From: a virus
Lineage: Duplodnaviria; Heunggongvirae; Uroviricota; Caudoviricetes
Direction: 5' to 3' (one strand)
DNA: 64,000 bases
IMG/VR virus record: IMGVR_UViG_3300045988_150439
Below, piece by piece: positions 1 to 64,000 of the stretch. How positions within the stretch are numbered: position 1 is the first letter of the stretch; each line of letters starts with the position of its first letter. The position numbers and the translations under genes are program-made. Below the pieces are notes generated by a model. That model did not search any database and was not told where the DNA came from. It saw only the letters and a list, made by a program, of their open reading frames with translations.

Positions 1-216
1 TGTGCATTATCAAATTGTGTACGGCATATCACCGTACTTGTAATATAGAGGTCATTGTTACTTTTTTCAACAGGCAAATACAAGCAATGATTGCCAATTG
101 TTAACCACAACCTACCATTTTACCTTTACACCGCAGCCGTAGGCATTTAGGCTATATCACATATAAGAAAACAAGTTGTTTCAGACGATAATTATATACG
201 CAAAGGGAACTCTCCA

Positions 217-885
217 ATGACCAAGATCTTTGTGGTTGGCGGCACAAAGGGCGGGCCTGGCAAATCCACCGTTGCCCAGCAAATTGCCGTTTGCCTGAAA
301 GTCAAAAAGAAGAAGAAGGTTTATATCACTGATATAGATATTCAGCGCACGACAACAAGCTGGTGTGAAGACCGTCGACAGAACGAAGATCTTGAGCTGA
401 TTCCTTTTGCATACGTTCAGGATGACATCATTAAGCACCTAAAATCGCTTCAGGGTAGAGCTGAGTTTGTAGTGGTAGATGCTGGTGGCTTCGACTCCGA
501 AATTCAGCGACAAGCGATGCTGATGGCTGACGTTATCATTATCCCGCTGCGTCCTAAGCGTCGTGATTTGAAATCTTTACGTGACATCGATCCTATTATC
601 GACAATGTTCGCAATGTAAACGATAAAGTGAAGGTCCGCGCGGTCATGAACCAGTGCCCGGCTTTGCCATCACAAGTGTCTCGCATTCTGGCGGCTAAAG
701 AGATTGTTGAGACGTTTGGAATCGAGTCTGCGCCAGTCAATCTATATAACCGCAACGTCTATGATGATGCGGAAGAGTCTGGTCGTTCTATCTTTGAAAT
801 GACCGGTAGCGAGCGCGACAAAAAGGCGGAAGCCGAGTTTGAAGAATTTGTAGATTATCTGTTGAGTCTGGAGGAAGAAGAATAA
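217..885 (+). CDS. parA: ParA/MinD-family partition ATPase
   Basis: Deviant Walker A near the N-terminus (VGGTKGGPGKST); 222 aa, typical of small type Ib ParA; followed immediately by a small partner gene. Confidence 0.65.
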   Translation: MTKIFVVGGTKGGPGKSTVAQQIAVCLKVKKKKKVYITDIDIQRTTTSWCEDRRQNEDLELIPFAYVQDDIIKHLKSLQGRAEFVVVDAGGFDSEIQRQAMLMADVIIIPLRPKRRDLKSLRDIDPIIDNVRNVNDKVKVRAVMNQCPALPSQVSRILAAKEIVETFGIESAPVNLYNRNVYDDAEESGRSIFEMTGSERDKKAEAEFEEFVDYLLSLEEEE

Positions 886-1244
886 TGTCCATGAAAATGG
901 GTGACCTAGCAAAGCGCAAAGAGCCTGATGCACCGGCTAAGAACACAACTCCTTTGCGCCAACCAGTCAGACCACAGGGACGCCCGACTCGTGGCAAAGA
1001 GAAAATTAAAAGCCGCACAATGTCACTGGAAGACGAATACTTCGAACTGCTGGAGATGATGAAGTTCATCCCTCGCTTCGAGAAGTTCACTCGTTCTGAC
1101 GTGATTCGAGCAGCCATTTTCCATCTGGCAGAGAAGTCACCGCAGGAAATCGAGGACATCGTGAAGCTTAACGAGGCGATCACAGCTGCCGACGTTACGA
1201 TGCGTACCGATGAAATTAAACGAGAGTTGATGAAGAAAGGTTGA
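885..1244 (+). CDS. small partition partner protein (ParG/RHH-like), putative
   Basis: 119 aa ORF whose start overlaps the parA stop (ATGA); basic N-terminus and helical C-terminus consistent with a centromere-binding partner. No motif-level proof. Confidence 0.35.
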   Translation: MSMKMGDLAKRKEPDAPAKNTTPLRQPVRPQGRPTRGKEKIKSRTMSLEDEYFELLEMMKFIPRFEKFTRSDVIRAAIFHLAEKSPQEIEDIVKLNEAITAADVTMRTDEIKRELMKKG

Positions 1245-1286
1245 TTATATTGGGCGTTTGTTACGCCCAATATATGAATTAAAGGA

Positions 1287-2990
1287 TTGATACTAATGGA
1301 ATCGATAGAATCATTTCTAAAAAATTTTCTAGTTTCAGATCATCGGGTTGCCGTCATAAAAGGAGATTGGGGCGTTGGTAAAACTCATTATTGGAATAGT
1401 TTTTATACTAAGCATTCTGAAGGATTAGATTTTAATGCATATTCGTATGTTTCTTTGTTTGGGGTTAACTCTATTGGTGATATTAAAAAAACTCTTTATC
1501 ATTGTGCCACACCAATTAATGAAAAGAAATATAAAGAACTAATTTTATCTGAAACGGATCGAACTATGATTCGTTATAGAAATGGGTTTTGGGGATGGTT
1601 GAAATACAACTCCTTGTCAAAATTTTTAATACATTTCGGAAAGAACGATTTTTTTGGGTTCAAAACAGATAACCTGCTGTCATCTCTTGAGTATAAATTT
1701 GTTAATAATTATTTGGTTTGTATTGATGATGTTGAAAGAAAAGGTAATTCGCTAGAAGTTAAAGAAATTATGGGGGTAATTGATGAATTAGCAAGAAGAA
1801 AAGGTTGCAAAGTTGTTCTAATTTTAAATGAAGATAATTTACATGATGAAACTGCAAAAAAACAGTTTTTAGAGTACAGAGAAAAAGTAATTGATGTCGA
1901 AATAAAATACGATCCTACGCCTGAGAAGAACTTACGTAAAGTTTTTTATGAAACTGATTCTGATTTTCTTTTGTTAAAAGTCTTAGCAAATGACTTAGGC
2001 ATTAAAAATATCCGTATATTAAATAAAATAAAAACATCTCTGGTTAATCTTAGGAATGAGCTAAGCTTGGCAGAGGATAAGGTTAGAGAAAGTTTTATCA
2101 ATAGATTGGTTCTGTTTTCAGTGGTTTACTATTCTGGTGTTCCAGGTGTTGATTATGCCTTGTTTAAAGAATCAATTAAAAACATACATGTATTTGATTA
2201 CATGTTAGATGATAAAAAGGATGATTCTGTATATTCATTTATTAATAGTCTTGATATTATTTATGAACGAGCGGAAATTGCTTTCGATGATGACATAGAT
2301 TTTTATCTCAAGAATGGTTATCTTTCTACTGAAAGCAATATTCGAGGTATAATAGAAGAAAAAAATAAACAATATAAAGAACACAAGGCTTTATGTGAGG
2401 TTAACAATGTTTGGGATATTTTTAGTGACTCATTCAAGGACAATGAATCTGAGTTTATTTCTAAGATAAAATGTGTAATTAACGACAATCTTTCACACAT
2501 ACCTGTTGCTCACTTCATAGGCTTGATTGATATCTTAAATAGATTGTTGATTGATTGTGATAGTTATATAGAGGCATATGCAGATGCCTTTGTTAGCCAA
2601 GATGATGCTTATACTGCTTTTCGGAATTTGTATGTAGAGATATTTGGTAACGAAAAGTTAGGTCTGCTAATTCAAAAAAAATTGATGGATAAGAAGCCTG
2701 AAGAGACTAATTTAGAGAATGTTTTATACAAAATAATTGAAGGCAAATTTAATCATAGTGACATAGCATATCTTAACAGTTTCTCTGAAGATGATTATTT
2801 AAAGTGGATATTATCCCGCAATCAGGATGCTTTGGATTTAGTGAGAAAGGGGTTGCTCAGATTCAAAAGTATGCAAGAACTAACAGAAGAACAGCAAAAA
2901 ATCACGAATAAAGCAATAGGTGCATTAACGAAACTGGCCTCTAGATCAAGTCTTAACAAACTACGTGTGAGCAGATTGCTTAATAATTAA
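1287..2990 (+). CDS. KAP-family P-loop NTPase
   Basis: Walker A GDWGVGKTHYW near the N-terminus, 567 aa, strongly AT-rich relative to neighbours; domain order matches the KAP NTPase family (PifA-like). Confidence 0.55.
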   Translation: MILMESIESFLKNFLVSDHRVAVIKGDWGVGKTHYWNSFYTKHSEGLDFNAYSYVSLFGVNSIGDIKKTLYHCATPINEKKYKELILSETDRTMIRYRNGFWGWLKYNSLSKFLIHFGKNDFFGFKTDNLLSSLEYKFVNNYLVCIDDVERKGNSLEVKEIMGVIDELARRKGCKVVLILNEDNLHDETAKKQFLEYREKVIDVEIKYDPTPEKNLRKVFYETDSDFLLLKVLANDLGIKNIRILNKIKTSLVNLRNELSLAEDKVRESFINRLVLFSVVYYSGVPGVDYALFKESIKNIHVFDYMLDDKKDDSVYSFINSLDIIYERAEIAFDDDIDFYLKNGYLSTESNIRGIIEEKNKQYKEHKALCEVNNVWDIFSDSFKDNESEFISKIKCVINDNLSHIPVAHFIGLIDILNRLLIDCDSYIEAYADAFVSQDDAYTAFRNLYVEIFGNEKLGLLIQKKLMDKKPEETNLENVLYKIIEGKFNHSDIAYLNSFSEDDYLKWILSRNQDALDLVRKGLLRFKSMQELTEEQQKITNKAIGALTKLASRSSLNKLRVSRLLNN

Positions 2991-2998
2991 GTATTCAT

Positions 2999-3053
2999 GA
3001 CCTGTTTCTGTATATAAATAATAAGTAACTTATTAAATATACGGAAGCAGGTC
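2999..3053. repeat. 55-bp nested palindrome / hairpin directly after the KAP NTPase stop
   Basis: Arms gacctgtttctgtatat / atatacggaagcaggtc flank an AT-rich loop that itself contains the perfect palindrome aataagtAacttatt; a second copy lies at 53263-53324. Confidence 0.55.
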
Positions 3054-3159
3054 TTTCAAAAGATACCCACCAGAACAACTCCCTTCCGTTTCCACTTCCA
3101 AAAACTGCCACCAATCGCTATCATCAGCTCATTGTGATAAGTAAGTAACTACCTACCAG

Positions 3160-3909
3160 GTGAGCCACATGAGCCAAATCTTTTTCGACACCATCGACAA
3201 CGACCAGTACGACTTCATGACAGAGTGGAATACCGCTGTTATGGATAAGTGGGTTGCTGAAAACATTGGTTTGTCGCGCTGCAAAGACGAGGCTGAACTC
3301 TTCGATACGAAGTGGTTTGATTACCGCGACATGCATCCTCTTATGGCCACCTGTCTGTTTACGGAGGCATACAAACGTCAGTACTCAAATATCATGCTGA
3401 CGCACGGTCGCGAACACTTTGAAACAGCTCCGTTCACCACCGGGTTAAAACGCCTGCCTTATCAGGAGTTGTCGACTGCCAATAAAACGTCGCTATGGAA
3501 AGCACGCCAGTTTGCTGACCGCTATTGCTGCTCATACGACTACTTTATCTCCACCGTTCTTTCCGCAGCTGCACGACGTCTGTGGGACAAGCTGCCTCGC
3601 CCACAGCATTTGTGGCAGCCAGAACTGATTGAGATATTTGAAGAGAAATTAGCCAGACGCGCAACAACCCGTCTGGATGACTCTCTGGTTAGCTTTAAGC
3701 ATATAGGAGACATGCAGTTCAACCCGATCCAGGAAAGCTATTTTGAGTGGATTCTGGAGCGTTTACGCACCATCCCCCGCAGCAAGCGCATACGCGCAAT
3801 TTTCTCCGCTATCTGGCTAATGGAAATCGTTCCAGAGCGCCTTATTTCCGCCCACTTTCCAGAAGAACTGGAAGAAGCACGGCGGTTTATTGATCCCCTA
3901 TCCAATTAA
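3160..3909 (+). CDS. hypothetical protein
   Basis: 249 aa ORF in the coding strand of the block; GTG at 3160 or ATG at 3169; preceded by a taagta-type palindromic motif at 3135-3158. Confidence 0.45.
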   Translation: MSHMSQIFFDTIDNDQYDFMTEWNTAVMDKWVAENIGLSRCKDEAELFDTKWFDYRDMHPLMATCLFTEAYKRQYSNIMLTHGREHFETAPFTTGLKRLPYQELSTANKTSLWKARQFADRYCCSYDYFISTVLSAAARRLWDKLPRPQHLWQPELIEIFEEKLARRATTRLDDSLVSFKHIGDMQFNPIQESYFEWILERLRTIPRSKRIRAIFSAIWLMEIVPERLISAHFPEELEEARRFIDPLSN

Positions 3910-3952
3910 CTAATACTAGAAAACAATTTGTTTAAAAAACAAAGGAAAGCAC

Positions 3953-5293
3953 ATGACCGAACTTTGCCATACAGGACGCGGGCTGTCCGAAGAGTTTGAT
4001 GAAGATTTCCAGAACAGACTGACGGCATATTTTTGTCGTGATCACGAGTTTCTTACTCGTGCGGGAGATCTGGTTGTGCCTAGCCAATTTGCCAATGCGG
4101 CCAATGCCATATTGGTTAATATGGTTTCGGGCTATTACCGTATGTACAAGAGCGCGCCCTCTTCATCTGCAATTCTGGATATGCTTAAGCGTGCGAAACG
4201 CGATAAGACTATCCGTGAGGAACTATTCGCCGATGTTGTTGCTGCGTTTAAGCGCATCCTTGCAGAAAAATTGTCCGATACCTCGTACATGGTTGACCAG
4301 GTATCAACCTTCGCAAAAAGCGTAGCGTTTGATGATGCTCTGATTAAGGCTGCTGAACTGAAAGAGAAGGGCGACTTTCAGGGGGCGATGGCAATCATGG
4401 CCAAGGTTCAGCAGATTGGATCGAACGAAGCGACCGGAATCTATGACTACTACACCTCAGCAAGTGAGCGACTGAAAGCGCGTGAATATGAGGCCTCAGA
4501 GGAGTATGTGCCAAACAGTATTACAACTGGACTCCCTCTTCTCGATAGGTTGCTGTACCAAAAAGGCTGGGCAAAGCGCGAAATGGTGCTCTTCATGGGG
4601 TTCGCTAAATCCGGTAAATCGACCGCAATGGGTGAGTTTTCCATAAACGCAACGCTTGCTGGCTACAATGTTCTGTATCTCTCGCTGGAGGTTCACACCA
4701 CCATTTTATCCGACCGTTTTGACGCAAGATTGTCGGAGACAGAAATGTCCAAGCTGGTGGAACGGCGCGATGAGGTTCATCGTAAGTTGGCAGAGTTGGG
4801 AGCCACGAAGGGGATTGGTAGTTTGTGGGTGGTTGAGCGTCCGTCAGGAAGTATATCACCGGCAGATCTGGATCGTATGCTCAACAGCATGAAAGCCAAT
4901 GGCATGGTGCCTGACATGGTTGTTGTCGACTACGCAGATTTGATGCGTGCCAGTTATGACCTTCGTGATGATCGCGCCAACATTCGTAGTATCTACACCG
5001 ATTTGCGTGCTCTTTATGACAAGCATAACGTTGCTGGGATCACGGCATCGCAGACAAACCGTGAAGGTGGCGCGTCAGAAGTTGCCACAATGATGCACGC
5101 TGCCGACAACATCGAAAAAGTACGTATTGCTGACCTGGTAATAACGATCAACAAAACCGAAGAAGAAGAAGCGAAAGGAGAGGCTCGTCTCTACTTTGCT
5201 GGTTCACGTAACCAGCAGGGAGGGATCAGCATTCGCGTTAAACAAAACCTCGAACAAATGCGCTTCATTGAGCGAATCTTAGACGTTACCTAA
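3953..5293 (+). CDS. DnaB/gp41-like replicative DNA helicase
   Basis: C-terminal RecA-fold with Walker A GFAKSGKST and Walker B-like MVVVDYADLM; sits directly upstream of a primase-like gene. Confidence 0.6.
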   Translation: MTELCHTGRGLSEEFDEDFQNRLTAYFCRDHEFLTRAGDLVVPSQFANAANAILVNMVSGYYRMYKSAPSSSAILDMLKRAKRDKTIREELFADVVAAFKRILAEKLSDTSYMVDQVSTFAKSVAFDDALIKAAELKEKGDFQGAMAIMAKVQQIGSNEATGIYDYYTSASERLKAREYEASEEYVPNSITTGLPLLDRLLYQKGWAKREMVLFMGFAKSGKSTAMGEFSINATLAGYNVLYLSLEVHTTILSDRFDARLSETEMSKLVERRDEVHRKLAELGATKGIGSLWVVERPSGSISPADLDRMLNSMKANGMVPDMVVVDYADLMRASYDLRDDRANIRSIYTDLRALYDKHNVAGITASQTNREGGASEVATMMHAADNIEKVRIADLVITINKTEEEEAKGEARLYFAGSRNQQGGISIRVKQNLEQMRFIERILDVT

Positions 5294-5302
5294 AAAATAA
5301 GC

Positions 5303-6553
5303 GTGGAGAACACCTCCACGCTTGATTCATTTGTGAAACAACTTTTCTTTTGCCAAACCACAAAAGAAAAACACATGAGCCTTTATGTTATATCAACATT
5401 TAGGTTGGTCACAATATTGCCTATTAAAAGTGGAATTATCGTGAGCGAGCTGAAAGAGCTAATTACCGAATTAGATTTTGAACAATGGTTGGACACTGAA
5501 GGTATCGTTTATCGACGTGGAGGCGTGAGTGCTCGCGGTCGTGAAGTGAATATCAAGGAGTGTCCGGTATGCGGCAGCTCCAACTGGAAGGTATATTTCA
5601 ATCTGACCAGTGGTGTGGGTAAATGTTTCGCTGGCGACCATCCTGAAGAAATACAATTTAATAAGCTGGTGTTCCTCAAGCACTACAGCGGTAAATCACG
5701 GCGACAGTTCGAAGAATATGTGCAGAACGCCCTTCTTTCTCAGGGTTGGGCACCAAAGAAAGAAGAGATAGTGCTTGCAAGCACAGTCGAGTTAGAGGGG
5801 CCACTTGCACTCCCTCGTCATTACGAACTTCCTATAGATGGCCGTCTTCCAGACTATCTGGTTGAACGAAACATATCGCCTGAAATGGCAAAGTATTTTG
5901 ACCTACGATACTGCGTCGAAGGTAAGCACGCCTATGTAGATCCGTATACAGATCAGGTTAAAGGACAGATATTCGATATGCGAATACTGATACCGGTTTA
6001 CGATCTGGATGGGGTAATGAAGACATTTCAGGGACGAGACATTACCGGTACAGCAGAACGCCGCTACCTCTTTCCTATGCAGCTTCCAGCTTCAGGTAAA
6101 TTTCTCTACAACGGCCATAATGCAGTCGGCAAACAGACTGTAGTTGTCTGTGAGGGTGCGTTCGATGTTATGGGGGTCAAACGAGCTATTTTCGACGAAG
6201 AAACATTACGTGATTACGTGGAGCCAATAGGAACGTTCGGGATGCATCTATCTGGCAACACCACTCAGGATGCAGAAGATCAGTTGGGCGCGTTCCTGAC
6301 GCTCAAAGCGCGTGGATTACGTAATGTGATCATGATGTGGGATAGTGAAAAGCAAGCTATACGTAATACGATGGCCGCAGCCAGGCGACTGACCAGTATT
6401 GGTCTTAATGTCAAAGTGGCGTGTTTGGGCGAGGAAGGACTCGACCCGGGCGATGCAACGCCAGAGCAAATCATCAAAGCCTATTATCGGGCAAAACCGT
6501 ATACCAAGCAGTTGGAGTTACAAAGCAAGGTTTTGGGCATTAAGGCTCTATGA
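5303..6553 (+). CDS. DNA primase (zinc-binding plus TOPRIM), putative
   Basis: CPVCGSSNW...GKCFAG cysteine cluster followed by a TOPRIM-like VVVCEGAFDVMG acidic motif; adjacent to the helicase. Confidence 0.5.
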   Translation: MENTSTLDSFVKQLFFCQTTKEKHMSLYVISTFRLVTILPIKSGIIVSELKELITELDFEQWLDTEGIVYRRGGVSARGREVNIKECPVCGSSNWKVYFNLTSGVGKCFAGDHPEEIQFNKLVFLKHYSGKSRRQFEEYVQNALLSQGWAPKKEEIVLASTVELEGPLALPRHYELPIDGRLPDYLVERNISPEMAKYFDLRYCVEGKHAYVDPYTDQVKGQIFDMRILIPVYDLDGVMKTFQGRDITGTAERRYLFPMQLPASGKFLYNGHNAVGKQTVVVCEGAFDVMGVKRAIFDEETLRDYVEPIGTFGMHLSGNTTQDAEDQLGAFLTLKARGLRNVIMMWDSEKQAIRNTMAAARRLTSIGLNVKVACLGEEGLDPGDATPEQIIKAYYRAKPYTKQLELQSKVLGIKAL

Positions 6554-6631
6554 TAACAATCACCTTTAAAATAAGTAGATGATTACTTATCTTTCTGTGA
6601 GAATACTTTCATCTGTTAGCTAGGAGTTGGT

Positions 6632-7408
6632 ATGAAAGACGAAATTCAGAAATTAGCCTGCGACATCATTGATAAAACTGGTTTAGAAATCAGCGAGAGC
6701 AATCGGCTAGACATCATTGAAAAAGCCGTAAAAACAGCAATGGATCATATCGCCACTCGTTTGGTCGAGATCCCGCTACCAGGGCTACCTTATCTGAAAG
6801 TTGAGTTACACGTATGGGGTGAACCTTCTTGTTCACGGCGTTCTGCATTAGTTGTTTTTATTAGCAAAGAAAACCCGCTCAGTCTTAAAGTGCAGGTTGG
6901 TGCATGGATGGATGGAAAAGTGATCTACACAAATACCGTTTTTTGTCTTTCAAACGACGAAACTATTGAAGCGGCCATTCAAGAAGCAGTTCTAGCAATG
7001 CGCAGCAGCGGTTTGATGAAGAATAACTACGAAGAGTACTTGCGTTCGATAAGTGGTGAAAAGACATTATCTCTGAAAGCAGATTTCGTTACCCCGAAAA
7101 ATCTGTTGGAAGTCTTGCTTAATAAAGGGGCTAATGATGCCGTAAATGTAATCAGAGAGAGTGAGTATGCGTCTCTTTGCGACATGTGCAAAAGCCAGTT
7201 GGATCTGGTGCATATCGTTATTGATGCTGGGAAGGCATGTGATGGCGTAATGGCGGAATTTGCTTGGAAGGTGGTCAGGATTGCTAACGAATTACCGATG
7301 ATAGAGCAAGAGGCCAAATCATACGCCACCAATCATGTCACAGAGCTTCTTGTCCCCTATCGCTTAGAAAGCAATCAGCGCAAGATGGTTAGCTGGGGAA
7401 GTTGGTAA
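6632..7408 (+). CDS. hypothetical protein
   Basis: 258 aa ORF with RBS-like aggag upstream; no recognised motif. Confidence 0.45.
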   Translation: MKDEIQKLACDIIDKTGLEISESNRLDIIEKAVKTAMDHIATRLVEIPLPGLPYLKVELHVWGEPSCSRRSALVVFISKENPLSLKVQVGAWMDGKVIYTNTVFCLSNDETIEAAIQEAVLAMRSSGLMKNNYEEYLRSISGEKTLSLKADFVTPKNLLEVLLNKGANDAVNVIRESEYASLCDMCKSQLDLVHIVIDAGKACDGVMAEFAWKVVRIANELPMIEQEAKSYATNHVTELLVPYRLESNQRKMVSWGSW

Positions 7409-7463
7409 TCTCTCCGCGCGTCGTTTTTTACGCAAATAACGATAGGTAAGTACAAGATTATTT

Positions 7464-7946
7464 ATGGCGGTAGTTGTGAAAGCTGATTTGTCAAAAATCC
7501 CTTCTATTTCAGGAAATAACGGTTATTCACTTCGTTGTGAGGAAGTAAAGATAAACGGTGAGTCGGCATATTGCAGCTATTCCGTTTGCCAGCACACCAT
7601 TCTTGCCTTCAAAGAAAACCGTCTTCCTCGAACTTCTTTCCAGTCGTGCGCAACCGCTATTAAAGCAGGCAAATGCAAGGCGTTAAAAATGATGGTTGAA
7701 GAGATTCGTAAAGGAGAATCTCTGTATTTCGAAGATATGACCGCGCTCATTAAGGAGGTTGAAGAACGGAATAAACAAGCCAGAACTATAAAACGAAAAC
7801 GTGACAGTGTAACGATTAATAGCATGGTTAAGAAGAGCACCACATCACAAACAGCGATCACTGACGTGTATGCGGCGTTGCTTGAAGAAACAACAAAAGA
7901 AACACATGAGCAAATCGATCAACATATGGAGGCAAAACAACAATGA
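7464..7946 (+). CDS. hypothetical protein (Cys-rich)
   Basis: 160 aa ORF; start preceded by the gataggtaagtac motif; stop overlaps the ligase start. Confidence 0.4.
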   Translation: MAVVVKADLSKIPSISGNNGYSLRCEEVKINGESAYCSYSVCQHTILAFKENRLPRTSFQSCATAIKAGKCKALKMMVEEIRKGESLYFEDMTALIKEVEERNKQARTIKRKRDSVTINSMVKKSTTSQTAITDVYAALLEETTKETHEQIDQHMEAKQQ

Positions 7947-9265
7947 AAAAGTTGATCGCACTTAAGCATAAGCTGGACGAAATGAAAGCTATGGGAACCA
8001 ATGCAAAAAAAGAGGCATTGGCCAACATGGATGACTTCGAGCAAAGCATGGTTTCATTGATGCTCAACCCTTTCATCCGTTTTGGGGTAAAGAAATACAA
8101 AGTGGCAGAGCCGCTTAGTGAGTCCATCCCAAGTGACGAAAAAGCCATTGATGTACTGAATAAGCTGGCCTCTCGCGAGCTAACGGGGAACGCAGCAATA
8201 GCTGCTGTTGAGTCTATCGTGGCGTCAATGTGCGCCGATGGGCAGGACGTGTTCCGTCGTTTCCTCTTAAAAGACCCGAAAGCAGGTGTTGGGATTAGCC
8301 TATGCAACAAGGTTTTTGAAAATCCCATTCCGAAATTCGAGGTGCAGCTGGCGTCACCGTATAAAGAAAAAGGCGACAAATACCCCTTCAAGCCAAATCC
8401 TAAAGCAAAATGGCCGATGATTGGCAGTCTTAAGCTCGATGGTTTGCGAGTAATTTGTGAGGTTATTGTTGACGAGGAAGAGGTGAACTTCCTTTCTCGT
8501 ACTGGTAATCCAATCACGTCTCTCGATCACCTAAAGCCAGCCATGCTCGAATTAGGCAAACTTTCAGGCCACAAACACATCTTCTTCGATGGTGAAGGAA
8601 CAGCCGGTTCATTTAACCAGTCCGTATCTGCATTGCGCAAAAAGAACGTGCAGGCAATTGGCGCTATTTATCATGTTTTCGACTTCTTCCTACCGGAATG
8701 GCGGGCACAGGCTAAATCCAAAGAGTATGCAAAGACAGGTATGAAGCTGAAAGAGCGCCTGGCTATTCTCGTGGCGTTGTTCAAAAACGATCGCAGTGAA
8801 GGCTACGCACAAGACATTCACCTGCATCCGTTCTATATCATCCATAGCCACGAAGATTTCATCGAACGCTTCATGAAACGCCTGGACGATAACGAAGAAG
8901 GGGAGATGGGCAAAGATCCGAACTCTGTTTACGAGTTTAAACGTACCCGCAGCTGGTGGAAGTTAAAAGACGAAGATTCAGAAGATGGTGAAATTATCGA
9001 CTTTGAGCCGGGCGACCCGGACTCTGGTTTTGCCAACACGCTTGGAAAAATTGTTATTCGCCTTGAAAACGGTGTGATTGTTCGTGCGAGCGGCATTAAG
9101 CATAAATATCTGGACGAGATCTGGAACAACAAAGAGAAGTACCGTGGTCGTATTGTCGAGGTTCATTGTCACGAGAAAACGCCGGATGGCAGCTTACGCC
9201 ACCCACGACTGAAATGGCCGCGTTGCTTACGCGATACAGAAGATCGAATCGGAGATAAAGAATGA
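7943..9265 (+). CDS. ATP-dependent DNA ligase
   Basis: Nucleotidyltransferase motif I KxDGxR present as LKLDGLRVI; size (440 aa) and context fit a phage DNA ligase. Confidence 0.65.
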   Translation: MKKLIALKHKLDEMKAMGTNAKKEALANMDDFEQSMVSLMLNPFIRFGVKKYKVAEPLSESIPSDEKAIDVLNKLASRELTGNAAIAAVESIVASMCADGQDVFRRFLLKDPKAGVGISLCNKVFENPIPKFEVQLASPYKEKGDKYPFKPNPKAKWPMIGSLKLDGLRVICEVIVDEEEVNFLSRTGNPITSLDHLKPAMLELGKLSGHKHIFFDGEGTAGSFNQSVSALRKKNVQAIGAIYHVFDFFLPEWRAQAKSKEYAKTGMKLKERLAILVALFKNDRSEGYAQDIHLHPFYIIHSHEDFIERFMKRLDDNEEGEMGKDPNSVYEFKRTRSWWKLKDEDSEDGEIIDFEPGDPDSGFANTLGKIVIRLENGVIVRASGIKHKYLDEIWNNKEKYRGRIVEVHCHEKTPDGSLRHPRLKWPRCLRDTEDRIGDKE

Positions 9266-9441
9266 TGCTCGGCTGGATGATTGCATTTTTAGCAGTTGGT
9301 TTTTTCATCGGTATTGTGGTGATGTCCAGTTGCATTAATGACTACATTAAAAACGGTGTTATAGAAAGACGCGGTCGCATTTATCGCATTGTAGAAATAA
9401 CCAACACCGTGAAGGAGATTAAGGATGATCGTATTAAGTAA
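9262..9441 (+). CDS. small membrane protein (59 aa)
   Basis: Below the ORF-track cutoff; ATG at 9262 overlaps the ligase stop; one hydrophobic helix then ERRGRIYRIVE, paralogous to the product of 9637-9789. Confidence 0.3.
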   Translation: MMLGWMIAFLAVGFFIGIVVMSSCINDYIKNGVIERRGRIYRIVEITNTVKEIKDDRIK

Positions 9442-9640
9442 ACGGGAGAAGGAAACGCTTCATGAAATCAGTAAGTGGCCGGAGTTCCCTGAGTACTGGA
9501 AGCCTAAAACGCGAGCTAAGTTAGAGCGTTTAGGGTTGGTTGCAAACGTTTCTGAAACGTGGTGTTCGGCCAACTACCAGTTAACTGATAAAGGGAAAGT
9601 ATTGCTACAGCAATTAGTAGAATCAGGAGCGTTAAAATGA
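9425..9640 (+). CDS. hypothetical small protein
   Basis: 71 aa ORF overlapping neighbours by a few bases (operon-like packing). Confidence 0.3.
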   Translation: MIVLSKREKETLHEISKWPEFPEYWKPKTRAKLERLGLVANVSETWCSANYQLTDKGKVLLQQLVESGALK

Positions 9641-9789
9641 TTCCATACATCTCATTAGCTTTTATGGGTGGCTTCCTTATCGGCTTCGGCATCTGTCGTG
9701 ATTTAATTAAGCAGGAACTTAAAACCAAAACACTGTGCATCGGAAAGCGTGTGTATCGGGTAGTTCATGAAACAAAGGTGAAAAAATGA
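9637..9789 (+). CDS. small membrane protein (50 aa), paralog of 9262-9441
   Basis: MIPYISLAFMGGFLIGFGIC...GKRVYRVVHE; its first 15 nt (atgattccatacatc) recur at 10650 and at the lox-like site at 15356. Confidence 0.3.
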   Translation: MIPYISLAFMGGFLIGFGICRDLIKQELKTKTLCIGKRVYRVVHETKVKK

Positions 9790-10076
9790 GCAATTTAACT
9801 TCTTGGGAATGGTGGTTGGCCACCTATTTCTTAGCGACCGGAGTCGCATTCGCCTTTTACGTAGGTCAGTTAGTCGTAAAACTGTTGCTTATTAAATTTG
9901 CTAGTCATAAACGTATCGATGATGGTCTGTGGCGTCTTGGTACCCTGGTGGAAACTCGCTACGGGCAACTTAAGGAGAACGAAACCATTACTATCCAAGC
10001 GAAACGATTCACTGCCACCATCACAAGAACACCTGATCGTAGAGTGGCCTTGATCAAAAAAGTCACAACCGAATAA
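9786..10076 (+). CDS. small membrane protein
   Basis: 96 aa, N-terminal hydrophobic segment (WWLATYFLATGVAFAFYVGQLVV). Confidence 0.35.
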   Translation: MSNLTSWEWWLATYFLATGVAFAFYVGQLVVKLLLIKFASHKRIDDGLWRLGTLVETRYGQLKENETITIQAKRFTATITRTPDRRVALIKKVTTE

Positions 10077-10466
10077 AAACATGGTGATAAGTATTTACTT
10101 ACTTATCTTTTATGTATAAGATGACTTTGTTTTCGTTGAGACGCGACTGTTTGAACTTAAATACAAGTGCAAACGAAGAAGTCTATCTGGCAGTAGCCTA
10201 ATAAGCCAAACACCAGCGAGGTCAGTTTCCAGCCTCGTTACCGAAATGGGACACACTGAGCGAGTGTGATTGCAGAACGCAGGAGGGAACATTCATGTTC
10301 CCTCCGATGAAGTAACAGAATGGGCGGTTGGTATATTTTCAACTCCATATGACTCCCGGATTCTTAGCCACTGACCGCCCATCCTGTTACGTCATTTTGT
10401 TCAATTATGTCGTTTATACTGGGTTAAAAAGCGGCGACGTAGCCCGGCTGGTATGGTTAGCCAGCA

Positions 10467-10588
10467 CACAACGTTGAGGCCATTACATTTTTATCAATTC
10501 TAAGGTTCTATTCACAGAGATACCGGCGAGCGTTGATATGTAACATGTTGGGCAAACATTCAATCGGAGTAGTGGCCTCAACGTTGTG
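10467..10588 (+). repeat. long-range hairpin element (16-bp perfect inverted repeat enclosing about 90 nt)
   Basis: cacaacgttgaggcca at 10467-10482 is the exact reverse complement of 10573-10588. Confidence 0.5.
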
Positions 10589-10854
10589 AAGACGGGATTG
10601 TTGTGTAGGTTTAACCACTGTTGCCATTGGTGCCTGTTTTCACAACAAATGATTCCATACATCACATTGTATAAATTACAAAGTAGGTGCTGTCCTCAGA
10701 AACATCATCTACTTAAAGATTTTGCCTTCTACTATTGAGCGAAGTCGAAAGCGTCTGGCACTAACGAAAAGTGCAAGTAGCGGTGCGTTTCCTGGCAGAA
10801 ACTAAACCGTCGCGATTGGCACTGTTGAGTAATAAATACTGGCAGTGCTGAATT

Positions 10855-10929
10855 GATGGTGTAGCTCAGCGGTAGAGCAGTTGGCTGTTAACCAACTGGT
10901 CGGTGGTTCGAATCCACCCACCATCGCCA
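10855..10929 (+). tRNA. tRNA-Asn (anticodon GTT)
   Basis: Hand-folded cloverleaf: acceptor gatggtg/caccatc, D-arm gctcagcggtagagc, anticodon loop ctGTTaa, T-arm ggtggttcgaatccacc, encoded CCA. Confidence 0.8.
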
Positions 10930-10932
10930 ATG

Positions 10933-11007
10933 CCGGTTTAGCTCAGTTGGTAGAGCACCTGCCTTGTAAGCAGGATGTCAGCGGTTCGATCCCGTTAACC
11001 GGCACCA
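10933..11007 (+). tRNA. tRNA-Thr (anticodon TGT)
   Basis: Acceptor gccggtt/aaccggc, D-arm gctcagttggtagagc, anticodon stem cctgc/gcagg with loop ctTGTaa, T-loop ttcgatc, encoded CCA. Confidence 0.75.
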
Positions 11008-11026
11008 ACACAACAGGTAAGAGCAT

Positions 11027-11100
11027 TGGGCGAATCGGCGATACTGACCCACAAGCCCGTAAATCGATAGAGTCAGACCAGTGCTCTTACCGTTGTGAGG
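11027..11100 (+). repeat. long-range hairpin element ending in cttaccgttgtga
   Basis: gtaagagcattgg pairs with ccagtgctcttac (one G-U) enclosing about 48 nt; not foldable as a tRNA. Confidence 0.4.
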
Positions 11101-11156
11101 AAGTGCAGCTCTTTGAAGCAACCAGAAGATAAGCATCTGGCTTCACAACACAACGA

Positions 11157-11219
11157 TAAGATCATTACGGTTAATCGTCGTTCATGTGCACAATGACTGG
11201 TCGAAAGGTAGTGATCTTA
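11157..11219 (+). repeat. long-range hairpin element ending in cttaccgttgtga
   Basis: taagatcattac pairs with gtagtgatctta (one G-U); same 3' tail as the element at 11027-11100. Confidence 0.4.
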
Positions 11220-11327
11220 CCGTTGTGATGAATGCACAGGCTGATGTGCCGCAACTACAGTAGTGCGCGCTTTGCGGGGCTTGCTACAACCCTGTGTCGG
11301 AGTTCAGCACCGACCATCACAATAGCT

Positions 11328-11414
11328 GGAGAGTAGGGAGCATGGTGCTCAAGCGGTCTTGAAAACCGTCCCATTGCGCAAGCGATGATGGTTCGATTCC
11401 ATTACTCTCCGCCA
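11328..11414 (+). tRNA. tRNA-Ser (anticodon TGA), long variable arm
   Basis: 87 nt; acceptor ggagagt/actctcc, anticodon loop ctTGAaa, long extra arm, T-loop ttcgatt, encoded CCA. Confidence 0.7.
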
Positions 11415-11417
11415 GAC

Positions 11418-11493
11418 ACAGCGTTGAGCGGTTTGGCCTTTTAATCACCCAGATTAAGACTCCGCTAACATAAACCAGACCGCTCAACGCTGT
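11418..11493 (+). repeat. long-range hairpin element immediately 3' of tRNA-Ser
   Basis: acagcgttgagcggt (11418-11432) is the exact reverse complement of 11479-11493. Confidence 0.45.
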
Positions 11494-11567
11494 GATAGAC
11501 AATTACGGCAGACGTTCTTAACCATAGCTTGCTAACATCCTAGCAACACTTTTTTTCAGCGCAAAAT

Positions 11568-11592
11568 TCAAAGGGGCTTCGGCCCCTTTTCT
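11568..11592. terminator. bidirectional Rho-independent terminator
   Basis: GC hairpin aaaggggcttcggcccctttt with A-run before and T-run after; lies between the tRNA block and the 3' end of the minus-strand gene 11593-12804. Confidence 0.6.
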
Positions 11593-12804
11593 TCAAAAAA
11601 GTTTTATAAATTCATAATTCTGGTCAATTAAGGATTCAATACACACCATGCAAAAATCTACATCGTTAAAATCAGGTGTGTAATATTCATCCTCATAACA
11701 TTCATTTAGACCTTCAATCAATTTTTCTTTAAAAACTCCCCACGTTTCAATATGAACCATTTCCATATAAGGCGCATGTGTATGTACTTGCAATACATCC
11801 CAGGTGTCTATAACCTCGATCCGCGGCTTGCAATTAATTTTTTCTAAATATGCCCTCCCAGAATTGTAAATTTTCGACATTGATGCCCCAAAACCTGATG
11901 GTTGGTAATGAGTGTAAATGTCATAAATTTTTTGTCCTATTCTAGGGAGTTGAGAAGCATTGGATATTTGTGGCGAATGAAAGTATCGCTCTATGGAAGA
12001 AAACGCAGAAACATTAACTAGAGTAATCGTATATGGTGCTAAAGTTCTCTCGTTCAAATTTCTACATAAAATAGCAAACCCATGGCTATTAGTCTTTTCA
12101 CCGTCTGAGGACATTTTTGCCATGCTGGCTTTAATAACATTCAATTTCGAATGTAAACGAGAAGTGGAAGTCGGTTGATTATACATTTCATCATCATACA
12201 AACATATATGAAACCCGCCAAGATGACGAAATGAGAACTTGAGTGCTTCTTCCGCAATAACTAATTTATTAATATCTAAAGGAGTAAGTGATACGTTACC
12301 TTGTAAATCATAGCAAGGTTCTAAACATAGAAAGTTTTTCTTCTGCCACACAATCATATTAAAAATAAAGTGTCTAACCAAAGGTGGCCAGTCAGGTGAT
12401 ATAAGTACATTGGTAATATCTCCATCAGACAAGTATGACAAGTAACTTTTTAGTTCCGCAGCATATGCCACTAGCTCAGTTCCAGCTTCCCTTGTTGGTG
12501 TTGAAAAATTTTTTAACTCAATAAGAACTAAGGATTCATTCTCTGTTGAATAAGCAACGACATCAGGTCTTAATATCTCAGATTTTGTTGCTGAGATATT
12601 TTCATCATCTGTCATTAAATGTAACAATGTTATATTCTTTAAACAAAACTGATAACTCTCCTTAATTTTTTTCTCTTCGGGTCTTTTCGGATTAAATTCA
12701 TTTAATTTATCAATATTGATGATTGAATTATATAATCCATCTTGATCAGATAATTTGTCAATTATCCAATTTTGCATTTCCTTTTCGCTTAAAAATATTG
12801 ACAC
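11593..12804 (-). CDS. PD-(D/E)xK nuclease-like protein, putative (second gene of an AT-rich two-gene module)
   Basis: 403 aa; N-terminal region carries a PD-x14-ExK arrangement (RPDVVAYSTENESLVLIELK); GTG start with GGAG RBS; strongly AT-rich; 26 bp downstream of its partner. Confidence 0.4.
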   Translation of the reverse strand: MSIFLSEKEMQNWIIDKLSDQDGLYNSIINIDKLNEFNPKRPEEKKIKESYQFCLKNITLLHLMTDDENISATKSEILRPDVVAYSTENESLVLIELKNFSTPTREAGTELVAYAAELKSYLSYLSDGDITNVLISPDWPPLVRHFIFNMIVWQKKNFLCLEPCYDLQGNVSLTPLDINKLVIAEEALKFSFRHLGGFHICLYDDEMYNQPTSTSRLHSKLNVIKASMAKMSSDGEKTNSHGFAILCRNLNERTLAPYTITLVNVSAFSSIERYFHSPQISNASQLPRIGQKIYDIYTHYQPSGFGASMSKIYNSGRAYLEKINCKPRIEVIDTWDVLQVHTHAPYMEMVHIETWGVFKEKLIEGLNECYEDEYYTPDFNDVDFCMVCIESLIDQNYEFIKLF

Positions 12805-12830
12805 TAATTAGGCTCCCGTTAAACCAAAAA

Positions 12831-13652
12831 TTAAAAATCTTGCTTTACTTTATCCATAGTCAGAATTTTGCTAATAATTGAAGATTCAAATCCATCTAAA
12901 CCTGAGAGAAAGTTAATTAGCTTTTGGATATGTTGTTCTTTAGGTATAAGTATATATTTTATATCATTGAACTCAAAATCAATGCCAAACTTTGAAAATT
13001 TTGAGCTAATTTTTGCTTTGTCATCAGAAGTGATAACACGCTCCAAACTCAGACTAGGCCATAAATCACCAATAAAAGGAGCTGGCACATAACGCCACTC
13101 TTTCTCGTCTGCATATATATAATTCTCTATTGTTTTATTATCTTTTCGCTCTAGCTTGCCTCTGTAATTTTTCATATAACGCAGTAAATTATATAGATCA
13201 GAATATTCTGCTTTCAATTTCTCAAACTCTATTCTGTTTTTGGTATCTAAATTTCCTCTAGCCTTCCAAAGCGGCACCAACTTTTTTTTAATAAGTCGAA
13301 TTCTGGCATTGTATTTAGAAAATATTTCACTGCTCTTATTCATATATAGAACTGGGTGTAGACCTTTCTTTTCCGCCCAAGACTTAGTTAGCCCAAGACC
13401 GAATTCCCCATATTTTCCGCTATGATCTCTGATTTGTGATAGTTTTATGTCACAAAACGATACCATTGGTACTGCAAACCTCCTGCGTCCCCCGACTCCT
13501 CTTATTTCCTCGCGAGCAAGAAATGGTTTAAAATATTTCTCAGCCAATATGCTATAGAAAGCATCTTCGTTTTTTGTAAAATGAAACAACGTGGTTGGAT
13601 GAAGACTATAAACAGATTCAACATTCGCATCAGGATTTTCAAGGATAGTCAT
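12831..13652 (-). CDS. Abi-like hypothetical protein (first gene of the AT-rich two-gene module)
   Basis: 273 aa from the ATG at 13652 (RBS aaggtg); AT-rich, Lys-rich; gene sizes and order resemble two-gene abortive-infection modules such as AbiGi/AbiGii, but this is an unverified recollection. Confidence 0.35.
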   Translation of the reverse strand: MTILENPDANVESVYSLHPTTLFHFTKNEDAFYSILAEKYFKPFLAREEIRGVGGRRRFAVPMVSFCDIKLSQIRDHSGKYGEFGLGLTKSWAEKKGLHPVLYMNKSSEIFSKYNARIRLIKKKLVPLWKARGNLDTKNRIEFEKLKAEYSDLYNLLRYMKNYRGKLERKDNKTIENYIYADEKEWRYVPAPFIGDLWPSLSLERVITSDDKAKISSKFSKFGIDFEFNDIKYILIPKEQHIQKLINFLSGLDGFESSIISKILTMDKVKQDF

Positions 13653-13801
13653 TTTACACCTTGTGGAAAGCCAGTTTAGTTCTGTAAATAGTATCACACG
13701 ACAGGCGGCTATTCTTCTATCAATAAAGGATAGGTAAGCACTTACTTTTTACGCGCGTTAATTGTATAGTTCTTTCGGATACTCACTTGAAAGGACTCAA
13801 T

Positions 13802-13945
13802 ATGGGAAATAAATGTAAACATGCGCGTCGCGCATCTCGTCAGGTGCAGAAGTCAAATCCATACATTCACGAGCACTACCACCTCAGCTCTTTCACTAAC
13901 CGCTACACGTTCCCCAGCGAAGCGCATAACGAGGCAAGGCAATGA
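13802..13945 (+). CDS. small basic protein (47 aa), putative
   Basis: ATG with aagga RBS; stop overlaps the start of the glutaredoxin gene (ATGA), suggesting translational coupling. Confidence 0.25.
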   Translation: MGNKCKHARRASRQVQKSNPYIHEHYHLSSFTNRYTFPSEAHNEARQ

Positions 13946-14187
13946 CGATCACTATCTACGGACGAGATAACTGCTCATACTGCAAACGTGCGGTCGAGCT
14001 GGCGAAGCAACTAAAGGGACATGGCTACGGTGATTATGAGTACATCGACATCACCACTGCCGGTATCGACAAGAAAAAACTAAGTGAAATTGTTGGTAAA
14101 CCGGTAGAGACTATCCCCCAGGTACTGATCGATGGCCAACCGATTGGCGGATACACAGAATTTGCTGCTTTTGCGAGCACTCTGTAA
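13942..14187 (+). CDS. glutaredoxin (NrdH/NrdC-like redoxin)
   Basis: 81 aa with CSYC active-site motif in the thioredoxin-fold position (YGRDNCSYCKRA). Confidence 0.65.
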   Translation: MTITIYGRDNCSYCKRAVELAKQLKGHGYGDYEYIDITTAGIDKKKLSEIVGKPVETIPQVLIDGQPIGGYTEFAAFASTL

Positions 14188-14282
14188 TACAATACGGCTC
14201 CTTTTGGGGCCATTTATTATTTGTAGCTTTCATCAGCACAGCGTACACTTAGTTACGAGCCATTGAGTAGTTAAGAGGTTTT

Positions 14283-14891
14283 ATGCGTTTAGAAAATTGC
14301 CTAGAAGATATGAGTGTCATTAGCAATGCCCTTGCTACTGTGACCTCTAACGCTTCACGCTTTTCAAACGCAAAGCCTACAGCTAAATCTGGGCGTGATT
14401 TTATTGAACCGCGTGGATATCGACGCTTCCGTGGCACGATGAAGCCCTCTGCGAAATTCACAGGATTCAAAACACAAACCTATGTGAGCACTGCGGCTAT
14501 TCCTGTTCAAGAGAACCGCGATGCGGCACAGCTGGCAAAGATTGAAAGCAAGCTCGCAAAATTGACGGCGAAACACGTTCGCTTAGCCCATGCCATCTCT
14601 GGATGGAAAGCGGAAAAGATTCGCAGCAACTTCGGTGAAAGTCGTTACGAAGAACTGAAGAACGTTGACCTGACCATTCGTGGTTTGGAGGGATTCGTTA
14701 ACAAGTTGATTCGCGACTCTGAGCAACCTCATCCATATTTGAAACGCTTGAGCGATTCTGTAACTGAGTATCGTTTAGCTATCTCTGATCTGCTATTGAT
14801 TTTAAATCAGTGTTTTAACGACGTAAACGTCATCGAATCGCAGACTGGCCTCATTGATGAGGACGTCTTCGCCAACTTCTCATTCCATTGA
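14283..14891 (+). CDS. hypothetical protein (possible antitoxin-position partner of the YafO-like gene)
   Basis: 202 aa ORF with aagagg RBS, ending 10 bp before the YafO-like gene; no recognised fold. Confidence 0.4.
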   Translation: MRLENCLEDMSVISNALATVTSNASRFSNAKPTAKSGRDFIEPRGYRRFRGTMKPSAKFTGFKTQTYVSTAAIPVQENRDAAQLAKIESKLAKLTAKHVRLAHAISGWKAEKIRSNFGESRYEELKNVDLTIRGLEGFVNKLIRDSEQPHPYLKRLSDSVTEYRLAISDLLLILNQCFNDVNVIESQTGLIDEDVFANFSFH

Positions 14892-14900
14892 GGTTGAACG

Positions 14901-15311
14901 ATGAAGATCACATGGAACAGTGATAGTTACGCCCAATTTTTAAAGCCGACCTTCGATATAAAGCCTGACTTAGAGATTACGTTACTCAACGATTTCAAGT
15001 CGTTTAAACAAGGCATGTACCCAGCCCTATTCGGCAAAGATGGCCCGTATACGGCTCCTGGTGCTATCGTGTCCTCCCGCGTTTATCACGTTCATCTCTT
15101 GTTCACGAAGCAAGAACGAACCAGCAGCCGCAGCAGATTCAATTGCACAAGCGACCGTGCACTCGTTTACAGTCAACATGCACATTTCCAAGATGTGTAT
15201 AGCCTATTGGCAATCTTCCCTAACAACGCACATCAGTACGCGAAAGATCCAAAAATTATGGTCGATATCGCTGCCTACGCGGCCGCATTTCAAGCTCTCA
15301 CTAACCCTTAA
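14901..15311 (+). CDS. YafO-family toxin-like protein
   Basis: 136 aa; segments FGKDGPY...VYHVHLLF, RALVYSQHAHF and LLAIFPNNAHQYAKD...AAYAAAF parallel E. coli YafO as recalled from memory (not searched). Confidence 0.45.
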   Translation: MKITWNSDSYAQFLKPTFDIKPDLEITLLNDFKSFKQGMYPALFGKDGPYTAPGAIVSSRVYHVHLLFTKQERTSSRSRFNCTSDRALVYSQHAHFQDVYSLLAIFPNNAHQYAKDPKIMVDIAAYAAAFQALTNP

Positions 15312-15353
15312 CAATCATATTAATAACGCCTCAGAATTTAAATTCCTCCCTTA

Positions 15354-15386
15354 AATGATTCCATACCTACTATGTATGGAATCATT
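15354..15386. repeat. lox/FRT-like recombination site candidate (13-bp perfect inverted repeats, 7-bp spacer)
   Basis: aatgattccatac-ctactat-gtatggaatcatt, about 100 bp upstream of the tyrosine recombinase gene. Confidence 0.5.
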
Positions 15387-15484
15387 ACTAAAAATGAGTT
15401 ACTTTGACTCTTGATCCTATAAGAATCTATGCCTAATATACTGTTTACTTATACAGTGTATCGGCGTAACTCGGTGATTGTCAT

Positions 15485-16588
15485 ATGAAAAATAGCTTTG
15501 ACAGAGCACGCGCAGCGGAGAACACCTCAAAAGAGGCGATTGAGTATCTCGAAAGAGCATCTCAAATGCAGGCCGTTATGATCTCGCAGGTTAGCAATGA
15601 CATGAGATTCTCAGACGCATTCATGTTATTCACTCGCTTATCTCTGCTAATAACAAGACGTCGGCCAGAGATCGCTGTTCACTGTATTTTGATACATGTT
15701 TTGCCGCACATTGCTGATGTAAAAGTAAGTGACATTAATAGGTTCATGGTGAACCAACTGGTCAACCCACTAATACTGGATGGCAAAATTGTTATGGGCC
15801 GCCGCGTTTTCTCTCTGATGAAGCAGTTCCTTAGCTGGTGCGCCTTCCAGGGGATGATAGACGTGTCACCGTTAAACGATATGTCACTTAACAAAGTTGC
15901 CGGTGGCGCAAAGCCCACACCTCGCGAGCGGAAGCTGACCGACGCAGAGGTATGGGTGTTCTGGAATATATGGGACTACTTCAATGTGTGTGCTGGTACA
16001 AAATGGGCGGCAAGGCTATGTCTTGTATCCGCAAGACGACCTGATGAAGTACTGCGGGCTAAAAAAAGTGAGTTCAATCTTAAGCGTGGGGTTTGGAATC
16101 AAGGCAAAAGAAACAAGTCAGCACGTGAGCATTCGCTGCCTTTAAGCACATTAATGCGCACATGCATTGAAGAGTTGTTCGAATACGGTAAAGATAGCCA
16201 GTGGCTCGTTCCTTCGAATAAAAAAATCGGGAAAGACCTTCCTATGTCTAAAGTGGCAATAGCCCAGGCATTACGTCGTATTCTGGAACGACCAGAACTG
16301 ATGGAGCTTGAGCCATTTACACCCCGAGATTTGCGCCGTACTGCGCGTAGTTACTTCCCAGCATTAGGCATAAGCCAGGAGGTATCACGTAAAATCATGA
16401 ACCACAGTCTTGAGGGGATAGATCGGGTCTACGACCGGCACGATTATATGGACGAGATGCGAGACGCCTTAGAAAGTTTCTCGACGTACATCGCATCAAT
16501 CGTAGAGCAACCGGATTTAGACGAAATTGACCACAAATTTAAGGGAGATCGTCTATCAACAGAGCTTATTCGTGTAAATTTTTCATAG
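15485..16588 (+). CDS. int: tyrosine recombinase / phage-type integrase
   Basis: C-terminal catalytic region with ARLCLVSARRPDEV (Arg box), TPRDLRRTARSY and NHSLEGIDRVYDRHDY (His/Tyr box); true start may be internal to the listed ORF. Confidence 0.65.
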   Translation: MKNSFDRARAAENTSKEAIEYLERASQMQAVMISQVSNDMRFSDAFMLFTRLSLLITRRRPEIAVHCILIHVLPHIADVKVSDINRFMVNQLVNPLILDGKIVMGRRVFSLMKQFLSWCAFQGMIDVSPLNDMSLNKVAGGAKPTPRERKLTDAEVWVFWNIWDYFNVCAGTKWAARLCLVSARRPDEVLRAKKSEFNLKRGVWNQGKRNKSAREHSLPLSTLMRTCIEELFEYGKDSQWLVPSNKKIGKDLPMSKVAIAQALRRILERPELMELEPFTPRDLRRTARSYFPALGISQEVSRKIMNHSLEGIDRVYDRHDYMDEMRDALESFSTYIASIVEQPDLDEIDHKFKGDRLSTELIRVNFS

Positions 16589-16969
16589 AGACTTTATGGC
16601 CTCAACAACCTTTTGTGATGCGCCTTTCTCTTTACCGAATCGCTCGTTATATGCAGCAAGAACCTGTTTTTCGTCCTCGTTAAGAGGAGCAGTGCCTTCT
16701 TTGTATAAAAATGCTGCGAGTTCGGGTTGACGTTCTTCCAGCACCATCATCATAAGACGACTTGGCTCAATACCCAGTGCCAGCGCCAGCGGACGAACCT
16801 TATCGATAGGCAAAGGAATTTTGCCGCTTTTAATTAAAGAAAGGTTGTTGGCGTTTTTATACCCAATTGTTTTGGCTATCTGGGCCTGGCTCATAGGTGA
16901 GGATTCAATCAACCCTGCGATAAAAGCAGCGTAGCGACTTTCTATAAATTCAATCTTGTTATCAGACAT
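16583..16969 (-). CDS. XRE-family helix-turn-helix transcriptional regulator (repressor-like)
   Basis: HTH segment MSQAQIAKTIGYKNANNLSLIKSGK; same orientation as the recombinase gene's opposite strand, with a 250-bp AT-rich control region upstream of it. Confidence 0.6.
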   Translation of the reverse strand: MSDNKIEFIESRYAAFIAGLIESSPMSQAQIAKTIGYKNANNLSLIKSGKIPLPIDKVRPLALALGIEPSRLMMMVLEERQPELAAFLYKEGTAPLNEDEKQVLAAYNERFGKEKGASQKVVEAIKSL

Positions 16970-17220
16970 GGTTACAACCTTTGCGCGTTCAATTCTCTCT
17001 GGTAAGTGCTTACCGATATTACATCAAAGGTTAGGGTTGTAAAGCTATTATCATTTTTTTCGATAGGCACTTAAAATACCGGTTAAAGGCCATTGCACGG
17101 AGAAAAATTAGCCCAAAATAGGTAAGAAAATCAACTTTCATATGATATGAATGTATTCAGTATTGATACAAATTTTAGTAGTATTCCTTACCATAGTATA
17201 AGTTAGAATGGATTGATTGA

Positions 17221-17433
17221 ATGAAAACCACTATTTCCAGCCTAATCGCTCTTGAGATGGGACACGTACAGAAATTAGCTGATGAGTGTGTAGCTGACAT
17301 CCTCACCGATCTGCCGAATGAGCAGATTCAGGTTGGTGTGAATGACACAACTGGCTTTATATTCGAACTTAACAACAAACGCTTCACGCTTCTCAATACC
17401 GGCTCCTGGTCTTTAGCCGTCAGAATCTGTTAA
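17221..17433 (+). CDS. hypothetical small protein
   Basis: 70 aa ORF followed by hairpin ctgcgcgaa...ttcgcgcag at 17446-17478. Confidence 0.3.
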   Translation: MKTTISSLIALEMGHVQKLADECVADILTDLPNEQIQVGVNDTTGFIFELNNKRFTLLNTGSWSLAVRIC

Positions 17434-17531
17434 CCCCTCTTCTCCCTGCGCGAATGGCTTAGTTCCCTGTTCGCGCAGTGCTACATTAAACAAACTAGTA
17501 AATAATTTGTTTTCATAACAAAGGATTAGCC

Positions 17532-19640
17532 ATGTCTAAAAAACGTTCCATCAAAGAGGTTCAGGACTTCCGTGACAGTGTAAAACGAGTAGTCGCTCTC
17601 CTTTCAGGCAAAAACATCCCTGTTGCAGAACGAGGGGACGACGCTTATGTACGCTATAACGATGATGGAGAGCCAATTCTCGTAAACATCCCATCAATCC
17701 CGGATAACGCAACACCGGCATTGATGAATGCTGTGCGCGGATTTCTCGATCATGAGGTTGCTCACATTTTGTTTACCGATATTCGTGTGTCCAACAAAAT
17801 GAGAGAAAAAGGACGCGTTCCTTCCTGGTCGCTATGGAATGCCTTAGAAGACGTGTTCATCGAGCGAAAAATGGGTCAGGTCTTTAACGGAACAAGACGT
17901 AATCTGATGGCAACTCAGCGCCTTATAATCGAAAAAGTCTTTAAACCAAAGGCTTCAGAGGCTATTGCTTATTGTGGCAAAGATCAGCGCGCGCTTTTTC
18001 TAAACTTCTTTCTCTGTCCGGTTGTAAGAGCCTGGGATGGCCAAGCACCGTTCGTAGATTTCATGGATGAATATTGGCCTGTCATTGAGAAACCAATTTC
18101 ATTATTAAAAGAACATGGTATCGATGTGGCCATGCGTAACATGTCTTGCACCGAGGATTGTGTAAAGGTGGCTGCGACCATAGCTAAGATCCTCAAAGAC
18201 ACTGAAAGTGAAAGCAAAGGTAAGGAGTCAGCTCCGGGAAAAACTTCCGATCCTTCAGACGCTGACCAGACGGATGCCTCTGGAGAAAATAATGAAGATA
18301 ACGAAGATCATGAGACACCCTCAGCGTTAGATAATCACAAATCTATCAAATCAGAATCACACAGTAAGCACAAACATGATAATAACGACAGTGATGATTC
18401 AGATAATTCTGAATCATCAGAAACAATATTCAATGATACAGAAAATGATAAAGAGGTATCAGATTCTGATGCTTCTGATAACGCGGCGTCAGAATCATTA
18501 ACCGCTGACCACGAAAAAAGAAAAACGACAGAAGACGGCTCTTCAGATATTCCAACTCCGTCAAAAATGAGTCTGGAAGAGGCTTTAGAGGTGCTGGATA
18601 GCATAGAAGATGAAGTCGGAGGCATGACAGAAGATGCTCTATCCGAAACGATTAAAAGCGAGTTAACAGAAAGCTCGAAAAGCGAATACAGGCCATACAA
18701 TCGCTCATACGACTTCATCGGCTCGATTGATCAGGCAGAAGCCCATATCAAACGGCTTATTAAAACATTCTCCGATATTGATTTAGGTGGATATCCAATC
18801 AGCCGTTATCGCATCGTTCCTGAAGGCAACCAACTCTTCGACAAATATATTGAAAAGCACCTTTCGTCAGGTGTTTCGTCGACGCTGGCAAAAGACCTGG
18901 AACGTGCAATAGCAAGCAGAAACAGAGTTCAGTTTATACCTGGCCAGCGTCGGGGGCGCATTCATGGTTCAAGTATCTACAGATTAACAATGAATGATGA
19001 TCGCGTGTTTCGTAAAAAAGAAGAATCTAAAGCCGTTAACGCCTGTGTTCAACAAGTGATTGATTTATCGGGTTCAATGAGTGGCGAAACGATAAAACTA
19101 GCTCTTGCAAGTGCATATACCATCGCCGATGCACTTGATCGAATAAATGTTCCCAACATTATCACCGGCTTCACTACATTTGGCAATCATATGGCAGCAG
19201 GAGAACTTAAGGCTATCAAATATGAGTTCTCTCGCTTTGAATCTTTAATGCTACCTATCATCAAAAATTGGAATGAAAAAGCAAATTCTCGCGAAGTTCG
19301 CTCACGTATGGGGTGCGTAGGCTACACATTCCCACTTCTTAATAACGTGGATGGTGAAAGCATAGCCAGCCTTGCATCGTTATTTTCCGGTCGCTTGGAG
19401 GACAGGAAGATCATGCTTGTTCTGAGCGATGGCGAGCCGTGGGCTGTTGGGAGAGGTTTTGACGCTCATTTGCGTTCGGTTGCGAAGCAAATTGAAACGC
19501 AGACTGACATTGATTTGATGGCAATTGGCATCATGACTGACGCACCGGAGAGATTTTACTCAAATCATGCCCTGGTAACGAGCGTTGATAGTCTTGGTTC
19601 ATCTGTAGTTACTGAACTATCTCGTATCATTTTGAAGTAA
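17532..19640 (+). CDS. von Willebrand factor A domain protein (CobT-like), with acidic low-complexity linker
   Basis: 702 aa; MIDAS motif DLSGSMSG in the C-terminal vWA domain; long D/E/S-rich middle region; paired with the downstream AAA ATPase. Confidence 0.55.
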   Translation: MSKKRSIKEVQDFRDSVKRVVALLSGKNIPVAERGDDAYVRYNDDGEPILVNIPSIPDNATPALMNAVRGFLDHEVAHILFTDIRVSNKMREKGRVPSWSLWNALEDVFIERKMGQVFNGTRRNLMATQRLIIEKVFKPKASEAIAYCGKDQRALFLNFFLCPVVRAWDGQAPFVDFMDEYWPVIEKPISLLKEHGIDVAMRNMSCTEDCVKVAATIAKILKDTESESKGKESAPGKTSDPSDADQTDASGENNEDNEDHETPSALDNHKSIKSESHSKHKHDNNDSDDSDNSESSETIFNDTENDKEVSDSDASDNAASESLTADHEKRKTTEDGSSDIPTPSKMSLEEALEVLDSIEDEVGGMTEDALSETIKSELTESSKSEYRPYNRSYDFIGSIDQAEAHIKRLIKTFSDIDLGGYPISRYRIVPEGNQLFDKYIEKHLSSGVSSTLAKDLERAIASRNRVQFIPGQRRGRIHGSSIYRLTMNDDRVFRKKEESKAVNACVQQVIDLSGSMSGETIKLALASAYTIADALDRINVPNIITGFTTFGNHMAAGELKAIKYEFSRFESLMLPIIKNWNEKANSREVRSRMGCVGYTFPLLNNVDGESIASLASLFSGRLEDRKIMLVLSDGEPWAVGRGFDAHLRSVAKQIETQTDIDLMAIGIMTDAPERFYSNHALVTSVDSLGSSVVTELSRIILK

Positions 19641-19735
19641 TTAAAACAGCCTTAAAGATAAGTAACTACTTACCATAGTTAATGGTATATTTATATAAGA
19701 ACTTGAACGCTCATTAGAGAACAAAGGAAAAGCGC

Positions 19736-20971
19736 ATGACTACTACTGCACTGCAAAATGAAAAAAATCATTCTGATTACCTTGTTTGCAAGTGGTGCGG
19801 CAAATCATTTCACTATTTTAAGTCCCATGTAGCCAATGGTAATTGCGAGGGCATTCCTGAGTCAGTAAAAGATGCCGATCCTGACACCGTACTGAAAATG
19901 TACACAACGCAGTTTCCAGATGAACCAACGCTATCGAAAAAGGCACTTGATGCAATTCAAGCTAAACGTGCCGAGCAAAAAAGCGAAATGGCGAAATCTT
20001 CTGGCTTGACCAGTAGCCCAGGCTACACAGGCACAGTTGAGTACAAGACAGATCTGGTCGCAGCTCACGAACTGCTAAACGTAACGGTGGAAGAACTCGG
20101 AACAAAACGTGGGACGCCGCTCATGGTTAGCGTCAACGTCAATACGCCGTATCCAGAGTTCGTTCCAGAAGTGAAGAAGGGCTACGTATATGGCGACTTC
20201 GAACTGATCAAAGATATTTTCATGATGCTTGAACTTGGCATACCTGGCTATTTGTGGGGTCATGCAGGAACAGGCAAATCGTCATTGCCTACACAGCTAT
20301 GTGCTTTGCTCAATCGTCCGTTGATCCGTGCCCAACATACAGCATCAATGGAAGAGGCACATGTTACGGGGCAAATTCTGGCGCGTGATGGCTCTACGTA
20401 TTTCGAACCTGGCTTGCTTGCGCTCGCAATGAAGCATGGCTGGGTTTACCTCGCGGATGAATACGACTTTGCGTTTCCACAAATTCTTGGCGTGTATCAG
20501 CCAGTGCTGGAAGGTGAGGCGTTGGTCATCAAAGAGGCAACTCCAGAATGGCGTCGCATTACTCCGCATGAACGGTTTGCTTTCATTGGCACTGGCAACA
20601 CAAACGGTTCTGGTGATGAAACCGGCTTGTACCAGGGTACAAACATCCAGAACGCCGCGAACTTTTCGCGTTTTGGCATCGTTTCGAATGTGAAATACAT
20701 GAGCAAAGACGCAGAGATCAACATGTTGATAAATGCCGGTATCGTGGATGAATACGCTGAAAAGATGGTTAAGTTTGCCGGTATCGTTCGCGATGGATAC
20801 GAAGAACACCTTATCAGTCAGCCAATTGGCCCTCGTGAACTTTTGTTGTCGGCCAAGATTGGAATGATGCGAGGCGACTTTGTGACAGGTATTGAGCGTT
20901 CTTTCATTAACAAACTCCCTTCAGCTTCTGCACAAGCGGCTCGTGAAGTTGTTCAAAAAATATTTGGTTAA
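19736..20971 (+). CDS. AAA-type ATPase (CobS/MoxR-like)
   Basis: Walker A GHAGTGKSSL and Walker B-like VYLADEYD; 411 aa; immediately follows the vWA protein. Confidence 0.6.
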   Translation: MTTTALQNEKNHSDYLVCKWCGKSFHYFKSHVANGNCEGIPESVKDADPDTVLKMYTTQFPDEPTLSKKALDAIQAKRAEQKSEMAKSSGLTSSPGYTGTVEYKTDLVAAHELLNVTVEELGTKRGTPLMVSVNVNTPYPEFVPEVKKGYVYGDFELIKDIFMMLELGIPGYLWGHAGTGKSSLPTQLCALLNRPLIRAQHTASMEEAHVTGQILARDGSTYFEPGLLALAMKHGWVYLADEYDFAFPQILGVYQPVLEGEALVIKEATPEWRRITPHERFAFIGTGNTNGSGDETGLYQGTNIQNAANFSRFGIVSNVKYMSKDAEINMLINAGIVDEYAEKMVKFAGIVRDGYEEHLISQPIGPRELLLSAKIGMMRGDFVTGIERSFINKLPSASAQAAREVVQKIFG

Positions 20972-21151
20972 TCGTGCGTAAAGGATGTTTCGGCTCTCTT
21001 ATCGCTGCTTCTGAAACTGGCAAGGCTTGTCTGGGGTGTCCAGACAAGCCCGATTGTCACCAATCAGCAAAAGAAGTTGCGATTTCGATGTATGGGAAGT
21101 TCGTAGGCTTCCCCAATGACAAAATCAAAAAAACCAGAAAGGTAAAAACAC

Positions 21152-24100
21152 ATGAAGGCACTGATGGTTCGAACTGACTTCTCACTTGGGGAGTCGGCTC
21201 TAAAAGCAGAAAACGCGGTGAAGATTGCCAGAGAAGCTGGCTACACCGCTGTAATTTCAGCAGATAGCATGAATATTGCAAGTGTTATTCCACTACAACG
21301 TGCCGCTGGTGACGACATGGCGGTTATTTGTGGTGTGAAACTAAACATTGTTGATGATCCCACATACGAGCACCGGGCTAAACTTGCTAAAGAATCTATG
21401 AGATGTATGGAATCATTAGAGCGGGGACGCAACTACTCGTTTACCGCTCTAATTAAAAATGAGCAAGGATATCGCGACATCTGCGAACTAATGACGGCGG
21501 CCAACACACGAGAACAGTTCTACTTTGTACCGCGTCTCTCGCTCGAACAGTTGGTTTCTACATATGCCAAAGGCAACATCATCCTGCTTACTTCCGACAT
21601 CGGTAGCGTGTTCCAACGCAACGATTTTGCAAAAATCATAAGCACACTGATTACAGCGGGTGGAAAAGACAACTTCTATAGTGTGGTTTATCCGCACCCT
21701 ACCCCATTCTACGACCAGATTAACGTCCGGGCGATGAAAGTCGCCAGCGCACTGAAAATAGAGCCAGTAGCGTTTTATCCCGCTTATTACGAATCGATCG
21801 ACGATGCAGACATTAAAGACATTGCGCACATGGTTACGAACAACATCAAAATCGACCAGCCGCATCGTCTGCGTATCCCCCACCAGCGAGATAACGCCAT
21901 CAATGGTCGTCGCCATCTCCTTGAGGCGCTTAAAGCCTTCTCCGTTCGCATGGATGTGCCGGTAACAGCTGCAATGGCCTCAACAACGCAGGACTCCATT
22001 ATCGATGCCTGCACATGGCGCTGGCATGAATTGCCACCAGCACTGCCCAAGATGGCAGACGACGAACCTGCAACGCTGATGAAACTGGCTGTTGAAGGGC
22101 TGCGTAAACGTCTTACCACAAAAGAGTTTGGATACACACCACCTGCTTCTGAGAACAGGGTTTATGTTGAGCGGCTAAAGTACGAAATGGACACGCTGAC
22201 TCGCCTGGGATTCTGTGGTTACTTCCTGATGGTACGCGATCTGATGAATCATAGTCGTGAAACTGGCATTCCCGTTGGGCCTGGTCGTGGTTCCTCTGCC
22301 GGTTCTCTGGTGGCGTGGTGCATAGGCATAACCAACGTCGACCCAATCCGTCACGGTCTTCTGTTTGAGCGTTTCATCAACCCTGAGCGTCTCGACTTGC
22401 CGGATGCGGACTTGGACTTCAGCCAGGCACGTCGCCATGAGGTGATCGAGTATCTGAATGAACGCTACGGCGAAGATTACGTTGCAGGCATTCCGAACTT
22501 CACCTATCTGGGCGCGGCATCTGCGCTGCGTGACACTGCACGTATTTACGGTGTCGATGCTGCGGATATGGCGGTATCCAAAGAGTTCAAGAATATGGAG
22601 GACGACAGCCTGTCTCTGGAAGAGCTGCGCGAGCAACTGGCCAGCCTGGACAAATACGCCACGAAAAACCCGGAAGCGTTCAAAGCGGCGTGTAAGCTGC
22701 AAAGCCTGATGCGTGGTTTTGGTCGTCACGCTGCGGGGATGATCGTCGCTGGCGTTCCATTAGTAGAGCGCACGCCCGTCGAGCTGCGTGGCAATGCTCG
22801 ATGTATTGCGTTCGATAAACGTTACTGCGAGGCGATGGGGCTGATTAAGTTGGACGTTCTCGGTCTGGCAACACTCGATCTTCTGGATAGCGCGAAACGC
22901 TACATCAAAGAGAGCACCGGTGAAGACATCAATCTCGACGCTATCCCACTGGACGATCGCAAGGTTCTGGATGGGTTCGCTGCAGGGTACACGCAGGGCG
23001 TATTCCAGCTGGAGTCCGGCCCCATGCGTAAGCTGCTTAAAGATCTGGGCGGTGGCATCGAGCCAATGAGTTTCAAAACCGTTGTCGCAACTACCGCCCT
23101 CTTCCGACCGGGACCGATTCAATCCGGCATGTTGGATGACTATGTTTCCGTTGCGAAAGGATTTATGACGCCTACATCACTACATCCTGTCTTGGATGAA
23201 CTGACCTCTGAAACAAATGGAGTGATTCTCTATCAGGAACAAACGATGAACGCAACAAGGCTTCTTGCTGGTTTCACAATGGCTGAGGCGGATGGTGTGC
23301 GTTCAGCAATCGGTAAGAAGAACATGGAAAAGATGAGGAGCATGGGTGAGAAATTTGTCATTCAGGCTCAAGCTGGGTGGATCGACGTAGAGCTTGAAAA
23401 TGGCGCAATACAACGGATTCATCGCGCAGAACATTTTAAATGCGAGGACGGTACTCTGAGGACAGTTGAAGAGGCGTTGGAGCATGGAGTGAAGCTGCCA
23501 ATGCCAGTTGTGCGCGTTACAACGTCACATCCGGGTCTGTCTGAGACGAAGGCAAAAGAGATATGGACTGCATTTGAGAAAAACGGAGCCTATCAGTTCA
23601 ATAAATCACACTCCGTTGCTTATTCTTTAATCAGTTATCAGTCTATGTGGCTAAAGACGCACTACCCTGCTGAGTTCTTCGCAGCTGCGCTCACCATTCT
23701 GGGCGAGGATAAGCATCAGGGGCTGGTGAAGGATGCGCTGACCTATGGCATTCGCGTATTGCCACCAGACGTTAATGTGTCATCTAACCGAATTGAGATC
23801 CGCACACTCGAAGACGGCAGTCAGGCACTGTATGCGCCATTCTCTGCTGTGAAAGGCTGTTCTGAAAATGGTTGTCAGGCAATTATGCGTGCGCGTGAGA
23901 AAGTTGGTGGCAAATTCGAGTCAGTGGCACAATTCGATGAAGCGGTCGAGAAGCGTGCATGTAACAGTCGTGTACGCGAGTCGCTTCATAAAGTAGGGGC
24001 TTTTGCGTCAATTGAGCCAGGCAGTCTGCCAGCAACTGATCCTGAACGACTGCGCGACCAGGCTGAGCTGATGGGCAATCTCATCATTGACGCTGTTAAA

Positions 24101-24670
24101 GCATCACGTCCGTTCGAAATGAATCCTAAGCGTTCTGCCGAAATCAACGTACTCATGACACGTATGGCGGTTGAAATGGGCTTGGGTGAGGAGTTGATAC
24201 GCCCGACTATTGGTATTAAACCCAAAATCATGATCATTCTGGACAATGCGAACGGCAATGACGCTCGTACCGGCTACTTCATGGAGAACGGATACGACGA
24301 CTTTAAGGCAAAACTACTGACAGTTGGAGATCTGCGCATGGGCGATCTTTATGTCACGGGTGTTTGTAAGAAGGTTAAGGACAAAGAGAAAGACTATACC
24401 AAAGACGAGATAGGCCAGTTCACAGACTTTATGCGGGAAGAAATTAATCTTGTACGACCAACCTACATTTTGACGTGTGGTAGTCGTTCAACCGCACTAT
24501 TTAACAATAAGAGTAAACCATCAGATCTGATTGGTCGTAAGGAGTACTTCCCAGAGCTTGATGCAACCGTCTTCTACGGATTTAACCCGAATATCCTGTA
24601 CTTCCGACCGGAAGAAGGAGAGCGACTGGAGGCCATTCTGGCTGATATCGCGGAGACAATAAATAAGTAA
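21152..24670 (+). CDS. dnaE: DNA polymerase III alpha subunit (DnaE-like replicative polymerase)
   Basis: 1172 aa; conserved Pol III alpha core segments (GCSENGCQAI..., FNKSHSVAYSLISYQSMWLKTHYPAEFFAA); the N-terminal PHP-like region lacks the usual His cluster. Confidence 0.7.
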   Translation: MKALMVRTDFSLGESALKAENAVKIAREAGYTAVISADSMNIASVIPLQRAAGDDMAVICGVKLNIVDDPTYEHRAKLAKESMRCMESLERGRNYSFTALIKNEQGYRDICELMTAANTREQFYFVPRLSLEQLVSTYAKGNIILLTSDIGSVFQRNDFAKIISTLITAGGKDNFYSVVYPHPTPFYDQINVRAMKVASALKIEPVAFYPAYYESIDDADIKDIAHMVTNNIKIDQPHRLRIPHQRDNAINGRRHLLEALKAFSVRMDVPVTAAMASTTQDSIIDACTWRWHELPPALPKMADDEPATLMKLAVEGLRKRLTTKEFGYTPPASENRVYVERLKYEMDTLTRLGFCGYFLMVRDLMNHSRETGIPVGPGRGSSAGSLVAWCIGITNVDPIRHGLLFERFINPERLDLPDADLDFSQARRHEVIEYLNERYGEDYVAGIPNFTYLGAASALRDTARIYGVDAADMAVSKEFKNMEDDSLSLEELREQLASLDKYATKNPEAFKAACKLQSLMRGFGRHAAGMIVAGVPLVERTPVELRGNARCIAFDKRYCEAMGLIKLDVLGLATLDLLDSAKRYIKESTGEDINLDAIPLDDRKVLDGFAAGYTQGVFQLESGPMRKLLKDLGGGIEPMSFKTVVATTALFRPGPIQSGMLDDYVSVAKGFMTPTSLHPVLDELTSETNGVILYQEQTMNATRLLAGFTMAEADGVRSAIGKKNMEKMRSMGEKFVIQAQAGWIDVELENGAIQRIHRAEHFKCEDGTLRTVEEALEHGVKLPMPVVRVTTSHPGLSETKAKEIWTAFEKNGAYQFNKSHSVAYSLISYQSMWLKTHYPAEFFAAALTILGEDKHQGLVKDALTYGIRVLPPDVNVSSNRIEIRTLEDGSQALYAPFSAVKGCSENGCQAIMRAREKVGGKFESVAQFDEAVEKRACNSRVRESLHKVGAFASIEPGSLPATDPERLRDQAELMGNLIIDAVKASRPFEMNPKRSAEINVLMTRMAVEMGLGEELIRPTIGIKPKIMIILDNANGNDARTGYFMENGYDDFKAKLLTVGDLRMGDLYVTGVCKKVKDKEKDYTKDEIGQFTDFMREEINLVRPTYILTCGSRSTALFNNKSKPSDLIGRKEYFPELDATVFYGFNPNILYFRPEEGERLEAILADIAETINK

Positions 24671-24675
24671 TAAAG

Positions 24676-24700
24676 AAAACCCGCCTGTTGGCGGGTTTAT
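24676..24700 (+). terminator. Rho-independent terminator after the polymerase gene
   Basis: acccgcc-tgtt-ggcgggt hairpin followed by a T-rich tract. Confidence 0.7.
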
Positions 24701-24973
24701 AAAGAATTATGGCGCTTGTTGAGGAAGTCACTCCTCTTACGCACTTTGTTTTGCCATGCCGGCAGTTAGCTTCTGCCTTTGACTATTCATGCGGCAACCC
24801 CGCATTTCGCCACAATGGGCAATTCACTTTTATGGAATAAACTGGCCGTTGTGTCGATTTAATTAGCATGGCCTTACCATGCTAATTTATTCAACTTGTA
24901 AAATCCTACAAATCTATCCACTCAGGCTTACACCGTCTTCGTTATTGTAGAAATGAGGATCATCAGCGTTGAA

Positions 24974-25189
24974 TCAGCTTAGAGCAACGACATTTGCTGC
25001 TGCTGGGCCTTTAGCCCCATTCTCGATAGAGAATTCGACCTGCTGGCCTTCTTCCAAAGTGCGGAAATTATTACTCTGAATTGCCGAAAAATGTACAAAA
25101 ACATCTTTACTGCCATCAGCAGGAGAAATAAAGCCAAAGCCTTTATCAGAGTTAAACCATTTTACTAAACCAGTCATTTTATTAGACAT
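24974..25189 (-). CDS. CspA-family cold-shock protein (CspB/CspG/CspI-like)
   Basis: [38 protein letters not shown]... matches E. coli cold-shock proteins almost residue for residue; start taken at the internal ATG (25189) with RBS; long 5' leader upstream. Confidence 0.85.
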
Positions 25190-25518
25190 AGATACTACCT
25201 TCTTAATTTTGTGAGCCACATAGTGCGGCGAGAATTTGATCTGTATAGATTGGGACTTACTTAGGCACTTAAGGAGGAGACTCACGAAGAAGGGAAATCA
25301 GAAGATAACACTGAACTGAGACTGCTTTACTAAAACTGCTTACATAAGGTCTGTCTTGCAAACCAACGATGCTATTAACGCATACCCCTTCTTTTCATGC
25401 AACCTTTATTTTTCAAAGATAACTAATTTTTGTCACCATTGGTTTAGTAAACGTTAACGAACCAGACGATGCCAGACACCTTTACAGAGAACAGATGCCC
25501 GCCAATTGGCGGGCATCA

Positions 25519-26082
25519 TTATGCGCATTTCGCAATATCTTTGCGGCGTTTAATCAGTTTCTCCGCAATTTGCTCTATTTCGTTGAAATCTTTCGAGACG
25601 CTGTTTCGAAGCGCCAGATTCCATTTACTCAAAGTTCGGGCATTTTGGACAATTTGATCGCCCTCTTTAAGTCGTCCGTTATTCATGAGCCATTCAGCCA
25701 CATCAGCCCAATCCCAGAGAGGAGACTGGCCTTTTATGCGTTGTACAGGGCAAGGGAAGTCGCCGCTTCCGCGCTTACCGTCTTTGAGCAACGCCACTGC
25801 CTGGCGAGACAGGTCTGTCAGTTCCGCGATATCGCTTAAGCCCACAAGAGCCGAGTCGACGGATTCAACAATTGCACCGATACCGGCTGATTCAATATTG
25901 TCGACCGCAGATGCGATAGCTGCATCAAGTGATTGTGCTTCGCGGTCAAATTCTACATAGACGGAGTTTCCATATGCGCAAATTAGCGCATCGTCACAGC
26001 CGTTTTGGTACAGCGCGTCTTCCAGTCCTTCCGTCTCATACGATACGCCTGAGAGCGTCAGAGTGAAGTTATAAAGCGCCAT
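25519..26082 (-). CDS. hypothetical protein with probable C-terminal HTH
   Basis: 187 aa from the ATG at 26082 (aaggaaa RBS); LSDIAELTDLSRQAVALL resembles an HTH; downstream partner of the small Cys/His gene. Confidence 0.4.
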   Translation of the reverse strand: MALYNFTLTLSGVSYETEGLEDALYQNGCDDALICAYGNSVYVEFDREAQSLDAAIASAVDNIESAGIGAIVESVDSALVGLSDIAELTDLSRQAVALLKDGKRGSGDFPCPVQRIKGQSPLWDWADVAEWLMNNGRLKEGDQIVQNARTLSKWNLALRNSVSKDFNEIEQIAEKLIKRRKDIAKCA

Positions 26083-26142
26083 AGTTTTCCTTTGAAGATA
26101 GTTGGACAGTTTCTGCAAAAGGCGGCTAATGCCGCCTTGAAA

Positions 26143-26367
26143 TCATTTACAACGATCAACCATTCGTTTGATCTGTTTGGCATGGTTTTCGGGATTACCC
26201 GGAGTCGACCATACGCTCATTTGGTGAGTTTTGTGTTCACCTTCTGGATTACCGCATCGCAGTCTGCAAAAACAATGTGCAGCACCACCAGCTGCTACCC
26301 AGATCCAGCCTTTACTTAATGCATAGTCAATGGCTGCTTGAATATGCTTATTCGGATGTTGCTTCAT
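26143..26367 (-). CDS. small Cys/His-containing protein (74 aa), possible toxin-like or zinc-binding
   Basis: ggagg RBS; AHCFCRLRCGNPEGEH cluster; first gene of a two-gene minus-strand unit. Confidence 0.4.
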   Translation of the reverse strand: MKQHPNKHIQAAIDYALSKGWIWVAAGGAAHCFCRLRCGNPEGEHKTHQMSVWSTPGNPENHAKQIKRMVDRCK

Positions 26368-26621
26368 TCGCCTCCGATAATAGTATTCTATTCACAGTGT
26401 TGACATCTGTCAACGGCGACTGAATTTCATCCGTTCATGCCACACCCCCATCCATCTCATGTATGTGACCTAAAGATGGTCAGCACAGCTTACCAAAATA
26501 AGACAACTAATTATCTTCGGTGATCTCAATATTTTCCCCTGAACAAAGTTGACATGACGCCATAAACCCGTTCTCTGTTTGATATAATTGATACAGATTT
26601 TATAAGTAGGAACCTATTAGA

Positions 26622-27053
26622 GTGAACACTGATATTTTTTCTAAAATCATGGCCGATCTGGAGTTCGACCGCGACAACCTTGAGGAAGTATGGCGTAAAC
26701 AGCCACGGCTTTTAATGGAGTATGGGTCAAAACTAGCGCAGGCAGATCGAGATGTCGCAGAGGCAAAACTTAACCTTGAAGCTGTTGAAGCAAAGCTATA
26801 CGACACAGAGCGTAAGAACTTGAGTATGAACGGCATTAAGTTCAACGAGTCTGTACTGGACGCTAAGGTTAAAACAAACCCACAGTATCTGTCTAAACGG
26901 CAGAAGTTGGATGAAGCACGGCACATAGCAGACATATACAAACATGCTGTCGCCGCCTTTTCGCATCGCCGAGACATGATCGTTCAGGCGTCAAAGATGG
27001 CCATCGTTGAATTAGAGCGATTAGGCTCTGAACGCTTTATTACTCCCCGTTGA
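26622..27053 (+). CDS. hypothetical protein
   Basis: 143 aa, GTG start (alternative ATG at 26649); helical and charged. Confidence 0.4.
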   Translation: MNTDIFSKIMADLEFDRDNLEEVWRKQPRLLMEYGSKLAQADRDVAEAKLNLEAVEAKLYDTERKNLSMNGIKFNESVLDAKVKTNPQYLSKRQKLDEARHIADIYKHAVAAFSHRRDMIVQASKMAIVELERLGSERFITPR

Positions 27054-27170
27054 TTTTTGATAGATAATAAGTAAGTACTGATCTATCATTTAACAGCTCG
27101 AAAGAGCCACGAATGAACGAAAGCCCAACGCGCATAGCGCCATCGGCCAAATCACAACAAGGAGAAACAC

Positions 27171-28199
27171 ATGTCTAAGACATTACTTGATTTGCTTAAC
27201 AAAACTCGTGAAGACATTGCCGCCAAACGTGGCAACAACGTTGATCTGACTCGCTTAAAAGACGGCGTCAACTATATCCGCATCTTCCCGAATAAAGACG
27301 ACCCAAACGGTAAGTTCTTCCAGACTTTCGGTATGCACTACGTTAAGTATCAGAACGAGGAAGGTAAAGAAGCAACCAACGCTTATATTTGTGAGCAACA
27401 TACTCACGGTCGCGCTTGTCAGCTATGCGAAATGGTTATGGAAGGTCGCGCTCGTCACAAGGGTAACAAAGCAATGGAAGAACGCATCGGTCAAATGCGT
27501 GCCACTCCTCGCTACCTGGTCAACGGCATTCTTTCTGCTCGTGAGGATTTCGCAGATGCTGAGAAATGCCAGTTAATCGAGCTGCCGTCTACTGTATTCG
27601 ATGATATCTGCAAAGCAATCACCGAAGACATCGCTGATGATATCGGCAATCCACTGAGCAAAGAGGAAGGCTACGCATTCCTGATTAAACGTACTGGCTC
27701 TGGTCGCGATACCAAATATGACGTCTCGCCTAAGCGTAAAGTCTACAAAGGCGATATCGAAGATAAATTCTGGAACACCCAGCATGATCTGATCGCATAC
27801 GCAAATCAGGCTGATGAAACTCGTCTTCTGTCGACAGTTCGCACTATGGGTCGTCTGATTGGTATCGCTGCACCAACTGCCGCAGCATCTGCACCAGCAA
27901 TTTCCTCAACCGCGAAAACATCGGCTGCGGCACTACCTGGATTTGGCTCTGTCACTGGTCATACAGAAGGAGCGACGGCTGTAGCAACCGCGCACACACC
28001 GGCTTCTGAACCAACCAGTCTGGTTGATGAAGAAATCCTCCGTGCCGTTGAAACTGAATTTAAACCAGAAGCAAGTTCCGCTGCCGTTGCCGTATCAGTC
28101 AAAGAGTCTGAAGCAGTCGCAGCGACATCTGTAGCAACCGCATCTGCGACGGAAGATGAAGGTCTGGATGACCTACTGAGAGAGCTGGACTCTCTGTAA
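27171..28199 (+). CDS. single-stranded DNA-binding protein, T4 gp32-like
   Basis: YIRIFPNKDD...ICEQHTHGRACQLCE parallels the gp32 zinc-binding core; Ala/Ser/Thr-rich linker; acidic C-terminal tail EDEGLDDLLRELDSL. Confidence 0.6.
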   Translation: MSKTLLDLLNKTREDIAAKRGNNVDLTRLKDGVNYIRIFPNKDDPNGKFFQTFGMHYVKYQNEEGKEATNAYICEQHTHGRACQLCEMVMEGRARHKGNKAMEERIGQMRATPRYLVNGILSAREDFADAEKCQLIELPSTVFDDICKAITEDIADDIGNPLSKEEGYAFLIKRTGSGRDTKYDVSPKRKVYKGDIEDKFWNTQHDLIAYANQADETRLLSTVRTMGRLIGIAAPTAAASAPAISSTAKTSAAALPGFGSVTGHTEGATAVATAHTPASEPTSLVDEEILRAVETEFKPEASSAAVAVSVKESEAVAATSVATASATEDEGLDDLLRELDSL

Positions 28200-28216
28200 T
28201 CCCATTACGTGACCAG

Positions 28217-28246
28217 TAAGGCGTCTACGGACGCCTTACTTTTTGG
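28217..28246 (+). terminator. Rho-independent terminator after the SSB gene
   Basis: taaggcgtc-tacg-gacgcctta hairpin followed by cttttt. Confidence 0.65.
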
Positions 28247-28259
28247 AAGGAATGTACCG

Positions 28260-29204
28260 GTGAATTATCTCTTCGTAGATGGCAATAGCCTGGGTTATTA
28301 CCACCAACAATCTGACAAATTGCACAACGGCGAAATGGAAGTTCAGGCTGCTTTCGGCTTTGTTAAGAACGTCCGTCGTTATGCCTCCATCCTCCATGCC
28401 CGACCTATGATTCTTTGGGATGGATTTAGTGACAAGCGTCGCGACTTTTACCCGGACTACAAAGCAAATCGCGACGACGATCCTGATATGAAAAAGATGA
28501 AGGAAGGCTTTGCTGTCCAGAAGCCATACATCCTCAAAATGATGACCGCGCTTGGTGTTAACCAAATCATTGCAAAAGATGCAGAAGCGGATGATCTGGC
28601 CGGACTGCTGGTATCCCGCATGGCACCGCAGCCAACCGTTGAACACATCTATCTATTAACAGGCGATAGCGACTGGCTTCAGTTAGTTCGCGAAAACGTA
28701 AGCTGGGTAAGCCTGCGTGAAGACGCCAAAAACAAGCAGGTTAATTTTGAGCAATTTGCGGAGCTGACAGGATTCGCCACGCCTCGCGCATTTTTGGAAG
28801 CAAAAGCATTACAAGGCGATAACTCGGACAACATTAGCGGTGTTGGTGGCATTGGTGCTGGCGGTGCGAAAGAGCTGCTGCATGAATGGGGAAGTGTCGC
28901 AACGATGGTACGCGGCATCAACGACGGCTCAATCGTGGTTAATAAAGGGCGTCATAAGACCGCCTTCAACAAACTAGCGAAGAATGCCTTCAACGAGAAA
29001 ACAGGCTGTCGAATGCTCGAAGCGTTCAAGAGAAACATCACGCTAATGAACCTGATTGAGACGAAGTTTCCGCCTACCGAAATCGAAACAATCAAAGGCA
29101 ATCGTGACGTGAAAGCATTCGAGCAACTGTGCTACGAGCTGAATTTCCGTTCGTTCCTTGAAGACCTTGAAGTGTTTGTTCTTCCATTCGAAAGGTATTG
29201 CTAA
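28260..29204 (+). CDS. 5'-3' exonuclease / flap endonuclease (FEN family)
   Basis: N-terminal VNYLFVDGNSLGYY and later acidic clusters typical of the family; start placed at the in-frame GTG after the terminator rather than at the track start (28209). Confidence 0.6.
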   Translation: MNYLFVDGNSLGYYHQQSDKLHNGEMEVQAAFGFVKNVRRYASILHARPMILWDGFSDKRRDFYPDYKANRDDDPDMKKMKEGFAVQKPYILKMMTALGVNQIIAKDAEADDLAGLLVSRMAPQPTVEHIYLLTGDSDWLQLVRENVSWVSLREDAKNKQVNFEQFAELTGFATPRAFLEAKALQGDNSDNISGVGGIGAGGAKELLHEWGSVATMVRGINDGSIVVNKGRHKTAFNKLAKNAFNEKTGCRMLEAFKRNITLMNLIETKFPPTEIETIKGNRDVKAFEQLCYELNFRSFLEDLEVFVLPFERYC

Positions 29205-29470
29205 TGCTTAAATCGATTATTAATGGCGCTACAACCACCCCTACCCAACTGGCAAAAGAGATTGTCTTTTATCACGGTGAATACGCTGTCATCGCACTGC
29301 CGTCAATTCTGGGCGCTGCCGGAATGAAAGCGACAGATCGCGAGTTTGGATTAGTCAGCGAGCAGGTCGTAAAAATCCTCGCTCGTGTATCCAGACTCCT
29401 TAATCACGATGCGATTGTATTCGACGAATCCGCCGCTTTAAAACGAATCAACGAAACAAAAGGAGCCTGA
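29198..29470 (+). CDS. hypothetical protein
   Basis: 90 aa ORF between the FEN and RecA genes. Confidence 0.35.
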   Translation: MLMLKSIINGATTTPTQLAKEIVFYHGEYAVIALPSILGAAGMKATDREFGLVSEQVVKILARVSRLLNHDAIVFDESAALKRINETKGA

Positions 29471-29472
29471 TC

Positions 29473-31812
29473 ATGGCAAAAGGAAAATCCGCACTGGCAC
29501 TTGCTCTGAAAAAGAAAATCGGTAGCAACGACGAAATTCAGAAAGTAACTCATTGGATTGACACAGGCTTTCCTCCGTTAAACAAAGCTATTTCCGGTCG
29601 TTACGATGGCGGTTTCCCATGTGGTCGTATCGTAGAAGTATTCGGGCCACCAAGCGCGGGGAAATGTGTTACCGCAGACACCATGCTGCTGACGGAGCGT
29701 GGAATGGTAACAGTGAAAGAGTTGTTTGAGATTGAAGGGTACAAAGCGACATGCACTACTCGCGATGTAGAGCATAACGTTGGACTCATCAATGAAAATG
29801 GCGTGATAGAGAAGACCTCACACCTGACATGGAACAACCGTCGCAAATTCAAGCGTATTAAGCTGGCATCAGGCGGTTATATCGAGGCTACGTTCCGTCA
29901 CCCAATCCGTGTGGTTGACGACTTAGGTAATGTCGTCTGGCGACATGCTGAAAAAATCAGTGTAGGCGACACGATTCCTTCAATGGTTGGCACACATCAA
30001 TTCGGCGATCAGCACCTGGATGCCAATATCGCAAAACTGATGGGCTATTTAATTGCTGACGGATACGTGGCCTCTGAAAATTCAGTGAATTTTTCTAACA
30101 CAGATCCTTTCATCAAGGATGAGTACTACCGCCTCATTTCGCTGGTATCAGACAAGATGCCAGTTACGAGAAAACATAACGGCTCGGAAGACCATGTGCT
30201 GTTTAGCAAAGAGGTGCGTTCGCTGCTTTTTAAAGAATATGGTCTGGAGTATGAGAAAGCTGCTGGCAAGCAGGTTCCGTTGAGTGTGCGTCGCGCCAAT
30301 AGCGAGGCTCAAATTGCATTCCTTCGCGGCTACTTTGAGCTGGAATGCCACGTCAATGATGGTCGCTGCATTGAGGTTGTGAGCGCGAGTGGGCTGCTGC
30401 TACAGCAAATTCGCCTCATGCTCCTGAATCTGGGGATTACGTCAACTATCTCTGAAAAACACGTCGCGGGTTATGAAAATACATATTACCGGCTGTCATT
30501 CAGTGGCTCTAATTACGACCTTTTTCTGTCAACGATTGGTTTCGAATCTCCGGCACGTTTATCAGTGGCAACCAAACGGGACATTGGTTTTGACCGCACT
30601 TACTCAGGCTATGTTCCGCACATCAGCGGCTTAGTGAAATCACTCTACGAGTCGCTCACCAAGACCACCCGTGAAGACTACGCTCTGGTAGACCACGTTA
30701 TTGGCCGCGGCGATCGTGTCGGAATAGACAAACTGCGAGAAATCTATGTCTCCTTCATTGGCAGAAAGAATCGTTTTAACGAGCATCTGTTTGCACAACT
30801 GGCAGCGGTAATTGGCTCTAACTTGTTCTACGACGAAGTCGTGGCTATTGAGGAAGGTGAAGCACCAACGTTCGACGTAGCGATGCCGGAAACACACTCT
30901 TTCTGGTCTAACGGGATTATCAGCCACAACACATTCCTTGCAACAGCAGCGATGATCTCCGCACAGAAACAAGATGGTCTGGCGGTATTCCTCGATCATG
31001 AGAACAGTTTTGACGTTGGCCTGGCTGTAGCCAATGGCCTGAACGCAGATGAGGATGACGGTCAGTGGGTATACAAGCAGCCAGATACCTTCGAAGACTC
31101 TGTAGAGTTGATCGGCACAATACTTAAATTGGTTCGTGATGAAGAGCTTATCCCCGAATCAGCACCTATCTGTATCGTGGCTGACTCTCTTGCGTCTATG
31201 GTTCCGAACTCCAAAGCCGAGAAGTTCGAAAAGATGGCTGAAGGCACTGCCAAAGACAAAGATCAGCTAAACATGAACGACAATACGGCACTGGCTCGTG
31301 CGACGAGTGCGAACTTCCCTACTCTGGCTTTGTGGGCACGCAAATACAACGCCTGCATCATCTTCTTGAATCAGGTTCGCACAAAAATCGGTGTAATGTT
31401 TGGCGACCCTACTACGTCGCCAGGTGGAGATTCACCGAAGTTCTACGCTTCTGTACGTATCCGTCTTGGTGCATCGGTGATGAAGGATGGTAAAGAGAAG
31501 ATCGGCCAGGACGTAGGCGCAGAATGCATCAAAAACAAAGTTGCACCACCGTATGGCAAATGCACCTGGAAATTCTACTTCGATCCTACTCGTGGCCTCG
31601 ACGTTATCGAATCGCTCGTCGAGTACATGCTGGAAGAAGGATACCTGCCAAAGAACGCCAGCGGGCGAGTTGAAATTGGTGACAAGAAATACACCAAATC
31701 GCAGATCGTCGAGATGTATCGGGAGAAGCCATTAGCAGAAATCATTGCTGCGTTACAGACGATAGATGACCGACGAGAGAAGACATCACCAACAGAAGAA
31801 CTAGAAGATTAA
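29473..31812 (+). CDS. recA: RecA-family recombinase interrupted by an intein
   Basis: N-extein ends GRIVEVFGPPSAGK; C-extein begins TFLATAAMISAQKQ and carries ICIVADSLASM, IIFLNQVRTKIGVMFGDPTTSPGG and KFYASVRIRL, all RecA signatures. Confidence 0.8.
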   Translation: MAKGKSALALALKKKIGSNDEIQKVTHWIDTGFPPLNKAISGRYDGGFPCGRIVEVFGPPSAGKCVTADTMLLTERGMVTVKELFEIEGYKATCTTRDVEHNVGLINENGVIEKTSHLTWNNRRKFKRIKLASGGYIEATFRHPIRVVDDLGNVVWRHAEKISVGDTIPSMVGTHQFGDQHLDANIAKLMGYLIADGYVASENSVNFSNTDPFIKDEYYRLISLVSDKMPVTRKHNGSEDHVLFSKEVRSLLFKEYGLEYEKAAGKQVPLSVRRANSEAQIAFLRGYFELECHVNDGRCIEVVSASGLLLQQIRLMLLNLGITSTISEKHVAGYENTYYRLSFSGSNYDLFLSTIGFESPARLSVATKRDIGFDRTYSGYVPHISGLVKSLYESLTKTTREDYALVDHVIGRGDRVGIDKLREIYVSFIGRKNRFNEHLFAQLAAVIGSNLFYDEVVAIEEGEAPTFDVAMPETHSFWSNGIISHNTFLATAAMISAQKQDGLAVFLDHENSFDVGLAVANGLNADEDDGQWVYKQPDTFEDSVELIGTILKLVRDEELIPESAPICIVADSLASMVPNSKAEKFEKMAEGTAKDKDQLNMNDNTALARATSANFPTLALWARKYNACIIFLNQVRTKIGVMFGDPTTSPGGDSPKFYASVRIRLGASVMKDGKEKIGQDVGAECIKNKVAPPYGKCTWKFYFDPTRGLDVIESLVEYMLEEGYLPKNASGRVEIGDKKYTKSQIVEMYREKPLAEIIAALQTIDDRREKTSPTEELED
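29665..30930 (+). mobile_element. intein with LAGLIDADG homing-endonuclease domain, inserted in the RecA P-loop
   Basis: Begins with Cys (CVTADTMLL), ends SHN followed by Thr; two LAGLIDADG-type motifs (LMGYLIADGYV and FLRGYFELECHV); removing the 422 codons restores GPPSAGKT. Confidence 0.75.
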
Positions 31813-31816
31813 TTAT

Positions 31817-31843
31817 CAGGCGTCCAAACGGACGCCTTTTTTG
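31817..31843 (+). terminator. Rho-independent terminator after recA
   Basis: ggcgtcc-aaac-ggacgcc followed by six T. Confidence 0.75.
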
Positions 31844-31905
31844 TATGTTGAAAATGTATAAGCACTTACTTATCATTAGCACACAATAACCACATAGGAA
31901 AACAC

Positions 31906-32106
31906 ATGATCAAACTCTATCTTATGGCAGTAGTTACAGGTCTATCTGTAGTTTTCATCTACTGTTTGCTGGTTCCGTCGCTGATCTCTACTAAAAGCGA
32001 CATTGCCGTAATGCTTGGAATCATCGTTGCTTTTGGCGCTCCTGTGATCGGGTTTATTGCAGGTCGTAAGTTTCTAAAGTCACTCATCAATTCGAAGGAG
32101 AAGTAA
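31906..32106 (+). CDS. small membrane protein (possible NfeD-like partner of the SPFH protein)
   Basis: 66 aa with two hydrophobic segments; ends 4 bp before the SPFH gene. Confidence 0.4.
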   Translation: MIKLYLMAVVTGLSVVFIYCLLVPSLISTKSDIAVMLGIIVAFGAPVIGFIAGRKFLKSLINSKEK

Positions 32107-32109
32107 GTA

Positions 32110-32940
32110 ATGAAGAAAGGTTTACTGGCAGTGATCGTGGCCGCTGTTTGCACAATGGGTCTTACTGGCTGTGATCGCGTGGAGCCTGGATACGTTGGCA
32201 TCAAAGTAAACAAATTAGGTGAAGACAAAGGGATTGGTGAAGTGGTTGGCGTTGGTCGCCAATGGACAGGTCTTAACACCGAACTTTACGTATTCCCGAC
32301 CTTCAAACAAATGAAGACCTACGACGAGCCGTTCACATTCCAGATGAGTGACGGTACTGCTATTGGTCACAAAATTGGCGTTGCGTATCTGGTTAATCGT
32401 GACAAGGTAACGACGGTGTTCCAGACCTATCGCAAAGGCGTAGACGATATCACCGAATCAGATCTGCGTCAGAAAATTGCCGACTCTCTAAACCGTTTGG
32501 CAAGCCGTATGACCACTGACTCATTTATCGACGGTGGTAAGGCACAATTGCTGGACAACGCACTGAAAGATATTCAGAAAGAGATGTCTCCGGTTGGTAT
32601 TGAGGTACTGAGCTTGTCATGGGTTGGAAAGCCTGATTACCCAAAAACCGTCATTGAGTCTATTAACGCCAAAGTAACGGCTAACCAGCGTACTCTGCAA
32701 CGTCAGCAGGAAGTTGAACAACGTAAAGCTGAGGCGAATATGCTACGTGAACAGGCTAATGGTGAAGCTGATGCTATCCGTGCTCGTGCGCAAGCAGAAG
32801 CAGACGCCATTCGTCTGCGCGGTGAAGCTCTGCGTCAAAACCCGAACGTTATGGAGCTGGAAGCCATCAATAAATGGAATGGCCAGTTACCGCAGTACAT
32901 GACTCAAGGGGCTAACACTCCTTTCATTACAGTGAAATAA
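32110..32940 (+). CDS. SPFH/band-7 (prohibitin/stomatin-like) lipoprotein
   Basis: Lipobox LTGC in the signal peptide (MKKGLLAVIVAAVCTMGLTGCD); SPFH-like core and charged coiled-coil C-terminus. Confidence 0.6.
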   Translation: MKKGLLAVIVAAVCTMGLTGCDRVEPGYVGIKVNKLGEDKGIGEVVGVGRQWTGLNTELYVFPTFKQMKTYDEPFTFQMSDGTAIGHKIGVAYLVNRDKVTTVFQTYRKGVDDITESDLRQKIADSLNRLASRMTTDSFIDGGKAQLLDNALKDIQKEMSPVGIEVLSLSWVGKPDYPKTVIESINAKVTANQRTLQRQQEVEQRKAEANMLREQANGEADAIRARAQAEADAIRLRGEALRQNPNVMELEAINKWNGQLPQYMTQGANTPFITVK

Positions 32941-32956
32941 CTCCCCTTAAAAGTTC

Positions 32957-32983
32957 AGGCGTCCAGTTGGACGCCTTTTTTAT
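32957..32983 (+). terminator. Rho-independent terminator, near-identical to the one after recA
   Basis: ggcgtcc-agtt-ggacgcc followed by six T. Confidence 0.75.
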
Positions 32984-33031
32984 CGCAATTATCTTATTAA
33001 GAAAATAATTTGTTTAAAAGGATAAGAAAAC

Positions 33032-33457
33032 ATGACTGCTATTAAGAAACTCTACGATGCCGCAAACGTGGCTCTGGATGTTATTGATGATGAAGTAGCA
33101 AAAGGCTTTCCTGAACCTGATTGGGCGCATCAGCTACGAAACGCTATCGCAGAAATGACCCCACCAGATCCAACCCCCGACGAGACAGACTGGCAGCGAT
33201 TCATCCGTATGTACGCTCAGGAAATAGGCCCAACGCCAACGGCAGAGCAGGCAATGCTGCTGAAATACTTCAAAGAGGCGGGAGAGGATTTACCAATTGA
33301 TGACTCAGCATATTGGTTCCACTGCGCATGGCGTAAGTATGACGTGATATTCACGCAAGGTATGGGAAGCAAAGATATGGTTGTGTGGCATCTACTCCAT
33401 ATAGACACAGCCGTTGACAGAGTTATTGAACAGTTTTTCCCTAAACAAGAAGATTGA
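33032..33457 (+). CDS. hypothetical protein
   Basis: 141 aa; preceded by the gaaaataatttgttt motif and the conserved start context. Confidence 0.45.
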   Translation: MTAIKKLYDAANVALDVIDDEVAKGFPEPDWAHQLRNAIAEMTPPDPTPDETDWQRFIRMYAQEIGPTPTAEQAMLLKYFKEAGEDLPIDDSAYWFHCAWRKYDVIFTQGMGSKDMVVWHLLHIDTAVDRVIEQFFPKQED

Positions 33458-33512
33458 TCGCCTATTCGTAACTAACAAAATAAGTAAACACTAACCACAA
33501 AAGGAAAAACAC

Positions 33513-33788
33513 ATGAGAGTTTTAGTTCGAATCGTTACCAGCACTGTCTATGACGTGTTTCCGCTTTTTATGGTCAAAGCCGATGGCCTTAACGACGAAG
33601 AAACTGACGCGCTTATCCAGCGTATTCTCGTTGAATATACAGGTCATGACGCTGATTCAGTGATGGTTGATGATGATGGTGTTTGTTGGCATAACGGCAA
33701 CTGTTGGTACGTAGAAGAGACTCAACAAATCAGTGATGAAGATGCCGCACATCTTGAGCGTATTTTAAGCATCAGCACTTTTGAGTGA
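33513..33788 (+). CDS. hypothetical protein
   Basis: 91 aa; start context aaaaggaaaaacacATG. Confidence 0.4.
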   Translation: MRVLVRIVTSTVYDVFPLFMVKADGLNDEETDALIQRILVEYTGHDADSVMVDDDGVCWHNGNCWYVEETQQISDEDAAHLERILSISTFE

Positions 33789-34003
33789 GTTTACAGTAAA
33801 ATTTATATAAGTTAGTATCTACCTATCATGAAGATTTTTATTGAATACTTGTTACTCATCGTGTCAATAGCTTTTGTCATCGACTGCATTTTCACTGGTG
33901 TCATTCGTAAAGTCTTTTCCCCGGTGAACGACGTAGTCATAAACGCTTTGGCTATCGTGCTCGTATTTAATTCAGCATTTGATGTAATCAAAGAGGTGGC
34001 AGC

Positions 34004-34339
34004 ATGAAGGCCATCCCATTCGCGCTGTTGTTCCTTTCTTCGATCGTTGTGGCCGACACCACTGTTTATCAGTGTGAAATGTCTGTAGCCGACGTTAAGA
34101 ATGGCTCTCTTACCGACGTCATAAAAGCACCATATGGAGCGATGGTCGTAGACAGCGGCGACCAGTTCTATGTTGTGCGTGACGATCGAGTATTGTCATC
34201 CCCATATCTCACAAACCGTAATGGCAAATTAACCGGCGTCGGAGAAGACCACTTCGTATACAACAAATACAAGGGCTTCTATGGCGTTCACGCTTCTCAG
34301 CAAAGCTACCTTTTCGATGACTGCAAGGAGGTTGGATAA
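34004..34339 (+). CDS. secreted hypothetical protein
   Basis: N-terminal signal peptide MKAIPFALLFLSSIVVA. Confidence 0.45.
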   Translation: MKAIPFALLFLSSIVVADTTVYQCEMSVADVKNGSLTDVIKAPYGAMVVDSGDQFYVVRDDRVLSSPYLTNRNGKLTGVGEDHFVYNKYKGFYGVHASQQSYLFDDCKEVG

Positions 34340-34551
34340 TGGCATTAACACTGGCAGGTCTGGAAATCGAGAAAACAAGCGGATACTGGCGTGCTAAGGG
34401 TTTCAAGCAGCCTGGCGTTCTTGAGCGTCTGGAACGTGAAGATGGGTATATCGTCCACCAGCGGCGTGAATGGCGTATGTACGATCCAGAAACAGGAAAA
34501 CTGACTACAAAAGCCGGAACACTTTGGGGCCTGTTGAAGAAAATACACTAA
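34339..34551 (+). CDS. hypothetical small protein
   Basis: 70 aa ORF overlapping the previous stop. Confidence 0.35.
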   Translation: MALTLAGLEIEKTSGYWRAKGFKQPGVLERLEREDGYIVHQRREWRMYDPETGKLTTKAGTLWGLLKKIH

Positions 34552-34558
34552 TAGCACC

Positions 34559-35036
34559 AACCACTGCGGTGAGTAGCCAGCTCACCGCATTCGTATCAGC
34601 TCATTATCCACTGTGGTCTGCAGTCCTCTCTTCCTACATATCTGCTAACCACTGTAGCGAGTAGACAACCTTTCATTCGTATCAAACAACCACTATGGTG
34701 AGTATTGGAGTGAGATGTCCAGCGAGTATCCACTATGGTGAGTAAGCCTTTGCTGTTTTCAGTGGATATCCACTCGCCACAGTGGATACGCTCAAAGATG
34801 AGGGCGACAACAACCACTATAGACAGTAAATTTTCCAAGATACCCAGTGACCACTAACCTCGCAGCCCTTGTTTCATCAGTGTTAGTGATCACTAACATT
34901 TAATTCAGTATTTGCATTCTACTGCCTACAGTGGTTATCAACAGATAACGATACTCACTATAGTGGATAGCGAATTACAGATATAAGTAAGGCTCACTAC
35001 AGTGGATAGTGAGCCTTACTACTAACTACAGTGGTT
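34559..35036. repeat. iteron array downstream of the rep gene (incA-like control locus)
   Basis: About a dozen copies of CCACTRYRG / CYRYAGTGG in both orientations (e.g. aaccactatggtgagta, ctcactacagtggatag). Confidence 0.6.
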
Positions 35037-35039
35037 GGG

Positions 35040-36095
35040 CTATTTGCGAGTCTTTGCCTTGCGCAACTCTTCGAGAAGCGCCAGTTCTTCTTTACTCAAC
35101 ATGACCATTTTGCCTTCTTTTTCGTCAGGCACAACGTCGATAATGTCATCTTGATTCTCATCTGGGAGGCTATATTCCGTCTCATCATTATCGATTTTTG
35201 TTGATATTTGTGCCTGGCGTAACTTTGGCCGCCTATAGTGGATGACGAAGTAGACCGAGTTTCCGCGCTTAACTTCCGTGTAATCGAGATATCCTATCTC
35301 TCGCAGCTGTTCCATAGCCTTTCTTACCGTCGCATTCTGAGTAATAGTGCGACTTGTCAGATTAAGTCTGGCGCGTAAACGGGCTAGTGATATTGGTGCC
35401 GGATCAGGCGGCAAACTTTCAATAAAAGTATAAAGCGCCTGAGCGGATTCTTTTCTTGAGAGTTCGTTTATAGCCCGGAGTTGCAGAAGAACCTTTTTGT
35501 CGAACTGGTAGAGTTCGAAAATCTTGGGATCTGCTTTCAGTTCGACCGTATCGTGCTTGACACTATATTTTGCCGTTTGCACAAGATGCGTTACGTAAAA
35601 CTCATCAGAGCCTTTGCTACGGAACGAGATGGTATTTGTGGCAATACGGCTTAGCGAACTGTCCAGGCGTTTGCGTAACTTCGCTGATGACCTGGCGGTC
35701 GGAATGCCACACAGCCTTACAAACTCAACGAACGGCAGCGTGACAGTATCGCCAACGACCTTGTGTTTGGCAAACGCGTGGATTATTCCCACCCACGTTT
35801 TAAAGTCGTTATCCATATCAAGCCGAAGGCCAGAGATCCTTATGTCTTCGTACCCTTCGGCTTTTGCCAGAGACAGCTGTTTGAGTTCAGCAGAGGCATC
35901 CATAGAGACCATTTGCCCCTTTCTTCCTCTGGATGTCGATTTCAGCGTCGGAACGAAGAGGCCCAGACGCATCAAAGCAACAGGCTGAACAGTGTTATTA
36001 GTGTTAGGAACCAACGTAACAACTTCGCCTGTCTTTTTATCTGTTTCTGAAAATGCTTCAACGATCGCTATGTTTTTATTGCCGTTTTCGCTCAT
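35040..36095 (-). CDS. repA: RepA-like iteron-binding replication initiator
   Basis: 351 aa minus-strand gene bracketed on both sides by iteron arrays with matching core sequence; assignment is by context, not by a recognised protein motif. Confidence 0.55.
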
Positions 36096-36139
36096 TCCAA
36101 ATGTCTCTTGTTATTCGACGGCTTTGGTGGCCTTTGCTG

Positions 36140-36257
36140 ATTACAGTGGATAGTAGCACTCATCACAGCGGTTATCCTACCGTCTATAGTGGTTTTTCTC
36201 CTCTCTATAGTGGTTGCTTTGCTCCCTATAGTGGATTATTCGCTCTCTATAGTGGAT
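36140..36257. repeat. origin iterons, set A (about 21-bp phasing)
   Basis: gattacagtggatag, cgtctatagtggtt, ctctctatagtggtt, ctccctatagtggatt, ctctctatagtggatat at roughly two-turn spacing. Confidence 0.6.
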
Positions 36258-36367
36258 ATCGATCATGTCTGAAGGCAGATGGCACAACGGTTTGAGGTGG
36301 GCGGGGATCTTATTGGGTCTTTATGGGTCTCTTTGGTTCTCTTTGTGATCTGAATTACTGGATCGGG

Positions 36368-36376
36368 CCTGTGGAT
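36368..36376. promoter_or_regulatory. DnaA box (tgtggataa) within the origin region
   Basis: Exact match to the reverse complement of TTATCCACA; further 8/9 matches at about 36416, 36512 and 36743; flanked by GATC clusters and an AT-rich stretch. Confidence 0.45.
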
Positions 36377-36538
36377 AAAAATCAGAGGATTTCAAGAACA
36401 GGTAACTCTACTCTTCTGTGGATATTTAAGGACATAAGAATCATGACTAAGAGTAGAGTTTAAAATATATCTATGTATATCAGTATGTTAATGAAGAATT
36501 AAGTCATTAAGTTATCCATAAAAGACAATGTGCTCTAC

Positions 36539-36640
36539 TCTCTACAGTGGATATATACAGCTCTCCAGAGTGGTTGTTTTACTCTTCATAGCGGTTATTC
36601 AGCTCTCTACAGAGGTTTCTTTGCTCTCCATAGTGGATGG
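36539..36640. repeat. origin iterons, set B (about 21-bp phasing)
   Basis: ctctctacagtggatat, ctctccagagtggttg, ctcttcatagcggtta, ctctctacagaggttt, ctctccatagtggatgg; followed by a GATC-rich stretch at 36665-36745. Confidence 0.6.
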
Positions 36641-36838
36641 CAACACCCTTTCAGACCAGTAACCGCAACGGCTAGAGGCGATCGGGGATCTCTTTGGATC
36701 TTCTATTTGATCTTACTTGGGATCTCTTATTTGGATCTATCCAGTGGATAACTGGGATAAGTAAAACAGGCAAATGCAGATTAAGGTATGCCTAATGAGT
36801 TATCGTAGCATCGGCCAATAACTACTGAAAAAACGATT

Positions 36839-37483
36839 ATGGATCTAAAACGCACGCGCTGGGTTCGTCGTCTTGAGGACGGCTCCTACACTATCGAATC
36901 AAATTCCAACCTGAATAAGCAGAAGTTACTTTGTGATATCTGCGGTATAGCGGCGAAGTGCCCGATCTACGAAACCAGAATTAAACTTGATAAGGCTGGT
37001 GTGAACTTTCATTTGAATAGTTGTATCAGGTACGTTCCATTGCTCGCATTTCGTAAACCGATCATCGGATTGGATGCGCCCTACTTCAACACACTCCGTT
37101 CAGGAGTAACGTGGCGAGATCGTTTATCACCAGACAAGCTGATTTGCCTCGTATCCGCAGACACAGGGAAAATCATCCGTTTTGGGAAAGTAGACAAGGT
37201 TTACTCAGGCCCAGTTGACGAGATGTTGCGGAAACACAGCCGGTTTAATCACCTCTGCATGGGTGGTGAGAAAATCGAGAAGGTTGAAGAAGTGATCCGC
37301 AAATCCTACGGACACTTCCTGACCAAAGATAGCCTGCTCACTGCAATCTACATCAGACATGTAAAACGTGAGTTCGACCTTGAATACCATAGCGAAGAAG
37401 AACTGAACCTTGTCGATCCACGTCCTAAAGCTGGCGTCATAAGCATAAATGCAGCGCGTAAAAAGCCCACTGACGCGCTGTAA
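36839..37483 (+). CDS. hypothetical protein
   Basis: 214 aa ORF after the origin region. Confidence 0.45.
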   Translation: MDLKRTRWVRRLEDGSYTIESNSNLNKQKLLCDICGIAAKCPIYETRIKLDKAGVNFHLNSCIRYVPLLAFRKPIIGLDAPYFNTLRSGVTWRDRLSPDKLICLVSADTGKIIRFGKVDKVYSGPVDEMLRKHSRFNHLCMGGEKIEKVEEVIRKSYGHFLTKDSLLTAIYIRHVKREFDLEYHSEEELNLVDPRPKAGVISINAARKKPTDAL

Positions 37484-37737
37484 CCCTCCAGATCGTATAT
37501 TGGCGTAGATAGAATCTACGCCCCCTCAAAATAGCTCTCATAGCGTTCTACAGTGATCCTGTCTTATTTTTAGTCATACAGACAAGCAAAGTTGCGCCAC
37601 GATAAATAGGTATATACTTACTTATAAATTTTGTATATTAAGGCGCTCGTTTCATTCCTAACATACCGTTATGCATAGTTGTTTACCTTCTCATTGCTCT
37701 TAAAATTTGTATCAAAATAACCACAAAGGAAAAACAC

Positions 37738-38823
37738 ATGACTTTGCCATACGGCGTCATTTCTGACTGCCACTACCACAAATGGGATGCGTTCTCCACG
37801 ACGAACGCTGAGGGGCTTAACTCCAGACTTGAAATACAGTTGGAAGCAACGAAAGAAGCAGCCATCGCCATGAAGAAGGCCGGTTGTAAGTACATGTTGG
37901 TTGCCGGTGATACATTTCACGTCCGAGGAACTGTGTCCCCTTCTGTTTTGCATTACGTAACTGAAACGTACAAGTGGATTATCAACGAGCTTGATCTGAC
38001 AGTAGTAATGCTGGCCGGTAATCACGATCTTGAAACCAACGATTCAGTATATAGCGCCAACGCAGCAGCATCGCTGAGTTCTATCGGCGTGGTAATCGTA
38101 TGTGGCAAGCGCCCACACTCAATAAAAATTGGTGATGTGACTGTCCACCTGATTAGCTGGCGTAACAATCATGCGGAGCTTATCAGCGATCTGAAAGCAT
38201 TACGTAAGAGCGTAGAAGGTGATAATCATGACGTTGTTATCCATACATCCATTAACAAAGCCATTCCAACAATGCCTGACGTCGGTATCGATGCGCAGGA
38301 GTTAAAGGATATCGGCTTTCGTCTCGTGCTTAGTGGGCATTACCACAACCACAAAGAGGTCATTCCTGGAGTTATCAGTGTCGGTGCACTGACTCATCAA
38401 AATTGGGGAGATGTTGGATCTCTGGCTGGCTACATGATCGTAAACCCGGACGGCAGTTTCAGTCACTACGAAACCAGTGCGCCTAAATTCATTAACCTGG
38501 AAGATGATGTTGCTGATGACCAAATTCGCGGCAACTACGTGCGTTTCCGCGCCGTAATTGAGAACGATGAAGAAGGCATTAAGTACCAGAACATCCTCAA
38601 AACAATGGGTGCAAAAGGTGTCGTGTGCAACTTCATCCGTAAGTCATCAATGATGGAAGGGACAGCCAGCACAACAGAAACCAGCAAAATCGATAGCCTG
38701 GGAGAGTCGGTATCTGCTTATTGCAAGATTGTCCACGATACTGACGGCGGATTTGATCTGAGCAAGTTGGATATTTTGTGTCAGGAAATCCTCACCGAAG
38801 CGGAGAGTTCGGAGGCTGTGTGA
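37738..38823 (+). CDS. sbcD: SbcD/Mre11-family nuclease
   Basis: Calcineurin-like phosphoesterase motifs (VAGDTFH, LAGNHD, GHYH); immediately upstream of the SbcC/Rad50-like gene. Confidence 0.7.
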   Translation: MTLPYGVISDCHYHKWDAFSTTNAEGLNSRLEIQLEATKEAAIAMKKAGCKYMLVAGDTFHVRGTVSPSVLHYVTETYKWIINELDLTVVMLAGNHDLETNDSVYSANAAASLSSIGVVIVCGKRPHSIKIGDVTVHLISWRNNHAELISDLKALRKSVEGDNHDVVIHTSINKAIPTMPDVGIDAQELKDIGFRLVLSGHYHNHKEVIPGVISVGALTHQNWGDVGSLAGYMIVNPDGSFSHYETSAPKFINLEDDVADDQIRGNYVRFRAVIENDEEGIKYQNILKTMGAKGVVCNFIRKSSMMEGTASTTETSKIDSLGESVSAYCKIVHDTDGGFDLSKLDILCQEILTEAESSEAV

Positions 38824-38864
38824 AGCAAAGTCGTTATGGGAGCTTTCGAGACTTTGCCATCACG

Positions 38865-39056
38865 ATGAAAAGACTTGAACGAGGCCAGACGGTGATGTTT
38901 CACAAGCCCTACCCGCCACAAGGAAATCCCGTAGCGTTTTATCTTGGAAGGTTAACAAGAAAAGGCGTATTGAGGCGCAGATCCTTCCCGGCGCATACGG
39001 AGTTCAGATTGAAAGAAGGTCAAAAGCTAACACACGGTATCAAAGGTGTTATATGA
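38865..39056 (+). CDS. hypothetical small protein (63 aa) between sbcD and sbcC
   Basis: In-frame ATG at 38865 within track ORF 38778-39056; stop overlaps the sbcC start (ATGA). Confidence 0.25.
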   Translation: MKRLERGQTVMFHKPYPPQGNPVAFYLGRLTRKGVLRRRSFPAHTEFRLKEGQKLTHGIKGVI

Positions 39057-40969
39057 AGTTTTTAAAGCTCCAGGTTGAGAATTTTATGGCTATCGCCAGC
39101 GCGGAGGTCGAGTTAGATCAGCGTGGTTTAGTGCTCATTCAGGGTGTGAATAGTGATGATAGTTCCGCATCAAGTAATGGCTCTGGAAAGTCAACTCTAA
39201 TGAATAGCCTGATGTGGTGTCTTTATGGCGAAACAGCTCATGGTGTGAAGGGGGACGATGTGTTGTCTACCGACCATGAAAAGAACTGTCGTGTTGCAGT
39301 AACCATCGAGGATGAAGGCAAGAGATACGCAATCATTCGTCACCGTAAACACAAAGAGTTCAAAAATCGTCTTATCGTTCGTGGTGAAGATGGCGATATG
39401 ACGAAAGGCAAAGATGCGCTGACGCAGGAGTTCGTCGAGCGTCTGATCGGTGCATCTAAAGAGGTTTTCATGGCTTCCATCTATGCGAGCCAAGAAGCTA
39501 TGCCAGATCTACCTGGAATGTCCGACAAAAACCTCAAAACCATCGTAGAAGAAGCCGCTGGCGTTGACAGACTGACACGTGCCTACGCTATTGCTCGTGA
39601 ACGAGCTAACGCAGCTGCCGCACGCATGGACGTGGTTAAAACCAAATTGGAGTCGACAATCTCGACCATTGAGGCAACACAGTCAGAAATTGAGTCCGCG
39701 AAAGCTTCCTCTGAATCATGGGAACAAGAGCGTTCTAAACGTTATGACGATGCCCTGGCTGGGCTGGCAAGTGCCGAAGTTGAGTTAACGGAAGTTGAAC
39801 TTGAGATCCGCACTCTTCCCGAACAGATCCGTGATACCGAGAAGGCAATCGAAAGTGAGCGCAAAAAGTTAGCCTCAAAAGAAGAACATGATGCCAAATT
39901 GCTCAAAGTGCGTGGTGCGATAACTGATATTCGGGCAAGCATCAAAGCTACAGAAAATAGTCAGGCTGATGCAATGAGCCGCGCGCGCAATTTTAAGACC
40001 AAAGCAGAAGAGGTTGGTACTAAAGTAGGATCACCATGCCCTACTTGTGGCAAAGCCTACTGCGAAGAAGATCTATCAACGGTGAAGGAGAATTTCATTG
40101 AACAAGCACGTCAGGAAATTGGTCAGGCGAAGACACTTGCAGAGGCAATGGCTAAACACAAAACGAATCTTGAGAAGGCGTTAAGCATTGAGTCTGCCCT
40201 TGTTAAAACGACACCTGATGTAACGGCTATCATTGCCCGGATTGAAGAGCTTACTAAACAACTTTCATCTTTGCGTCATCGTGAGAAGGAGGTTGTTGCT
40301 ATTGAGTCTCTTGTGACTCGTGCTCGTACTGAGGTCGATCGTATATCAAAAGAGATTAATCCGTTTACTGCTCTTATCGCCAGACACGAAGATAACCTGG
40401 TATCCAGTAAGTCTACCTTCAAGTCCTTAAAAGATGAGTTGAAGGCTATTCAGGAACAAACGTTGCTATTGGAAAAAGCTCGTCAGGTCTACTCTCCTGC
40501 CGGGGTGCGTTCTCATATTTTGACGTCTGTTACGCCTTTCCTGAATACACGCACAGCCGAATATCTCAATACGTTGTCTGACGGGAACATTACTGCTGAG
40601 TGGTCGACGATGGATGTCACTAAAAAAGGTGAGTATCGCGACAAATTCAACATTAGTGTGCAGAAGAAAGGTTCAAGTAAGTCGTTCCAAACCCTCTCTG
40701 GTGGTGAGAAGCGGAAGGTTCGCATTGCGTGTTCTTTGGCATTGCAGGATCTGGTTAGTAACCGGGCGAGTAAAAACATCGATTTGTTTATCGGCGACGA
40801 AATTGACGATGCACTCGATACAGCCGGTCTTGAACGCCTCATGGGTATTCTGGAGTCCAAAGCTCGCGAGCGAGGTACTGTGCTGATTATCTCCCATAAA
40901 GAGATGAAGTCATGGTTCAGGGAAACTATTACGCTGGAAGTTAAAGAGGGGCGCAGCTATGTCGTTTAA
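39053..40969 (+). CDS. sbcC: SbcC/Rad50-family ATPase
   Basis: N-terminal Walker A NGSGKST, long coiled coil with central CPTCG zinc hook, C-terminal signature LSGGEKRK and Walker B LFIGDEID. Confidence 0.7.
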   Translation: MKFLKLQVENFMAIASAEVELDQRGLVLIQGVNSDDSSASSNGSGKSTLMNSLMWCLYGETAHGVKGDDVLSTDHEKNCRVAVTIEDEGKRYAIIRHRKHKEFKNRLIVRGEDGDMTKGKDALTQEFVERLIGASKEVFMASIYASQEAMPDLPGMSDKNLKTIVEEAAGVDRLTRAYAIARERANAAAARMDVVKTKLESTISTIEATQSEIESAKASSESWEQERSKRYDDALAGLASAEVELTEVELEIRTLPEQIRDTEKAIESERKKLASKEEHDAKLLKVRGAITDIRASIKATENSQADAMSRARNFKTKAEEVGTKVGSPCPTCGKAYCEEDLSTVKENFIEQARQEIGQAKTLAEAMAKHKTNLEKALSIESALVKTTPDVTAIIARIEELTKQLSSLRHREKEVVAIESLVTRARTEVDRISKEINPFTALIARHEDNLVSSKSTFKSLKDELKAIQEQTLLLEKARQVYSPAGVRSHILTSVTPFLNTRTAEYLNTLSDGNITAEWSTMDVTKKGEYRDKFNISVQKKGSSKSFQTLSGGEKRKVRIACSLALQDLVSNRASKNIDLFIGDEIDDALDTAGLERLMGILESKARERGTVLIISHKEMKSWFRETITLEVKEGRSYVV

Positions 40970-41702
40970 ATTAAGCCGCTCGCAGTTTTTGCAGGTATTT
41001 GCAGTGATGCAGTCGATAAAACTGATCAATGGGCATACTTCCAATGGTGCGGCTCCACGTATTCTGTGGGGCAGCAACAATATTGACGGAGTACAATTCG
41101 CCGCGTTGCTTGGTCTAATATCCGAGACGCCATTGATGCAAAGTTTGAAATCACTACCACCTGGATGTATTGCGCCGATCCTGATTAATCCTTTTGTTGA
41201 GGGGGGATATCTTCCCAACGTCGGGCCTGGGTTTATTGCATCCCATGAAACTGAAGATCTTAACATTAATAGCGAAGGGTTCTTTGGGGGAATGGGTGCG
41301 CATCACTGTATGGCTTTCACGAACCTTATTCGACTTGCCAATAAGCGGGTTGATAGTTTGGCATCGCCAGGTGATGCTTTTACTGGTTTCCTTATCCAAA
41401 GGAGGGATAAAAAGTACAGTGCGGACAAACTACAGTTTGTTGGTAAGTATGGGGAAATGGTGGAAATCGAACTTCAGCTCCCTCATGTTTTAGCAAACGA
41501 TAGTGCAGACAGTCGGAGGCTGTTGGGCATCATGCGTCATTTCATAGCAAGTGGCGTTAAACATGCCGTAGATAAACGTGTCACGCAGGAAAATGAGTAT
41601 TCAGACTTTGCAAACTATCCCCAACCAACGTTGCAAACGGCAGTAGTAACCAATTCGTTGGAGGCGAGATTATTGGAAAACCCTATATGGGGAACATGGT
41701 AA
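40959..41702 (+). CDS. hypothetical protein
   Basis: 247 aa ORF overlapping the sbcC stop. Confidence 0.45.
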   Translation: MSFKLSRSQFLQVFAVMQSIKLINGHTSNGAAPRILWGSNNIDGVQFAALLGLISETPLMQSLKSLPPGCIAPILINPFVEGGYLPNVGPGFIASHETEDLNINSEGFFGGMGAHHCMAFTNLIRLANKRVDSLASPGDAFTGFLIQRRDKKYSADKLQFVGKYGEMVEIELQLPHVLANDSADSRRLLGIMRHFIASGVKHAVDKRVTQENEYSDFANYPQPTLQTAVVTNSLEARLLENPIWGTW

Positions 41703-41711
41703 GGAGACTAT

Positions 41712-42281
41712 ATGAGTAAAAAAATCAGCGTAGTTGGTGTTGATCCCTCAATGAGCAACTTTGGGCTTGCTGTGGGCACTTTAGACCTTGAAACGGACGA
41801 ACTTGAGATTCACGGCCTTACTCTTGTTGAGACTAAAGCGGGGAGTAACAAAAAGACCGTTCGTGTGAACAGTGACGATCTGCGCCGTGCCAGTGAAATA
41901 TGGCGTGTTGCGAAGCCAATCATTGATAAGGCAAATATGGTTTTTTGTGAGCTACCGGTTGGGAGCCAAAACTCTCGTTCGCAGACGTCTTACGGTATTT
42001 GCATCGGTGTACTTGCGTGCGTAGATAAGCCATTGATCCAGGTTACTCCAAACGAAATTAAACATTTTATCGGCAATAAACTTACAACATCGAAAGAAGA
42101 GATTATCCAGTGGGCTACGAAAAAACACCCTAAAGCACCGTGGCTGCGTCGTAAGCAATCTGGACAGGATGTTCTCGTGAACAAAAACGAACATTTGGCT
42201 GATGCGGTGGCTGCCATCCATACCGGTATGCAAACAGATCAGTTTCGCCAGGTGCGCGATGTTCTCAAGTCTCTCATTTGA
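41712..42281 (+). CDS. RuvC-like Holliday-junction resolvase, putative
   Basis: N-terminal VVGVDPSMSNFGLAV (RuvC-type first acidic motif), CELPVGSQ, and C-terminal HLADAVAAIHTG. Confidence 0.5.
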   Translation: MSKKISVVGVDPSMSNFGLAVGTLDLETDELEIHGLTLVETKAGSNKKTVRVNSDDLRRASEIWRVAKPIIDKANMVFCELPVGSQNSRSQTSYGICIGVLACVDKPLIQVTPNEIKHFIGNKLTTSKEEIIQWATKKHPKAPWLRRKQSGQDVLVNKNEHLADAVAAIHTGMQTDQFRQVRDVLKSLI

Positions 42282-42315
42282 TCTCATTGATAGGTAAGTG
42301 CTTATCTATTAATAT

Positions 42316-42346
42316 GGGCCACTAAATATAGTGGCCCTCTTTATTT
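42316..42346 (+). terminator. terminator-like hairpin between the resolvase and nrdA
   Basis: gggccact-aaatat-agtggccc followed by a T-rich tract. Confidence 0.55.
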
Positions 42347-42354
42347 GGTGATAC

Positions 42355-44670
42355 ATGATAAGCATCGTAAAACGTAACGGCCAAACAGAGCCGTTATCCG
42401 AAGATAAATACAACCGCGTCGTAATGTATGGCGTAGAAGACATTCGTGGCGTAAGCGCATCCGCTGTAGCAATGGGAGCTGCGGCCAGCATTTTTGATGG
42501 GATTACCACCAGCCAGTTGCATGAGGCTTTGGTTAAATCTGCCGCTGATTTGATCTCACCAGAAGCACCAAATTACTCACAGGTGGCTGCCCGCCTGAAC
42601 ATTTTTAAAATCCGCAAAGATGCCTTCGGTCGTTACGACTATCCGAACTTCTACCAACACATTGTCAAGAACGTTAACAAGGGCGTTTATGACAAGGATT
42701 TGCTGACACATTATTCATTTGAAGAGATCGAAGAACTCGGCAATTACATTAAGCCTAAACGTGACGATCTTTTTGGCTATGCAGCTACGGTGCAATTGCA
42801 AAGCAAATACCTCGTTCAAAACCGCGTTACTGGTGAGATTCATGAGGGGCCGCAACATATCTATATGCTGGTAGGCATGTGTCTGTTCCAGAATTGGGAA
42901 GACGACTGCGCTGGCAAAACACGTATGGAGATGGTCAAAGGTTTCTATGACGTTACAAGTACGTTCAAACTGTCTCTGCCCACACCAATCATGGCCGGCG
43001 TCCGTACTCCAACCCGTCAGTTCTCCAGTTGTGTGCTGATTGAGTCTGGCGATAGTCTGAAAGGGATTAGTGCAGCTTCAGCCGCAATTATCGACTACGT
43101 TTCACGTCGTGCTGGAATTGGTATTGGTTTTGGCCGTATCCGTGCGCTGGGCAGCGAGATCCGCAATGGTGAAGCCACCCATACCGGAGTTATTCCATTC
43201 CTGAAGCATTTCCAGACGGCTGTTAAATCTTGTTCGCAAGGTGGTGTTCGTGGTGGCGCAGCAACAGCGTTTTACCCGATCTGGCATCTTGAAGTTGAAA
43301 GTCTGCTGGTGGTGAAAAATAACCGTGGTATTGATGAAAACCGCGTTCGCCATCTTGATTACGGCGTCATGAGTAACCGTCTAATGTACCGTCGACTCGT
43401 CAGAAGCGAGAACATCACTCTGTTCAGCCCGCATGATGTGCCTGATATGTACGAAGCCTTCTTCACAGACCAGGATCTGTTTGAAAAGCTGTACCATAAA
43501 TACGAAGCCGATGATTCAATTCGCAAGAAGTCAGTACCTGCCATTGAGCTGTTCTCATCTCTGATGCAGGAACGAGCGTCCACGGGCCGAATTTATATTG
43601 CGAACGTCGATCATATTAACGAGCATGGCGCTTTCATTCCTGCTCTTGCACCTGTTCGCCAGTCAAACCTGTGCATGGAGATCACTCTACCCACTCGTCC
43701 ACTGGCATTTACCGACGACCCGAACGGTGAGATCGCGCTTTGCACTTTATCCGCTTTTAACCTCGGAGCCATCCGTTCACTGGAGTCTCTTAAAGAGGTG
43801 GCGTTCTATGCCGTTGCTGCACTGGATTCGTTACTGGATTATCAAGACTATCCGATGGAGGCAGCCGAAGTGCCAGCCAAAGCTCGCCGTAGCCTGGGAA
43901 TCGGTGTAACCAACTTTGCTTATTACCTGGCAAAGAATGGCGTTCGTTATTCTGATACCGCTGGCAATAAACTGGTGCATGAAACGTTCGAAGCTATCCA
44001 GTATTACCTTCTTGATGCCAGCTGCCGACTTGCTGAAGCAAAAGGTGAGTGTGACTGGTTTGAGCAGACCAAGTACGCAATTGGTCAGTTGCCGATCGAC
44101 CATTATCGTTCTTCATTAGACGAAAGTGGCGAAACCAACTTTGAGTTAAAGATGCCGTGGGAAGAACTGCGTGAACGTATTGCAAAATACGGTCTTCGCA
44201 ACTCCACACTGACGGCACAAATGCCATGCGAGACTTCCAGCCAGATCACTAATTCCACCAACGGCATCGAACCGCCTCGTGGCCCTGTGTCGGTGAAATC
44301 TTCTAAGGACGGCATCGTTAAGATGGTCGTGCCTGAGTTTGAAAAACTGAAGGAACAGTATGAATACCTGTGGGATATGCCGGACAACCGCGGCTATCTG
44401 ACAAAGGTGGCGATCATCCAGAAGTTCTTTGACCAGGCTATTTCAGCCAATACCAACTATGACCCTTCTCGCTTTGAAGGCGATAAAGTCCCAATGATGA
44501 CGCTACTGTCAGATTTGCTTCTCGCCTACAAGATGGGAGTTAAAACGCTTTACTACCACAACACCAGAGATGGTGCAGGAAAGCGTGATGACGACGAAGC
44601 GCAGAATCCACTTACGCAAGCTGTAGCCGTCGAGCCAGAAGATGAGTGCGACGGAGCCTGCAAAATCTGA
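42355..44670 (+). CDS. nrdA: ribonucleoside-diphosphate reductase alpha subunit (class Ia)
   Basis: 771 aa with N-terminal ATP-cone, catalytic-core segments (NLCMEI, PCETSS) and C-terminal CDGACKI redox tail. Confidence 0.85.
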   Translation: MISIVKRNGQTEPLSEDKYNRVVMYGVEDIRGVSASAVAMGAAASIFDGITTSQLHEALVKSAADLISPEAPNYSQVAARLNIFKIRKDAFGRYDYPNFYQHIVKNVNKGVYDKDLLTHYSFEEIEELGNYIKPKRDDLFGYAATVQLQSKYLVQNRVTGEIHEGPQHIYMLVGMCLFQNWEDDCAGKTRMEMVKGFYDVTSTFKLSLPTPIMAGVRTPTRQFSSCVLIESGDSLKGISAASAAIIDYVSRRAGIGIGFGRIRALGSEIRNGEATHTGVIPFLKHFQTAVKSCSQGGVRGGAATAFYPIWHLEVESLLVVKNNRGIDENRVRHLDYGVMSNRLMYRRLVRSENITLFSPHDVPDMYEAFFTDQDLFEKLYHKYEADDSIRKKSVPAIELFSSLMQERASTGRIYIANVDHINEHGAFIPALAPVRQSNLCMEITLPTRPLAFTDDPNGEIALCTLSAFNLGAIRSLESLKEVAFYAVAALDSLLDYQDYPMEAAEVPAKARRSLGIGVTNFAYYLAKNGVRYSDTAGNKLVHETFEAIQYYLLDASCRLAEAKGECDWFEQTKYAIGQLPIDHYRSSLDESGETNFELKMPWEELRERIAKYGLRNSTLTAQMPCETSSQITNSTNGIEPPRGPVSVKSSKDGIVKMVVPEFEKLKEQYEYLWDMPDNRGYLTKVAIIQKFFDQAISANTNYDPSRFEGDKVPMMTLLSDLLLAYKMGVKTLYYHNTRDGAGKRDDDEAQNPLTQAVAVEPEDECDGACKI

Positions 44671-44675
44671 CATAT

Positions 44676-44703
44676 GGTGGGGTATATCCCCACCTTATCT
44701 TTG
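44676..44703 (+). terminator. terminator-like hairpin after nrdA
   Basis: ggtgggg-tatat-ccccacc followed by ttatcttt. Confidence 0.55.
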
Positions 44704-44770
44704 ATTTGTAAGCCTTGTTTAAACACATAAGATAACAACTTGTTTAAACACATCAAAAAAGGAAAAACAC

Positions 44771-45913
44771 ATGTCATATTCAACGTTCCGTTTGGGTGCT
44801 AATGATGCAACCAAAGAGCCTATGTTCCTCGGACAATCTGTCAACGTGGCACGTTACGATCAGCAAAAATACCGTGATTTTGAAAAGTTGATTGAACGTC
44901 AATTGTCTTTCTTCTGGCGGCCGGAAGAAGTTGATATTTCGAGCGATCGTATCGACTTCAACACGAAGCTGCGAGACCACGAACGTCACATTTTTCTGAG
45001 CAATCTCCGTTATCAAACGTTACTCGATTCAGTTCAGGGACGTAGCCCAAATGCAACGCTGCTGCCGCTTATCTCTATTCCTGAACTGGAAACGTGGGTT
45101 GAAACATGGTCTTTCTCTGAGACTATCCATAGCCGCAGCTACACCCACATTATTCGTGGCATGGTGGACGATCCGAGTATTGTTTTTGACGGTATTGTTA
45201 CGGATGAAGAAATCATCAACCGAGCGATCAGTATCTCTGCTGAATATGACAGGCTTTATGGGATGACCTGCGAGCGCCAGTCGTTAGGTGAGAAAGAGTT
45301 TGAACGTCTGTACGTAAATGAATATGGCTGGGAGCCATACCCTTTGCACCGTCAGCTTTTCCGCACGTTGGTGTCCATTAATGCGCTTGAGGCGATCCGT
45401 TTCTATGTAAGTTTTGCATGTACGTTTGCCTTTGGCGAACGGAAGTTGCTTGAGGGTAACACCAAAATTATGCGCTTTATTGCCCGTGATGAAGCTCTGC
45501 ATTGCGAAGGAACTGAACGCATGATCCGCTTCATGCGTACCGGTCGCGAAGGTTTATTGTGGAAAGAGATTGCTGCTGATGAAGAAAACGTCATTTACGA
45601 CACCATGAAATCAGTAGCCGAACAAGAAATGAACTGGGCAGACTATCTCTTCAAAGACGGTTCGATGATTGGTTTAAACGCGGATATTCTGAAGACCTAT
45701 GTAAAATACCGCACCAATCTGGCTATGAATCGTCTTGGCCTGAAGGCTTTATTTCCAGAAGTTACCACAGATCCGCTGGTCTGGATGAACAAGTGGTTGT
45801 TAACCGACACACTGCAAATTGCACCACAAGAGGCAGAGCAAAGCACATATCTGGTAGGTCAGATCGATTCTACCGTGGACAAGGCTTCTCTAAGCCAGTT
45901 TGCAGACCTGTAA
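44771..45913 (+). CDS. nrdB: ribonucleoside-diphosphate reductase beta subunit
   Basis: 380 aa; ferritin-like di-iron fold with EALHCEG-type ligand segments; directly downstream of nrdA. Confidence 0.8.
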
Positions 45914-45990
45914 ACCGATACAAAGCATTATGTGGCCTGGCAACGCTGGGCCACAATGGATCACAAGAATTAAGAAGGAACAAAACTAGC

Positions 45991-46860
45991 ATGAACTTTA
46001 CCAAACTGACTGACCACCTGAAACTTGCCACCGATCGACTCATTGGATTTAAGCCAGAACCATATGAGTTGCATGAAGGCCATGGTGTAGCCACTGAAAG
46101 TATTTACAAGATGGTCGATCAGTTTCATGAACTCTTCCAGCATCCGAGACGCGTTATGCCGACACCAGAGCTGCTTCGTCTCCGTGCAAGCCTGATTCAT
46201 GAAGAAGCTGTAGTGGAAGGTATTCCAGCCGCAATGAATGGGGATATTGAGCAACTGCTGGATGCAATGGCCGACTTTTTATACGTTGGTGTTGGTACGA
46301 TGGTCTCCATCAAAGGTGGTATTTCTACCGGCATGACCTATTACACGCAGGAACAGAGCATTGATCGCTTTATGCAGACAATTTTTGTGCCCGGTAACAC
46401 TGTTTTCGATGATATGGCAATGCCATTTCAGGAAGCTCGTGAGGCGTCATGTATGCTCGAAGAGCTGGCAGATAAACTTGAGAAGAAGACTGTTAAGGAT
46501 TCTGAGCTGATTCAGGAACTGCGCCGTGTAATGAACAAAATCTATGTGGCGTGCATGATGACTTATCGACTGGCTGATTTCCTCGGTATCAATGTCGTCG
46601 AGCTGGTTGGCGAAATTCATCGGTCTAACATGACAAAATTATGGCCTGCTGATGTTGAGGAACGTCGCCAGGCTGTGGCCAACTGCAAATACGACTCTTC
46701 AGATCTGGGATTCCGCCATGCTGATGGCACCGATAAGATGATCGGTTTTCGAATTTCCGATGGAAAGATTCTGAAGTCTCCAACCTATAGTGATGTCGAT
46801 TTATCCTCCTTTGTTGAGCAAGCTAAAGCCTCAGCAATGTATGGAATGATCAAAAAATAA
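45991..46860 (+). CDS. MazG-like NTP pyrophosphohydrolase, putative (tandem all-alpha domains)
   Basis: Start moved to the ATG at 45991 (aaggaa RBS) because the track ORF start lies inside nrdB; two helical segments resemble EExxD-type NTP-PPase motifs (IEQLLDAMADFLYVGVG; ELVGEIHRSN). Confidence 0.4.
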   Translation: MNFTKLTDHLKLATDRLIGFKPEPYELHEGHGVATESIYKMVDQFHELFQHPRRVMPTPELLRLRASLIHEEAVVEGIPAAMNGDIEQLLDAMADFLYVGVGTMVSIKGGISTGMTYYTQEQSIDRFMQTIFVPGNTVFDDMAMPFQEAREASCMLEELADKLEKKTVKDSELIQELRRVMNKIYVACMMTYRLADFLGINVVELVGEIHRSNMTKLWPADVEERRQAVANCKYDSSDLGFRHADGTDKMIGFRISDGKILKSPTYSDVDLSSFVEQAKASAMYGMIKK

Positions 46861-46925
46861 TTGTAGGTAGTTATCTATCTGTGTATATTTAACATGCGTA
46901 ATAAAACTCTGGAATGACTATTCGT

Positions 46926-46954
46926 TTTGGTGGCCTATGGCCACCATTTTTTTA
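46926..46954 (+). terminator. Rho-independent terminator
   Basis: ggtggcc-tat-ggccacc followed by eight T. Confidence 0.75.
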
Positions 46955-47030
46955 TCTGTCTGGTCTTGTTCTCTCAATGAATGTAAACTCACATGATGAA
47001 TAAGTAATTACTTATCTTTGTGAGGTTTTT

Positions 47031-48134
47031 GTGTCACTCCTTTTGAATCGTGAGCATACGAACGGTCAGGTAACAAACGCATCGTATGCAAAAGTTATTG
47101 AGACGGTGCTTAAAAGCGGCGTGCAGGCTGATGATCGCACAGGCACTGGTACTTTAAGCACCTGCTACGTTCCCTCTTATTACATGCTTACTGGTGGGAC
47201 TGTGCCGCTTATTTCTGGAAAGGCGGTAAATCTTAAGCCACTGCTTGTCGAACTTGAGTGGTATCTGAAAGGCACGGGCAACATCCAATTTCTCAAGGAT
47301 AACGGCGTTAAGATTTGGGATGCATGGGCCGATGAGAATGGCGATTTGGGGCCGGTTTACGGTAAGCAGTGGCGTCGATGGGAAGATACCCGCATCGTGA
47401 GCCATAGTGAATATCTGAGCAAGATCGATACTTTCCGTGAACGCGGGTACAAAGTCGAGGGATACCTGGGTATCAGTGAAGATCGCGTAGTGCTATCCCG
47501 TGAAATCGATCAGCTACAGCGTATTGTCGATACACTGCGCACGAACCCTACCGATCGTCGCATCATGCTTAACGCATGGAACGTAGGCGAGCTTGAGGAT
47601 ATGAAACTGCCACCTTGCCACTTTGTCTTCTCTTTGTGGAGTCGTGAGCTGGATTTTGAAACCCGTTTAACGATGGCAACTGACATTGGTCTTCAACACA
47701 GTCGCCTCGGTTACGAGTCTATCTACACCAAGATGCTATACGATCTGGAGATGGACGGCAGTGTTACTGAAGCTGAACTGGATGAACTTGGAATCCCCAA
47801 ACGCATCCTCAACTCCTGCCTCGTACAGCGTAGCGTAGACACTTTTGTTGGTATGCCATTCAATATTGCTGGCTATGGCATTCTCACTCATTTTCTCGCG
47901 AAGATTACGGGTCACATGGCCGGTGCATTTGTGCATTTTGGCTTTGACGTGCATTTGTACAACAACCACATGGAAGGTGTGTGTGAGCTAATGAAACGAC
48001 AAGCTCCAGAGCATTCAGATCCGGTCGTTATTTTCCCTCATGAATGGTCAGAGTTGGATGATTTCAAATGGGACGAGGTTTTAATTCTTGGCTATGACCC
48101 TCTACCGTGGATCAAGGTTCCAGTGGCGGTGTGA
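47031..48134 (+). CDS. thyA: thymidylate synthase, with an internal insertion of roughly 50 aa
   Basis: DRTGTGTLS, IWDAWADENGDLGPVYGKQWRRW, DRRIMLNAWNVGELEDMKLPPCH, FNIAGYG and C-terminal GYDPLPWIKVPVAV closely match E. coli ThyA; GTG start. Confidence 0.85.
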   Translation: MSLLLNREHTNGQVTNASYAKVIETVLKSGVQADDRTGTGTLSTCYVPSYYMLTGGTVPLISGKAVNLKPLLVELEWYLKGTGNIQFLKDNGVKIWDAWADENGDLGPVYGKQWRRWEDTRIVSHSEYLSKIDTFRERGYKVEGYLGISEDRVVLSREIDQLQRIVDTLRTNPTDRRIMLNAWNVGELEDMKLPPCHFVFSLWSRELDFETRLTMATDIGLQHSRLGYESIYTKMLYDLEMDGSVTEAELDELGIPKRILNSCLVQRSVDTFVGMPFNIAGYGILTHFLAKITGHMAGAFVHFGFDVHLYNNHMEGVCELMKRQAPEHSDPVVIFPHEWSELDDFKWDEVLILGYDPLPWIKVPVAV

Positions 48135-48135
48135 T

Positions 48136-48549
48136 ATGGCAAGAGGTATGTATGTCTTATGCGAAATTGAAGGTGTGCTGGCAAATACCAGCCATCGTAA
48201 ATCTGTATCTGACTCGGATGCAGGCCAATTCATTGCCGGTGATGAACTCATTTTCCCCACCAGCCGTATGTTGCGTGGTTTTGCTCGCTCAGGGGCTGAA
48301 GTGGTGCTTATCAGTAGCCGCTCTGAAACTCTTGAAGCGCCCACTAAACGATGGCTGAAAGATTTTGGTGTTGATTACGACTGGCTTCATCTCGTACCGA
48401 ATAGCACCAGTTATGAGAAGCATATTAAGCGCACATTAGCGGAGCATAAAGGCGATCTGCTTATCGCTGCGCTGGTGCACGATCCTCGACTCCGTGCCGC
48501 TTTAGCTGACTCTCATCATAGACCGGTCATCTATGAGGTGAGCAAATGA
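48136..48549 (+). CDS. hypothetical protein
   Basis: 137 aa from the ATG just after the thyA stop; stop overlaps the DHFR start. Confidence 0.4.
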   Translation: MARGMYVLCEIEGVLANTSHRKSVSDSDAGQFIAGDELIFPTSRMLRGFARSGAEVVLISSRSETLEAPTKRWLKDFGVDYDWLHLVPNSTSYEKHIKRTLAEHKGDLLIAALVHDPRLRAALADSHHRPVIYEVSK

Positions 48550-49022
48550 AGATGATAGCTGCTGTTGGCCGTAACTATGAGATCGGCATAGCGAACGAAC
48601 TGCCCTGGCGTTGTTCTACCGATCTGAAGCTATTTAAGAGACTCACCAAAAACGCCACTGTCGTTATGGGGCGTAAAACGATGGAAAGTCTCAAACGCCC
48701 TCTTCCAGAGCGTCATAACCTCGTTTTGACGCGCTCTCATGGCTTTGTACCAAATGGATTCTACCCTGCTGGTGTGGATGATGTGTTGCGATTACCAGAG
48801 CCTGTGTGGGTGATTGGCGGGGAACAAATTTACTCGCTATTCATGCCGCATGTTGAAGAGATTTGGCTCTCCCACATCGGCGTTGATGTGCCAAACGCCG
48901 ATGCATTCTTCCCGGCAAGCATGATGCGTAATTTAGGCTTTGTGCCTGTTGAAACAGTTTTTACCCAACGAGCCAGCGAGGAAGAGCCTGGCTTTTCGCA
49001 GATCGTATACAGAAGGTCGTAA
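48546..49022 (+). CDS. folA: dihydrofolate reductase
   Basis: MIAAVGRNYEIGIANELPWR, VVMGRKTMESL and VWVIGGEQIY are canonical DHFR segments. Confidence 0.8.
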   Translation: MKMIAAVGRNYEIGIANELPWRCSTDLKLFKRLTKNATVVMGRKTMESLKRPLPERHNLVLTRSHGFVPNGFYPAGVDDVLRLPEPVWVIGGEQIYSLFMPHVEEIWLSHIGVDVPNADAFFPASMMRNLGFVPVETVFTQRASEEEPGFSQIVYRRS

Positions 49023-49666
49023 TGGATTACCGGATTGGGATCACTGGTGCTCAGGGCAGTGGGAAAACAACCCTGGCTAAATATATCGACAAACATTACG
49101 GAATCCCTTACGTGGATGCTGGTGTCGGAAGTTTGATGAGCCGCCTCGGTGTTCGAGTAGGTGATTCTATGCCTCTATATGAGCGGCTTCAGATTCAAAT
49201 GGAAATAGCAAAGCATATAGAGCTACTTACGCGTGGTGTTGAAGGCTTTGTTATCGATCGCACACCTGCTGATGTTATGGCCTACACGTTGGATTTGGTC
49301 GGCCATACAAATGAAGATCGGTGTATTGAGTTAGCCCTCGATATCGAAAAGTTTTGCCACAAAACTGCTATTTCAAACTTTAACGCCATTGCTGGCCTAC
49401 GCCCGGGGGTCGCTCTCTCAGAGCGAGATTACTTGCGGTCACAACGAGCATCATTAGACCGTCTGTATGTCGCTCGTATTGATGCGTTGATGTGCGGGGA
49501 ACTGACAAAAATTCACCTGCATCCGCAAAGGGGAGATCTGCAAACCTTCGTCGTTTCCAACCGGTATCGCACAGTTGAAGCAAGAGCCAGATCAGTGATG
49601 AGAATGCTAGATAACGCTGTAGAAAAGATAGAAAACCGGTTCTGTGGCCGAGTGACCGTTCATTAG
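49022..49666 (+). CDS. P-loop NTPase, putative nucleotide kinase
   Basis: Walker A GITGAQGSGKTT at the N-terminus; 214 aa; located in the nucleotide-metabolism cluster. Confidence 0.4.
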   Translation: MDYRIGITGAQGSGKTTLAKYIDKHYGIPYVDAGVGSLMSRLGVRVGDSMPLYERLQIQMEIAKHIELLTRGVEGFVIDRTPADVMAYTLDLVGHTNEDRCIELALDIEKFCHKTAISNFNAIAGLRPGVALSERDYLRSQRASLDRLYVARIDALMCGELTKIHLHPQRGDLQTFVVSNRYRTVEARARSVMRMLDNAVEKIENRFCGRVTVH

Positions 49667-49727
49667 AAATTGTTCGCCTCTTCGACATTGCGACAATAAA
49701 ACTCTCAAAATGGGTTAAGGATAAAAA

Positions 49728-50147
49728 ATGTTTAGTGAAATGTTGCTTGAAGATGAACTGGATCGGAAAACAACAGAGGCTTTGATTCGTGTAGCGGACG
49801 AACATTCCCGGTCGCTTATGAGCGATCGAGAGGCTCGTCTGGCTATTCGTGCCATATTCGAAACTGCGCAGGGGCTTGTTGGTACACAAGTGGGTGAAGC
49901 CATTAACATCGCCATGTCTCAGTTCAGTGAAGGCAGTAAAAAGCCTCTGTTTCCTATGCATTTGATGCTGGCTGGTGGCACGGTGCTTTATATCTCTGTT
50001 TGTCTGGATAGCAACCAAATCAATATTCTCAACACTGTGTCAGGTAAGTGGAAAGATCCGATTGTCTGTGAAACCAGTGAAGAAACTTTGAAAAAAGCGG
50101 CTCAATTTGTACGTAGCGCACTACTTAAGGGCGCTAAGAAGTTGTAA
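49728..50147 (+). CDS. hypothetical protein
   Basis: 139 aa ORF. Confidence 0.4.
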   Translation: MFSEMLLEDELDRKTTEALIRVADEHSRSLMSDREARLAIRAIFETAQGLVGTQVGEAINIAMSQFSEGSKKPLFPMHLMLAGGTVLYISVCLDSNQINILNTVSGKWKDPIVCETSEETLKKAAQFVRSALLKGAKKL

Positions 50148-50156
50148 GGAGTAGTA

Positions 50157-50951
50157 ATGGGACAACCGGTAGACATAACAGGTAAACGTTTTGGAAAGTT
50201 GGTTGCACTTAAATATTCCGGTATTTCAAACAAACAAGGGCGACTTTGGGATTGCATCTGCGATTGCGGCAACACCTGCCTGGTTAGTTACGGGAAGCTA
50301 AATCACGGGGCGACAATATCGTGTGGCTGTGTCTACAACGCACATCGCCGTAGCGTAAAGCCTCATGGTATGAGTAAAACGCCAATTTATCGTATATGGC
50401 TGGGTATGCGGGAACGATGTGAAAAACCAACCCATCACGCCTATAAGTGGTATGGCGGCCGAGGTATCAAAGTCTGCGAGCGGTGGCAAATATTTGAAAA
50501 CTTTTATGCTGACATGGGAGAGCGACCAGAGGGGATGTCTCTTGATCGCAAAGATGTGAATGGTGACTACGAACCTGAAAATTGCAGATGGGCGACTTTT
50601 GAAGAACAGGCCAATAACACGCGTTCAAACTTAATTTTGGAGCATAAGGGGGAAAAGCTGACTCTCTCACAATGGGCTAAAAGAGCCGGGATTCAGACAT
50701 CAACTCTTCACTATCGAATCAAGAAAGGGTGGCCATTAGATCGCGCGCTTAACGCCAGCGTCGACACGTATGCCAACCGAGATAGTAAGCGTCTGATCGA
50801 GTGTCGCGGCAGAACTCAGCGAATTACCGAATGGGCTAGAGAGGTTGGCTTGACTGCGACCATTATATCGCAGCGAATCTTGAGGGGGTGGGATGTTGAA
50901 GCTGCCATCTTCACACCGTCCAAACGACCAGTAAAAGGAGATAAAAAGTGA
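50157..50951 (+). CDS. free-standing homing-endonuclease-like DNA-binding protein (HNH/AP2-like), putative
   Basis: Cys/His cluster CICDCGNTCLVSYGKLNHGATISCGC, AP2-like segment YRIWLGMRERC...YKWYGGRGIKVCERW, and two repeated HTH-like modules (LSQWAKRAGI..., ITEWAREVGL...). Confidence 0.4.
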   Translation: MGQPVDITGKRFGKLVALKYSGISNKQGRLWDCICDCGNTCLVSYGKLNHGATISCGCVYNAHRRSVKPHGMSKTPIYRIWLGMRERCEKPTHHAYKWYGGRGIKVCERWQIFENFYADMGERPEGMSLDRKDVNGDYEPENCRWATFEEQANNTRSNLILEHKGEKLTLSQWAKRAGIQTSTLHYRIKKGWPLDRALNASVDTYANRDSKRLIECRGRTQRITEWAREVGLTATIISQRILRGWDVEAAIFTPSKRPVKGDKK

Positions 50952-51496
50952 TTGCTACAGGGGTGGACATCGAATCAACAGGTCTTGATTTCCTCTCAGG
51001 CCATAAAATCATTGAAATCGCAATGGTGAAGTACGAAATTGAGACACAGACAATGGTTGATAGTTTTGTAATGCGGTTCAACCCGCGTCGCAGTATCGAT
51101 CCGAAAGCGCAAGCGGTACACGGCATCAGTCTTGAAGATTTAGCCGCCGAGCCGTTACTAGCCGATCACGCTTCATCTGTCGCTTCGTATCTCTCTTCTT
51201 CCGATATTTGGATAGCCCACAACGGCGAAGCGTTCGATATTCCGTTTATTAGGCATGAGCTGAAAAGTTACGGTTTTTCGCTTCCAGACATCCCATTGAT
51301 TGACACTCTATTTTCCCTGTGGGCCACAGAAGACGGTAAACGTCCACGCCTTGAAGAGTTGGCCTTCTCTCTTGGCTTTATATACGATCATGCCAAAGCA
51401 CATAGTGCCTTATATGACACAAACTTAATGATGCAATGCTTCTTTAAGGCACGTAATAAGTACGGATTTTTTAAATTACCCTCTGAAATTGTGTAA
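50948..51496 (+). CDS. DnaQ-like 3'-5' exonuclease (DEDDh family)
   Basis: Exo I GVDIESTG, Exo II IAHNGEAFDIPF, Exo III HSALYDT; GTG start with aaggag RBS. Confidence 0.65.
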   Translation: MIATGVDIESTGLDFLSGHKIIEIAMVKYEIETQTMVDSFVMRFNPRRSIDPKAQAVHGISLEDLAAEPLLADHASSVASYLSSSDIWIAHNGEAFDIPFIRHELKSYGFSLPDIPLIDTLFSLWATEDGKRPRLEELAFSLGFIYDHAKAHSALYDTNLMMQCFFKARNKYGFFKLPSEIV

Positions 51497-51499
51497 AAC

Positions 51500-51538
51500 A
51501 AAAGCCTACTTTAAAAAGTTTAAAGTAGGCTTTCTTTT
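51500..51538 (+). terminator. Rho-independent terminator
   Basis: aaagcctacttta...taaagtaggcttt long hairpin followed by cttttaa. Confidence 0.65.
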
Positions 51539-51654
51539 AAAGAACAGTCGCCTTTCAATCATTTCCTGCCTGTATTTAATACTTTTCCGCCTGATAGGTT
51601 TAGTCAAAATGTAGCCATCGAAACGCAAATGTAACCAAACAGAAGGAGACTTAC

Positions 51655-52464
51655 ATGAGTTCGGTTGAAAATGTAATGACAAATTATGATCTGGACGAAC
51701 TGACAGCCATGTTGCAATCACTTGATGAACCGGTAAAAAAAGCTGCACAGGTTGAAAATACTGATGATATTGACGATCTGCTGCTCGGCCTAGATGCTGG
51801 CGTAGCCATGAGTTCTGATGATGTTGCCGAAGAACTGTTCAATGAAGAAAAAGCAGGTGATTTCAGCTCTGCTTTAAATGAGTTGGAGTTAGCGCATGAG
51901 CCTATAAACGTAATTAACGCTGAAAGTGTTGAAGCTGCCGAAAACGAGCCAGAACAATTGGGATTTATTGAGGTTGAAGAGTGTGTTGAGGTTAATGATG
52001 AATTAAAAGTTCAACAGTCAAATGATAGCAACACAAATAAAAAAGCGCGTACTGCAAGAGGTCCTCGTTTTACTCTAAGTGATAAAGATGATGCGTTTTT
52101 CAATAAAGCGGGTTTAGAGAAAGATATTTTTTTAGATGCTTATGAGAACGCGCCTGTCAAAGCAAAGGATAAGATATTAAACCTTCTTAATTGGTTTAGC
52201 GGAGGTCCAGATATTAGTGTTTACACGGTAATTTCCATGAGACACCTTCTCACAGAAAAGAAGGCTACAAGTAATAGTATTAAGATTGCTTTAATGAGCA
52301 ATCCAGAAAAACCGTATCCGCTTAACACTGCGTCAACTCAGGCTGGGCAAATGATGGCTGTATTTCCAGCTACAGGAATTGCTGTTAGAGACGGTGGAAA
52401 TCTAACATTGAACGAAGAATCACCGATCGTTAATAAGTTTGTCGCGGAGTACACTATTGGATGA
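51655..52464 (+). CDS. acidic hypothetical protein
   Basis: 269 aa, strongly D/E-rich N-terminal half. Confidence 0.45.
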   Translation: MSSVENVMTNYDLDELTAMLQSLDEPVKKAAQVENTDDIDDLLLGLDAGVAMSSDDVAEELFNEEKAGDFSSALNELELAHEPINVINAESVEAAENEPEQLGFIEVEECVEVNDELKVQQSNDSNTNKKARTARGPRFTLSDKDDAFFNKAGLEKDIFLDAYENAPVKAKDKILNLLNWFSGGPDISVYTVISMRHLLTEKKATSNSIKIALMSNPEKPYPLNTASTQAGQMMAVFPATGIAVRDGGNLTLNEESPIVNKFVAEYTIG

Positions 52465-52647
52465 CGTTCCCCTACTGAAAATAAAGCCCATAGAGAGCTT
52501 TATAGTGCTGGGTAAGCCAATCACATACCCAGCACCACAAAAACGCGCCAGAGAGCTTCTCGTTTGCATTTCTGGCGCGTTTTATTTGATTGCCAGACAT
52601 AAAATCAAATGCAAAAATAGGTAATCACTTACCTATCGAGAAAGAAG

Positions 52648-53241
52648 ATGATTGCAGCCGAAAAAATCAAACAGCGAAAGCGCGACAACTCTCTTCGTGA
52701 CCTCTGGAGAACACCTGATTGGCTGTTTTCTGCCATTCAACGTTATCTTGGAGTGACATTTGATGTTGACGTTGCCTGCAACAAGGACAACGCAAAGCTG
52801 CCTAATTTCATAGGCATTGAGCGTGATGCTTTGAAATCTGAATGGGGACAGCCAGGTACAATTGCCTTCCTCAATCCACCCTACTCCAAAATCTCCCCCT
52901 GGATTGATGCTGCTATACGTGAGCAGGCTCGCGGAGTTACAACAGTGATGCTAATTCCTCAATCCCTCGATACAAAGTGGTATGAGCGTGCAACAGAGTA
53001 TGCGAATGAGACGATTATTCTGTCTGGTGGCCGCGTAGCGTTTGTCGAGCCTGACGTCAATTTGGGTCAGGTAGAAGTAAACATCAACCCCGGTGGCAGT
53101 ATGCTCGTTGTTTTTCGAGGATTCTGTCAGGACGCTGGGCACTCTATAAGCAAGATCCCTTTGGACGTCATGAAAAGTCTGGGAGGGTATAATCCTGCGA
53201 ATGTGATCAGGAAAAAAAGACCATCAAAGAAGGCTGCTTAG
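52648..53241 (+). CDS. DNA N6-adenine methyltransferase (phage Dam-like)
   Basis: NPPY catalytic motif (FLNPPYSKISPW) and size (197 aa) fit small phage N6A methyltransferases. Confidence 0.6.
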   Translation: MIAAEKIKQRKRDNSLRDLWRTPDWLFSAIQRYLGVTFDVDVACNKDNAKLPNFIGIERDALKSEWGQPGTIAFLNPPYSKISPWIDAAIREQARGVTTVMLIPQSLDTKWYERATEYANETIILSGGRVAFVEPDVNLGQVEVNINPGGSMLVVFRGFCQDAGHSISKIPLDVMKSLGGYNPANVIRKKRPSKKAA

Positions 53242-53262
53242 TTTGCTCTGGCGTCTGTAATT

Positions 53263-53324
53263 AGCCTGCTTCTGTATATATATAAATAACTACATATTAA
53301 TTATTAATATACGGAAGCAGGCTG
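53263..53324. repeat. second copy of the nested palindrome / hairpin seen at 2999-3053
   Basis: Arms agcctgcttctgtatatat / atatacggaagcaggct around an AT-rich loop containing tataaata; followed by gttttgt. Confidence 0.55.
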
Positions 53325-53404
53325 TTTTGTATCAGAGACTCCAGACCTGAACATCACTACAGAATCCACTAGAACCCCTTCCCAGACGCTTTAAAATCGA
53401 TTTT

Positions 53405-53659
53405 ATGAACCACTTTAAGGAAACCAACATGTCATACCCGACTAATGTCGTTGCGCTCGTAGAGAGCGATTTTCTGGCTAAGGCTCGTGAAATGATGAAA
53501 GATCGCGAGCAGGCTTTCAACTTGTACGAATGGGCAATTAAGTGCTTGCATCTTGGGGAGCATCGCGAACTTGTTGAACAGCTTTTAGGTGAGTTGATCA
53601 ACGAGGTGTTTGCCTTGAATGTTCAACTACATGGTCGAGAAAATAATCAATCGAAATGA
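53405..53659 (+). CDS. hypothetical small protein
   Basis: 84 aa ORF (alternative ATG at 53429). Confidence 0.35.
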   Translation: MNHFKETNMSYPTNVVALVESDFLAKAREMMKDREQAFNLYEWAIKCLHLGEHRELVEQLLGELINEVFALNVQLHGRENNQSK

Positions 53660-54241
53660 TAGATAAGTACAAACTATTCATAAAATGAATTGTAAGTGCT
53701 AAGATCTGATAGTTTCCAGTCGTAGACTGGAGACTCGACCTGATGGGTGGGGGTAAGCGTCACTGGCGTCAGGTTTAAAAAAGCTCACTACCAGCGTAGA
53801 ACCGGTGCCGTTTAGGTGTCGGGGAAGGGGGAACCAAAGTGAGCGGAGACAAGGGTCACTTTATGATTGTCGAGTCTGGGGTGTTTCGAGAGGTTGAATC
53901 CAGTACTCCCCTTCATAAAGTGTGGGAAGATCTCGGTTCTGGGGTGCTGTCATCCATAACTTCCCAAGTCTAAGCTGGCAGTAGACTTAGACCATAGCTT
54001 TTCAGGTTATGAAACGACCAGGTTGGTGAGGAATTTTATACTCACCTCCCTGGGAGAGTATTACCTGAAAAGACAACCTCTCACTTCGTTCGAGGTGAAC
54101 TTCACTCACTTCGTTCGTTCAGTTCAGGTTTATAAAAACCTGTTCTGGGAAGTAATTTGTTTATTTTAATAATTATTAACACGCACGCGTGTGCGCACGC
54201 GCGAGGAAAAAATCGGCGCGGCGCTTGATTCAGGAGTTTAT

Positions 54242-54835
54242 ATGACGACGAAGACACCAGCCCGATCGCAAGAAAAAACTCGCAAAAAAGCCAAAAACAA
54301 AAATTCTCCCCGCGCCAATTCCACAACGCCTGTCGTAGAGTTCAATCCCCAGCTTAAAACCGTGAAAATCTTCAGTGATGGCTCTTGCCTTAAAAATCCG
54401 GGTGGCCCGGGCGGTTACGGTATAGTTCTCCAGTATCGTGGTGAGGAACGCGAGTTCTCAGATGGTTTTCATAGCACCACCAATAACCGCATGGAGATGA
54501 TGGGGGCACTTATTGGGCTGGAGCGTTTGAAATATCCATGCAACGTTATTTTGCACTCTGATAGCCAGTATCTGAAAAACGGCATGACACAGTGGATGAA
54601 ATGGTGGAAACGCAATGGATGGGTGACTTCTGACAAAAAACCGGTAAAGAATGTTGATCTGTGGAAGCGTCTGGATGAGGCCGCAAGTCGACATAATGTT
54701 CGCTGGAAGTGGGTTAAAGGTCACGCCGGGCATCGTGAAAATGAAATATGTGATCGACTCGCGAAGATCGCAGCTTTTTCCGCAGCAGATATGCCTCACA
54801 AGAAAGATATTGGTTTTGTTTACAACAAGCAGTAA
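54242..54835 (+). CDS. rnhA: ribonuclease HI
   Basis: [55 protein letters not shown] and [13 protein letters not shown] closely match E. coli RNase HI; start set at the ATG with aggag RBS (track ORF begins at 54191). Confidence 0.85.
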
Positions 54836-54980
54836 GTAAGTGTTTACCTATCATTTTAAATCATGTATCTTATCAGCGTCAGGATGACAATGTGTCGGTA
54901 AGACACAGTTCCAGGATGGAACGAGAAAGGCGGCTGGCAATCGCCAGCCGCAACTCTTTCTGACACTGGATGGAGTCCAC

Positions 54981-55475
54981 ATGGCACGTCAAACCTATTT
55001 CACTTCTGCAACTAAACGTCCTCGTTCACTACGTCAAATTTTGGCCGAATTATTTAGCGGTCGTGTTCTGTCACGTCTTGATGAACTAGAGACTGCCGTT
55101 CGGTTGCTGAATGAACGTTTAGATAAGCAAGCGTCAGTTGTTGCGAACGTGGGGGCGATTGTTACCTCTGGTTCTTCACGCGAAGCGAAAAGTACACGGC
55201 CTTTAGTGAAGGAGAAAAACAACAAGGACAGTTCGAATGGAAAATTTTCAAAGAAAGAGGCTGAAACCAATGGCCTACGTTCTCATTATAGTTTCACTGG
55301 CGACGATAGCCGTTCCAGCCGGCCAGAGCCTTTTGATGCCGGGTTCATCCATCACCACACCTCCGTCGACGACAATTACCACCACTCCAGTAGAGCGTCC
55401 TGTCACTCTGGATGGGATGACGGTGGATGCGATACCTCAAGTTCATCCAGTTACTCAGGATCATGCTGTGACTAA
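54981..55475 (+). CDS. hypothetical protein (C-terminal part doubtful)
   Basis: N-terminal 90 aa look like a real helical protein; the C-terminal third is low-complexity and overlaps a better-supported gene in another frame. Confidence 0.3.
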   Translation: MARQTYFTSATKRPRSLRQILAELFSGRVLSRLDELETAVRLLNERLDKQASVVANVGAIVTSGSSREAKSTRPLVKEKNNKDSSNGKFSKKEAETNGLRSHYSFTGDDSRSSRPEPFDAGFIHHHTSVDDNYHHSSRASCHSGWDDGGCDTSSSSSYSGSCCD

Positions 55476-55488
55476 GGCGGTTGTATGA
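55270..55488 (+). CDS. small membrane-anchored protein
   Basis: ATG with agagg RBS; hydrophobic N-terminus MAYVLIIVSLATIAV then Thr/Pro-rich segment. Confidence 0.3.
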   Translation: MAYVLIIVSLATIAVPAGQSLLMPGSSITTPPSTTITTTPVERPVTLDGMTVDAIPQVHPVTQDHAVTKAVV

Positions 55489-55682
55489 ACTGGTTTTCAA
55501 ATCACTTTGGAAAAACTTGGCTGGCGATTCTGGCTTTCATAGCTCTCATGGCCGCCGGTTGGGTATCGAACATTGTAAAACTCGTTTGCTCTGGTGATCT
55601 CCAGTTTCAGGCTGGTATGACCTTGGCTCGTGTTGTTGGGATTTTTGTTTTTCCAGTCGGTTCGGTACTTGGTTATTTCTGA
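55485..55682 (+). CDS. small membrane protein
   Basis: 65 aa with two hydrophobic segments. Confidence 0.35.
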   Translation: MNWFSNHFGKTWLAILAFIALMAAGWVSNIVKLVCSGDLQFQAGMTLARVVGIFVFPVGSVLGYF

Positions 55683-55775
55683 CGGTTGTTAGTGCATATG
55701 CATTGACCGTCTTTTCGTAAGCAATTCATGTAACTAGAAAACAACTTGTTTTAACAAATAATAAAAGGAAAGCAC

Positions 55776-56201
55776 ATGTTAGGTTTATTCAAAAAGAAAA
55801 CTCGTAAAGCTGTTATCGAGGTCAAAAAAATGGAGAACCGAGATGCGGTTGAAGCCACCGTGTGGGGCGCGTACATGATCTCCTATGCCGATGGCACATG
55901 CGACGCAAAGGAAATTTCCATTCTTGAGAAAACAATTGCAGCTCTGCCTGCGTTTTCTCCGTTTGCTGGTGAGATTGCCCAAATGAGCGCCAATATCCGT
56001 GCTCAATACGAAGCCTCACCGCGCCGCGCTAATGCCCAGGCTTTACGTGAGCTGGCTGATGTGGCCGGGACTAATGATGCAGTAGATGTACTGTGTCTGT
56101 GCCTTGATATTGCCGACCAAGACGGTATTGGCGAACAAGAAGAGCTGGCCCTGAAAAAGATCGCACAGGCGCTTCAGTTGTCACTGGATGCTTATCTCTA
56201 A
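55776..56201 (+). CDS. TerB-like domain protein, putative
   Basis: 141 aa all-helical; segments AYMISYADGTCDAKEISILE and LCLCLDIADQDGIGEQEELALKKIA resemble the TerB/DjlA N-terminal domain pattern. Confidence 0.4.
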   Translation: MLGLFKKKTRKAVIEVKKMENRDAVEATVWGAYMISYADGTCDAKEISILEKTIAALPAFSPFAGEIAQMSANIRAQYEASPRRANAQALRELADVAGTNDAVDVLCLCLDIADQDGIGEQEELALKKIAQALQLSLDAYL

Positions 56202-56359
56202 TGCTTGAGAGATTCCGGCTTGTGACCGTCATTGCTCTTCTGGTGATGGCGGTGTTGGTGGATTTTACGGGAAAGATGATGTCTGTCATTTCTGATGGCG
56301 TCCTCATTGGTCTGGCGATCTACTTCGCTTATCCGCTAGTCCGTAAAGCAACGTGTTAA
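56201..56359 (+). CDS. small membrane protein (52 aa)
   Basis: Below the track cutoff; ATG overlaps the previous stop (TAATG); hydrophobic throughout. Confidence 0.3.
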   Translation: MLERFRLVTVIALLVMAVLVDFTGKMMSVISDGVLIGLAIYFAYPLVRKATC

Positions 56360-56360
56360 T

Positions 56361-56389
56361 GACAAGGGCCAAATGGCCCTTGTGTTTCG
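56361..56389 (+). terminator. Rho-independent terminator
   Basis: acaagggcc-aaat-ggcccttgt followed by gtttcg. Confidence 0.6.
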
Positions 56390-56498
56390 TTGACCGAAAT
56401 AGAGAGTTTGCACCTTTACGTTTAGCTTGCTCCCCTTTTATGCCACATCACAATAAAGCCAATAAGAAAACAACTTGTTTAAGCATTAGGAAAAACAC

Positions 56499-57068
56499 AT
56501 GTGCAAGAAATGCAAAGCGATAGCTGATGAACAAAACGCCTTATTCGAAGAAATGGATGCTAATGAACTGGTCAAAATGTTAGCCATTCTTCGAGGAATA
56601 GAAGACGTTTCCATATTTGAGAGAGTGGTTACAGCACTTAATTTTGAGTCCACCTTTGAAGAGCCAACTCAGGTTGTAGCTTTAGCACATCATTTCGGTG
56701 TTCATTATCTTGCTGAAAAAGAGCGCGCTGATAAGTTGCAGGCGGCTTTGGATATGGTGAGCGAGACTCAACGAACTGATGACACTAACAAGAGTGAGGC
56801 GATTATTGCCAGCAAAGATCGTGAAATTGCTGGGCTTAAATCCTCTCTAACGATGTTGATGTCTGCGTTCAATCTTATGTCTTCTCAGGCGGGTTATAAA
56901 ATGCCATCACTAAACAGTGATGATCCGATGGCCGTTCGTCAGCTTTTGGGAGCAATGGCCGACCAACTCGACGACACAAAGAGTCGGCTTGAAGACATGA
57001 TGCGTGAGTTAAGCCATCGACATAACCTCGCAACACAGCCACACAAAGCCTTTCAAAGCTCTAATTGA
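56499..57068 (+). CDS. hypothetical protein
   Basis: 189 aa; preceded by the gaaaacaacttgttt motif. Confidence 0.45.
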   Translation: MCKKCKAIADEQNALFEEMDANELVKMLAILRGIEDVSIFERVVTALNFESTFEEPTQVVALAHHFGVHYLAEKERADKLQAALDMVSETQRTDDTNKSEAIIASKDREIAGLKSSLTMLMSAFNLMSSQAGYKMPSLNSDDPMAVRQLLGAMADQLDDTKSRLEDMMRELSHRHNLATQPHKAFQSSN

Positions 57069-57123
57069 TCTGATATGGCCGCATGATCGGCCATATTGTG
57101 TTGATAAAAAACAAGGATGAAAA

Positions 57124-57405
57124 ATGGCATACGGTACAGGGATTTACAACAATAAAGGAATTAACGTTACTGGCTTCCTTACTCCTATTTTTTTTCTTGA
57201 TCGATTTACTGCGTCATCAGGCTCTAAGACGTACTCCAATCCGCCACCGGGTAAATCGCTACATGCCGTGTGGTCATTGATGCCTCTTAACAACGACAAC
57301 TACATTAATTTACCTGTTCCAACAGTTACTATTAATGGAAATACGGTTAGTTGGTCAAATTTATATACGGGGCTTGGTTCTTACATATACACATACTGGG
57401 GATAA
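57124..57405 (+). CDS. hypothetical protein (AT-rich, beta-rich)
   Basis: 93 aa with aagga RBS; Asn/Tyr/Thr/Ser-rich. Confidence 0.4.
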   Translation: MAYGTGIYNNKGINVTGFLTPIFFLDRFTASSGSKTYSNPPPGKSLHAVWSLMPLNNDNYINLPVPTVTINGNTVSWSNLYTGLGSYIYTYWG

Positions 57406-57407
57406 TT

Positions 57408-58022
57408 ATGTTCGGGATGTCAATTACACAATCAGATGGAAGTTTGTGGATGAGTCCAGAATTTACTCCGCAAAATCTGATTAATAAAGGGACAATGTCT
57501 ACATCTAAAGGTTCTGTTTTTCAAACATCAATCCCATCAAACAAATCATGCTTTTTCTTCATAAAAAGCAGTAATAAGGCGAACATGATGTTTATTCATG
57601 AGCATAGTAACGGATACAATGCTCTCAGATTGCATCAGGTAAATGGTAGCCCCGGAACAATAACAGTTTATGCTTTTTCTGATATGGTGTTACCACATTC
57701 TGGCTATGGCATTGCCATGTATAACAGCGCAGGCGCAATGGTGTATCACGGTGAGATGATGCCCCTTGATGCGAAACTTATCACTATTTCTGACCCTCAA
57801 TTTACAATAGATATGGGGTATCCATGTGCGGTAATGCCTGCTATGGTTGGGGTATATAACTATAGACGAACCGATTACGACAGACCTGTCTATGTAACAA
57901 TGACAGGTGCAACTGGAAACCAAGTATATAACGGTCAATGGTATTCCGGTAATGTCACATGGGATATTAAGAAGATTTATACAAACAAAATTCTGGTGAT
58001 AAATACCTCCAAGTATGATTAG
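57408..58022 (+). CDS. hypothetical protein (AT-rich, beta-rich)
   Basis: 204 aa from the ATG 2 bp after the previous stop; same composition as its neighbour. Confidence 0.4.
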   Translation: MFGMSITQSDGSLWMSPEFTPQNLINKGTMSTSKGSVFQTSIPSNKSCFFFIKSSNKANMMFIHEHSNGYNALRLHQVNGSPGTITVYAFSDMVLPHSGYGIAMYNSAGAMVYHGEMMPLDAKLITISDPQFTIDMGYPCAVMPAMVGVYNYRRTDYDRPVYVTMTGATGNQVYNGQWYSGNVTWDIKKIYTNKILVINTSKYD

Positions 58023-58125
58023 CCAATGCCTTTATTTGAAGGATTGCCTGTTTATTTCTATTTAGTACCTTTTCATTTTTGAAATAATTGCACCATTAAA
58101 CAAATCACTTCTTAATGGTGCAATT

Positions 58126-59811
58126 ATGAATACAGCCCTTTCCATCATCGACGATGCCAACTCAAACACTGCTATCGACTATCGGCAGGAAATGAACGTC
58201 ATCCACGAAATTGTGGCCGAGTGCGAGAAAGAGATCGCCTTCATGTATCAGGTACACGACTTCGTTTATGGCGACGAACGCCACAACATGATTAATCGCC
58301 TGCTGAGACTAAACCATCGACCAGATGAAGATCGCTCGCGTTTAAATCGAGGTTGGTTGGATAAAGTCGATCTGGAATGGGTGAAACAGAATATTTGGGC
58401 CGAGTACTGGAGGAAGGTCACGGACATGACTAACGTTTTGCTGATCATGCCAGCTTCCCGTCGAGATGAGTGGCGCGAGCAGTTTATAGAGGGCAAACAG
58501 GAAGTCATCAAAACTGACAGAACCGGCTACCAGATGAAGGTTAAAGAGTTCGTTGGTGTACCGGAGTTCAAAGCAGAAACGGTCATACCCACGATGCTTA
58601 ATTTGCTGAATGACAGGCACAAATATCTCTCTGAGCGCGTGTATGGCTTGTTTAAGGCGCTGAGTCCTGCGCACAAGACAAATAAGACAAACGGTTTCAG
58701 CGAGCGTCTGATAATCGCTGACTGCATTTCTGATTTCTGGCGGGACAGCGTTAGCGTGAACTATCGCAAAGAGGACTACATCGACGATCTGCGTGTCTTG
58801 CTTCATTTCTTCGCGCACAAAGAATTTATTACCATCAACCGCACTGCTGAGGTGCTATCAGCTGCGTATCGAGCAAACGACTGCCAGACCGGTGACTGGA
58901 TTAACGTCGATGGAAATCTGATGCGCGTGAAGATGTTCAAGAACGGCAACGTTCACTTTGAAATACATCCTGACGTGGCCTGGAAGTTGAATGAGGTGCT
59001 GGCTTACAGTATGCCTGCTGCAATCCCCGCGCCATGCCGAACTGCGCCAAAAACACGGGCACCAAAGCAGTTCGGTTTAATCCAGAAGACGATCTCCGTG
59101 CAGGTTCGCACTGCGCTTCGTGACGGGCGATTGAGCAAAGACAAAGGCGTATGGTACTTCTCTGATTCAGCTCTCCAGAAGTCGCAGGTGGAAGAGCTTG
59201 AGCGCACACTGAGCTTCATTGGCGGCGTGCAGGAGAAAAAGCACTGGCAGTTCCCGTATGACATCGGCCATACGCTAAATACGATTGTGGCTACCGGTTT
59301 AATACCGGATACAAAATCACACCAGTTCTACCCTACCCCACGCTTGATTGCTGAGTACGTTGCCAGAGCCACTGAATTGAAGCCTGGTGAGAAGCTGTTG
59401 GAGCCTCAAGCCGGACGTGGGGATCTTCTGGCCTATATTAACGCCGATCTGGAAGATGTTACCTGCATAGAAATCGCACCTCTCTTCGCTGATATCCTGC
59501 GTGGAAAAGGGTATACGAACACGATTTGCTGCGACTTCATAAAGTGGTCTGAGGACAACGCAGGTTATCAGTTCGACAAAATCGTTATGAACCCGCCGTA
59601 CTCGCTTGGTCGTCATAGAGAGCACACGCTGGCTGCGCTGGGGCATCTGAAAGTCGGCGGGCGTCTTGTAGCAGTATTGCCGGGCACTGCGCCAATACTG
59701 GACTGGATGACGATGGATAATTACGTTTATGCCAGAGGGAAGTCGTTTACCAACGAGTTTGAAGACACAGGGATCACAGTCAGCGTATACGTTTTCAAAC
59801 GCGTTAAATGA
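58126..59811 (+). CDS. N6-adenine DNA methyltransferase with a large N-terminal domain of unknown function
   Basis: C-terminal class I SAM-MTase with motif I LEPQAGRGDL and motif IV NPPYS; about 380 aa N-terminal extension unassigned. Confidence 0.55.
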   Translation: MNTALSIIDDANSNTAIDYRQEMNVIHEIVAECEKEIAFMYQVHDFVYGDERHNMINRLLRLNHRPDEDRSRLNRGWLDKVDLEWVKQNIWAEYWRKVTDMTNVLLIMPASRRDEWREQFIEGKQEVIKTDRTGYQMKVKEFVGVPEFKAETVIPTMLNLLNDRHKYLSERVYGLFKALSPAHKTNKTNGFSERLIIADCISDFWRDSVSVNYRKEDYIDDLRVLLHFFAHKEFITINRTAEVLSAAYRANDCQTGDWINVDGNLMRVKMFKNGNVHFEIHPDVAWKLNEVLAYSMPAAIPAPCRTAPKTRAPKQFGLIQKTISVQVRTALRDGRLSKDKGVWYFSDSALQKSQVEELERTLSFIGGVQEKKHWQFPYDIGHTLNTIVATGLIPDTKSHQFYPTPRLIAEYVARATELKPGEKLLEPQAGRGDLLAYINADLEDVTCIEIAPLFADILRGKGYTNTICCDFIKWSEDNAGYQFDKIVMNPPYSLGRHREHTLAALGHLKVGGRLVAVLPGTAPILDWMTMDNYVYARGKSFTNEFEDTGITVSVYVFKRVK

Positions 59812-59872
59812 TAGGTAAATACTTACTTAATTTGTGTAAGAATGTAGTTACTAAACGATAAGAGAAAAACAC

Positions 59873-60577
59873 ATGAACAACCTCCAGTTAGAGCATTTTA
59901 ACGTCACAGGCCATTCTGATTTTCCTTTCAAGTTTACATTGAAAGGTTATGCAGAGGATGCGGTAGGCCAGATCATTATTGATAAAGGCATCGTTAAGTT
60001 TGAGGGGAATTTTGATGAATCCGCGAAAACATTCATAGACTTCGTTGCCAAACGTTGGAGCGAGCAATGGAAAGACCTGGAAAAGCGCGCTAGTGAGTTT
60101 GATCGGTTCATGGATGCAATGGATACAGCAAAAGAGGCTCTGGCTGCCGGGACTCCGTTAGATCTGGAGTCACTTTTCAACGGCGAAGTGGCATCTGCGA
60201 TGTTCGCTACCATGTTCGCGGGTGAGTTCGTCCGCAGCGGTGCCAAAAATTACCTTGAGCTGGATTACAACGTCCCTGCAATTGGCGATTTCGTCGTTAC
60301 CATCCAACGCAAAGAAGGTAAGACGCCAGGTGAACGCGTCGCAGAACTTGAGGCTGTTGTGGATCAGCGTAACGGAGAGTGTGACCGTTTGATCAACGAG
60401 CTTCATGCACTTCGGGAAGAAAGAATATGCGCGGGTAGCAATACACGTAATGCAGCGGACATCTACTTCCAGTTAGTTGAGGAATGCCAGATTCCACCAG
60501 GTGGCTCTCTTGTCGATTACGTAAGACATTTAATGGCGGAAGTTAGCTCCAGCCATAAAGATGGTGAGGTGCGCTGA
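59873..60577 (+). CDS. hypothetical protein
   Basis: 234 aa; start context aaaaacacATG. Confidence 0.45.
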   Translation: MNNLQLEHFNVTGHSDFPFKFTLKGYAEDAVGQIIIDKGIVKFEGNFDESAKTFIDFVAKRWSEQWKDLEKRASEFDRFMDAMDTAKEALAAGTPLDLESLFNGEVASAMFATMFAGEFVRSGAKNYLELDYNVPAIGDFVVTIQRKEGKTPGERVAELEAVVDQRNGECDRLINELHALREERICAGSNTRNAADIYFQLVEECQIPPGGSLVDYVRHLMAEVSSSHKDGEVR

Positions 60578-60957
60578 TGTTTGGCATTGATGCACAGCGT
60601 ATAGCAGCTTTTGCAAAAAGCCCTCTTGATAATCCCTTGTCTCGTAGTGAGCAAATGGAGCTGGCAAGGCTTTTTCTTCACATTCAAAAACAGGCAGACG
60701 TTTTCAATAACATGCCTGATCAACCTATTCTGGATGGTCACATCCAGATGGTCATTAACAGTCATGAGAAAGGCTGGGCTGCAATCGTCCCCTGCACAAT
60801 TACATACAAGTTGGCGAAAGAGGTTCAAGAGTTTCGAAAAGTCAGCGTCGAATCAGAGTCTACCAAAGCCGCAATAAACACTCTTATTCGCATGGGGTTC
60901 ACATGGGACGGTGGAGCTTACTGGCAAGCACCTCAACCCATTTTATACGGAAATTAG
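60577..60957 (+). CDS. hypothetical protein
   Basis: 126 aa ORF overlapping the previous stop; hairpin ggccat-aagcc-atggcc follows at 60990-61006. Confidence 0.4.
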   Translation: MFGIDAQRIAAFAKSPLDNPLSRSEQMELARLFLHIQKQADVFNNMPDQPILDGHIQMVINSHEKGWAAIVPCTITYKLAKEVQEFRKVSVESESTKAAINTLIRMGFTWDGGAYWQAPQPILYGN

Positions 60958-61774
60958 GCTCTACAAATCCTTCTGCATGAATAAATAAAGGCCATAAGCC
61001 ATGGCCTTAAATAAATTGTTTTCTGCCTTTACTTGTTTGTGAAAATAACCACAATTAGAAAACAACGGAGTTAAGAATGTCTCGCATTTCCGAAGCACAT
61101 ATGTTCGCCGCTGGCGTTCAATAGCGGAAACCGCCATGTACAGGGTCAAACAGTTGTTCGGAGGTTCACTGACGCAGCGTGATTATGACGGTCAGGTTGC
61201 AGAGGCACTGGCTATGGCGCGCCCTGAACAAAATGACAAAGGCAGGTATGCCAGAAAGCGTTCGAGTTGCCTGAAAACCCAACCGGATACAGAGAGGTTC
61301 ACCCGAAATCTGATTTATACAATAAAGCCTCAGAGTGGTCTGGGATGCTTCTTTCGCCACGCCATCCACATTCTGTATTCTGTCCTTATGTTTCCTTCAG
61401 AAGTTACTTTATTGTACTTTGTGGTCGGTGGAGAGGCTAAAACGCTTTCGAGCGTTTCACCTGCATCGAATCGCGCGTACAGCTTGTAATCGGCGGCATT
61501 CGGGTTTGTCGGCTCACTTTTACCATGACTCATTTTTATCATCCTTTGCGATAAGAGCTTAACTCTGCCAGACGCCGGCTGTTGACGCCATAAACGAATT
61601 TTACGTCTAGTGGTAAAGCACCTTAGGGAATCGACACCTCAGGGTTTCAAATCCTAATACATAGTGAAGGTCTTACTCAATACTCGCCTAAACGGAATTA
61701 TTCTTCATCACCGGCAGGGGCTGCTGTGCAGTCGAAGATATTGAGCTTGTACTGTATGCATAAGGTAAAACGCT

Positions 61775-62086
61775 ATGGGCTTCCCTTCTTCTGTGGCGGA
61801 TAGCCATCACCGTGAGGGAATATTGCAGGGTGCATTGCTAGTGGTCGATTCCTCACTTACCCCGGTTGATGGTTCTCTGCTTGTGTGCGCTATGGAGGGG
61901 GAATATCGCGTAAAAAGATACCGGAAGTATCCACGTCAGCATCTGGAGGATTTAAGAACCGGTAAGAAGGAAGCATTGCCAAAGGATGACGATGGATGCA
62001 CGGGCAGCAATGCCGTGTTTGGTGTGATCACTCACATTATCAACGACGCAAGAAGTGGCGAGTTTGATGATTGTCCCGTGATGTAG
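61775..62086 (+). pseudogene. UmuD/LexA-like S24 peptidase remnant (catalytic segment missing)
   Basis: GFPSSVAD, LLVVDSSLTPVDGSLLVCAMEGEYRVKRY and VFGVITHIIN align to UmuD as recalled, but the region containing the active-site Ser motif is absent. Confidence 0.4.
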
Positions 62087-62123
62087 GAGAACTGATTAGG
62101 CGGTGCAATGCACCGCCTTTTTA

Positions 62124-63224
62124 TCACACTGCGCGGAATGCGATCTCTCCAGGTATTACTTCGCCTTGCCAATACATTTGGGCAGCAACGCGATCTGCGA
62201 GGTCACGATAAATAGCCGTAAATTCGCTATCTGGACGACTAATAACGGTTGGTGTTCCGTTATCCAGATCTTCACGAAGTGAGATATGAAGTGGCATTTG
62301 GCCTAACAACAGCGTGTTGTATTTCTCGGCCAGTTTCTGTGCGCCACCGGTGCCAAAAATTGGCTCGTGATGACCGCAGTTACTGCAAATATGCACACTC
62401 ATGTTTTCGACGATACCCAGTACCGGCACTTCGACTTTTTCGAACATCACAATGCCTTTCTTCGCATCGATCAGCGCGATGTCTTGCGGCGTAGTTACCA
62501 CAACCGCACCAGTTACAGGAATGTTCTGCGCCAGCGTCAACTGAATATCACCAGTGCCCGGCGGCATATCGAGAACGAGATAGTCCAGATCAGGCCACAG
62601 TGTTTCTTGCAACATTTGCATCAACGCCTTGCTCGCCATAGGGCCACGCCACACCATCGCGTTGTCGTCAGTGACCAGATAACCAATTGAATTGGTTGCC
62701 AGGCCATGAGACATAATAGGTGCCATGTGAGTACCGTCTGGTGAGGTTGGACGTTGGTTTTCCGCGCCCAGCATGGTTGGAATTGATGGCCCGTAGATAT
62801 CGGCATCAAGAATGCCAACTTTCGCACCTTCAGCGGCTAACGCCAGCGCCAGGTTTACCGCCGTGGAAGATTTACCTACCCCACCCTTGCCTGAGCTGAC
62901 GGCGATAATGTTCTTAACGCCATTAATGCCTGGTTGGTTTTTAACGCGCTTCAGCGTGGCAATGTTGTGAGACAGCTTCCAGTCGATAGCCTTTGCACCA
63001 GTGATACGGAGCAGATCACCACTACATTGCTCTTTCAGGTCTTCAAAAGGCTTATTCCACACGAAAGGCATGATTAGTTCGACATGCAGTGTGTCATCCA
63101 TCAACGCAACATGGTGTAACGCTTTAAGCGTAGTCAGGTTGTGTTTCAGGGTTGGGTGCTGAAAAGTAGCCAGCGTACCGGCTACCATTGCTCTCAGGGC
63201 ATCCGGCGATTTGGACTCGCTCAT
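62124..63224 (-). CDS. apbC: iron-sulfur cluster carrier ATPase ApbC/Mrp (chromosomal)
   Basis: 366 aa; Walker A SGKGGVGKS and CxxC (CSNCGH) motifs; divergent from metG, as in enterobacterial chromosomes. Confidence 0.9.
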   Translation of the reverse strand: MSESKSPDALRAMVAGTLATFQHPTLKHNLTTLKALHHVALMDDTLHVELIMPFVWNKPFEDLKEQCSGDLLRITGAKAIDWKLSHNIATLKRVKNQPGINGVKNIIAVSSGKGGVGKSSTAVNLALALAAEGAKVGILDADIYGPSIPTMLGAENQRPTSPDGTHMAPIMSHGLATNSIGYLVTDDNAMVWRGPMASKALMQMLQETLWPDLDYLVLDMPPGTGDIQLTLAQNIPVTGAVVVTTPQDIALIDAKKGIVMFEKVEVPVLGIVENMSVHICSNCGHHEPIFGTGGAQKLAEKYNTLLLGQMPLHISLREDLDNGTPTVISRPDSEFTAIYRDLADRVAAQMYWQGEVIPGEIAFRAV

Positions 63225-63381
63225 CCCGTCTCCTTTATTTTAATTTGCGCAATTGTCGCCTTGTAGTGTACTCCAGCTACGACATTTAATCATTTATGAG
63301 AAATGCTGTTATCACATGGCAGACATAAGGCCATTTTGTTACTATCAAGCCCCTTTTCACTACAAAGAAGTAATGCCTACT

Positions 63382-64000
63382 ATGACCCAAGTCGCGAAGA
63401 AAATTCTGGTGACGTGCGCGCTGCCGTACGCTAACGGCTCTATCCACCTCGGCCATATGCTGGAGCACATCCAGGCTGATGTCTGGGTTCGTTACCAGCG
63501 AATGCGCGGCCACGAGGTCAACTTCATCTGCGCCGACGATGCCCACGGTACACCGATCATGCTGAAAGCTCAGCAGCTTGGTATCACCCCGGAGCAGATG
63601 ATTGGCGAAATGAGTCAGGAGCATCAGACTGATTTCGCAGGCTTTAATATCAGCTACGACAACTATCACTCGACGCACAGCGAAGAGAACCGTCAGTTGT
63701 CTGAGCTTATCTATACTCGCCTGAAAGAGAACGGTTTTATTAAAAACCGCACCATCTCTCAGTTGTACGACCCGGAAAAAGGTATGTTCCTGCCGGATCG
63801 TTTTGTGAAAGGCACCTGCCCGAAATGTAAAGCGCCAGATCAATACGGCGATAACTGTGAAGTCTGCGGCGCGACCTACAGCCCGACTGAACTGATCGAG
63901 CCGAAATCTGTGGTTTCTGGCGCTACGCCGGTAATGCGTGATTCCGAACACTTCTTCTTTGATCTGCCCTCTTTCAGCGAAATGTTGCAGGCATGGACCC
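63382..64000 (+). CDS. metG: methionyl-tRNA synthetase, 5' portion (runs off the window end)
   Basis: [46 protein letters not shown] (HIGH motif) and zinc knuckle CPKCK...CEVCG. Confidence 0.9.

Follow-up and report, generated by a model that had tools for sequence, protein, structure and literature searches.

The window, a 64,000-nt stretch of DNA, belongs to an SSU5-type phage-plasmid of E. coli with 97–98% identity to phage Cyrano/pLF82. A symmetric dyad recurs upstream of genes in the window and its relatives, and we give slightly better than even odds (about 55%) to the reading that it is the shared DNA operator of an SSU5-type phage-plasmid regulon, bound by an element-encoded symmetric repressor. 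Most likely, the regulon is undescribed but conventional in kind, with the dyad beside about 20 promoters. We found no description of the regulatory circuit of SSU5-type phage-plasmids in the searchable literature.

An enriched intergenic dyad

An earlier note on this DNA had reported an AACAA-n-TTGTT palindrome recurring upstream of start codons, and enrichment statistics bear this out. In the window, AACAANTTGTT has five exact matches (170, 3922, 44734, 55740 and 56469) compared to 0.21 expected, and none of 100 shuffles reached five. The palindrome forms the centre of a longer perfect dyad of the 6-N-6 type (AAACAA-N-TTGTTT), which grows with its flanks to a symmetric 17-mer, GAAAACAA-N-TTGTTTTC, and its two arms are equally conserved. 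With up to two mismatches, GAAAACAANTTGTTT yields 13 strand-hits at 8 loci compared to 1.26 expected in the window. The 13-mer AAACAANTTGTTT with at most one mismatch occurs eight times in the window, every time between genes as judged by the genes annotated in Cyrano (8/8). We refer to sites with a GA flank as class A and to those with a TC flank as class B. The sites are:

167..181, plus strand: class A dyad GAAAACAAGTTGTTT, exact match, centre 41 nt 5′ of the parA start (217)
3919..3933, plus strand: class A dyad GAAAACAATTTGTTT, exact, preceding a DnaB-like helicase gene (3953), with a −10-like TAATAC at 3911–3916
17498..17512, plus strand: weaker class A dyad GTAAATAATTTGTTT, preceding a cobT-like gene (17532)
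33001..33015, plus strand: class A dyad GAAAATAATTTGTTT, preceding a DUF7238 gene (33032)
44731..44745, plus strand: class A dyad GATAACAACTTGTTT, exact, between nrdA and nrdB (start 44771)
55737..55751, plus strand: class A dyad GAAAACAACTTGTTT, exact, preceding a TerB/TciA-like gene (55776)
56466..56480, plus strand: class A dyad GAAAACAACTTGTTT, exact, preceding a 189-aa gene (56499)
61007..61023, plus strand: class B dyad TTAAATAAATTGTTTTC, directly 3′ of a hairpin at 60988–61008

All copies listed earlier are present and every named start codon is ATG; the copy before 33032 (GAAAATAATTTGTTT) is imperfect as well as the one before 17532 (GTAAATAATTTGTTT), the only one that had been called weak, and an eighth copy, AAATAAATTGTTT at 61009–61021, lies beyond the range of 167–56483 given for the motif. 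The distance to the start, put at 20–35 nt, measures 16–35 nt between the 15-mer and the ATG.

A conserved initiation context, AAAGGAAAAACACATG, had also been described, and it is real: GGAAAVCACATG with at most one mismatch has nine hits compared to 1.17 expected, 9/9 on the plus strand, at the starts at 3953, 5375, 31906, 33513, 37738, 44771, 55776, 56499 and 59873.

3944..3955, plus strand: example copy of GGAAAVCACATG; the others end at 5377, 31908, 33515, 37740, 44773, 55778, 56501 and 59875

It follows only four of the seven start-proximal palindromes (those before 3953, 44771, 55776 and 56499), so the statement that it usually follows the palindrome was too strong.

Two positions relative to the promoter

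The geometry counts cover 41 distinct class A and 16 class B sites. A −10-like hexamer ends 19–21 nt upstream of the dyad centre at 23 of the 41 class A sites (18 of them TG-extended), which would put the dyad at about +14, within the first 20 nt of the leader, if transcription starts where these elements predict. At 12 of the 16 class B sites the −10 ends 31 nt downstream of the centre, 11 times with TG, and the dyad would then sit at about −38, over the −35/UP region. Some promoters carry both classes, 51 bp apart. The fixed spacing to start codons proposed earlier does not hold, as the dyad centre lies anywhere from 18 to 47 nt before the start at class A sites; the distance that stays constant is the one to the −10 element. 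We note that the cassettes are paralogous and that this constant spacing is therefore partly inherited rather than independent evidence. As at repressor operators, enriched intergenic dyad symmetry is found together with a fixed position overlapping the RNA polymerase region.

Within the window, two of the seven class A sites have the canonical −10 spacing: at 17498 an extended −10, TGcTACATT (17479–17487), ends 19 nt before the centre, and at 56466 a −10-like CACAAT (56449–56454) ends 20 nt before it. The class B site at 61009 is also clear: an extended −10, TGTGAAAAT, at 61038–61046 ends 31 nt after the dyad centre, a half-site GAAAACAA lies at 61058–61065, 51 nt beyond the first arm, and an ATG follows at 61077. 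At the parA, dnaB, nrdB and tciA sites the promoter geometry differs or is unclear; before nrdB, a possible promoter (TTGTAA at 44706–44711, a 16-nt spacer, and TAAGAT at 44728–44733) overlaps the left arm, with a hairpin upstream at 44677–44693. A terminator-like hairpin with a T-run (32957–32981) lies just 5′ of the 33001–33015 dyad.

The class B position invites the thought that a protein at about −38 replaces the −35 contact in a class II manner, making the dyad a positive element for timed phage genes. Class B promoters do have poor −35 hexamers, and the genes, silent in the lysogen, have to come on after induction. We regard activation as very unlikely: the majority of sites belong to class A, whose location at about +14 is common for repressors but ill-suited to an activator, and TG-extended −10 promoters need no activator.

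Conservation in related phage-plasmids

Relatives from Salmonella, Klebsiella, Enterobacter and Yersinia carry the dyad at orthologous positions and at additional ones, with 14–19 copies per sequenced stretch. SSU5 has 20 sites with at most one mismatch compared to about 0.3 expected, among them the sites of the parA, dnaB, cobT and nrdB orthologs as well as two paired sites in front of terS. Further counts are 14 sites per 49 kb in pJN2-26, 16 per 94 kb in Cyrano, 10 compared to 1.4 expected in an Enterobacter wuhouensis element, and 14 per 40 kb in the distant pfekpn2511-2. The dyad regulon is absent from a Moellerella relative.

The dyad and the ribosome-binding site form phylogenetic footprints, remaining invariant amid diverging flanks. 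The 167–181 dyad is identical in SSU5 and kept in pCAVP366 despite such divergence, and the 3919–3933 dyad stands out as a footprint across the window, SSU5 and pCAVP366. The SSU5 ortholog of the weaker 17498 site, at 42729, is a perfect dyad. Orthologs were also found for the sites at 33001 (SSU5 at 56848; also pMT1), 44731 (SSU5 at 70219; pJN2-26 at 7460–7490), 55737 (pJN2-26 at 17795) and 56466 (SSU5 at 81745; pJN2-26 at 18510), and the 61007 cassette is shared with SSU5 (at 85602) and Cyrano.

Many small ORFs are preceded by about 90 nt of similar sequence comprising a hairpin, CCTTTTC, TGnGATAAT, CCAaCAAG, the dyad and a Shine-Dalgarno sequence (SD); a hairpin-plus-promoter unit thus repeated before small accessory ORFs resembles the mobile promoter cassettes (PeSLs) of T4. 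The dyad could accordingly be a passenger in a terminator-promoter-RBS cassette copied by recombination, or a conserved site for a host protein, given that the same dyad occurs across several host genera. A PeSL-like cassette describes the spread of the sites but not why the dyad is their most conserved part: information content peaks on the dyad and is lower on the rest of the cassette, and the core-gene sites (dnaB, parA, nrdB and cobT) keep the dyad without the cassette remainder. A LexA scan recognised no match, and we know of no enterobacterial regulator site that matches the dyad. Both the passenger and the host-factor explanation are highly improbable.

DNA operator or RNA element

The earlier note had left two readings of the palindrome, an operator overlapping promoters or a translational control element. 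The evidence favors the operator, given the fixed distance to the −10 (about +14 or about −38), the footprint in diverged intergenic DNA, and symmetry without compensatory changes (0 of 27 two-mismatch sites show covariation between the arms). For translational control we obtained no positive support: the leaders fold no better than shuffles (z −0.9 to +1.0), no RNA hairpin was found, and the transcript downstream does not include the class B sites. No Rfam family matches the motif.

Published RNA data from a Cyrano lysogen (PMC9928086) place the dyad-downstream genes near background (dnaB 21, nrdB 13 and cobT 8; median about 7), with RNA climbing from 6 to 21 across the dnaB-site gap. The ortholog of the ParG-like protein described below is expressed, at 89, in the same data.

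We keep translational control as a rival because relatives encode a Hfq-fold protein of the FljA family (PF03614). The Cyrano protein matches this family over its full length (E 1e-80) and appears in structural modeling as a tandem Hfq-like protein; its gene lies outside the window, with orthologs in SSU5, pJN2-26 and others. It is encoded in a conserved minus-strand block in every dyad-bearing relative examined (6/6: Cyrano, SSU5, pJN2-26, L131, pfekpn2511-2 and pMT1), the family is restricted to SSU5-type elements within the phage collection, and the gene is found on 835 PLSDB plasmids. In the dyad-free Moellerella element, the FljA-like protein is only 25% identical. FljA has been described as blocking translation of fliC mRNA (PMC2652032) and is reported to target the leader near the ribosome-binding site; T4 RegA offers a general analogue for such control. 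Just as Salmonella FljA reportedly acts on fliC mRNA, the element's protein might bind the class A dyad at the 5′ end of each leader, repress translation and destabilize about 20 mRNAs. Class A sites do lie in leaders near the ribosome-binding site, and the motif reads as an A-rich and then a U-rich tract. However, class B sites lie upstream of the accompanying promoter and misfit a leader-only RNA target, the distance to the start codon varies while that to the −10 is fixed, and a single-strand RNA binder would not need exact two-fold symmetry with mirrored GA/TC flanks. The Salmonella fliC leader scored −0.4 bits (E 80, not significant) against the cassette HMM and E. coli fliC gave no match, and the dyad is unchanged where the FljA-like protein is only 34% identical. 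We judge RNA-level control to be unlikely. We hold it equally unlikely that the FljA-family protein targets the dyad at all, whether as leader RNA or as promoter-opened DNA. Were it to do so, SSU5-type phage-plasmids would run a genome-wide Hfq-fold repressor regulon, and flagellar FljA would be a domesticated copy.

Candidate binding proteins

Our leading candidate for the protein that would bind the dyad as an operator is encoded in the window, in an operon that carries a site of its own:

885..1244, plus strand: ParG-like protein, 119 aa, candidate trans-acting factor, directly after a small ParA

The N-terminus of this protein is basic and disordered, and its invariant block, IKSRTMSxEDE ... 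FTRSDVIRAAI, putatively reads DNA. The gene occurs on 797 PLSDB plasmids, 736 of which encode a protein of at least 90% identity. Searches gave no significant fold or family match; its structure model is weak, and an RHH fold remains putative.

The gene order, a small ParA and then a small basic protein, is that of type Ib partition systems, and with one dyad just 5′ of parA and the adaptor so conserved, the dyads might primarily be dispersed partition sites, with secondary promoter effects. In the ParG (TP228) and omega (pSM19035) systems, too, a small ParA precedes a small protein whose basic tail is flexible, and the operon carries a binding site of its own. Omega acts on several operons by way of repeated short sites. 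A type Ib centromere is, however, normally an array of adjacent repeats, whereas the dyads here are single, as at 167–181 upstream of parA; the tetramer or heptad repeat arrays described for such systems (PMC3130281) have no counterpart. Phage N15 offers another parallel, with separate palindromic inverted-repeat centromere sites scattered over a phage-plasmid (PMC7205306), but these number four, have a sequence unlike the dyad (GTGCGACC-N-GGTCGCAC) and serve a type Ia SopB, compared to about 20 here at fixed promoter positions. The ties to promoters at two set positions argue against random centromere placement. The Moellerella relative has an adaptor 45% identical, with a nearly identical predicted DNA-reading strand, yet no dyads, which also counts against the ParG-like protein as the proposed repressor; pMT1 keeps dyads and has no adaptor match, although its divergence is too recent to be decisive. 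We consider a dispersed centromere quite unlikely.

Comparison with known repressors

P1 C1 is an element-encoded repressor whose operators are scattered over a plasmid prophage of about 100 kb, before replication, accessory and late-control operons. The proposed regulon shares the plan of one element repressor and many scattered operators, but C1 operators are asymmetric 17-mers (ATTGCTCTAATAAATTT), and the dyad here is symmetric. Even with three mismatches allowed, that operator is not matched anywhere in the window, and no C1 homolog was identified here.

In IncP-1 plasmids, class I OB sites stand at −39/−40, close to the position of about −38 for class B. The OB of KorB, TTTAGCGGCTAAA, is a 13-bp perfect 6-N-6 palindrome at many IncP-1 (RK2/RP4) promoters and is bound by this partition-family global repressor (PMC11790492). 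The likeness extends to the repetition of a 6-N-6 palindrome at promoters and to two ParB_N proteins in relatives of the window, encoded outside it. The sequences differ, however, and the ParB_N promoter has no dyad; OB (TTTAGCSGCTAAA) has three matches in the window with up to two mismatches compared to 1.5 expected, all intragenic and at chance level. KorB also has an IncP-1 partner repressor, KorA (OA GTTTAGCTAAAC), whereas no KorA-type partner is known here.

Proposed mechanism and implications

Taken as an operator, the dyad would lie next to TG-extended −10 promoters read by host sigma-70, in one of two set positions, where a symmetric, probably dimeric, element-encoded protein may block RNA polymerase binding or escape. 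One control would then extend over the par operon, the replication and nucleotide genes (dnaB, the cobT-like gene and nrdB) and numerous small accessory genes, as well as the late terS operon leader in relatives. ParA is needed in the plasmid state and yet its gene has a site; a simple lysogeny master repressor therefore does not fit.

SSU5-type phage-plasmids are widespread, being common in E. coli, Klebsiella, Salmonella and Yersinia. Among them are the S. Typhi plasmid pHCM2, the Y. pestis plasmid pMT1 and numerous plasmids from E. coli and Klebsiella; some of the latter carry resistance genes. One conserved operator at about 20 promoters would offer a handle on how these elements restrain their lytic, replication and accessory genes, and the dyad sites are a ready set for pull-down, ChIP or reporter work toward the switch protein.

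A recurrent dyad in the intergenic gaps of an SSU5-type phage-plasmid

By Megablast, the source of the window is an E. coli SSU5-type phage-plasmid, with 97-98% identity to phage Cyrano (pLF82), 78-81% to Salmonella phage SSU5, and weaker matches to Klebsiella phage-plasmids. Following the Cyrano annotation, the window begins with parA, continues with genes for replication, recombination and nucleotide metabolism, and extends into the accessory region, with nearly every gene on the + strand. Other features of the layout are:

10855-11414: stretch with three genes for tRNA-Asn, tRNA-Thr and tRNA-Ser, matching the tRNA clusters of phage-plasmids P7 and D6 at about 86% identity
15439-15458: good LexA-box-like sequence TACTGTTTACTTATACAGTG, 27 nt 5′ of the integrase start (15485)
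16583-16969, - strand: HTH repressor gene, forming one module with the integrase
24949-25367, - strand: full-length match to the Rfam cspA thermoregulator (184 bits), so that the window carries a cold-shock protein gene with a long 5′ UTR

SSU5 does not have the integrase-repressor module. Ciprofloxacin induces Cyrano.

The dyad AAACAA-N-TTGTTT, carried by GAAAACAAGTTGTTTTC, is a real recurrent element, as the earlier note had proposed: AACAANTTGTT occurs in five exact copies against 0.21 expected, and the 15-mer with at most two mismatches is found at eight loci (1.26 strand-hits expected). Scanning the window for the 13-mer AAACAANTTGTTT with at most one mismatch gave eight copies, all in gaps between annotated genes:

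169: 13-mer copy
3921: 13-mer copy
17500: 13-mer copy
33003: 13-mer copy
44733: 13-mer copy
55739: 13-mer copy
56468: 13-mer copy
61009: 13-mer copy

The copy before the start at 17532 is weak, as described previously, but the one before 33032 is also imperfect, and the copy at 61009 lies outside the range first given. The translation-initiation context GGAAAVCACATG, said usually to follow the palindrome, is likewise genuine (nine matches, all on the + strand, against 1.17 expected), but it follows only 4 of the 7 start-proximal dyads.

The dyad is conserved in related elements

SSU5 has 20 dyad sites with at most one mismatch, compared to approximately 0.3 expected. These include sites at the parA, dnaB, cobT and nrdB orthologs, with many more in the 80-95 kb accessory region. 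We found 16 dyads per 94 kb in Cyrano, 14 per 49 kb in Klebsiella pJN2-26, 14 per 40 kb in the distant Klebsiella plasmid pfekpn2511-2, and 10 in the Enterobacter wuhouensis element (1.4 expected). When the regions upstream of dnaB and parA are aligned among the window, SSU5 and pCAVP366, the dyad and the ribosome-binding site stand out as unchanged within diverged surroundings. A pattern scan of IMG/VR matched 120 stretches, and contigs of 100-111 kb are among the 87 matches listed.

One or two dyads, with a 25-bp interval where paired, as in SSU5, lie ahead of the terS (late) operon at the following positions:

SSU5 (L005), 56-133: terS leader dyads
pJN2-26 (L128), 38628-38682: one or two dyads before terS
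pMT1 (L138), 14019-14056: one or two dyads before terS

A GC hairpin with a T-run lies 3′ of these dyads and immediately 5′ of the ribosome-binding site, which points to a terminator in the leader and perhaps to control of the late genes by antitermination.

Three elements also keep a 500-800 bp stretch that has no annotated gene, in which a dyad is followed by GAAAACAA-like repeats. A non-coding RNA, or a different kind of cis site, could lie here.

SSU5 record (L006), 90740-90800: dyad and repeats
pJN2-26 (L128), 25869-25930: dyad and repeats
a further element (L129), 6606-6660: dyad and repeats

Two classes of site at fixed distances from promoter-like hexamers

Flanking sequence divides the dyad sites into two classes. 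Class A sites read GA-AAACAAnTTGTTT-A(A/C) and are centred 18-47 nt 5′ of a start codon, while class B sites read TT-AAACAAnTTGTTT-TC, are centred 62-96 nt 5′ of the next start, and are often preceded by a GC-rich hairpin. The two sets of flanks are mirror-symmetric and together give a 17-bp symmetric consensus, GAAAACAAnTTGTTTTC.

We compared spacing across five elements, with 41 distinct sites in class A and 16 in class B. A hexamer was counted as -10-like if its second base was A, its sixth T, and at least 4/6 positions matched. In class A, such a hexamer ends 19-21 nt 5′ of the dyad centre at 23/41 sites (exactly 20 nt at 16), and 18 of the 23 carry a TG extension. In class B, the hexamer ends 31 nt 3′ of the centre at 12/16 sites, 11 of them with TG. 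If transcription starts 7 nt past the hexamer, the dyads would be centred at approximately +14 in class A and -38 in class B. Paired dyads are separated by 51 bp in SSU5, Cyrano and the Enterobacter element. The class spacing is followed at three sites in the window:

17498: dyad, with TGcTACATT at 17479-17487
56466: dyad, with CACAAT at 56449-56454
61009: dyad, with TGTGAAAAT at 61038-61046 and a half-site at 61058-61065

The nrdB promoter may instead be TTGTAA-N16-TAAGAT, overlapping the left arm of its dyad, and no clear promoter was recognised at the parA, dnaB and tciA sites of the window. A sigma-28 promoter (GCCGATAA compared to GCCAATAA), judged by eye only, was rejected as no -35 element matched.

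Downstream of the 61009 cassette the window has an ORF of only 15 codons (61077-61124). In SSU5 the counterpart cassette is followed by an HD-domain (ppGpp hydrolase-like) gene, which has apparently been replaced or truncated in the window.

A second promoter-like cassette, (A)ATAACCACA-AAGGAAAAACACATG, is similar to that of the dyad (gATAATAACaCCAaCAAG...), except that the palindrome is missing. It is probably the motif that the earlier note had listed first. The primase ORF and the ATG at 5375 share a reading frame, and this ATG lies 63 nt 5′ of the position matching Cyrano's annotated primase start.

5350-5377: second cassette
31880-31908: second cassette
33490-33515: second cassette
37714-37740: second cassette

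Evidence favors a DNA site over an RNA element

The elements' conserved minus-strand block has only one annotated regulator, a PF03614 (FljA family) protein of full length. As FljA reportedly blocks translation of fliC mRNA (PMC2652032), we considered an RNA-level reading of the dyad. By eye, the Salmonella fliC leader bears a striking likeness to the dyad cassette; this similarity failed a profile test and was rejected. The folds of six window leaders are no more stable than those of shuffled sequences (z -0.9 to +1.0), none of the 27 two-mismatch sites has compensating base pairs, and no Rfam family matches. On these grounds an RNA hairpin or terminator was rejected.

The two arms are equally conserved, with variants of one mirrored in the other, and class B dyads are not part of the transcript of the gene downstream. 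The fixed spacing to the start codon claimed earlier does not hold, as that distance varies and it is the distance to the -10 element that is constant. Taken with the folding, compensation and Rfam results, these features lead us to favor a duplex-DNA site that would be bound by a symmetric protein. Of the two roles initially suggested, an operator at promoters agrees with the -10 spacing and symmetry, while a translational control element finds no counterpart in folding, covariation or Rfam.

In published RNA sequencing of the Cyrano lysogen, genes downstream of the dyads read close to background (dnaB 21, nrdB 13, cobT 8; median approximately 7), and the signal rises slightly across the gaps before dnaB and nrdB (PMC9928086). 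These rises are consistent with weak repressed promoters.

Candidate binding proteins

Among phage records, the PF03614 protein occurs only in SSU5-type elements, and it is found on 835 plasmids. In a comparison for covariation of dyad and protein, the dyad stays constant across elements as the protein's identity falls from 87% to 34%, which speaks neither for nor against a link between the two.

A second candidate is the 119-aa ParG-like product of 885-1244, encoded directly 3′ of the small ParA in an operon with a dyad upstream. As in ParG-type adaptors, a basic disordered N-terminus is combined with an invariant block, IKSRTMSxEDE...FTRSDVIRAAI, and 736 of 797 plasmids encode the protein at 90% identity or more. 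Transcripts of the Cyrano ortholog are present in the lysogen (PMC9928086). Structure and fold checks gave no confirmation of a ParG-like fold, and all homologs found fall in the same plasmid group, with none beyond SSU5-type elements. One outlier locus is truncated by IS5. pMT1 proved unsuitable as a natural knock-out of the gene, having diverged too recently and lost its accessory region. The two ParB_N proteins encoded 5′ of the late operon form a possible third candidate.

Moellerella wisconsensis pW18-2-b (L136, L137), a syntenic phage-plasmid of Morganellaceae, lacks the dyad regulon entirely; its ParG-like protein is 45% identical and its FljA-like protein only 25%. All that remains upstream of its parA is a left arm (ATAAGAAAACAA) together with two direct ATAACAAGGC repeats, and a search for a replacement palindrome in this element found none over-represented. 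The Moellerella contrast does not discriminate among the candidates.

Relation to known regulons

In its arrangement, the putative SSU5-type regulon is like the dispersed operator regulons of the P1 plasmid prophage (C1) and of IncP plasmids. The OB site of KorB is, like the dyad, a 13-bp 6-N-6 palindrome (PMC11790492). Membership in either the P1 C1 operators or KorB OB was rejected by sequence, with matches in the window absent or at chance level. The arrangement may also be related to partition adaptors with a second role in regulation, or to the inverted-repeat centromeres scattered over N15 (PMC7205306).

We found no description of the motif or of an SSU5 regulatory circuit in the searchable literature. 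The dyad is real, strongly conserved and promoter-linked, and is most likely the transcriptional operator of a putative, previously undescribed regulon.

Follow-up and report, generated by a model that had tools for sequence, protein, structure and literature searches.

The window, that is, the whole 64,000-nucleotide stretch analysed here, belongs to an E. coli phage-plasmid of the SSU5/pHCM2 type. It carries two large palindromes, referred to below as S1 (copy 1) and S2 (copy 2), in the following surroundings.

217-885, plus strand: ParA-like ATPase gene (Pfam MipZ/ParA/CbiA).
885-1244, plus strand: 119-aa partner gene of the ParA-like ATPase; the operon 217-1244 ends at S1.
1287-2990, plus strand: KAP-family P-loop NTPase gene, 567 aa (Pfam PF07693, KAP_NTPase, 24.8 bits, cut-off 20), stop codon TAA at 2988-2990.
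2999-3053, plus strand: S1 hairpin (copy 1), arms 2999-3015 (GACCTGTTTCTGTATAT) and 3037-3053 (ATATACGGAAGCAGGTC).
3019-3025 and 3029-3035, plus strand: inner 7-bp stem within the AT-rich loop of copy 1, apical loop 3026-3028.
3054-3062, plus strand: tail after S1 (TTTCAAAAG), a weak U run with 3 U.
3070-3076, plus strand: CCAGAAC, downstream half of the outer inverted repeat (TCTGG...CCAGA) at S1.
3096-3124, plus strand: putative sigma-70-type promoter, TTCCAA-N17-TATCAT, read from aligned sequences.
3169-3909, plus strand: 246-aa gene, the first after S1, followed by a DnaB-like helicase gene (3953-5293) and then a primase gene.
52648-53241, plus strand: Dam-family N6-adenine methyltransferase gene, 197 aa, the last before S2 (Pfam PF05869, E = 5e-38), stop codon TAG at 53239-53241.
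53247-53251, plus strand: TCTGG, upstream half of the outer inverted repeat at S2.
53263-53323, plus strand: S2 hairpin (copy 2), arms 53263-53279 (AGCCTGCTTCTGTATAT) and 53307-53323 (ATATACGGAAGCAGGCT) around a 27-nt AT-rich, partly paired loop.
53324-53333, plus strand: tail after S2 (GTTTTGTATC), 5 T among the first 8 bases.
53341-53345, plus strand: CCAGA, downstream half of the outer inverted repeat at S2.
53429-53659, plus strand: 76-aa gene, the first after S2.

Both palindromes described in an earlier note are present, with arms of 17 pairs (two of them T:G in copy 1, one in copy 2) and an AT-rich loop. The copies have 15-17 nt of each arm in common, CCTGyTTCTGTATAT / ATATACGGAAGCAGG, and TATAAATA is present in the loops. 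The sequence between the arms, 21 nt in copy 1 and 27 nt in copy 2, pairs partially and leaves apical loops of 3-7 nt over internal loops. Both hairpins lie on the transcribed strand. Their position right after a stop codon, as the note had it, holds in the window, where they start 8 nt (copy 1) and 21 nt (copy 2) past the stops, and fails in pHCM2, where S1 adjoins the start of an oppositely oriented gene. As RNA, the plus strand of copy 1 folds at -28.7 kcal/mol (z = -7.45), the minus strand at -19.2, and the plus strand of copy 2 at -32.4 kcal/mol (z = -5.68). The stem base, RRCCUGCUUC/GAAGCAGGYY, gives the stable, GC-containing stem on the transcribed strand that characterizes intrinsic terminators.

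An exact repeated 15-mer is not significant alone, as about 2 such pairs are expected by chance in 64 kb. Allowing up to 3 mismatches, we detected 5 matches to the arm 15-mer against 1.26 expected, a number reached in 0 of 100 shuffles. What speaks against chance is the 55-62-nt architecture as a whole, together with conservation outside the window. A covariance model built from relatives, R1, scored copy 1 at 76.6 bits and copy 2 at 77.6 bits (both E ~1e-14), with no third match in the window. Copy 2 is the longest inverted repeat in the window and the only copy listed by the inverted-repeat scan, copy 1 being absent from the listing because its T:G positions leave no exact 8-nt seed.

The count of two copies is right for the window; a third copy, S3, lies outside it, before terS. 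Complete relatives have exactly three copies, in the same slots each time: S1 between the par operon with its accessory cassette and the helicase-primase/replication block, S2 between the Dam methylase and the next block, and S3 between a ParB/ABC cluster and the terS-terL late block. The R1 search detected all three in NZ_CP027358.1, SSU5, pHCM2 and K. pneumoniae pKp_SB611_2, and one (S3) in the reduced Yersinia pMT1. When loci were sampled without bias, via neighbouring proteins, the hairpin was present at 73 of 76 S3 loci, 67 of 77 S2 loci and 74 of 80 S1 loci. Hairpin orthologues are 89-95% identical and the adjacent genes 74-84%. The search of relatives for the palindrome at module boundaries, which the earlier note had suggested, thus yielded three fixed gene-block borders, and finding the same hairpin there in E. 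coli, Salmonella (SSU5, pHCM2) and Klebsiella bears out both common descent and a common function.

The arms have often changed in a compensated manner, by CCG/CGG to CTG/CGG to CTG/CAG and by TTCCG/CGGAA to TTTCG/CGAAA, and the stem-base pairs AG/CT, GA/TC and AA/TT interchange. Distant relatives have new sequence in both arms (CCTTGCTCCCATA/TATGGGAGCAAGG and GCCGTGTTCCCATA/TATCGGAGCACGGC). The transcribed strand gives the better fold in 31 of 35 S1 alleles and 17 of 27 S3 alleles, and G:U outnumbers A.C at S1 (45:2) and S3 (12:2). At S2 the counts are 10 and 11, without strand bias; the S2 copies of SSU5 and Klebsiella have a variant arm on the right side, resulting in mismatches on the mRNA strand.

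Directly after the stem, copy 2 has the U tract GTTTTGTA (5 T in 8) and copy 1 has TTTCAAAA (3 T). In the majority of other S1 alleles the tract is TTTT or TTTTT and S2 tails read (G)TTTT or TTTTT, while S3 tails (CTTCGTAAG, CTCTTAAT) are without a U run. About 70 nt past S3, immediately before the terS ribosome-binding site, there is a small GC hairpin with a T run, kept as far as Acinetobacter. In the same slots of pCAV1015-111, the L401-407 group and pCAVP366-109, we found canonical terminators, made of a GC stem and a T run, or else a hairpin with T8 and longer T-rich runs after it.

Published RNA-seq of LF82 lysogens of the close relative Cyrano covers these borders. Its S1 intergenic region has a perfect S1 hairpin of 18 bp with TTTT after it. 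CYRAN_28 and CYRAN_29, orthologous to the ParA-like and 119-aa genes, are expressed in lysogens, and CYRAN_31, orthologous to the 246-aa gene, is at the floor. The values for CYRAN_28/29/30, upstream of S1, are 50/89/55, and CYRAN_31, which lies on the same strand 194 nt further downstream, has 6.2 with a floor of 5 (PMC9928086, S1 Table). In the B6 samples, log2 values fall across S1 from 10.4 to 2.6, about 200-fold (PMC9928086), a gene-level drop in which termination at the hairpin is inseparable from fast decay of the downstream RNA. The step across S3 is small, at low signal (log2 5.5 to 3.9 and 6.5 to 4.9-5.6; PMC9928086), and S2 is uninformative because both of its sides are silent.

We consider it fairly probable that the palindromes are paralogous terminator/insulator hairpins of the transcribed strand, a three-copy family at the borders of co-directional gene blocks. 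The terminator role proposed in the earlier note is supported by the Cyrano RNA falling to the floor across the S1 intergenic region, by the U runs of S1 and S2, and by the canonical terminators in the slots of distant relatives; nothing in these data requires the factor that the note had supposed for termination. As RNA, each copy would fold into an extended stem, GC-rich over the 10 bp of its base and AU-rich higher up. With the short U run that comes after the stem at S1 and S2, the hairpin would act as an intrinsic-type terminator or, at minimum, as a barrier at the RNA 3' end. The hairpin itself is probably the cause of the S1 drop, and S2 and S3 would behave like S1. Such hairpins would most probably shield silent lytic and replication genes from genes active in the plasmid (lysogenic) state, with a downstream promoter restarting the next block. 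A putative promoter of this kind, TTCCAA-N17-TATCAT, lies 43 nt past S1 and is kept in SSU5, pHCM2 and Klebsiella, with TTTCAA-N17-TATCAT in pCAV1015-111; judged by its sequence, it would serve the 246-aa gene and the helicase/primase block. The promoter scan of the window did not list it, and promoters downstream of S2 and S3 are weak or were not found. The copies descend from a single ancestor, and gene conversion among them, selection, or the two together would keep them alike. The family so understood is a tidy yet fairly ordinary regulatory element of modest novelty.

Several observations count against the terminator reading. The window's own S1 tail has three U only, S3 is without a U run, and S2 is without strand bias. 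The terminator scan of the window listed neither copy; the loop region of 21-28 nt is outside the usual pattern of a 3-8-nt loop. Moreover, a plain terminator needs neither one 15-nt arm at three sites across genera nor an invariant outer repeat.

That the hairpins are regulated read-through control sites recognised by a specific partner, perhaps on top of basal termination, we regard as possible though on balance unlikely. A phage or host factor might bind the arms as RNA, in the manner of lambda N at nut boxB or of HK022 put, so that lytic induction would open the three borders together. Alternatively, as in lambda sib/tI, an extended stem might be made only once polymerase passes the U run and transcribes CTCCCAGAC, and this stem would be an RNase III substrate that destabilises the upstream message. 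Sequence is indeed kept beyond the needs of pairing: the right arm ATATACGGAAGCAGG is nearly invariant in the three slots and several genera, and in distant lineages a lineage-specific arm is common to all three slots of a genome, as in pCAV1015-111 (TATCTGGAGCCAGGTT, TATCCAGAGCAAGGCT, TATCCAGAGCACGGCT). Common arms are, on the other side, explicable by gene conversion, as a CGAAAG right arm common to S2 and S3 of one genome illustrates. The outer repeat TCTGGGAG...CTCCCAGA is invariant, and at S2 and S3 an outer helix would couple sequence 5' of the hairpin with sequence past the U run, the fold growing to about 110-130 nt and -46 to -61 kcal/mol; its covariation among relatives is zero, which leaves the pairing unproven, and its upstream partner at S1 is absent in the window's KAP-cassette allele. 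The conserved GC hairpin with T run before terS suggests that the late genes require read-through, and a CGCTCTGA string lies within it. A lambda-type nut site consists of boxA (CGCTCTTA) and then a short boxB hairpin, lies past an early promoter and goes with an N-like protein; by eye, no boxA was seen beside S1 and S2. No candidate factor emerged and no Rfam family matched, the search of Rfam 15 giving matches below the gathering score only, to generic long hairpins (microRNA precursors). Transcripts from the predicted S1 promoter would start past the hairpin and so be without the site. In the fullest form of this idea, the three hairpins and the outer repeat would be one regulon of switchable barriers, terminating and so insulating the lytic blocks in the plasmid state and read through upon induction, when a phage-plasmid-specific factor or an RNA-processing step would recognise the common arm sequence, perhaps with sib-like decay upstream. 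We give this regulon a low probability; if it were true, plasmid maintenance, the lytic programme and the accessory-gene slot would all be linked by one RNA element.

It is doubtful that the palindromes are primarily DNA-level linkers, short homologies for the exchange of modules or cassettes between phage-plasmids, as proposed for the PeSLs of T4-like phages. S1 is the edge of a hypervariable accessory-gene slot that extends from the par operon to the hairpin and is occupied here by the KAP NTPase. The KAP gene is one of more than 20 alternative occupants, unrelated upstream sequences on either strand (at least 20) adjoin S1 among relatives, and in E. coli relatives without the KAP gene, similarity to the window starts a few bases at most from the hairpin's left edge. 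The same variant arms recur in different slots, as left or as right arm, which suggests exchange between copies, the element encodes a recombinase and an exonuclease of its own, and PeSLs are reported as exchange points between otherwise unrelated sequences (PMC4122927). However, the variable slot borders S1 only, with the neighbours of S2 and S3 constant on both sides, and the S1 slot has no hairpin copy at its opposite boundary, which follows the 119-aa gene, so that there is no linker pair. Recombination among three direct copies would remove 25-45 kb, and the boundary can be understood without a part in recombination, a terminator being the natural 3' limit of any expressed insertion slot. 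The recombination hotspot proposed in the earlier note is supported in part, in that S1 marks a boundary of variability, which does not make the hairpin a cause of recombination. Integron attC sites, which are imperfect palindromes ending in RYYYAAC...GTTRRRY with a cassette array or an integron integrase, were also considered and rejected: the arms CCTGCTTCYGTATAT/ATATACGGAAGCAGG have no GTTRRRY core and there is no cassette array.

Sites for proteins on duplex or cruciform DNA, whether dispersed N15-like centromeres (IR1-IR4), repressor roadblocks or, at S3, a terminase recognition/cleavage (cos/pac) site, are highly improbable, even though the parA operon precedes S1, two ParB-domain genes precede S3, terS follows S3 immediately, and SopB binds four separate inverted repeats in N15 (IR1-IR4; PMC7205306): compensatory arm changes suit a folded strand more than a fixed protein half-site. 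ParB/SopB centromeres (parS, N15 IR) are contiguous palindromes of about 16 bp, identical at all sites. The N15 sites bound by SopB are contiguous 16-bp palindromes (GTGCGACCnnGGTCGCAC; PMC7205306), whereas the arms here are 21-30 bp apart around a centre that varies between slots, S1 and S3 being unlike S2; pMT1 also retains S3 although its par system is another one, of the P1 type. The GenBank record of SSU5 opens within the S3 loop (...CTTATTA | AATATATACGG...), as does the Cyrano record when aligned with it, but three terminase cut sites would fragment the genome, and assemblies commonly break a contig within a palindrome that is repeated three times. The arm ends CTGTATAT / ATATACAG look like LexA half-sites; a LexA (SOS) box needs CTGT-N8-ACAG, and here CTGTATAT is about 39 nt from ATATAC(A/G)G, with CCG/CGG in many alleles and CCG, not CTG, the likely ancestral arm.

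Among known systems, N15 IR1-IR4 resemble the family in being few copies of one palindrome over a phage-plasmid genome and differ in that the 15-17-nt arms here are split by 21-30 AT-rich bases, ParB-type binding not being indicated (PMC7205306). The PeSLs of T4-like phages are likewise repeated, intergenic motifs, of a stem-loop near a promoter (a putative one at S1 here), that edge variable insertions and differ in sequence between lineages (PMC2839356, PMC4122927). PeSLs are short and numerous, cluster in hyperplastic regions and flank indels between close relatives, whereas here three long copies occupy fixed borders and a hairpin flanks one side of the S1 slot only; mini-circle formation or exchange at the motif would be hypothetical here. 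Lambda sib/tI offers a terminator stem extendable by sequence past the termination point, with the long duplex in read-through transcripts only; the outer helix here is without covariation and missing in the window's S1 allele. The RNase III sites of T7 are related intergenic hairpins of about 60 nt on the transcribed strand, with an internal loop within a long duplex, and the copies here are alike in size, position, strand and internal loop, but the RNA drop across S1 favours an end of transcription over cutting of a continuous transcript. Intrinsic terminators differ by a loop of 3-8 nt in place of a stem of about 25 pairs with a big AU-rich upper part, by the U run, short here and missing at S3, and by the three copies with one arm sequence across genera and a conserved outer inverted repeat. 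With them the family has in common the hairpin of the transcribed strand with a GC-rich base just past a stop codon, the 3-5 U at S1 and S2, the gene-level RNA collapse across the S1 orthologue in the lysogen, and canonical terminators in the same slots of distant relatives.

The two palindromes of the window lie closely behind stop codons, on the strand of their flanking genes, and form predicted hairpins with 17-pair arms:

2999-3015 (GACCTGTTTCTGTATAT) and 3037-3053 (ATATACGGAAGCAGGTC), plus strand: arms of copy 1, two of the 17 pairs T:G; AT-rich centre with an inner stem of 7 bp and an apical loop of 3 nt
53263-53279 (AGCCTGCTTCTGTATAT) and 53307-53323 (ATATACGGAAGCAGGCT), plus strand: arms of copy 2, one of the 17 pairs T:G; AT-rich centre of 27 nt

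The stop of an ORF for a 567-aa KAP-family NTPase lies 8 nt before the start of copy 1, and that of a 197-aa Dam-family methylase 21 nt before the start of copy 2. The palindromes of the earlier note were confirmed, and that they exceed chance is shown by the plus-strand RNA folds (-28.7 kcal/mol, z = -7.5, for copy 1; -32.4 kcal/mol, z = -5.7, for copy 2) and by the arm 15-mer, which with up to 3 mismatches occurs 5 times in the window against 1.26 expected. The minus-strand folds are weaker (-19.2 and -29.2 kcal/mol, respectively). None of the curated RNA families (Rfam) matched the hairpins.

The window comes from a phage-plasmid of E. coli in the SSU5/pHCM2/pMT1 group; its identity is ~96-98% to many plasmids of 107-113 kb and ~81% to phage SSU5. 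In the close complete relative NZ_CP027358.1 a third exact arm copy was detected beyond the window, with an 88-aa gene on one side and terS/terL on the other. A covariance model trained on 23 distinct hairpin copies detected exactly three copies in each of the complete E. coli, SSU5, pHCM2 and K. pneumoniae pKp_SB611_2 genomes, and one copy in the reduced Yersinia pestis pMT1. The positions are identical in every complete genome examined and define three slots, with copy 1 in S1 and copy 2 in S2:

S1: ParA-like gene, 119-aa gene and a variable gene on the 5' side; 246-aa gene, DnaB-like helicase and primase on the 3' side
S2: Dam methylase on the 5' side; 76-aa gene on the 3' side
S3: 88-aa gene, the last of a ParB-domain/ABC-ATPase cluster, on the 5' side; terS-terL on the 3' side

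In SSU5 the slots (S1 at ~33.5, S2 at ~78.3 and S3 at ~0 kb) split the co-directional genome into three blocks. Loci drawn via the neighbouring proteins, independently of the hairpin, contained it in 73 of 76 cases for S3, 67 of 77 for S2 and 74 of 80 for S1. The up to six places per plasmid given by BLAST include each palindrome on both strands and so count it twice; there are in fact three. An IMG/VR pattern with the left arm fixed as CTGTATAT gave a sample biased to the U:G form, and a fourth slot ("type B") was rejected as Salmonella and Klebsiella S2 copies mis-oriented by this pattern, which the neighbouring-protein sampling corrected. Against genome contigs, the 15-mer ATATACRGAAGCAGG gave almost nothing but chance matches to unrelated taxa, although a single contig of Kluyvera may be a true match. 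Chance matches dominated for the 14-mer TATGGGAGCAAGGC against viral contigs, where a two-arm pattern found nothing beyond the already known S2 copy of a distant genome.

Other features were detected in the window:

10855-10926 and 10932-11004: two tRNA genes, in the region 10307-11494 with four long inverted-repeat pairs around them (arms 20-23 nt, 38-82 nt apart, e.g. CACAACGTTGAGGCCATTAC/GTAGTGGCCTCAACGTTGTG); phages P7 and D6 have tRNA regions that match the stretch at ~86% identity
24949-25367, minus strand: the cspA thermoregulator of Rfam matches over its whole length (183.9 bits, E = 8e-49); a cold-shock protein gene is present together with its 5' leader
29473-31812, plus strand: 779-aa ORF annotated as LAGLIDADG homing endonuclease in relatives, with a 358-aa recombinase at its place in SSU5 and pHCM2; probably an intein-containing RecA/UvsX-like recombinase

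Orthologous hairpins of the E. coli, Salmonella and Klebsiella types are 89-95% identical, compared with 74-84% for the adjacent coding DNA and 67-83% for other intergenic DNA. Paralogous hairpins of one genome are 75-86% identical and have unrelated flanks. The arms of pHCM2 are perfect at all three sites (CCTGCTTCCGTATA/TATACGGAAGCAGG), probably the ancestral form. Arm changes are often compensated (CCG/CGG to CTG/CGG to CTG/CAG; TTCCG/CGGAA to TTTCG/CGAAA), the stem-base pairs interchange (AG/CT, GA/TC, AA/TT), and relatives with a methylase 61-64% identical have both arms rewritten (CCTTGCTCCCATA/TATGGGAGCAAGG and GCCGTGTTCCCATA/TATCGGAGCACGGC); uncompensated mismatches also occur, for instance in Klebsiella S3. 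The CGAAAG right arm is present at both S2 and S3 of one genome, and one variant arm was found on either side of the palindrome, suggesting exchange between copies. Mismatches on the mRNA strand were distributed as follows, the counts reflecting few independent events because the alleles are related:

S1: G:U 45, A.C 2
S3: G:U 12, A.C 2
S2: G:U 10, A.C 11

The strand bias is not consistent across the slots. Most S1, S2 and S3 copies are additionally enclosed by an outer inverted repeat, TCTGG(GAG) 10-30 nt upstream and its complement (CTC)CCAGA 15-35 nt downstream, and the folds including it span 110-130 nt at -46 to -61 kcal/mol. This pairing is predicted, with no covariation since both halves are invariant. 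In the window's S1 allele the upstream half is absent and the KAP cassette reaches the hairpin. S1 and S2 of the distant K. oxytoca pCAV1015-111 (loci L613:7490-7700 and L614:9755-9860) have a common ~55-nt unit, CCCCTTAATTAAAAGATTTTAAAAAGAGCTTTAAATACTATCyrGAGCmAGGyT, which lacks a good left arm and has canonical terminators and a TCTGGG motif after it; apparently the right-arm-like sequence has been retained even where the palindrome decayed.

We suggest that these paralogous stem-loops act as terminators/insulators at module borders, which on balance we consider somewhat probable for the family; the reading stands firmly at S1, reasonably at S2 and weakly at S3. According to the RNA-seq data for the E. 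coli LF82 lysogen with the phage-plasmid Cyrano, a close relative (S1 Table, PMC9928086), the normalised counts around S1 are:

CYRAN_28 (ParA-like), upstream of S1: 50
CYRAN_29 (119-aa gene), upstream of S1: 89
CYRAN_30 (cassette gene), upstream of S1: 55
CYRAN_31, 194 nt downstream of S1 on the same strand: 6.2 (floor 5)

Across Cyrano S1 the log2 values of the B6 samples drop from 10.4 to 2.6 (PMC9928086); the intergenic region there contains a perfect 18-bp hairpin with TTTT directly after it and is otherwise free of strong structure. The terminator proposal of the earlier note is supported by this fall to near the floor and by the tails, which are TTTT or TTTTT after S1 alleles (TTTC in the window) and (G)TTTT or TTTTT after S2 alleles, but less so at S3, where the U run is absent and the Cyrano step is small (log2 5.5 to 3.9 and 6.5 to 4.9-5.6; PMC9928086). 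The Cyrano data are uninformative at S2 because both sides are silent. The terminator reading is further supported by distant relatives: in pCAV1015-111 and the L401-407 group of compared sequences the S1/S2 hairpin is degenerate and canonical GC-stem-plus-T-run terminators stand directly 3', and at S3 these and pCAVP366-109 have a weaker hairpin with T8 or longer T-rich runs after it, so that the slots serve as terminator positions throughout the wider group. A conserved putative sigma-70-like promoter, TTCCAA-N17-TATCAT (TTTCAA-N17-TATCAT in pCAV1015-111), 43 nt 3' of S1, fits a stop-then-restart arrangement. In the plasmid state the par operon and the occupant of the accessory slot would be transcribed, with the S1 hairpin ending this transcript ahead of the replication genes; S2 and S3 probably act likewise at their own borders. 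A canonical two-way terminator-like palindrome (AAACAAAAGCCTACTTTAAA / TTTAAAGTAGGCTTTCTTTT) was also detected at 51496-51538 of the window, directly after an ORF ending at 51496; therefore the element also uses ordinary terminators, unlike the S hairpins in form.

A plain terminator does not explain the common arm sequence, the invariant outer repeat, or an S3 that lacks the U run and is followed by a second small GC-rich hairpin and T run directly 5' of the terS ribosome-binding site (GGAGCGCAAGGATGCGCTC TGAGTGTTTT AGAGGGATCTATG). These leave room for regulated read-through via a specific factor, or sib-like RNase III control, which we consider unlikely. Pfam searches with the terS, 88-aa, 246-aa, 76-aa and 119-aa neighbours gave no match and no binding-protein candidate. 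The pre-terS hairpin is conserved from E. coli through Acinetobacter relatives and includes CGCTCTGA, one base from lambda boxA:

L002:5880-5925, minus strand: E. coli
L125:95-135: SSU5
L616:1385-1436: Acinetobacter

This conserved arrangement suggests that late-gene expression needs read-through or antitermination.

The earlier note had also proposed recombination hotspots. A hypervariable slot separates the 119-aa gene of the par operon from the S1 hairpin (window 1245-2998, and the equivalent in loci L412-L491); in related elements it carries >20 different inserts, in either orientation: two KAP NTPase types (~40% apart), DUF2971, a GIY-YIG-like protein, 357-aa and 387-aa proteins, two-gene pairs or a lipoprotein; it may also be empty. 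Among E. coli variants, similarity restarts within a few bases of the hairpin. These inserts abutting S1 agree with a hotspot, but are equally expected if a terminator simply sets the 3' boundary up to which expressed insertions are safe, and the neighbours of S2 and S3 are constant. The slot resembles a defence or accessory hotspot whose genes are expressed along with the par operon, and it would accept unrelated genes safely because the replication genes are kept insulated from them. The 119-aa gene that follows parA (window 885-1244; CYRAN_29, L619:2385-2744) is named "RelE/ParE putative toxin" in the Cyrano record, probably a mis-annotation; Pfam gave no match for it, and its location points to the partner of the ParA-like ATPase that binds the centromere.

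The linear GenBank records of SSU5 (ends L127:3261-3299 joined to L125:1-22) and Cyrano (end of OV696614.1, aligned to the SSU5 record) open within the AT-rich S3 palindrome loop, 134 nt upstream of terS, which could reflect a physical end beside terS, a break of the assembly in a palindrome that occurs three times, or a copied convention. Centromere (parS), LexA-box and attC sites were rejected because their spacing or sequence does not fit. Two promoter readings, TATAAATA as a T4 late promoter and a sigma-70 -10 element within the loop, were dropped: there is no convincing hexamer with the required A at position 2 and T at position 6, and the motif is absent in the Klebsiella S3 allele (TATAACTA).

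Phage-plasmids of the SSU5/pHCM2/pMT1 type are common in clinical Enterobacteriaceae and bear defence and resistance genes, and to our knowledge their transcriptional organisation is essentially undescribed. The three hairpins are landmarks that split the ~105-110-kb genome into units and practical markers for annotating module borders and locating the accessory slot in new genomes. Should the shared sequence be read by a specific factor, the hairpins would provide a handle on the lysogeny-to-lysis switch of the group. Phage terminator and boundary hairpins are a known kind; these well-defined elements are new, the literature search having found no description of these palindromes. At the edge of its variable slot, the S1 hairpin resembles the PeSL motifs of T4-like phages (PMC4122927).

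Follow-up and report, generated by a model that had tools for sequence, protein, structure and literature searches.

A recurrent intergenic palindrome in an SSU5-like phage-plasmid as a candidate operator set for an element-encoded repressor

Introduction

What reads the near-palindrome that recurs between the genes of this phage genome? The DNA analysed (the window) is a 64,000-nt stretch of Caudoviricetes sequence from an SSU5-like phage-plasmid of roughly 100 kb, 98–99% identical to the Escherichia phage-plasmid Cyrano. A preliminary description had reported the motif in at least 15 intergenic regions and proposed that it marks either the operators of one dimeric regulator or an element-specific class of promoters. 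We find the palindrome in about 16 gene gaps. It is a genuine intergenic feature that is under selection, shows its symmetry in the DNA itself, is specific to the element family and lineage, and is present on the promoter of the candidate repressor gene. The palindromes are probably operators bound by a symmetric dimer, a regulator that the element itself encodes, for which a 128-aa XRE-type immunity repressor at 16583–16969 is the likeliest candidate; the link between this protein and the palindromes is correlative. No prior description of the palindrome set was found in the searched literature.

Motif and enrichment

The consensus joins the half-sites ATArGTAAGT and ACTTACyTAT; in its perfect 20-bp form, ATAGGTAAGT is followed directly by ACTTACCTAT. 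A scan allowing up to four mismatches, with R/Y accepted at positions 4 and 17, gave 16 matches in the window, or 15 distinct loci since those at 46996 and 47000 overlap, besides weaker copies. Shuffled intergenic DNA gave 0.03 expected matches (maximum 2). The centre of every match falls in the non-coding 15.8% of the window. The 16-mer of the preliminary description, with up to two mismatches, matches 10 times, against 0.15 expected from whole-window shuffles and 0.07 when the AT-rich intergenic DNA alone is shuffled. The number of intergenic regions first given, at least 15, is correct. Unbiased k-mer counts were 15 for ATAAGTAA (2.0 expected), 8 for TAAGTAAGT (0.39 expected) and 6 for GATAGGTAA (0.30 expected). 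True palindrome sites score 22–30 bits by position weight matrix (PWM).

Sites in the window

The motif is present at all eight of the coordinates cited in the preliminary description. No strand is assigned to any copy of it below. The first site, ATAAGTAAGTAACTACCTAC at 3137–3156 (28.4 bits), lies 146 nt after an upstream ORF and a large hairpin, with 12 nt left to the ATG at 3169, which starts an operon of a CYRAN_31 homologue, helicase and primase; its orthologues are at 33600 in SSU5 and 74983 in pJN2-26. The hairpin at 2999–3053 had been said to hold the half-site in its loop: the string is there (ATAAGTAACTTAT), but it is weak (17.5 bits) and part of a different conserved element. In the gap from the primase gene to ORF 6632, ATAAGTAGATGATTACTTAT at 6571–6590 (25.3 bits) precedes the extended -10-like TGTGAGAAT at 6596–6604, and the SSU5 orthologue at 38178 has the same TGTAAGAAT downstream. 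A weak match at 7446–7465, GTAAGTACAAGATTATTTAT (10.3 bits), is doubtful and probably non-functional; near the orthologous SSU5 position there is no match of at least 14 bits.

Ten nucleotides after ORF 9786–10076, ATAAGTATTTACTTACTTAT at 10087–10106 (29.8 bits) is followed by TGTATAAGAT and then by a conserved leader upstream of tRNA genes. The site ATAGGTAAGCACTTACTTTT at 13730–13749 (24.5 bits; orthologue at 85597 in pJN2-26) occupies the divergent gap between an AbiGi-like gene on the minus strand and ORF 13787. The site at 19658–19677, with the 16-bp core ATAAGTAACTACTTAC and TGGTATATT 3' of it, separates CobT-like and MoxR-like genes. Two sites form promoter-like spacers: ATAAGTAAGTACTGATCTAT at 27067–27086 (27.0 bits), between uvsY and a gp32-like SSB gene, in TAGATA-17-TATCAT (27061–27089), and ATGTATAAGCACTTACTTAT at 31854–31873, just past the recA terminator (31818–31837), in TTGAAA-17-TATCAT (31848–31876). 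One nucleotide before the ATG at 33828 lies ATAAGTTAGTATCTACCTAT at 33807–33826 (24.9 bits), whose 20-mer is identical in SSU5. Upstream of sbcD, ATAGGTATATACTTACTTAT at 37606–37625 is a conserved island in a spacer that has otherwise fully diverged, with TGTATATTA 3' of it at 37632–37640.

Eight nucleotides after ruvC, ATAGGTAAGTGCTTATCTAT at 42290–42309 (30.1 bits) overlaps TTGATA-17-TAATAT (42287–42315), and a terminator hairpin (42316–42337) comes next, before nrdA. The site at 46996–47015 contains the perfect 16-bp palindrome ATAAGTAATTACTTAT at 47000–47015, previously placed 16 bp before thyA; it ends 15 nt before the GTG at 47031, which makes the start the 16th base after it, and the gene does encode a ThyA-type thymidylate synthase (PF00303). 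Farther on are ATAGGTAATCACTTACCTAT at 52617–52636 (27.6 bits), 11 nt before the ATG of an adenine methylase gene; the weaker copy ATAGATAAGTACAAACTATT at 53659–53678 (19.9 bits; SSU5 orthologue ATCGGTAAGTACTTACCATT); GTAAGTAAGTGTTTACCTAT at 54832–54851 (24.9 bits), which overlaps the stop codon of an RNase H-like gene and has orthologues of 33 bits in SSU5 and pJN2-26; and ATAGGTAAATACTTACTTAA at 59811–59830, which overlaps the stop codon of ORF 58126–59811 and is followed by TGTAAGAAT at 59835–59843.

Cyrano, SSU5 and Klebsiella pJN2-26 carry about 20–25 copies each, at orthologous gaps. Outside the window these include the terL-portal, MCP, tail and holin gaps, and coordination of replication and nucleotide-metabolism genes, as first suggested, is therefore too narrow: the same motif also occurs in operons for heads, tails and lysis. 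Between the window, SSU5 and pJN2-26, orthologous copies share 87% identity, and the adjoining 20 nt share 41–49%. The Cyrano accessory block at 84.7–105.1 kb (roughly 20 kb) has zero sites.

Candidate repressor and its promoter

Two helix-turn-helix candidates had been put forward as binders. The ORF at 25519–26082 is a HicB antitoxin by Cyrano annotation, has no Pfam match and is an unlikely binder. The 128-aa protein (16583–16969, minus strand), a homologue of CYRAN_45, is the best candidate by its XRE-type fold, its expression in the lysogen, the motif core on its own promoter and its recognition helix, the most conserved part. Its Pfam match to HTH_19 (E = 7.8e-4) falls short of the curated cut-off; in PHROG it matches family 8, 'transcriptional regulator'. 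AlphaFold predicts a five-helix Cro/CI-type domain (pLDDT 86–90 over residues 11–80) and, for the C-terminal half (residues 82–128), a helical extension. Foldseek matches are C.AhdI, 434 Cro, P22 c2 and SinR (target TM 0.7–0.8, E 0.005–0.07); no sequence-level relative was found in the PDB, and an S24 peptidase domain is absent. Among the enteric lineages with the common motif, column identity is 0.94 over the recognition-helix segment (residues 36–54) and 0.51–0.85 elsewhere; the segment differs in both Acinetobacter proteins. The E. coli element P0032 has an altered recognition helix (GYKYQNQVSFIKSGK), and its sites are still of the canonical type.

A sigma-70-like promoter on the minus strand, TTTACA-16-TAATAT at 17016–17043, reads into the repressor gene and is our proposed P_rep; it is kept in the Klebsiella, pHCM2 and L013 elements. 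Right after its -10 lies a degenerate copy of the motif, TCTGGTAAGTGCTTACCGAT at 16998–17017, with a perfect 14-bp core GGTAAGTGCTTACC at 17001–17014, a putative autoregulatory operator. The block from TGGTAAGTRCTTACYGATATTACA to TTGTAAAG is kept in Klebsiella and pHCM2 and slightly changed in L013, while its surroundings have diverged. On the presumed early lytic promoter before orf70 (17221) there is no clear full palindrome; what occurs there is the P_rep copy and strings resembling half-sites.

Proposed model and lysogen expression

We infer which protein binds the sites and that its binding causes repression and roadblocks, as follows. As long as the element is a plasmid (lysogenic state), the repressor would occupy about 25 sites across the roughly 100-kb genome and keep the phage silent. 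Initiation would be blocked where a site overlaps the spacer or -10 of a sigma-70 promoter (27067, 31854, 42290) or the -35 region of an extended -10 promoter (6571, 10087, 37606, 59811). Sites just past stop codons, against ribosome-binding sites or within late operons may act as roadblocks to read-through. Through the weaker copy at P_rep the repressor would regulate its own gene negatively, and loss or inactivation of the repressor would release all units together.

Published RNA-seq of the Cyrano lysogen is consistent with this model in most respects. The repressor stands at 96 against a median of 9.8, about 10-fold over background (PMC9928086, supplementary file 2). Genes directly 3' of strong palindromes are near background, with the exception of CYRAN_34, directly 3' of site 6571, which is 4–5-fold above it (PMC9928086). 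Levels fall from 50–89 in the parA operon to 6.2 past the large hairpin and site 3137, and from 31.5 in the ASCH gene to 7.5 in sbcD across site 37606; CYRAN_56, 3' of site 31854, is at the detection floor in LB and about 40-fold up in macrophages (PMC9928086).

The level of CYRAN_34 counts against the repressor model, as does the missing full palindrome at the orf70 promoter. The site-free Cyrano block of roughly 20 kb also holds lysogen-silent genes, so the palindrome cannot be the sole silencing device. An activator model predicts equal silence in lysogens, which we also count against the repressor model.

Alternative explanations

That activator model is a possible reading, though a distinctly less likely one. 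The binder would be another element-encoded protein of the lytic phase, such as an activator, a late regulator or a protein like Cro. In that case the sites would define a class of promoters or regulatory sites specific to the phage, and repressor synthesis would be shut off through the P_rep copy. A subset of copies does overlap sigma-70-like promoters: extended -10 hexamers of TGnGAGAAT type start at a consistent offset, about 10 nt past the 20-mer, at 6571, 10087, 37606 and 59811, and the right end of the palindrome itself forms TATCAT at 27067, 31854 and 33807. The sites also stand in front of the middle and late gene blocks, none falls in the 84.7–105.1 kb block, and the presumed early lytic promoter has no full palindrome. 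However, across all sites there is no -10 or other element at a fixed distance downstream and no conserved information content there. Gaps between site and start codon range from 1 to 112 nt, and a start site plus leader cannot fit at 3137 (12 nt), 33807 (1 nt), 46996 (15 nt), 52617 (11 nt) or terL-portal (16 nt). With nothing at a fixed distance and copies almost abutting start codons, a role as promoters only is excluded, and the second of the original proposals, a promoter class, is not supported. Terminator hairpins directly 3' of several copies (nrdA, MCP, tail M-L) also argue against a lytic-phase activator, and no conserved candidate for one was identified.

SSU5 grows without the repressor and keeps all its sites, which would speak for a lytic-phase binder. 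About 7.5 kb with phoH, integrase, repressor and orf70 is missing from it, and the flanks of the deletion are 95.5–97% identical to a pHCM2-type element; SSU5 is a recent deletion derivative of such an element. With so recent a loss, the retained sites are no evidence against the repressor model.

It is improbable that the sites belong to a ParB/KorB-like system of partition and global regulation in the plasmid state. Among its proteins the element does have a ParA, a MinD-like ATPase and two that resemble ParB, and the ParB-like gene has a weak copy 37 nt upstream (Cyrano 105107). KorB-type operators, as in RK2, are palindromes dispersed over a plasmid. Yet the ParB-like CYRAN_119 and CYRAN_120 stand at 5.0 and 9.5 in the lysogen, at or near the detection floor (PMC9928086), and no site cluster lies beside any par locus: clusters occur at the immunity region only, with three lineage-specific sites there in Acinetobacter-1.

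It is highly improbable that the palindromes work as RNA hairpins in polycistronic transcripts, whether as signals for processing or stability or as translational operators. Many copies lie near ribosome-binding sites, and the best fold well (42290 and 10087, -8.3 kcal/mol each; 52617, -7.1 kcal/mol; z about -4), but the conserved copies 3137 (-0.2 kcal/mol), 33807 (0 kcal/mol) and 27067 (-2.4 kcal/mol, z = -0.37) have no stable fold. Nor do the arms covary: they are complementary at 259 of 360 positions, against 263.6 expected with independent half-sites (p = 0.83), and the pairs at positions 4/17 are AT 9, GC 9, AC 8 and GT 7. No Rfam family matches, and no T-run follows the palindromes. Arms without covariation and several unfoldable copies indicate that a symmetric protein recognizes the palindrome in double-stranded DNA.

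Lineage specificity

The enteric, Acinetobacter-1 and Acinetobacter-2 elements have the palindromes ATAGGTAAGTACTTACCTAT, ATCAGTCAGTACTGACTGAT and ATTAGTAAGCGCTTACTAAT, respectively, with mutually exclusive counts: 11/0/0 in enteric elements, 0/11/0 in Acinetobacter-1 and 0/0/10 in Acinetobacter-2. In Acinetobacter pDD520 the lineage-specific palindrome occupies the same CobT-like/MoxR-like gap as site 19658 (L012:17121) and the gap upstream of an SbcD-like metallophosphoesterase gene (L012:2983). Both Acinetobacter lineages share one host species, A. baumannii, and their different, mutually exclusive palindromes therefore point to a binder encoded by the element. A transcription factor of the host that the element has recruited would fit the constant consensus of enteric elements from Escherichia, Salmonella and Klebsiella, but is highly improbable given the two A. 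baumannii palindromes and the exact consensus in 2.9 million IMG/VR contigs, where 26 of 26 stretches fall in SSU5-like elements; we know of no E. coli factor with a matching consensus. The symmetric site, independent variation of its half-sites, conserved islands and change with element lineage support the original proposal of an operator set for a single dimeric regulator.

Comparison with known systems

The repressor of Cluster A mycobacteriophages (L5 gp71, Bxb1 gp69) has 20–30 copies of one site genome-wide (PMC6550527). These stoperators are asymmetric 13-bp sites oriented with transcription; some lie in promoters, the majority lie apart from promoters and block elongation, a site upstream of the repressor gene mediates autoregulation, and the consensus varies among heteroimmune lineages, tracking repressor divergence (PMC6550527). 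The elements studied here are similar in their about 20–25 intergenic copies per genome, the P_rep copy and three lineage-specific consensus sequences. Each stoperator binds one repressor monomer, whereas the sites here are 20-bp palindromes without orientation, which implies a dimer. Elongation blocking is a stoperator feature that we infer for these palindromes. Other differences are the Gram-negative hosts, the 100-kb plasmid prophages and the 128-aa XRE-type repressor.

The KorB/KorA regulon of the IncP plasmid RK2 coordinates many operons through dispersed palindromic operators, both promoter and remote. The palindromes here are likewise dispersed over a plasmid; unlike with KorB, the ParB-like proteins are not expressed in the plasmid state and the sites are not clustered at par loci.

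In P1, a plasmid prophage of about 100 kb, C1 silences the phage through scattered operators before replication, recombination, methylase and regulatory genes, much as we propose one repressor with many dispersed operators. C1 operators are asymmetric, 17 bp long and promoter-associated, and the late genes of P1 depend on another protein, the activator Lpa, which has an inverted-repeat promoter element to itself. In the present element, in contrast, one palindrome covers both replication and structural operons, and only a Cro/CI-type helix-turn-helix is seen in the candidate repressor. Its predicted N-terminal five-helix fold resembles 434 Cro/repressor, P22 c2 and C.AhdI (rmsd 1.5–1.9 Å over about 62 residues, target TM 0.77–0.80). 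Cro/CI-type repressors act as dimers on palindromic operators; such systems have 3–6 operators, whereas the candidate repressor here would have tens.

Palindrome consensus and enrichment

The positions cited for the motif in the preliminary description all carry it, and the 16-mer given there matches the window 10 times at up to 2 mismatches (0.15 expected). The AT-rich composition of intergenic DNA, named there as the possible trivial cause, does not account for these counts: in a shuffle of intergenic DNA only (10.1 kb concatenated, 41% GC), the 16-mer had 9 matches against 0.07 expected. Unbiased k-mer statistics give the palindrome words again. The refined consensus is a perfect 20-bp palindrome with halves ATAGGTAAGT and ACTTACCTAT that accepts R and Y at positions 4 and 17. 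Information is highest at positions 2–7 and 14–19, and the flanks tend towards TG/AA on the left and CA on the right. At up to 4 mismatches, the 20-mer has 16 matches over the whole window and 15 in the concatenated intergenic DNA, where 0.03 are expected and the shuffle maximum is 2. Non-coding DNA makes up 15.8% of the window and holds the centres of all 20-mer matches. Because the PWM was trained on the window, PWM scores inside it are circular, and our enrichment claims rest on consensus and mismatch counts and on independent genomes.

The over-represented k-mers also include CCACTATAG and TATCCACTG, which come from iterons flanking repA (35040–36095, minus). The iteron arrays at 34550–35040 and 36130–36750 share the core CTATAGTGGATA, with some iterons spaced 21 bp, and are the plasmid replication origin and control region.

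Genomic context

Over most of its length, the window is 96–99% identical to Escherichia phage Cyrano, an SSU5-like phage-plasmid of E. coli LF82. A 6.2-kb stretch matches Cyrano at 98.8% identity, and Salmonella phage SSU5 and Klebsiella phage-plasmids at about 76%. The gene content comprises plasmid partition, replication, recombination and nucleotide metabolism, a RepA/iteron replicon and an integrase–repressor module. Cargo differs from Cyrano in two segments. At 1287–2990, 11593–13697 (minus) and 14901–15311, the window has cargo unlike Cyrano's: a P-loop NTPase of the KAP family, an abortive-infection gene of AbiGi-like type paired with a 403-aa partner, and a YafO-type toxin. These are probably modules for defence or addiction, placed at the element's variable spots. 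The gene at 47031–48134 was rightly called thyA, since its product is a ThyA-type thymidylate synthase (PF00303, E=2e-78); the Cyrano record labels its counterpart ThyX. The RecA-like gene at 29473–31812 encodes 779 aa in the window and in Cyrano and 358 aa in SSU5, which suggests an intein or other large insertion in the longer protein.

Distribution and conservation of the palindrome

The 64-kb window holds 15–17 copies. Whole-genome scans found 26 copies of at least 14 bits in Cyrano and 25 in SSU5, and the Klebsiella element pJN2-26 has 19 copies of at least 15 bits within its first 100 kb. Copies in these three genomes occupy orthologous gaps. The motif had been described as coordinating replication and nucleotide-metabolism genes, but it is not confined to them: head, tail and lysis gaps carry copies too. 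Outside the window, copies lie in the terL–portal, M–L, J–fibre and fibre–holin gaps, after the major capsid gene, and after the tail-completion gene Tc1, ahead of a tail protein gene; one conserved copy is inside the 3' end of the portal gene. The ~20-kb accessory block of Cyrano (84.7–105.1 kb) has zero copies when scanned.

A search of 2.9 million IMG/VR contigs found the exact consensus in 26 stretches, every one of which belongs to an SSU5-like element. In a three-way, palindrome-anchored comparison, the 20-mers are 87% identical, against 41% and 49% for the 20 nt on either side (flank values are from an ungapped comparison and may be slightly low). The palindrome is an isolated conserved island amid unalignable spacer at, for example, sites 37606, 46996 and 52617. 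The palindrome is real, strongly selected and family-specific.

These genomes also share a larger conserved inverted repeat, with a GC-rich stem (GCCTGCTTCYGTATAT and ATATACGGAAGCAGGC) and an AT-rich loop. Each genome has two or three copies, located at gene-block ends: at 2999–3053 and 53263–53323 in the window, near the Cyrano genome end (108357), at 33473 and 78319 in SSU5 and at 15285 and 74858 in pJN2-26. Half-site-like strings are present in the loop at 2999–3053, as described earlier, and such strings cause the weak PWM matches at this repeat. The repeat may serve as a terminator in both directions, or as a site for a protein or for recombination.

Expression of flanked genes in the lysogen

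We used published RNA-seq of the Cyrano lysogen (PMC9928086, supplementary file 2), Cyrano being 98–99% identical to the window in this comparison. Most genes immediately downstream of strong palindromes are near background, and those for ParB-like proteins lie at or close to the detection floor; CYRAN_34 is leaky. Expression drops from 50–89 in the parA operon to 6.2 across a hairpin and site 3137, and from 31.5 to 7.5 across site 37606; terminators co-occur with the drops at several sites. The palindrome is embedded in the promoters of CYRAN_56 and CYRAN_60–62; these two units show floor-level expression in LB and go up 40–90-fold in macrophages. This pattern is in keeping with repression. 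Lack of an activator might also leave the flanked genes silent, and the same expression data accommodate it. Genes free of sites are silent in the lysogen as well, so terminators and other controls contribute.

DNA site, promoter or RNA element

The preliminary description had also considered an element-specific promoter class. As a general description this does not hold, as there is no conserved downstream element and no fixed geometry. When all Cyrano and SSU5 copies are aligned along transcription, information content is at background beyond about 3 nt from the 20-mer. The distance from the palindrome to the next start codon ranges from 1 to 112 nt, and that from the preceding stop codon is mostly 8–41 nt. 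Gaps to the start codon of only 1, 11, 12 and 15 nt (33807, 52617, 3137 and 46996, respectively) and of 16 nt at terL–portal leave no room for a start site and leader. Several copies are directly followed by a terminator hairpin (before nrdA at 42316–42337, after the capsid gene, and between tail genes M and L). Promoter-like elements do overlap a subset of the palindromes, and two arrangements recur. In one, the palindrome occupies the 17-nt spacer and its right end is a TATCAT-type -10 (27061–27089, 31848–31876 and 33802–33829, with 42287–42315 shifted by 3 nt). In the other, kept across genomes, a TGnGAGAAT-type extended -10 begins about 10 nt past the palindrome (sites 6571, 10087, 37606 and 59811). 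Both are classic repressor positions, and neither is universal.

Two of these regions have features of their own. At 42287–42337, a promoter-like TTGATA-17-TAATAT stops exactly at the start of a strong terminator hairpin, an arrangement kept in SSU5 and pJN2-26. Upstream transcripts would terminate here, and transcripts initiated here would start within the hairpin and escape termination. At 10123–10160, TTGTTTTCGTTGAGACGCGACTGTTTGAAC comes after the palindrome and extended -10 and is identical in the window, SSU5 and pJN2-26, with tRNA genes ~700 nt downstream; it may be a conserved leader or small RNA.

A structured RNA element (hairpin, terminator or REP-like) is disfavoured: compensatory changes are lacking, and not every copy has a stable fold. 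Across 36 distinct copies, 259 of 360 arm pairs are Watson–Crick, compared to 263.6 expected from permuting right-arm columns (p = 0.83), and the combinations at positions 4/17 are AT 9, GC 9, AC 8 and GT 7. RNA folding was run on eight copies; the high-scoring conserved copies 3137, 33807 and 27067 gave −0.2, 0 and −2.4 kcal/mol, respectively, which does not improve on shuffled sequences. Rfam has no match at palindrome sites, its matches in the window being a cspA thermoregulator and two tRNAs only. The thermoregulator match is full-length (184 bits) and covers the 5' UTR and coding region of a cold-shock-domain gene (24949–25367, minus).

Since the arms vary independently and conserved copies do not fold, the palindrome is a two-fold symmetric site on duplex DNA, which in turn implies a dimeric protein. 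The conserved blocks are ~12 bp apart centre to centre, a spacing that would suit a helix-turn-helix dimer.

Lineage-specific palindromes

Plasmids of A. baumannii are syntenic with the SSU5-like family across SbcCD, RecA-like, DnaE, CobT/MoxR, ligase, primase and helicase genes, tail and lysis genes, and the integrase–repressor module. In two of them, the top over-represented words make different palindromes of the same design, with halves ATCAGTCAGT and ACTGACTGAT in NZ_CP155459 and ATTAGTAAGC and GCTTACTAAT in pDD520. The three consensus sequences are mutually exclusive, with 11/0/0, 0/11/0 and 0/0/10 matches at up to 4 mismatches. Some site positions are kept across the enteric–Acinetobacter distance, for example in the CobT–MoxR gap and upstream of the SbcD-like gene. 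A host factor is ruled out because both Acinetobacter elements share one host species; the binder is encoded by the element. The palindrome is very probably the operator of an element-encoded dimeric regulator.

pDD520 also encodes a sigma-70-family sigma factor (15101–15766) between its MoxR-like and DnaE genes. Its second over-represented motif, the asymmetric TTTTTGTACCGTTA in 7 dispersed copies, could be the cognate promoter of this sigma factor. We saw no counterpart of the factor or the motif in the enteric window.

Candidate repressor

On balance, the binder is probably the 128-aa, putatively XRE-type protein encoded at 16583–16969 (minus; CYRAN_45 homologue). It matches PHROG 8 (E=1.3e-11) and, weakly, Pfam HTH_19 (19.7 bits, below the 30.2 cut-off). 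A sequence search of the PDB found no relative, and the protein has no peptidase domain. Its AlphaFold model shows a Cro/CI-type domain of five helices (pLDDT 86–90 over residues 11–80), and among the closest structural neighbours are C.AhdI, C.BclI, 434 Cro and repressor, P22 c2, SinR, HigA and Stl; for 434 Cro, P22 c2 and C.AhdI, target TM is 0.7–0.8 with Foldseek E-values of only 0.005–0.07. A scan of genome contigs with the repressor alignment found only 4 loci, all at ~65–66% identity, which added no diversity, and the family matches 995 PLSDB plasmids.

In every lineage, the repressor gene adjoins the integrase gene and is divergent from a small ORF heading the CobT–DnaE block, as is classic for an immunity region. 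A palindrome core, GGTAAGTGCTTACC, sits at its own putative promoter, a conserved sigma-70-like TTTACA-16-TAATAT (17043–17016, minus), directly after the -10. Promoter and core are kept in Klebsiella, pHCM2 and L013 elements, the remaining region having diverged. In one A. baumannii relative (Acinetobacter-1), the immunity region carries three copies of that lineage's own palindrome; upstream of the repressor gene, one of these closely follows a TATAAT. The candidate repressor gene is expressed at 96 in the Cyrano lysogen, against a median of 9.8.

In the window, the divergent ORF (orf70, 17221–17433) encodes 70 aa without a known domain (PHROG 2627) and has the position of a Cro-like gene. 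In macrophages, no Cyrano gene is induced more strongly than its homologue (log2 4.3 to 10.8), which rises along with CYRAN_56 and CYRAN_60–62. Upstream of orf70, where an early promoter is presumed, we found half-site-like strings only and no full palindrome.

The consensus differs among lineages in step with the repressor, at three independent points only. Among enteric lineages sharing the motif, whose repressors are otherwise 55–70% identical, residues 36–54 (turn, recognition helix and loop) have a mean column identity of 0.94, versus 0.51–0.85 elsewhere. The same residues are 79% identical between the E. coli and Klebsiella repressors, versus 25–67% elsewhere. Both Acinetobacter repressors differ in the recognition helix, which in the three lineages reads KNANNLSLIKSG, KRPNVLSMIKSG and NQNMVSFIVRG. 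A variant from E. coli contigs (P0032) has a changed recognition helix; the six sites seen in the 20 kb around its gene keep to the canonical type, and their left halves are rich in GTATGTATGT. The P0032 element is not in PLSDB.

SSU5 has all the sites and lacks the repressor, integrase and orf70, which could be raised as an objection. pHCM2 carries all three genes, with a repressor 66% identical to that of the window. The ~7.5 kb of DNA missing from SSU5, at about 42.3–42.7 kb of its genome, holds phoH, gp49-like, glutaredoxin, integrase, repressor and orf70 genes. Because the flanks are 95.5–97% identical to pHCM2, SSU5 lost this DNA. By sequence comparison, SSU5 looks like a recent, virulent immunity-region deletion derivative of a pHCM2-type phage-plasmid, which resolves the objection. 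SSU5 presumably behaves as a lytic phage, which fits such a deletion.

The most likely reading is that the palindromes serve the element's candidate immunity repressor as a dispersed set of operators and roadblocks.

Implications and comparison with known systems

The SSU5 supergroup includes pHCM2 (S. Typhi), pMT1 (Y. pestis), the Klebsiella pKpn type and related Acinetobacter elements. Phage-plasmids of the SSU5 type occur commonly in Escherichia, Salmonella, Klebsiella, Enterobacter, Yersinia pestis and Acinetobacter, and some carry resistance genes. We tentatively propose, as a possibility somewhat short of even, that across this supergroup one small XRE repressor acting on ~25 palindromes silences ~100 kb, with many sites serving as elongation roadblocks in late operons. 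If so, the lineage-specific palindromes would define immunity groups among clinically common elements and predict which are homo-immune or hetero-immune, and SSU5, without its immunity region, would have no means of establishing lysogeny. The repressor/operator pair would be compact and available for engineering in three natural specificities, and dispersed repressor sites, roadblocks included, would extend from mycobacteriophages to Gram-negative plasmid prophages. The literature we searched, a recent review among it, has no description of these palindromes or of SSU5-group regulation, including lysis–lysogeny control; with a defined operator and a named candidate repressor, such control would become open to direct tests.

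The closest functional parallel is the stoperators of Cluster A mycobacteriophages. To our knowledge, elongation roadblocks of a repressor inside late operons are documented only in these phages, and each stoperator is bound by a repressor monomer. The Cluster A repressor has 20–30 operators and stoperators, with one at the repressor promoter and a lineage-specific consensus, and the stoperator is an asymmetric 13-bp site oriented with transcription (PMC6550527). Like the L5 gp71 network, the system described here repeats one short site tens of times, chiefly within short gaps between genes, and has a copy at the putative repressor promoter and a lineage-specific consensus. Unlike the asymmetric gp71 sites, its site is a 20-bp palindrome. 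The palindrome set may work like a stoperator set and is not a member of the gp71 family, as judged by comparing sites rather than repressors.

A second parallel is the phage-plasmid P1, in which C1 operators are dispersed. The P1 C1 operator is an asymmetric 17-bp site that the palindrome does not resemble; likeness to C1 was judged from operators alone, the candidate repressor having only a weak XRE-type HTH match in Pfam. P1 Lpa-dependent and T4 late promoters need a fixed geometry between motif and -10 or start, which the palindromes lack.
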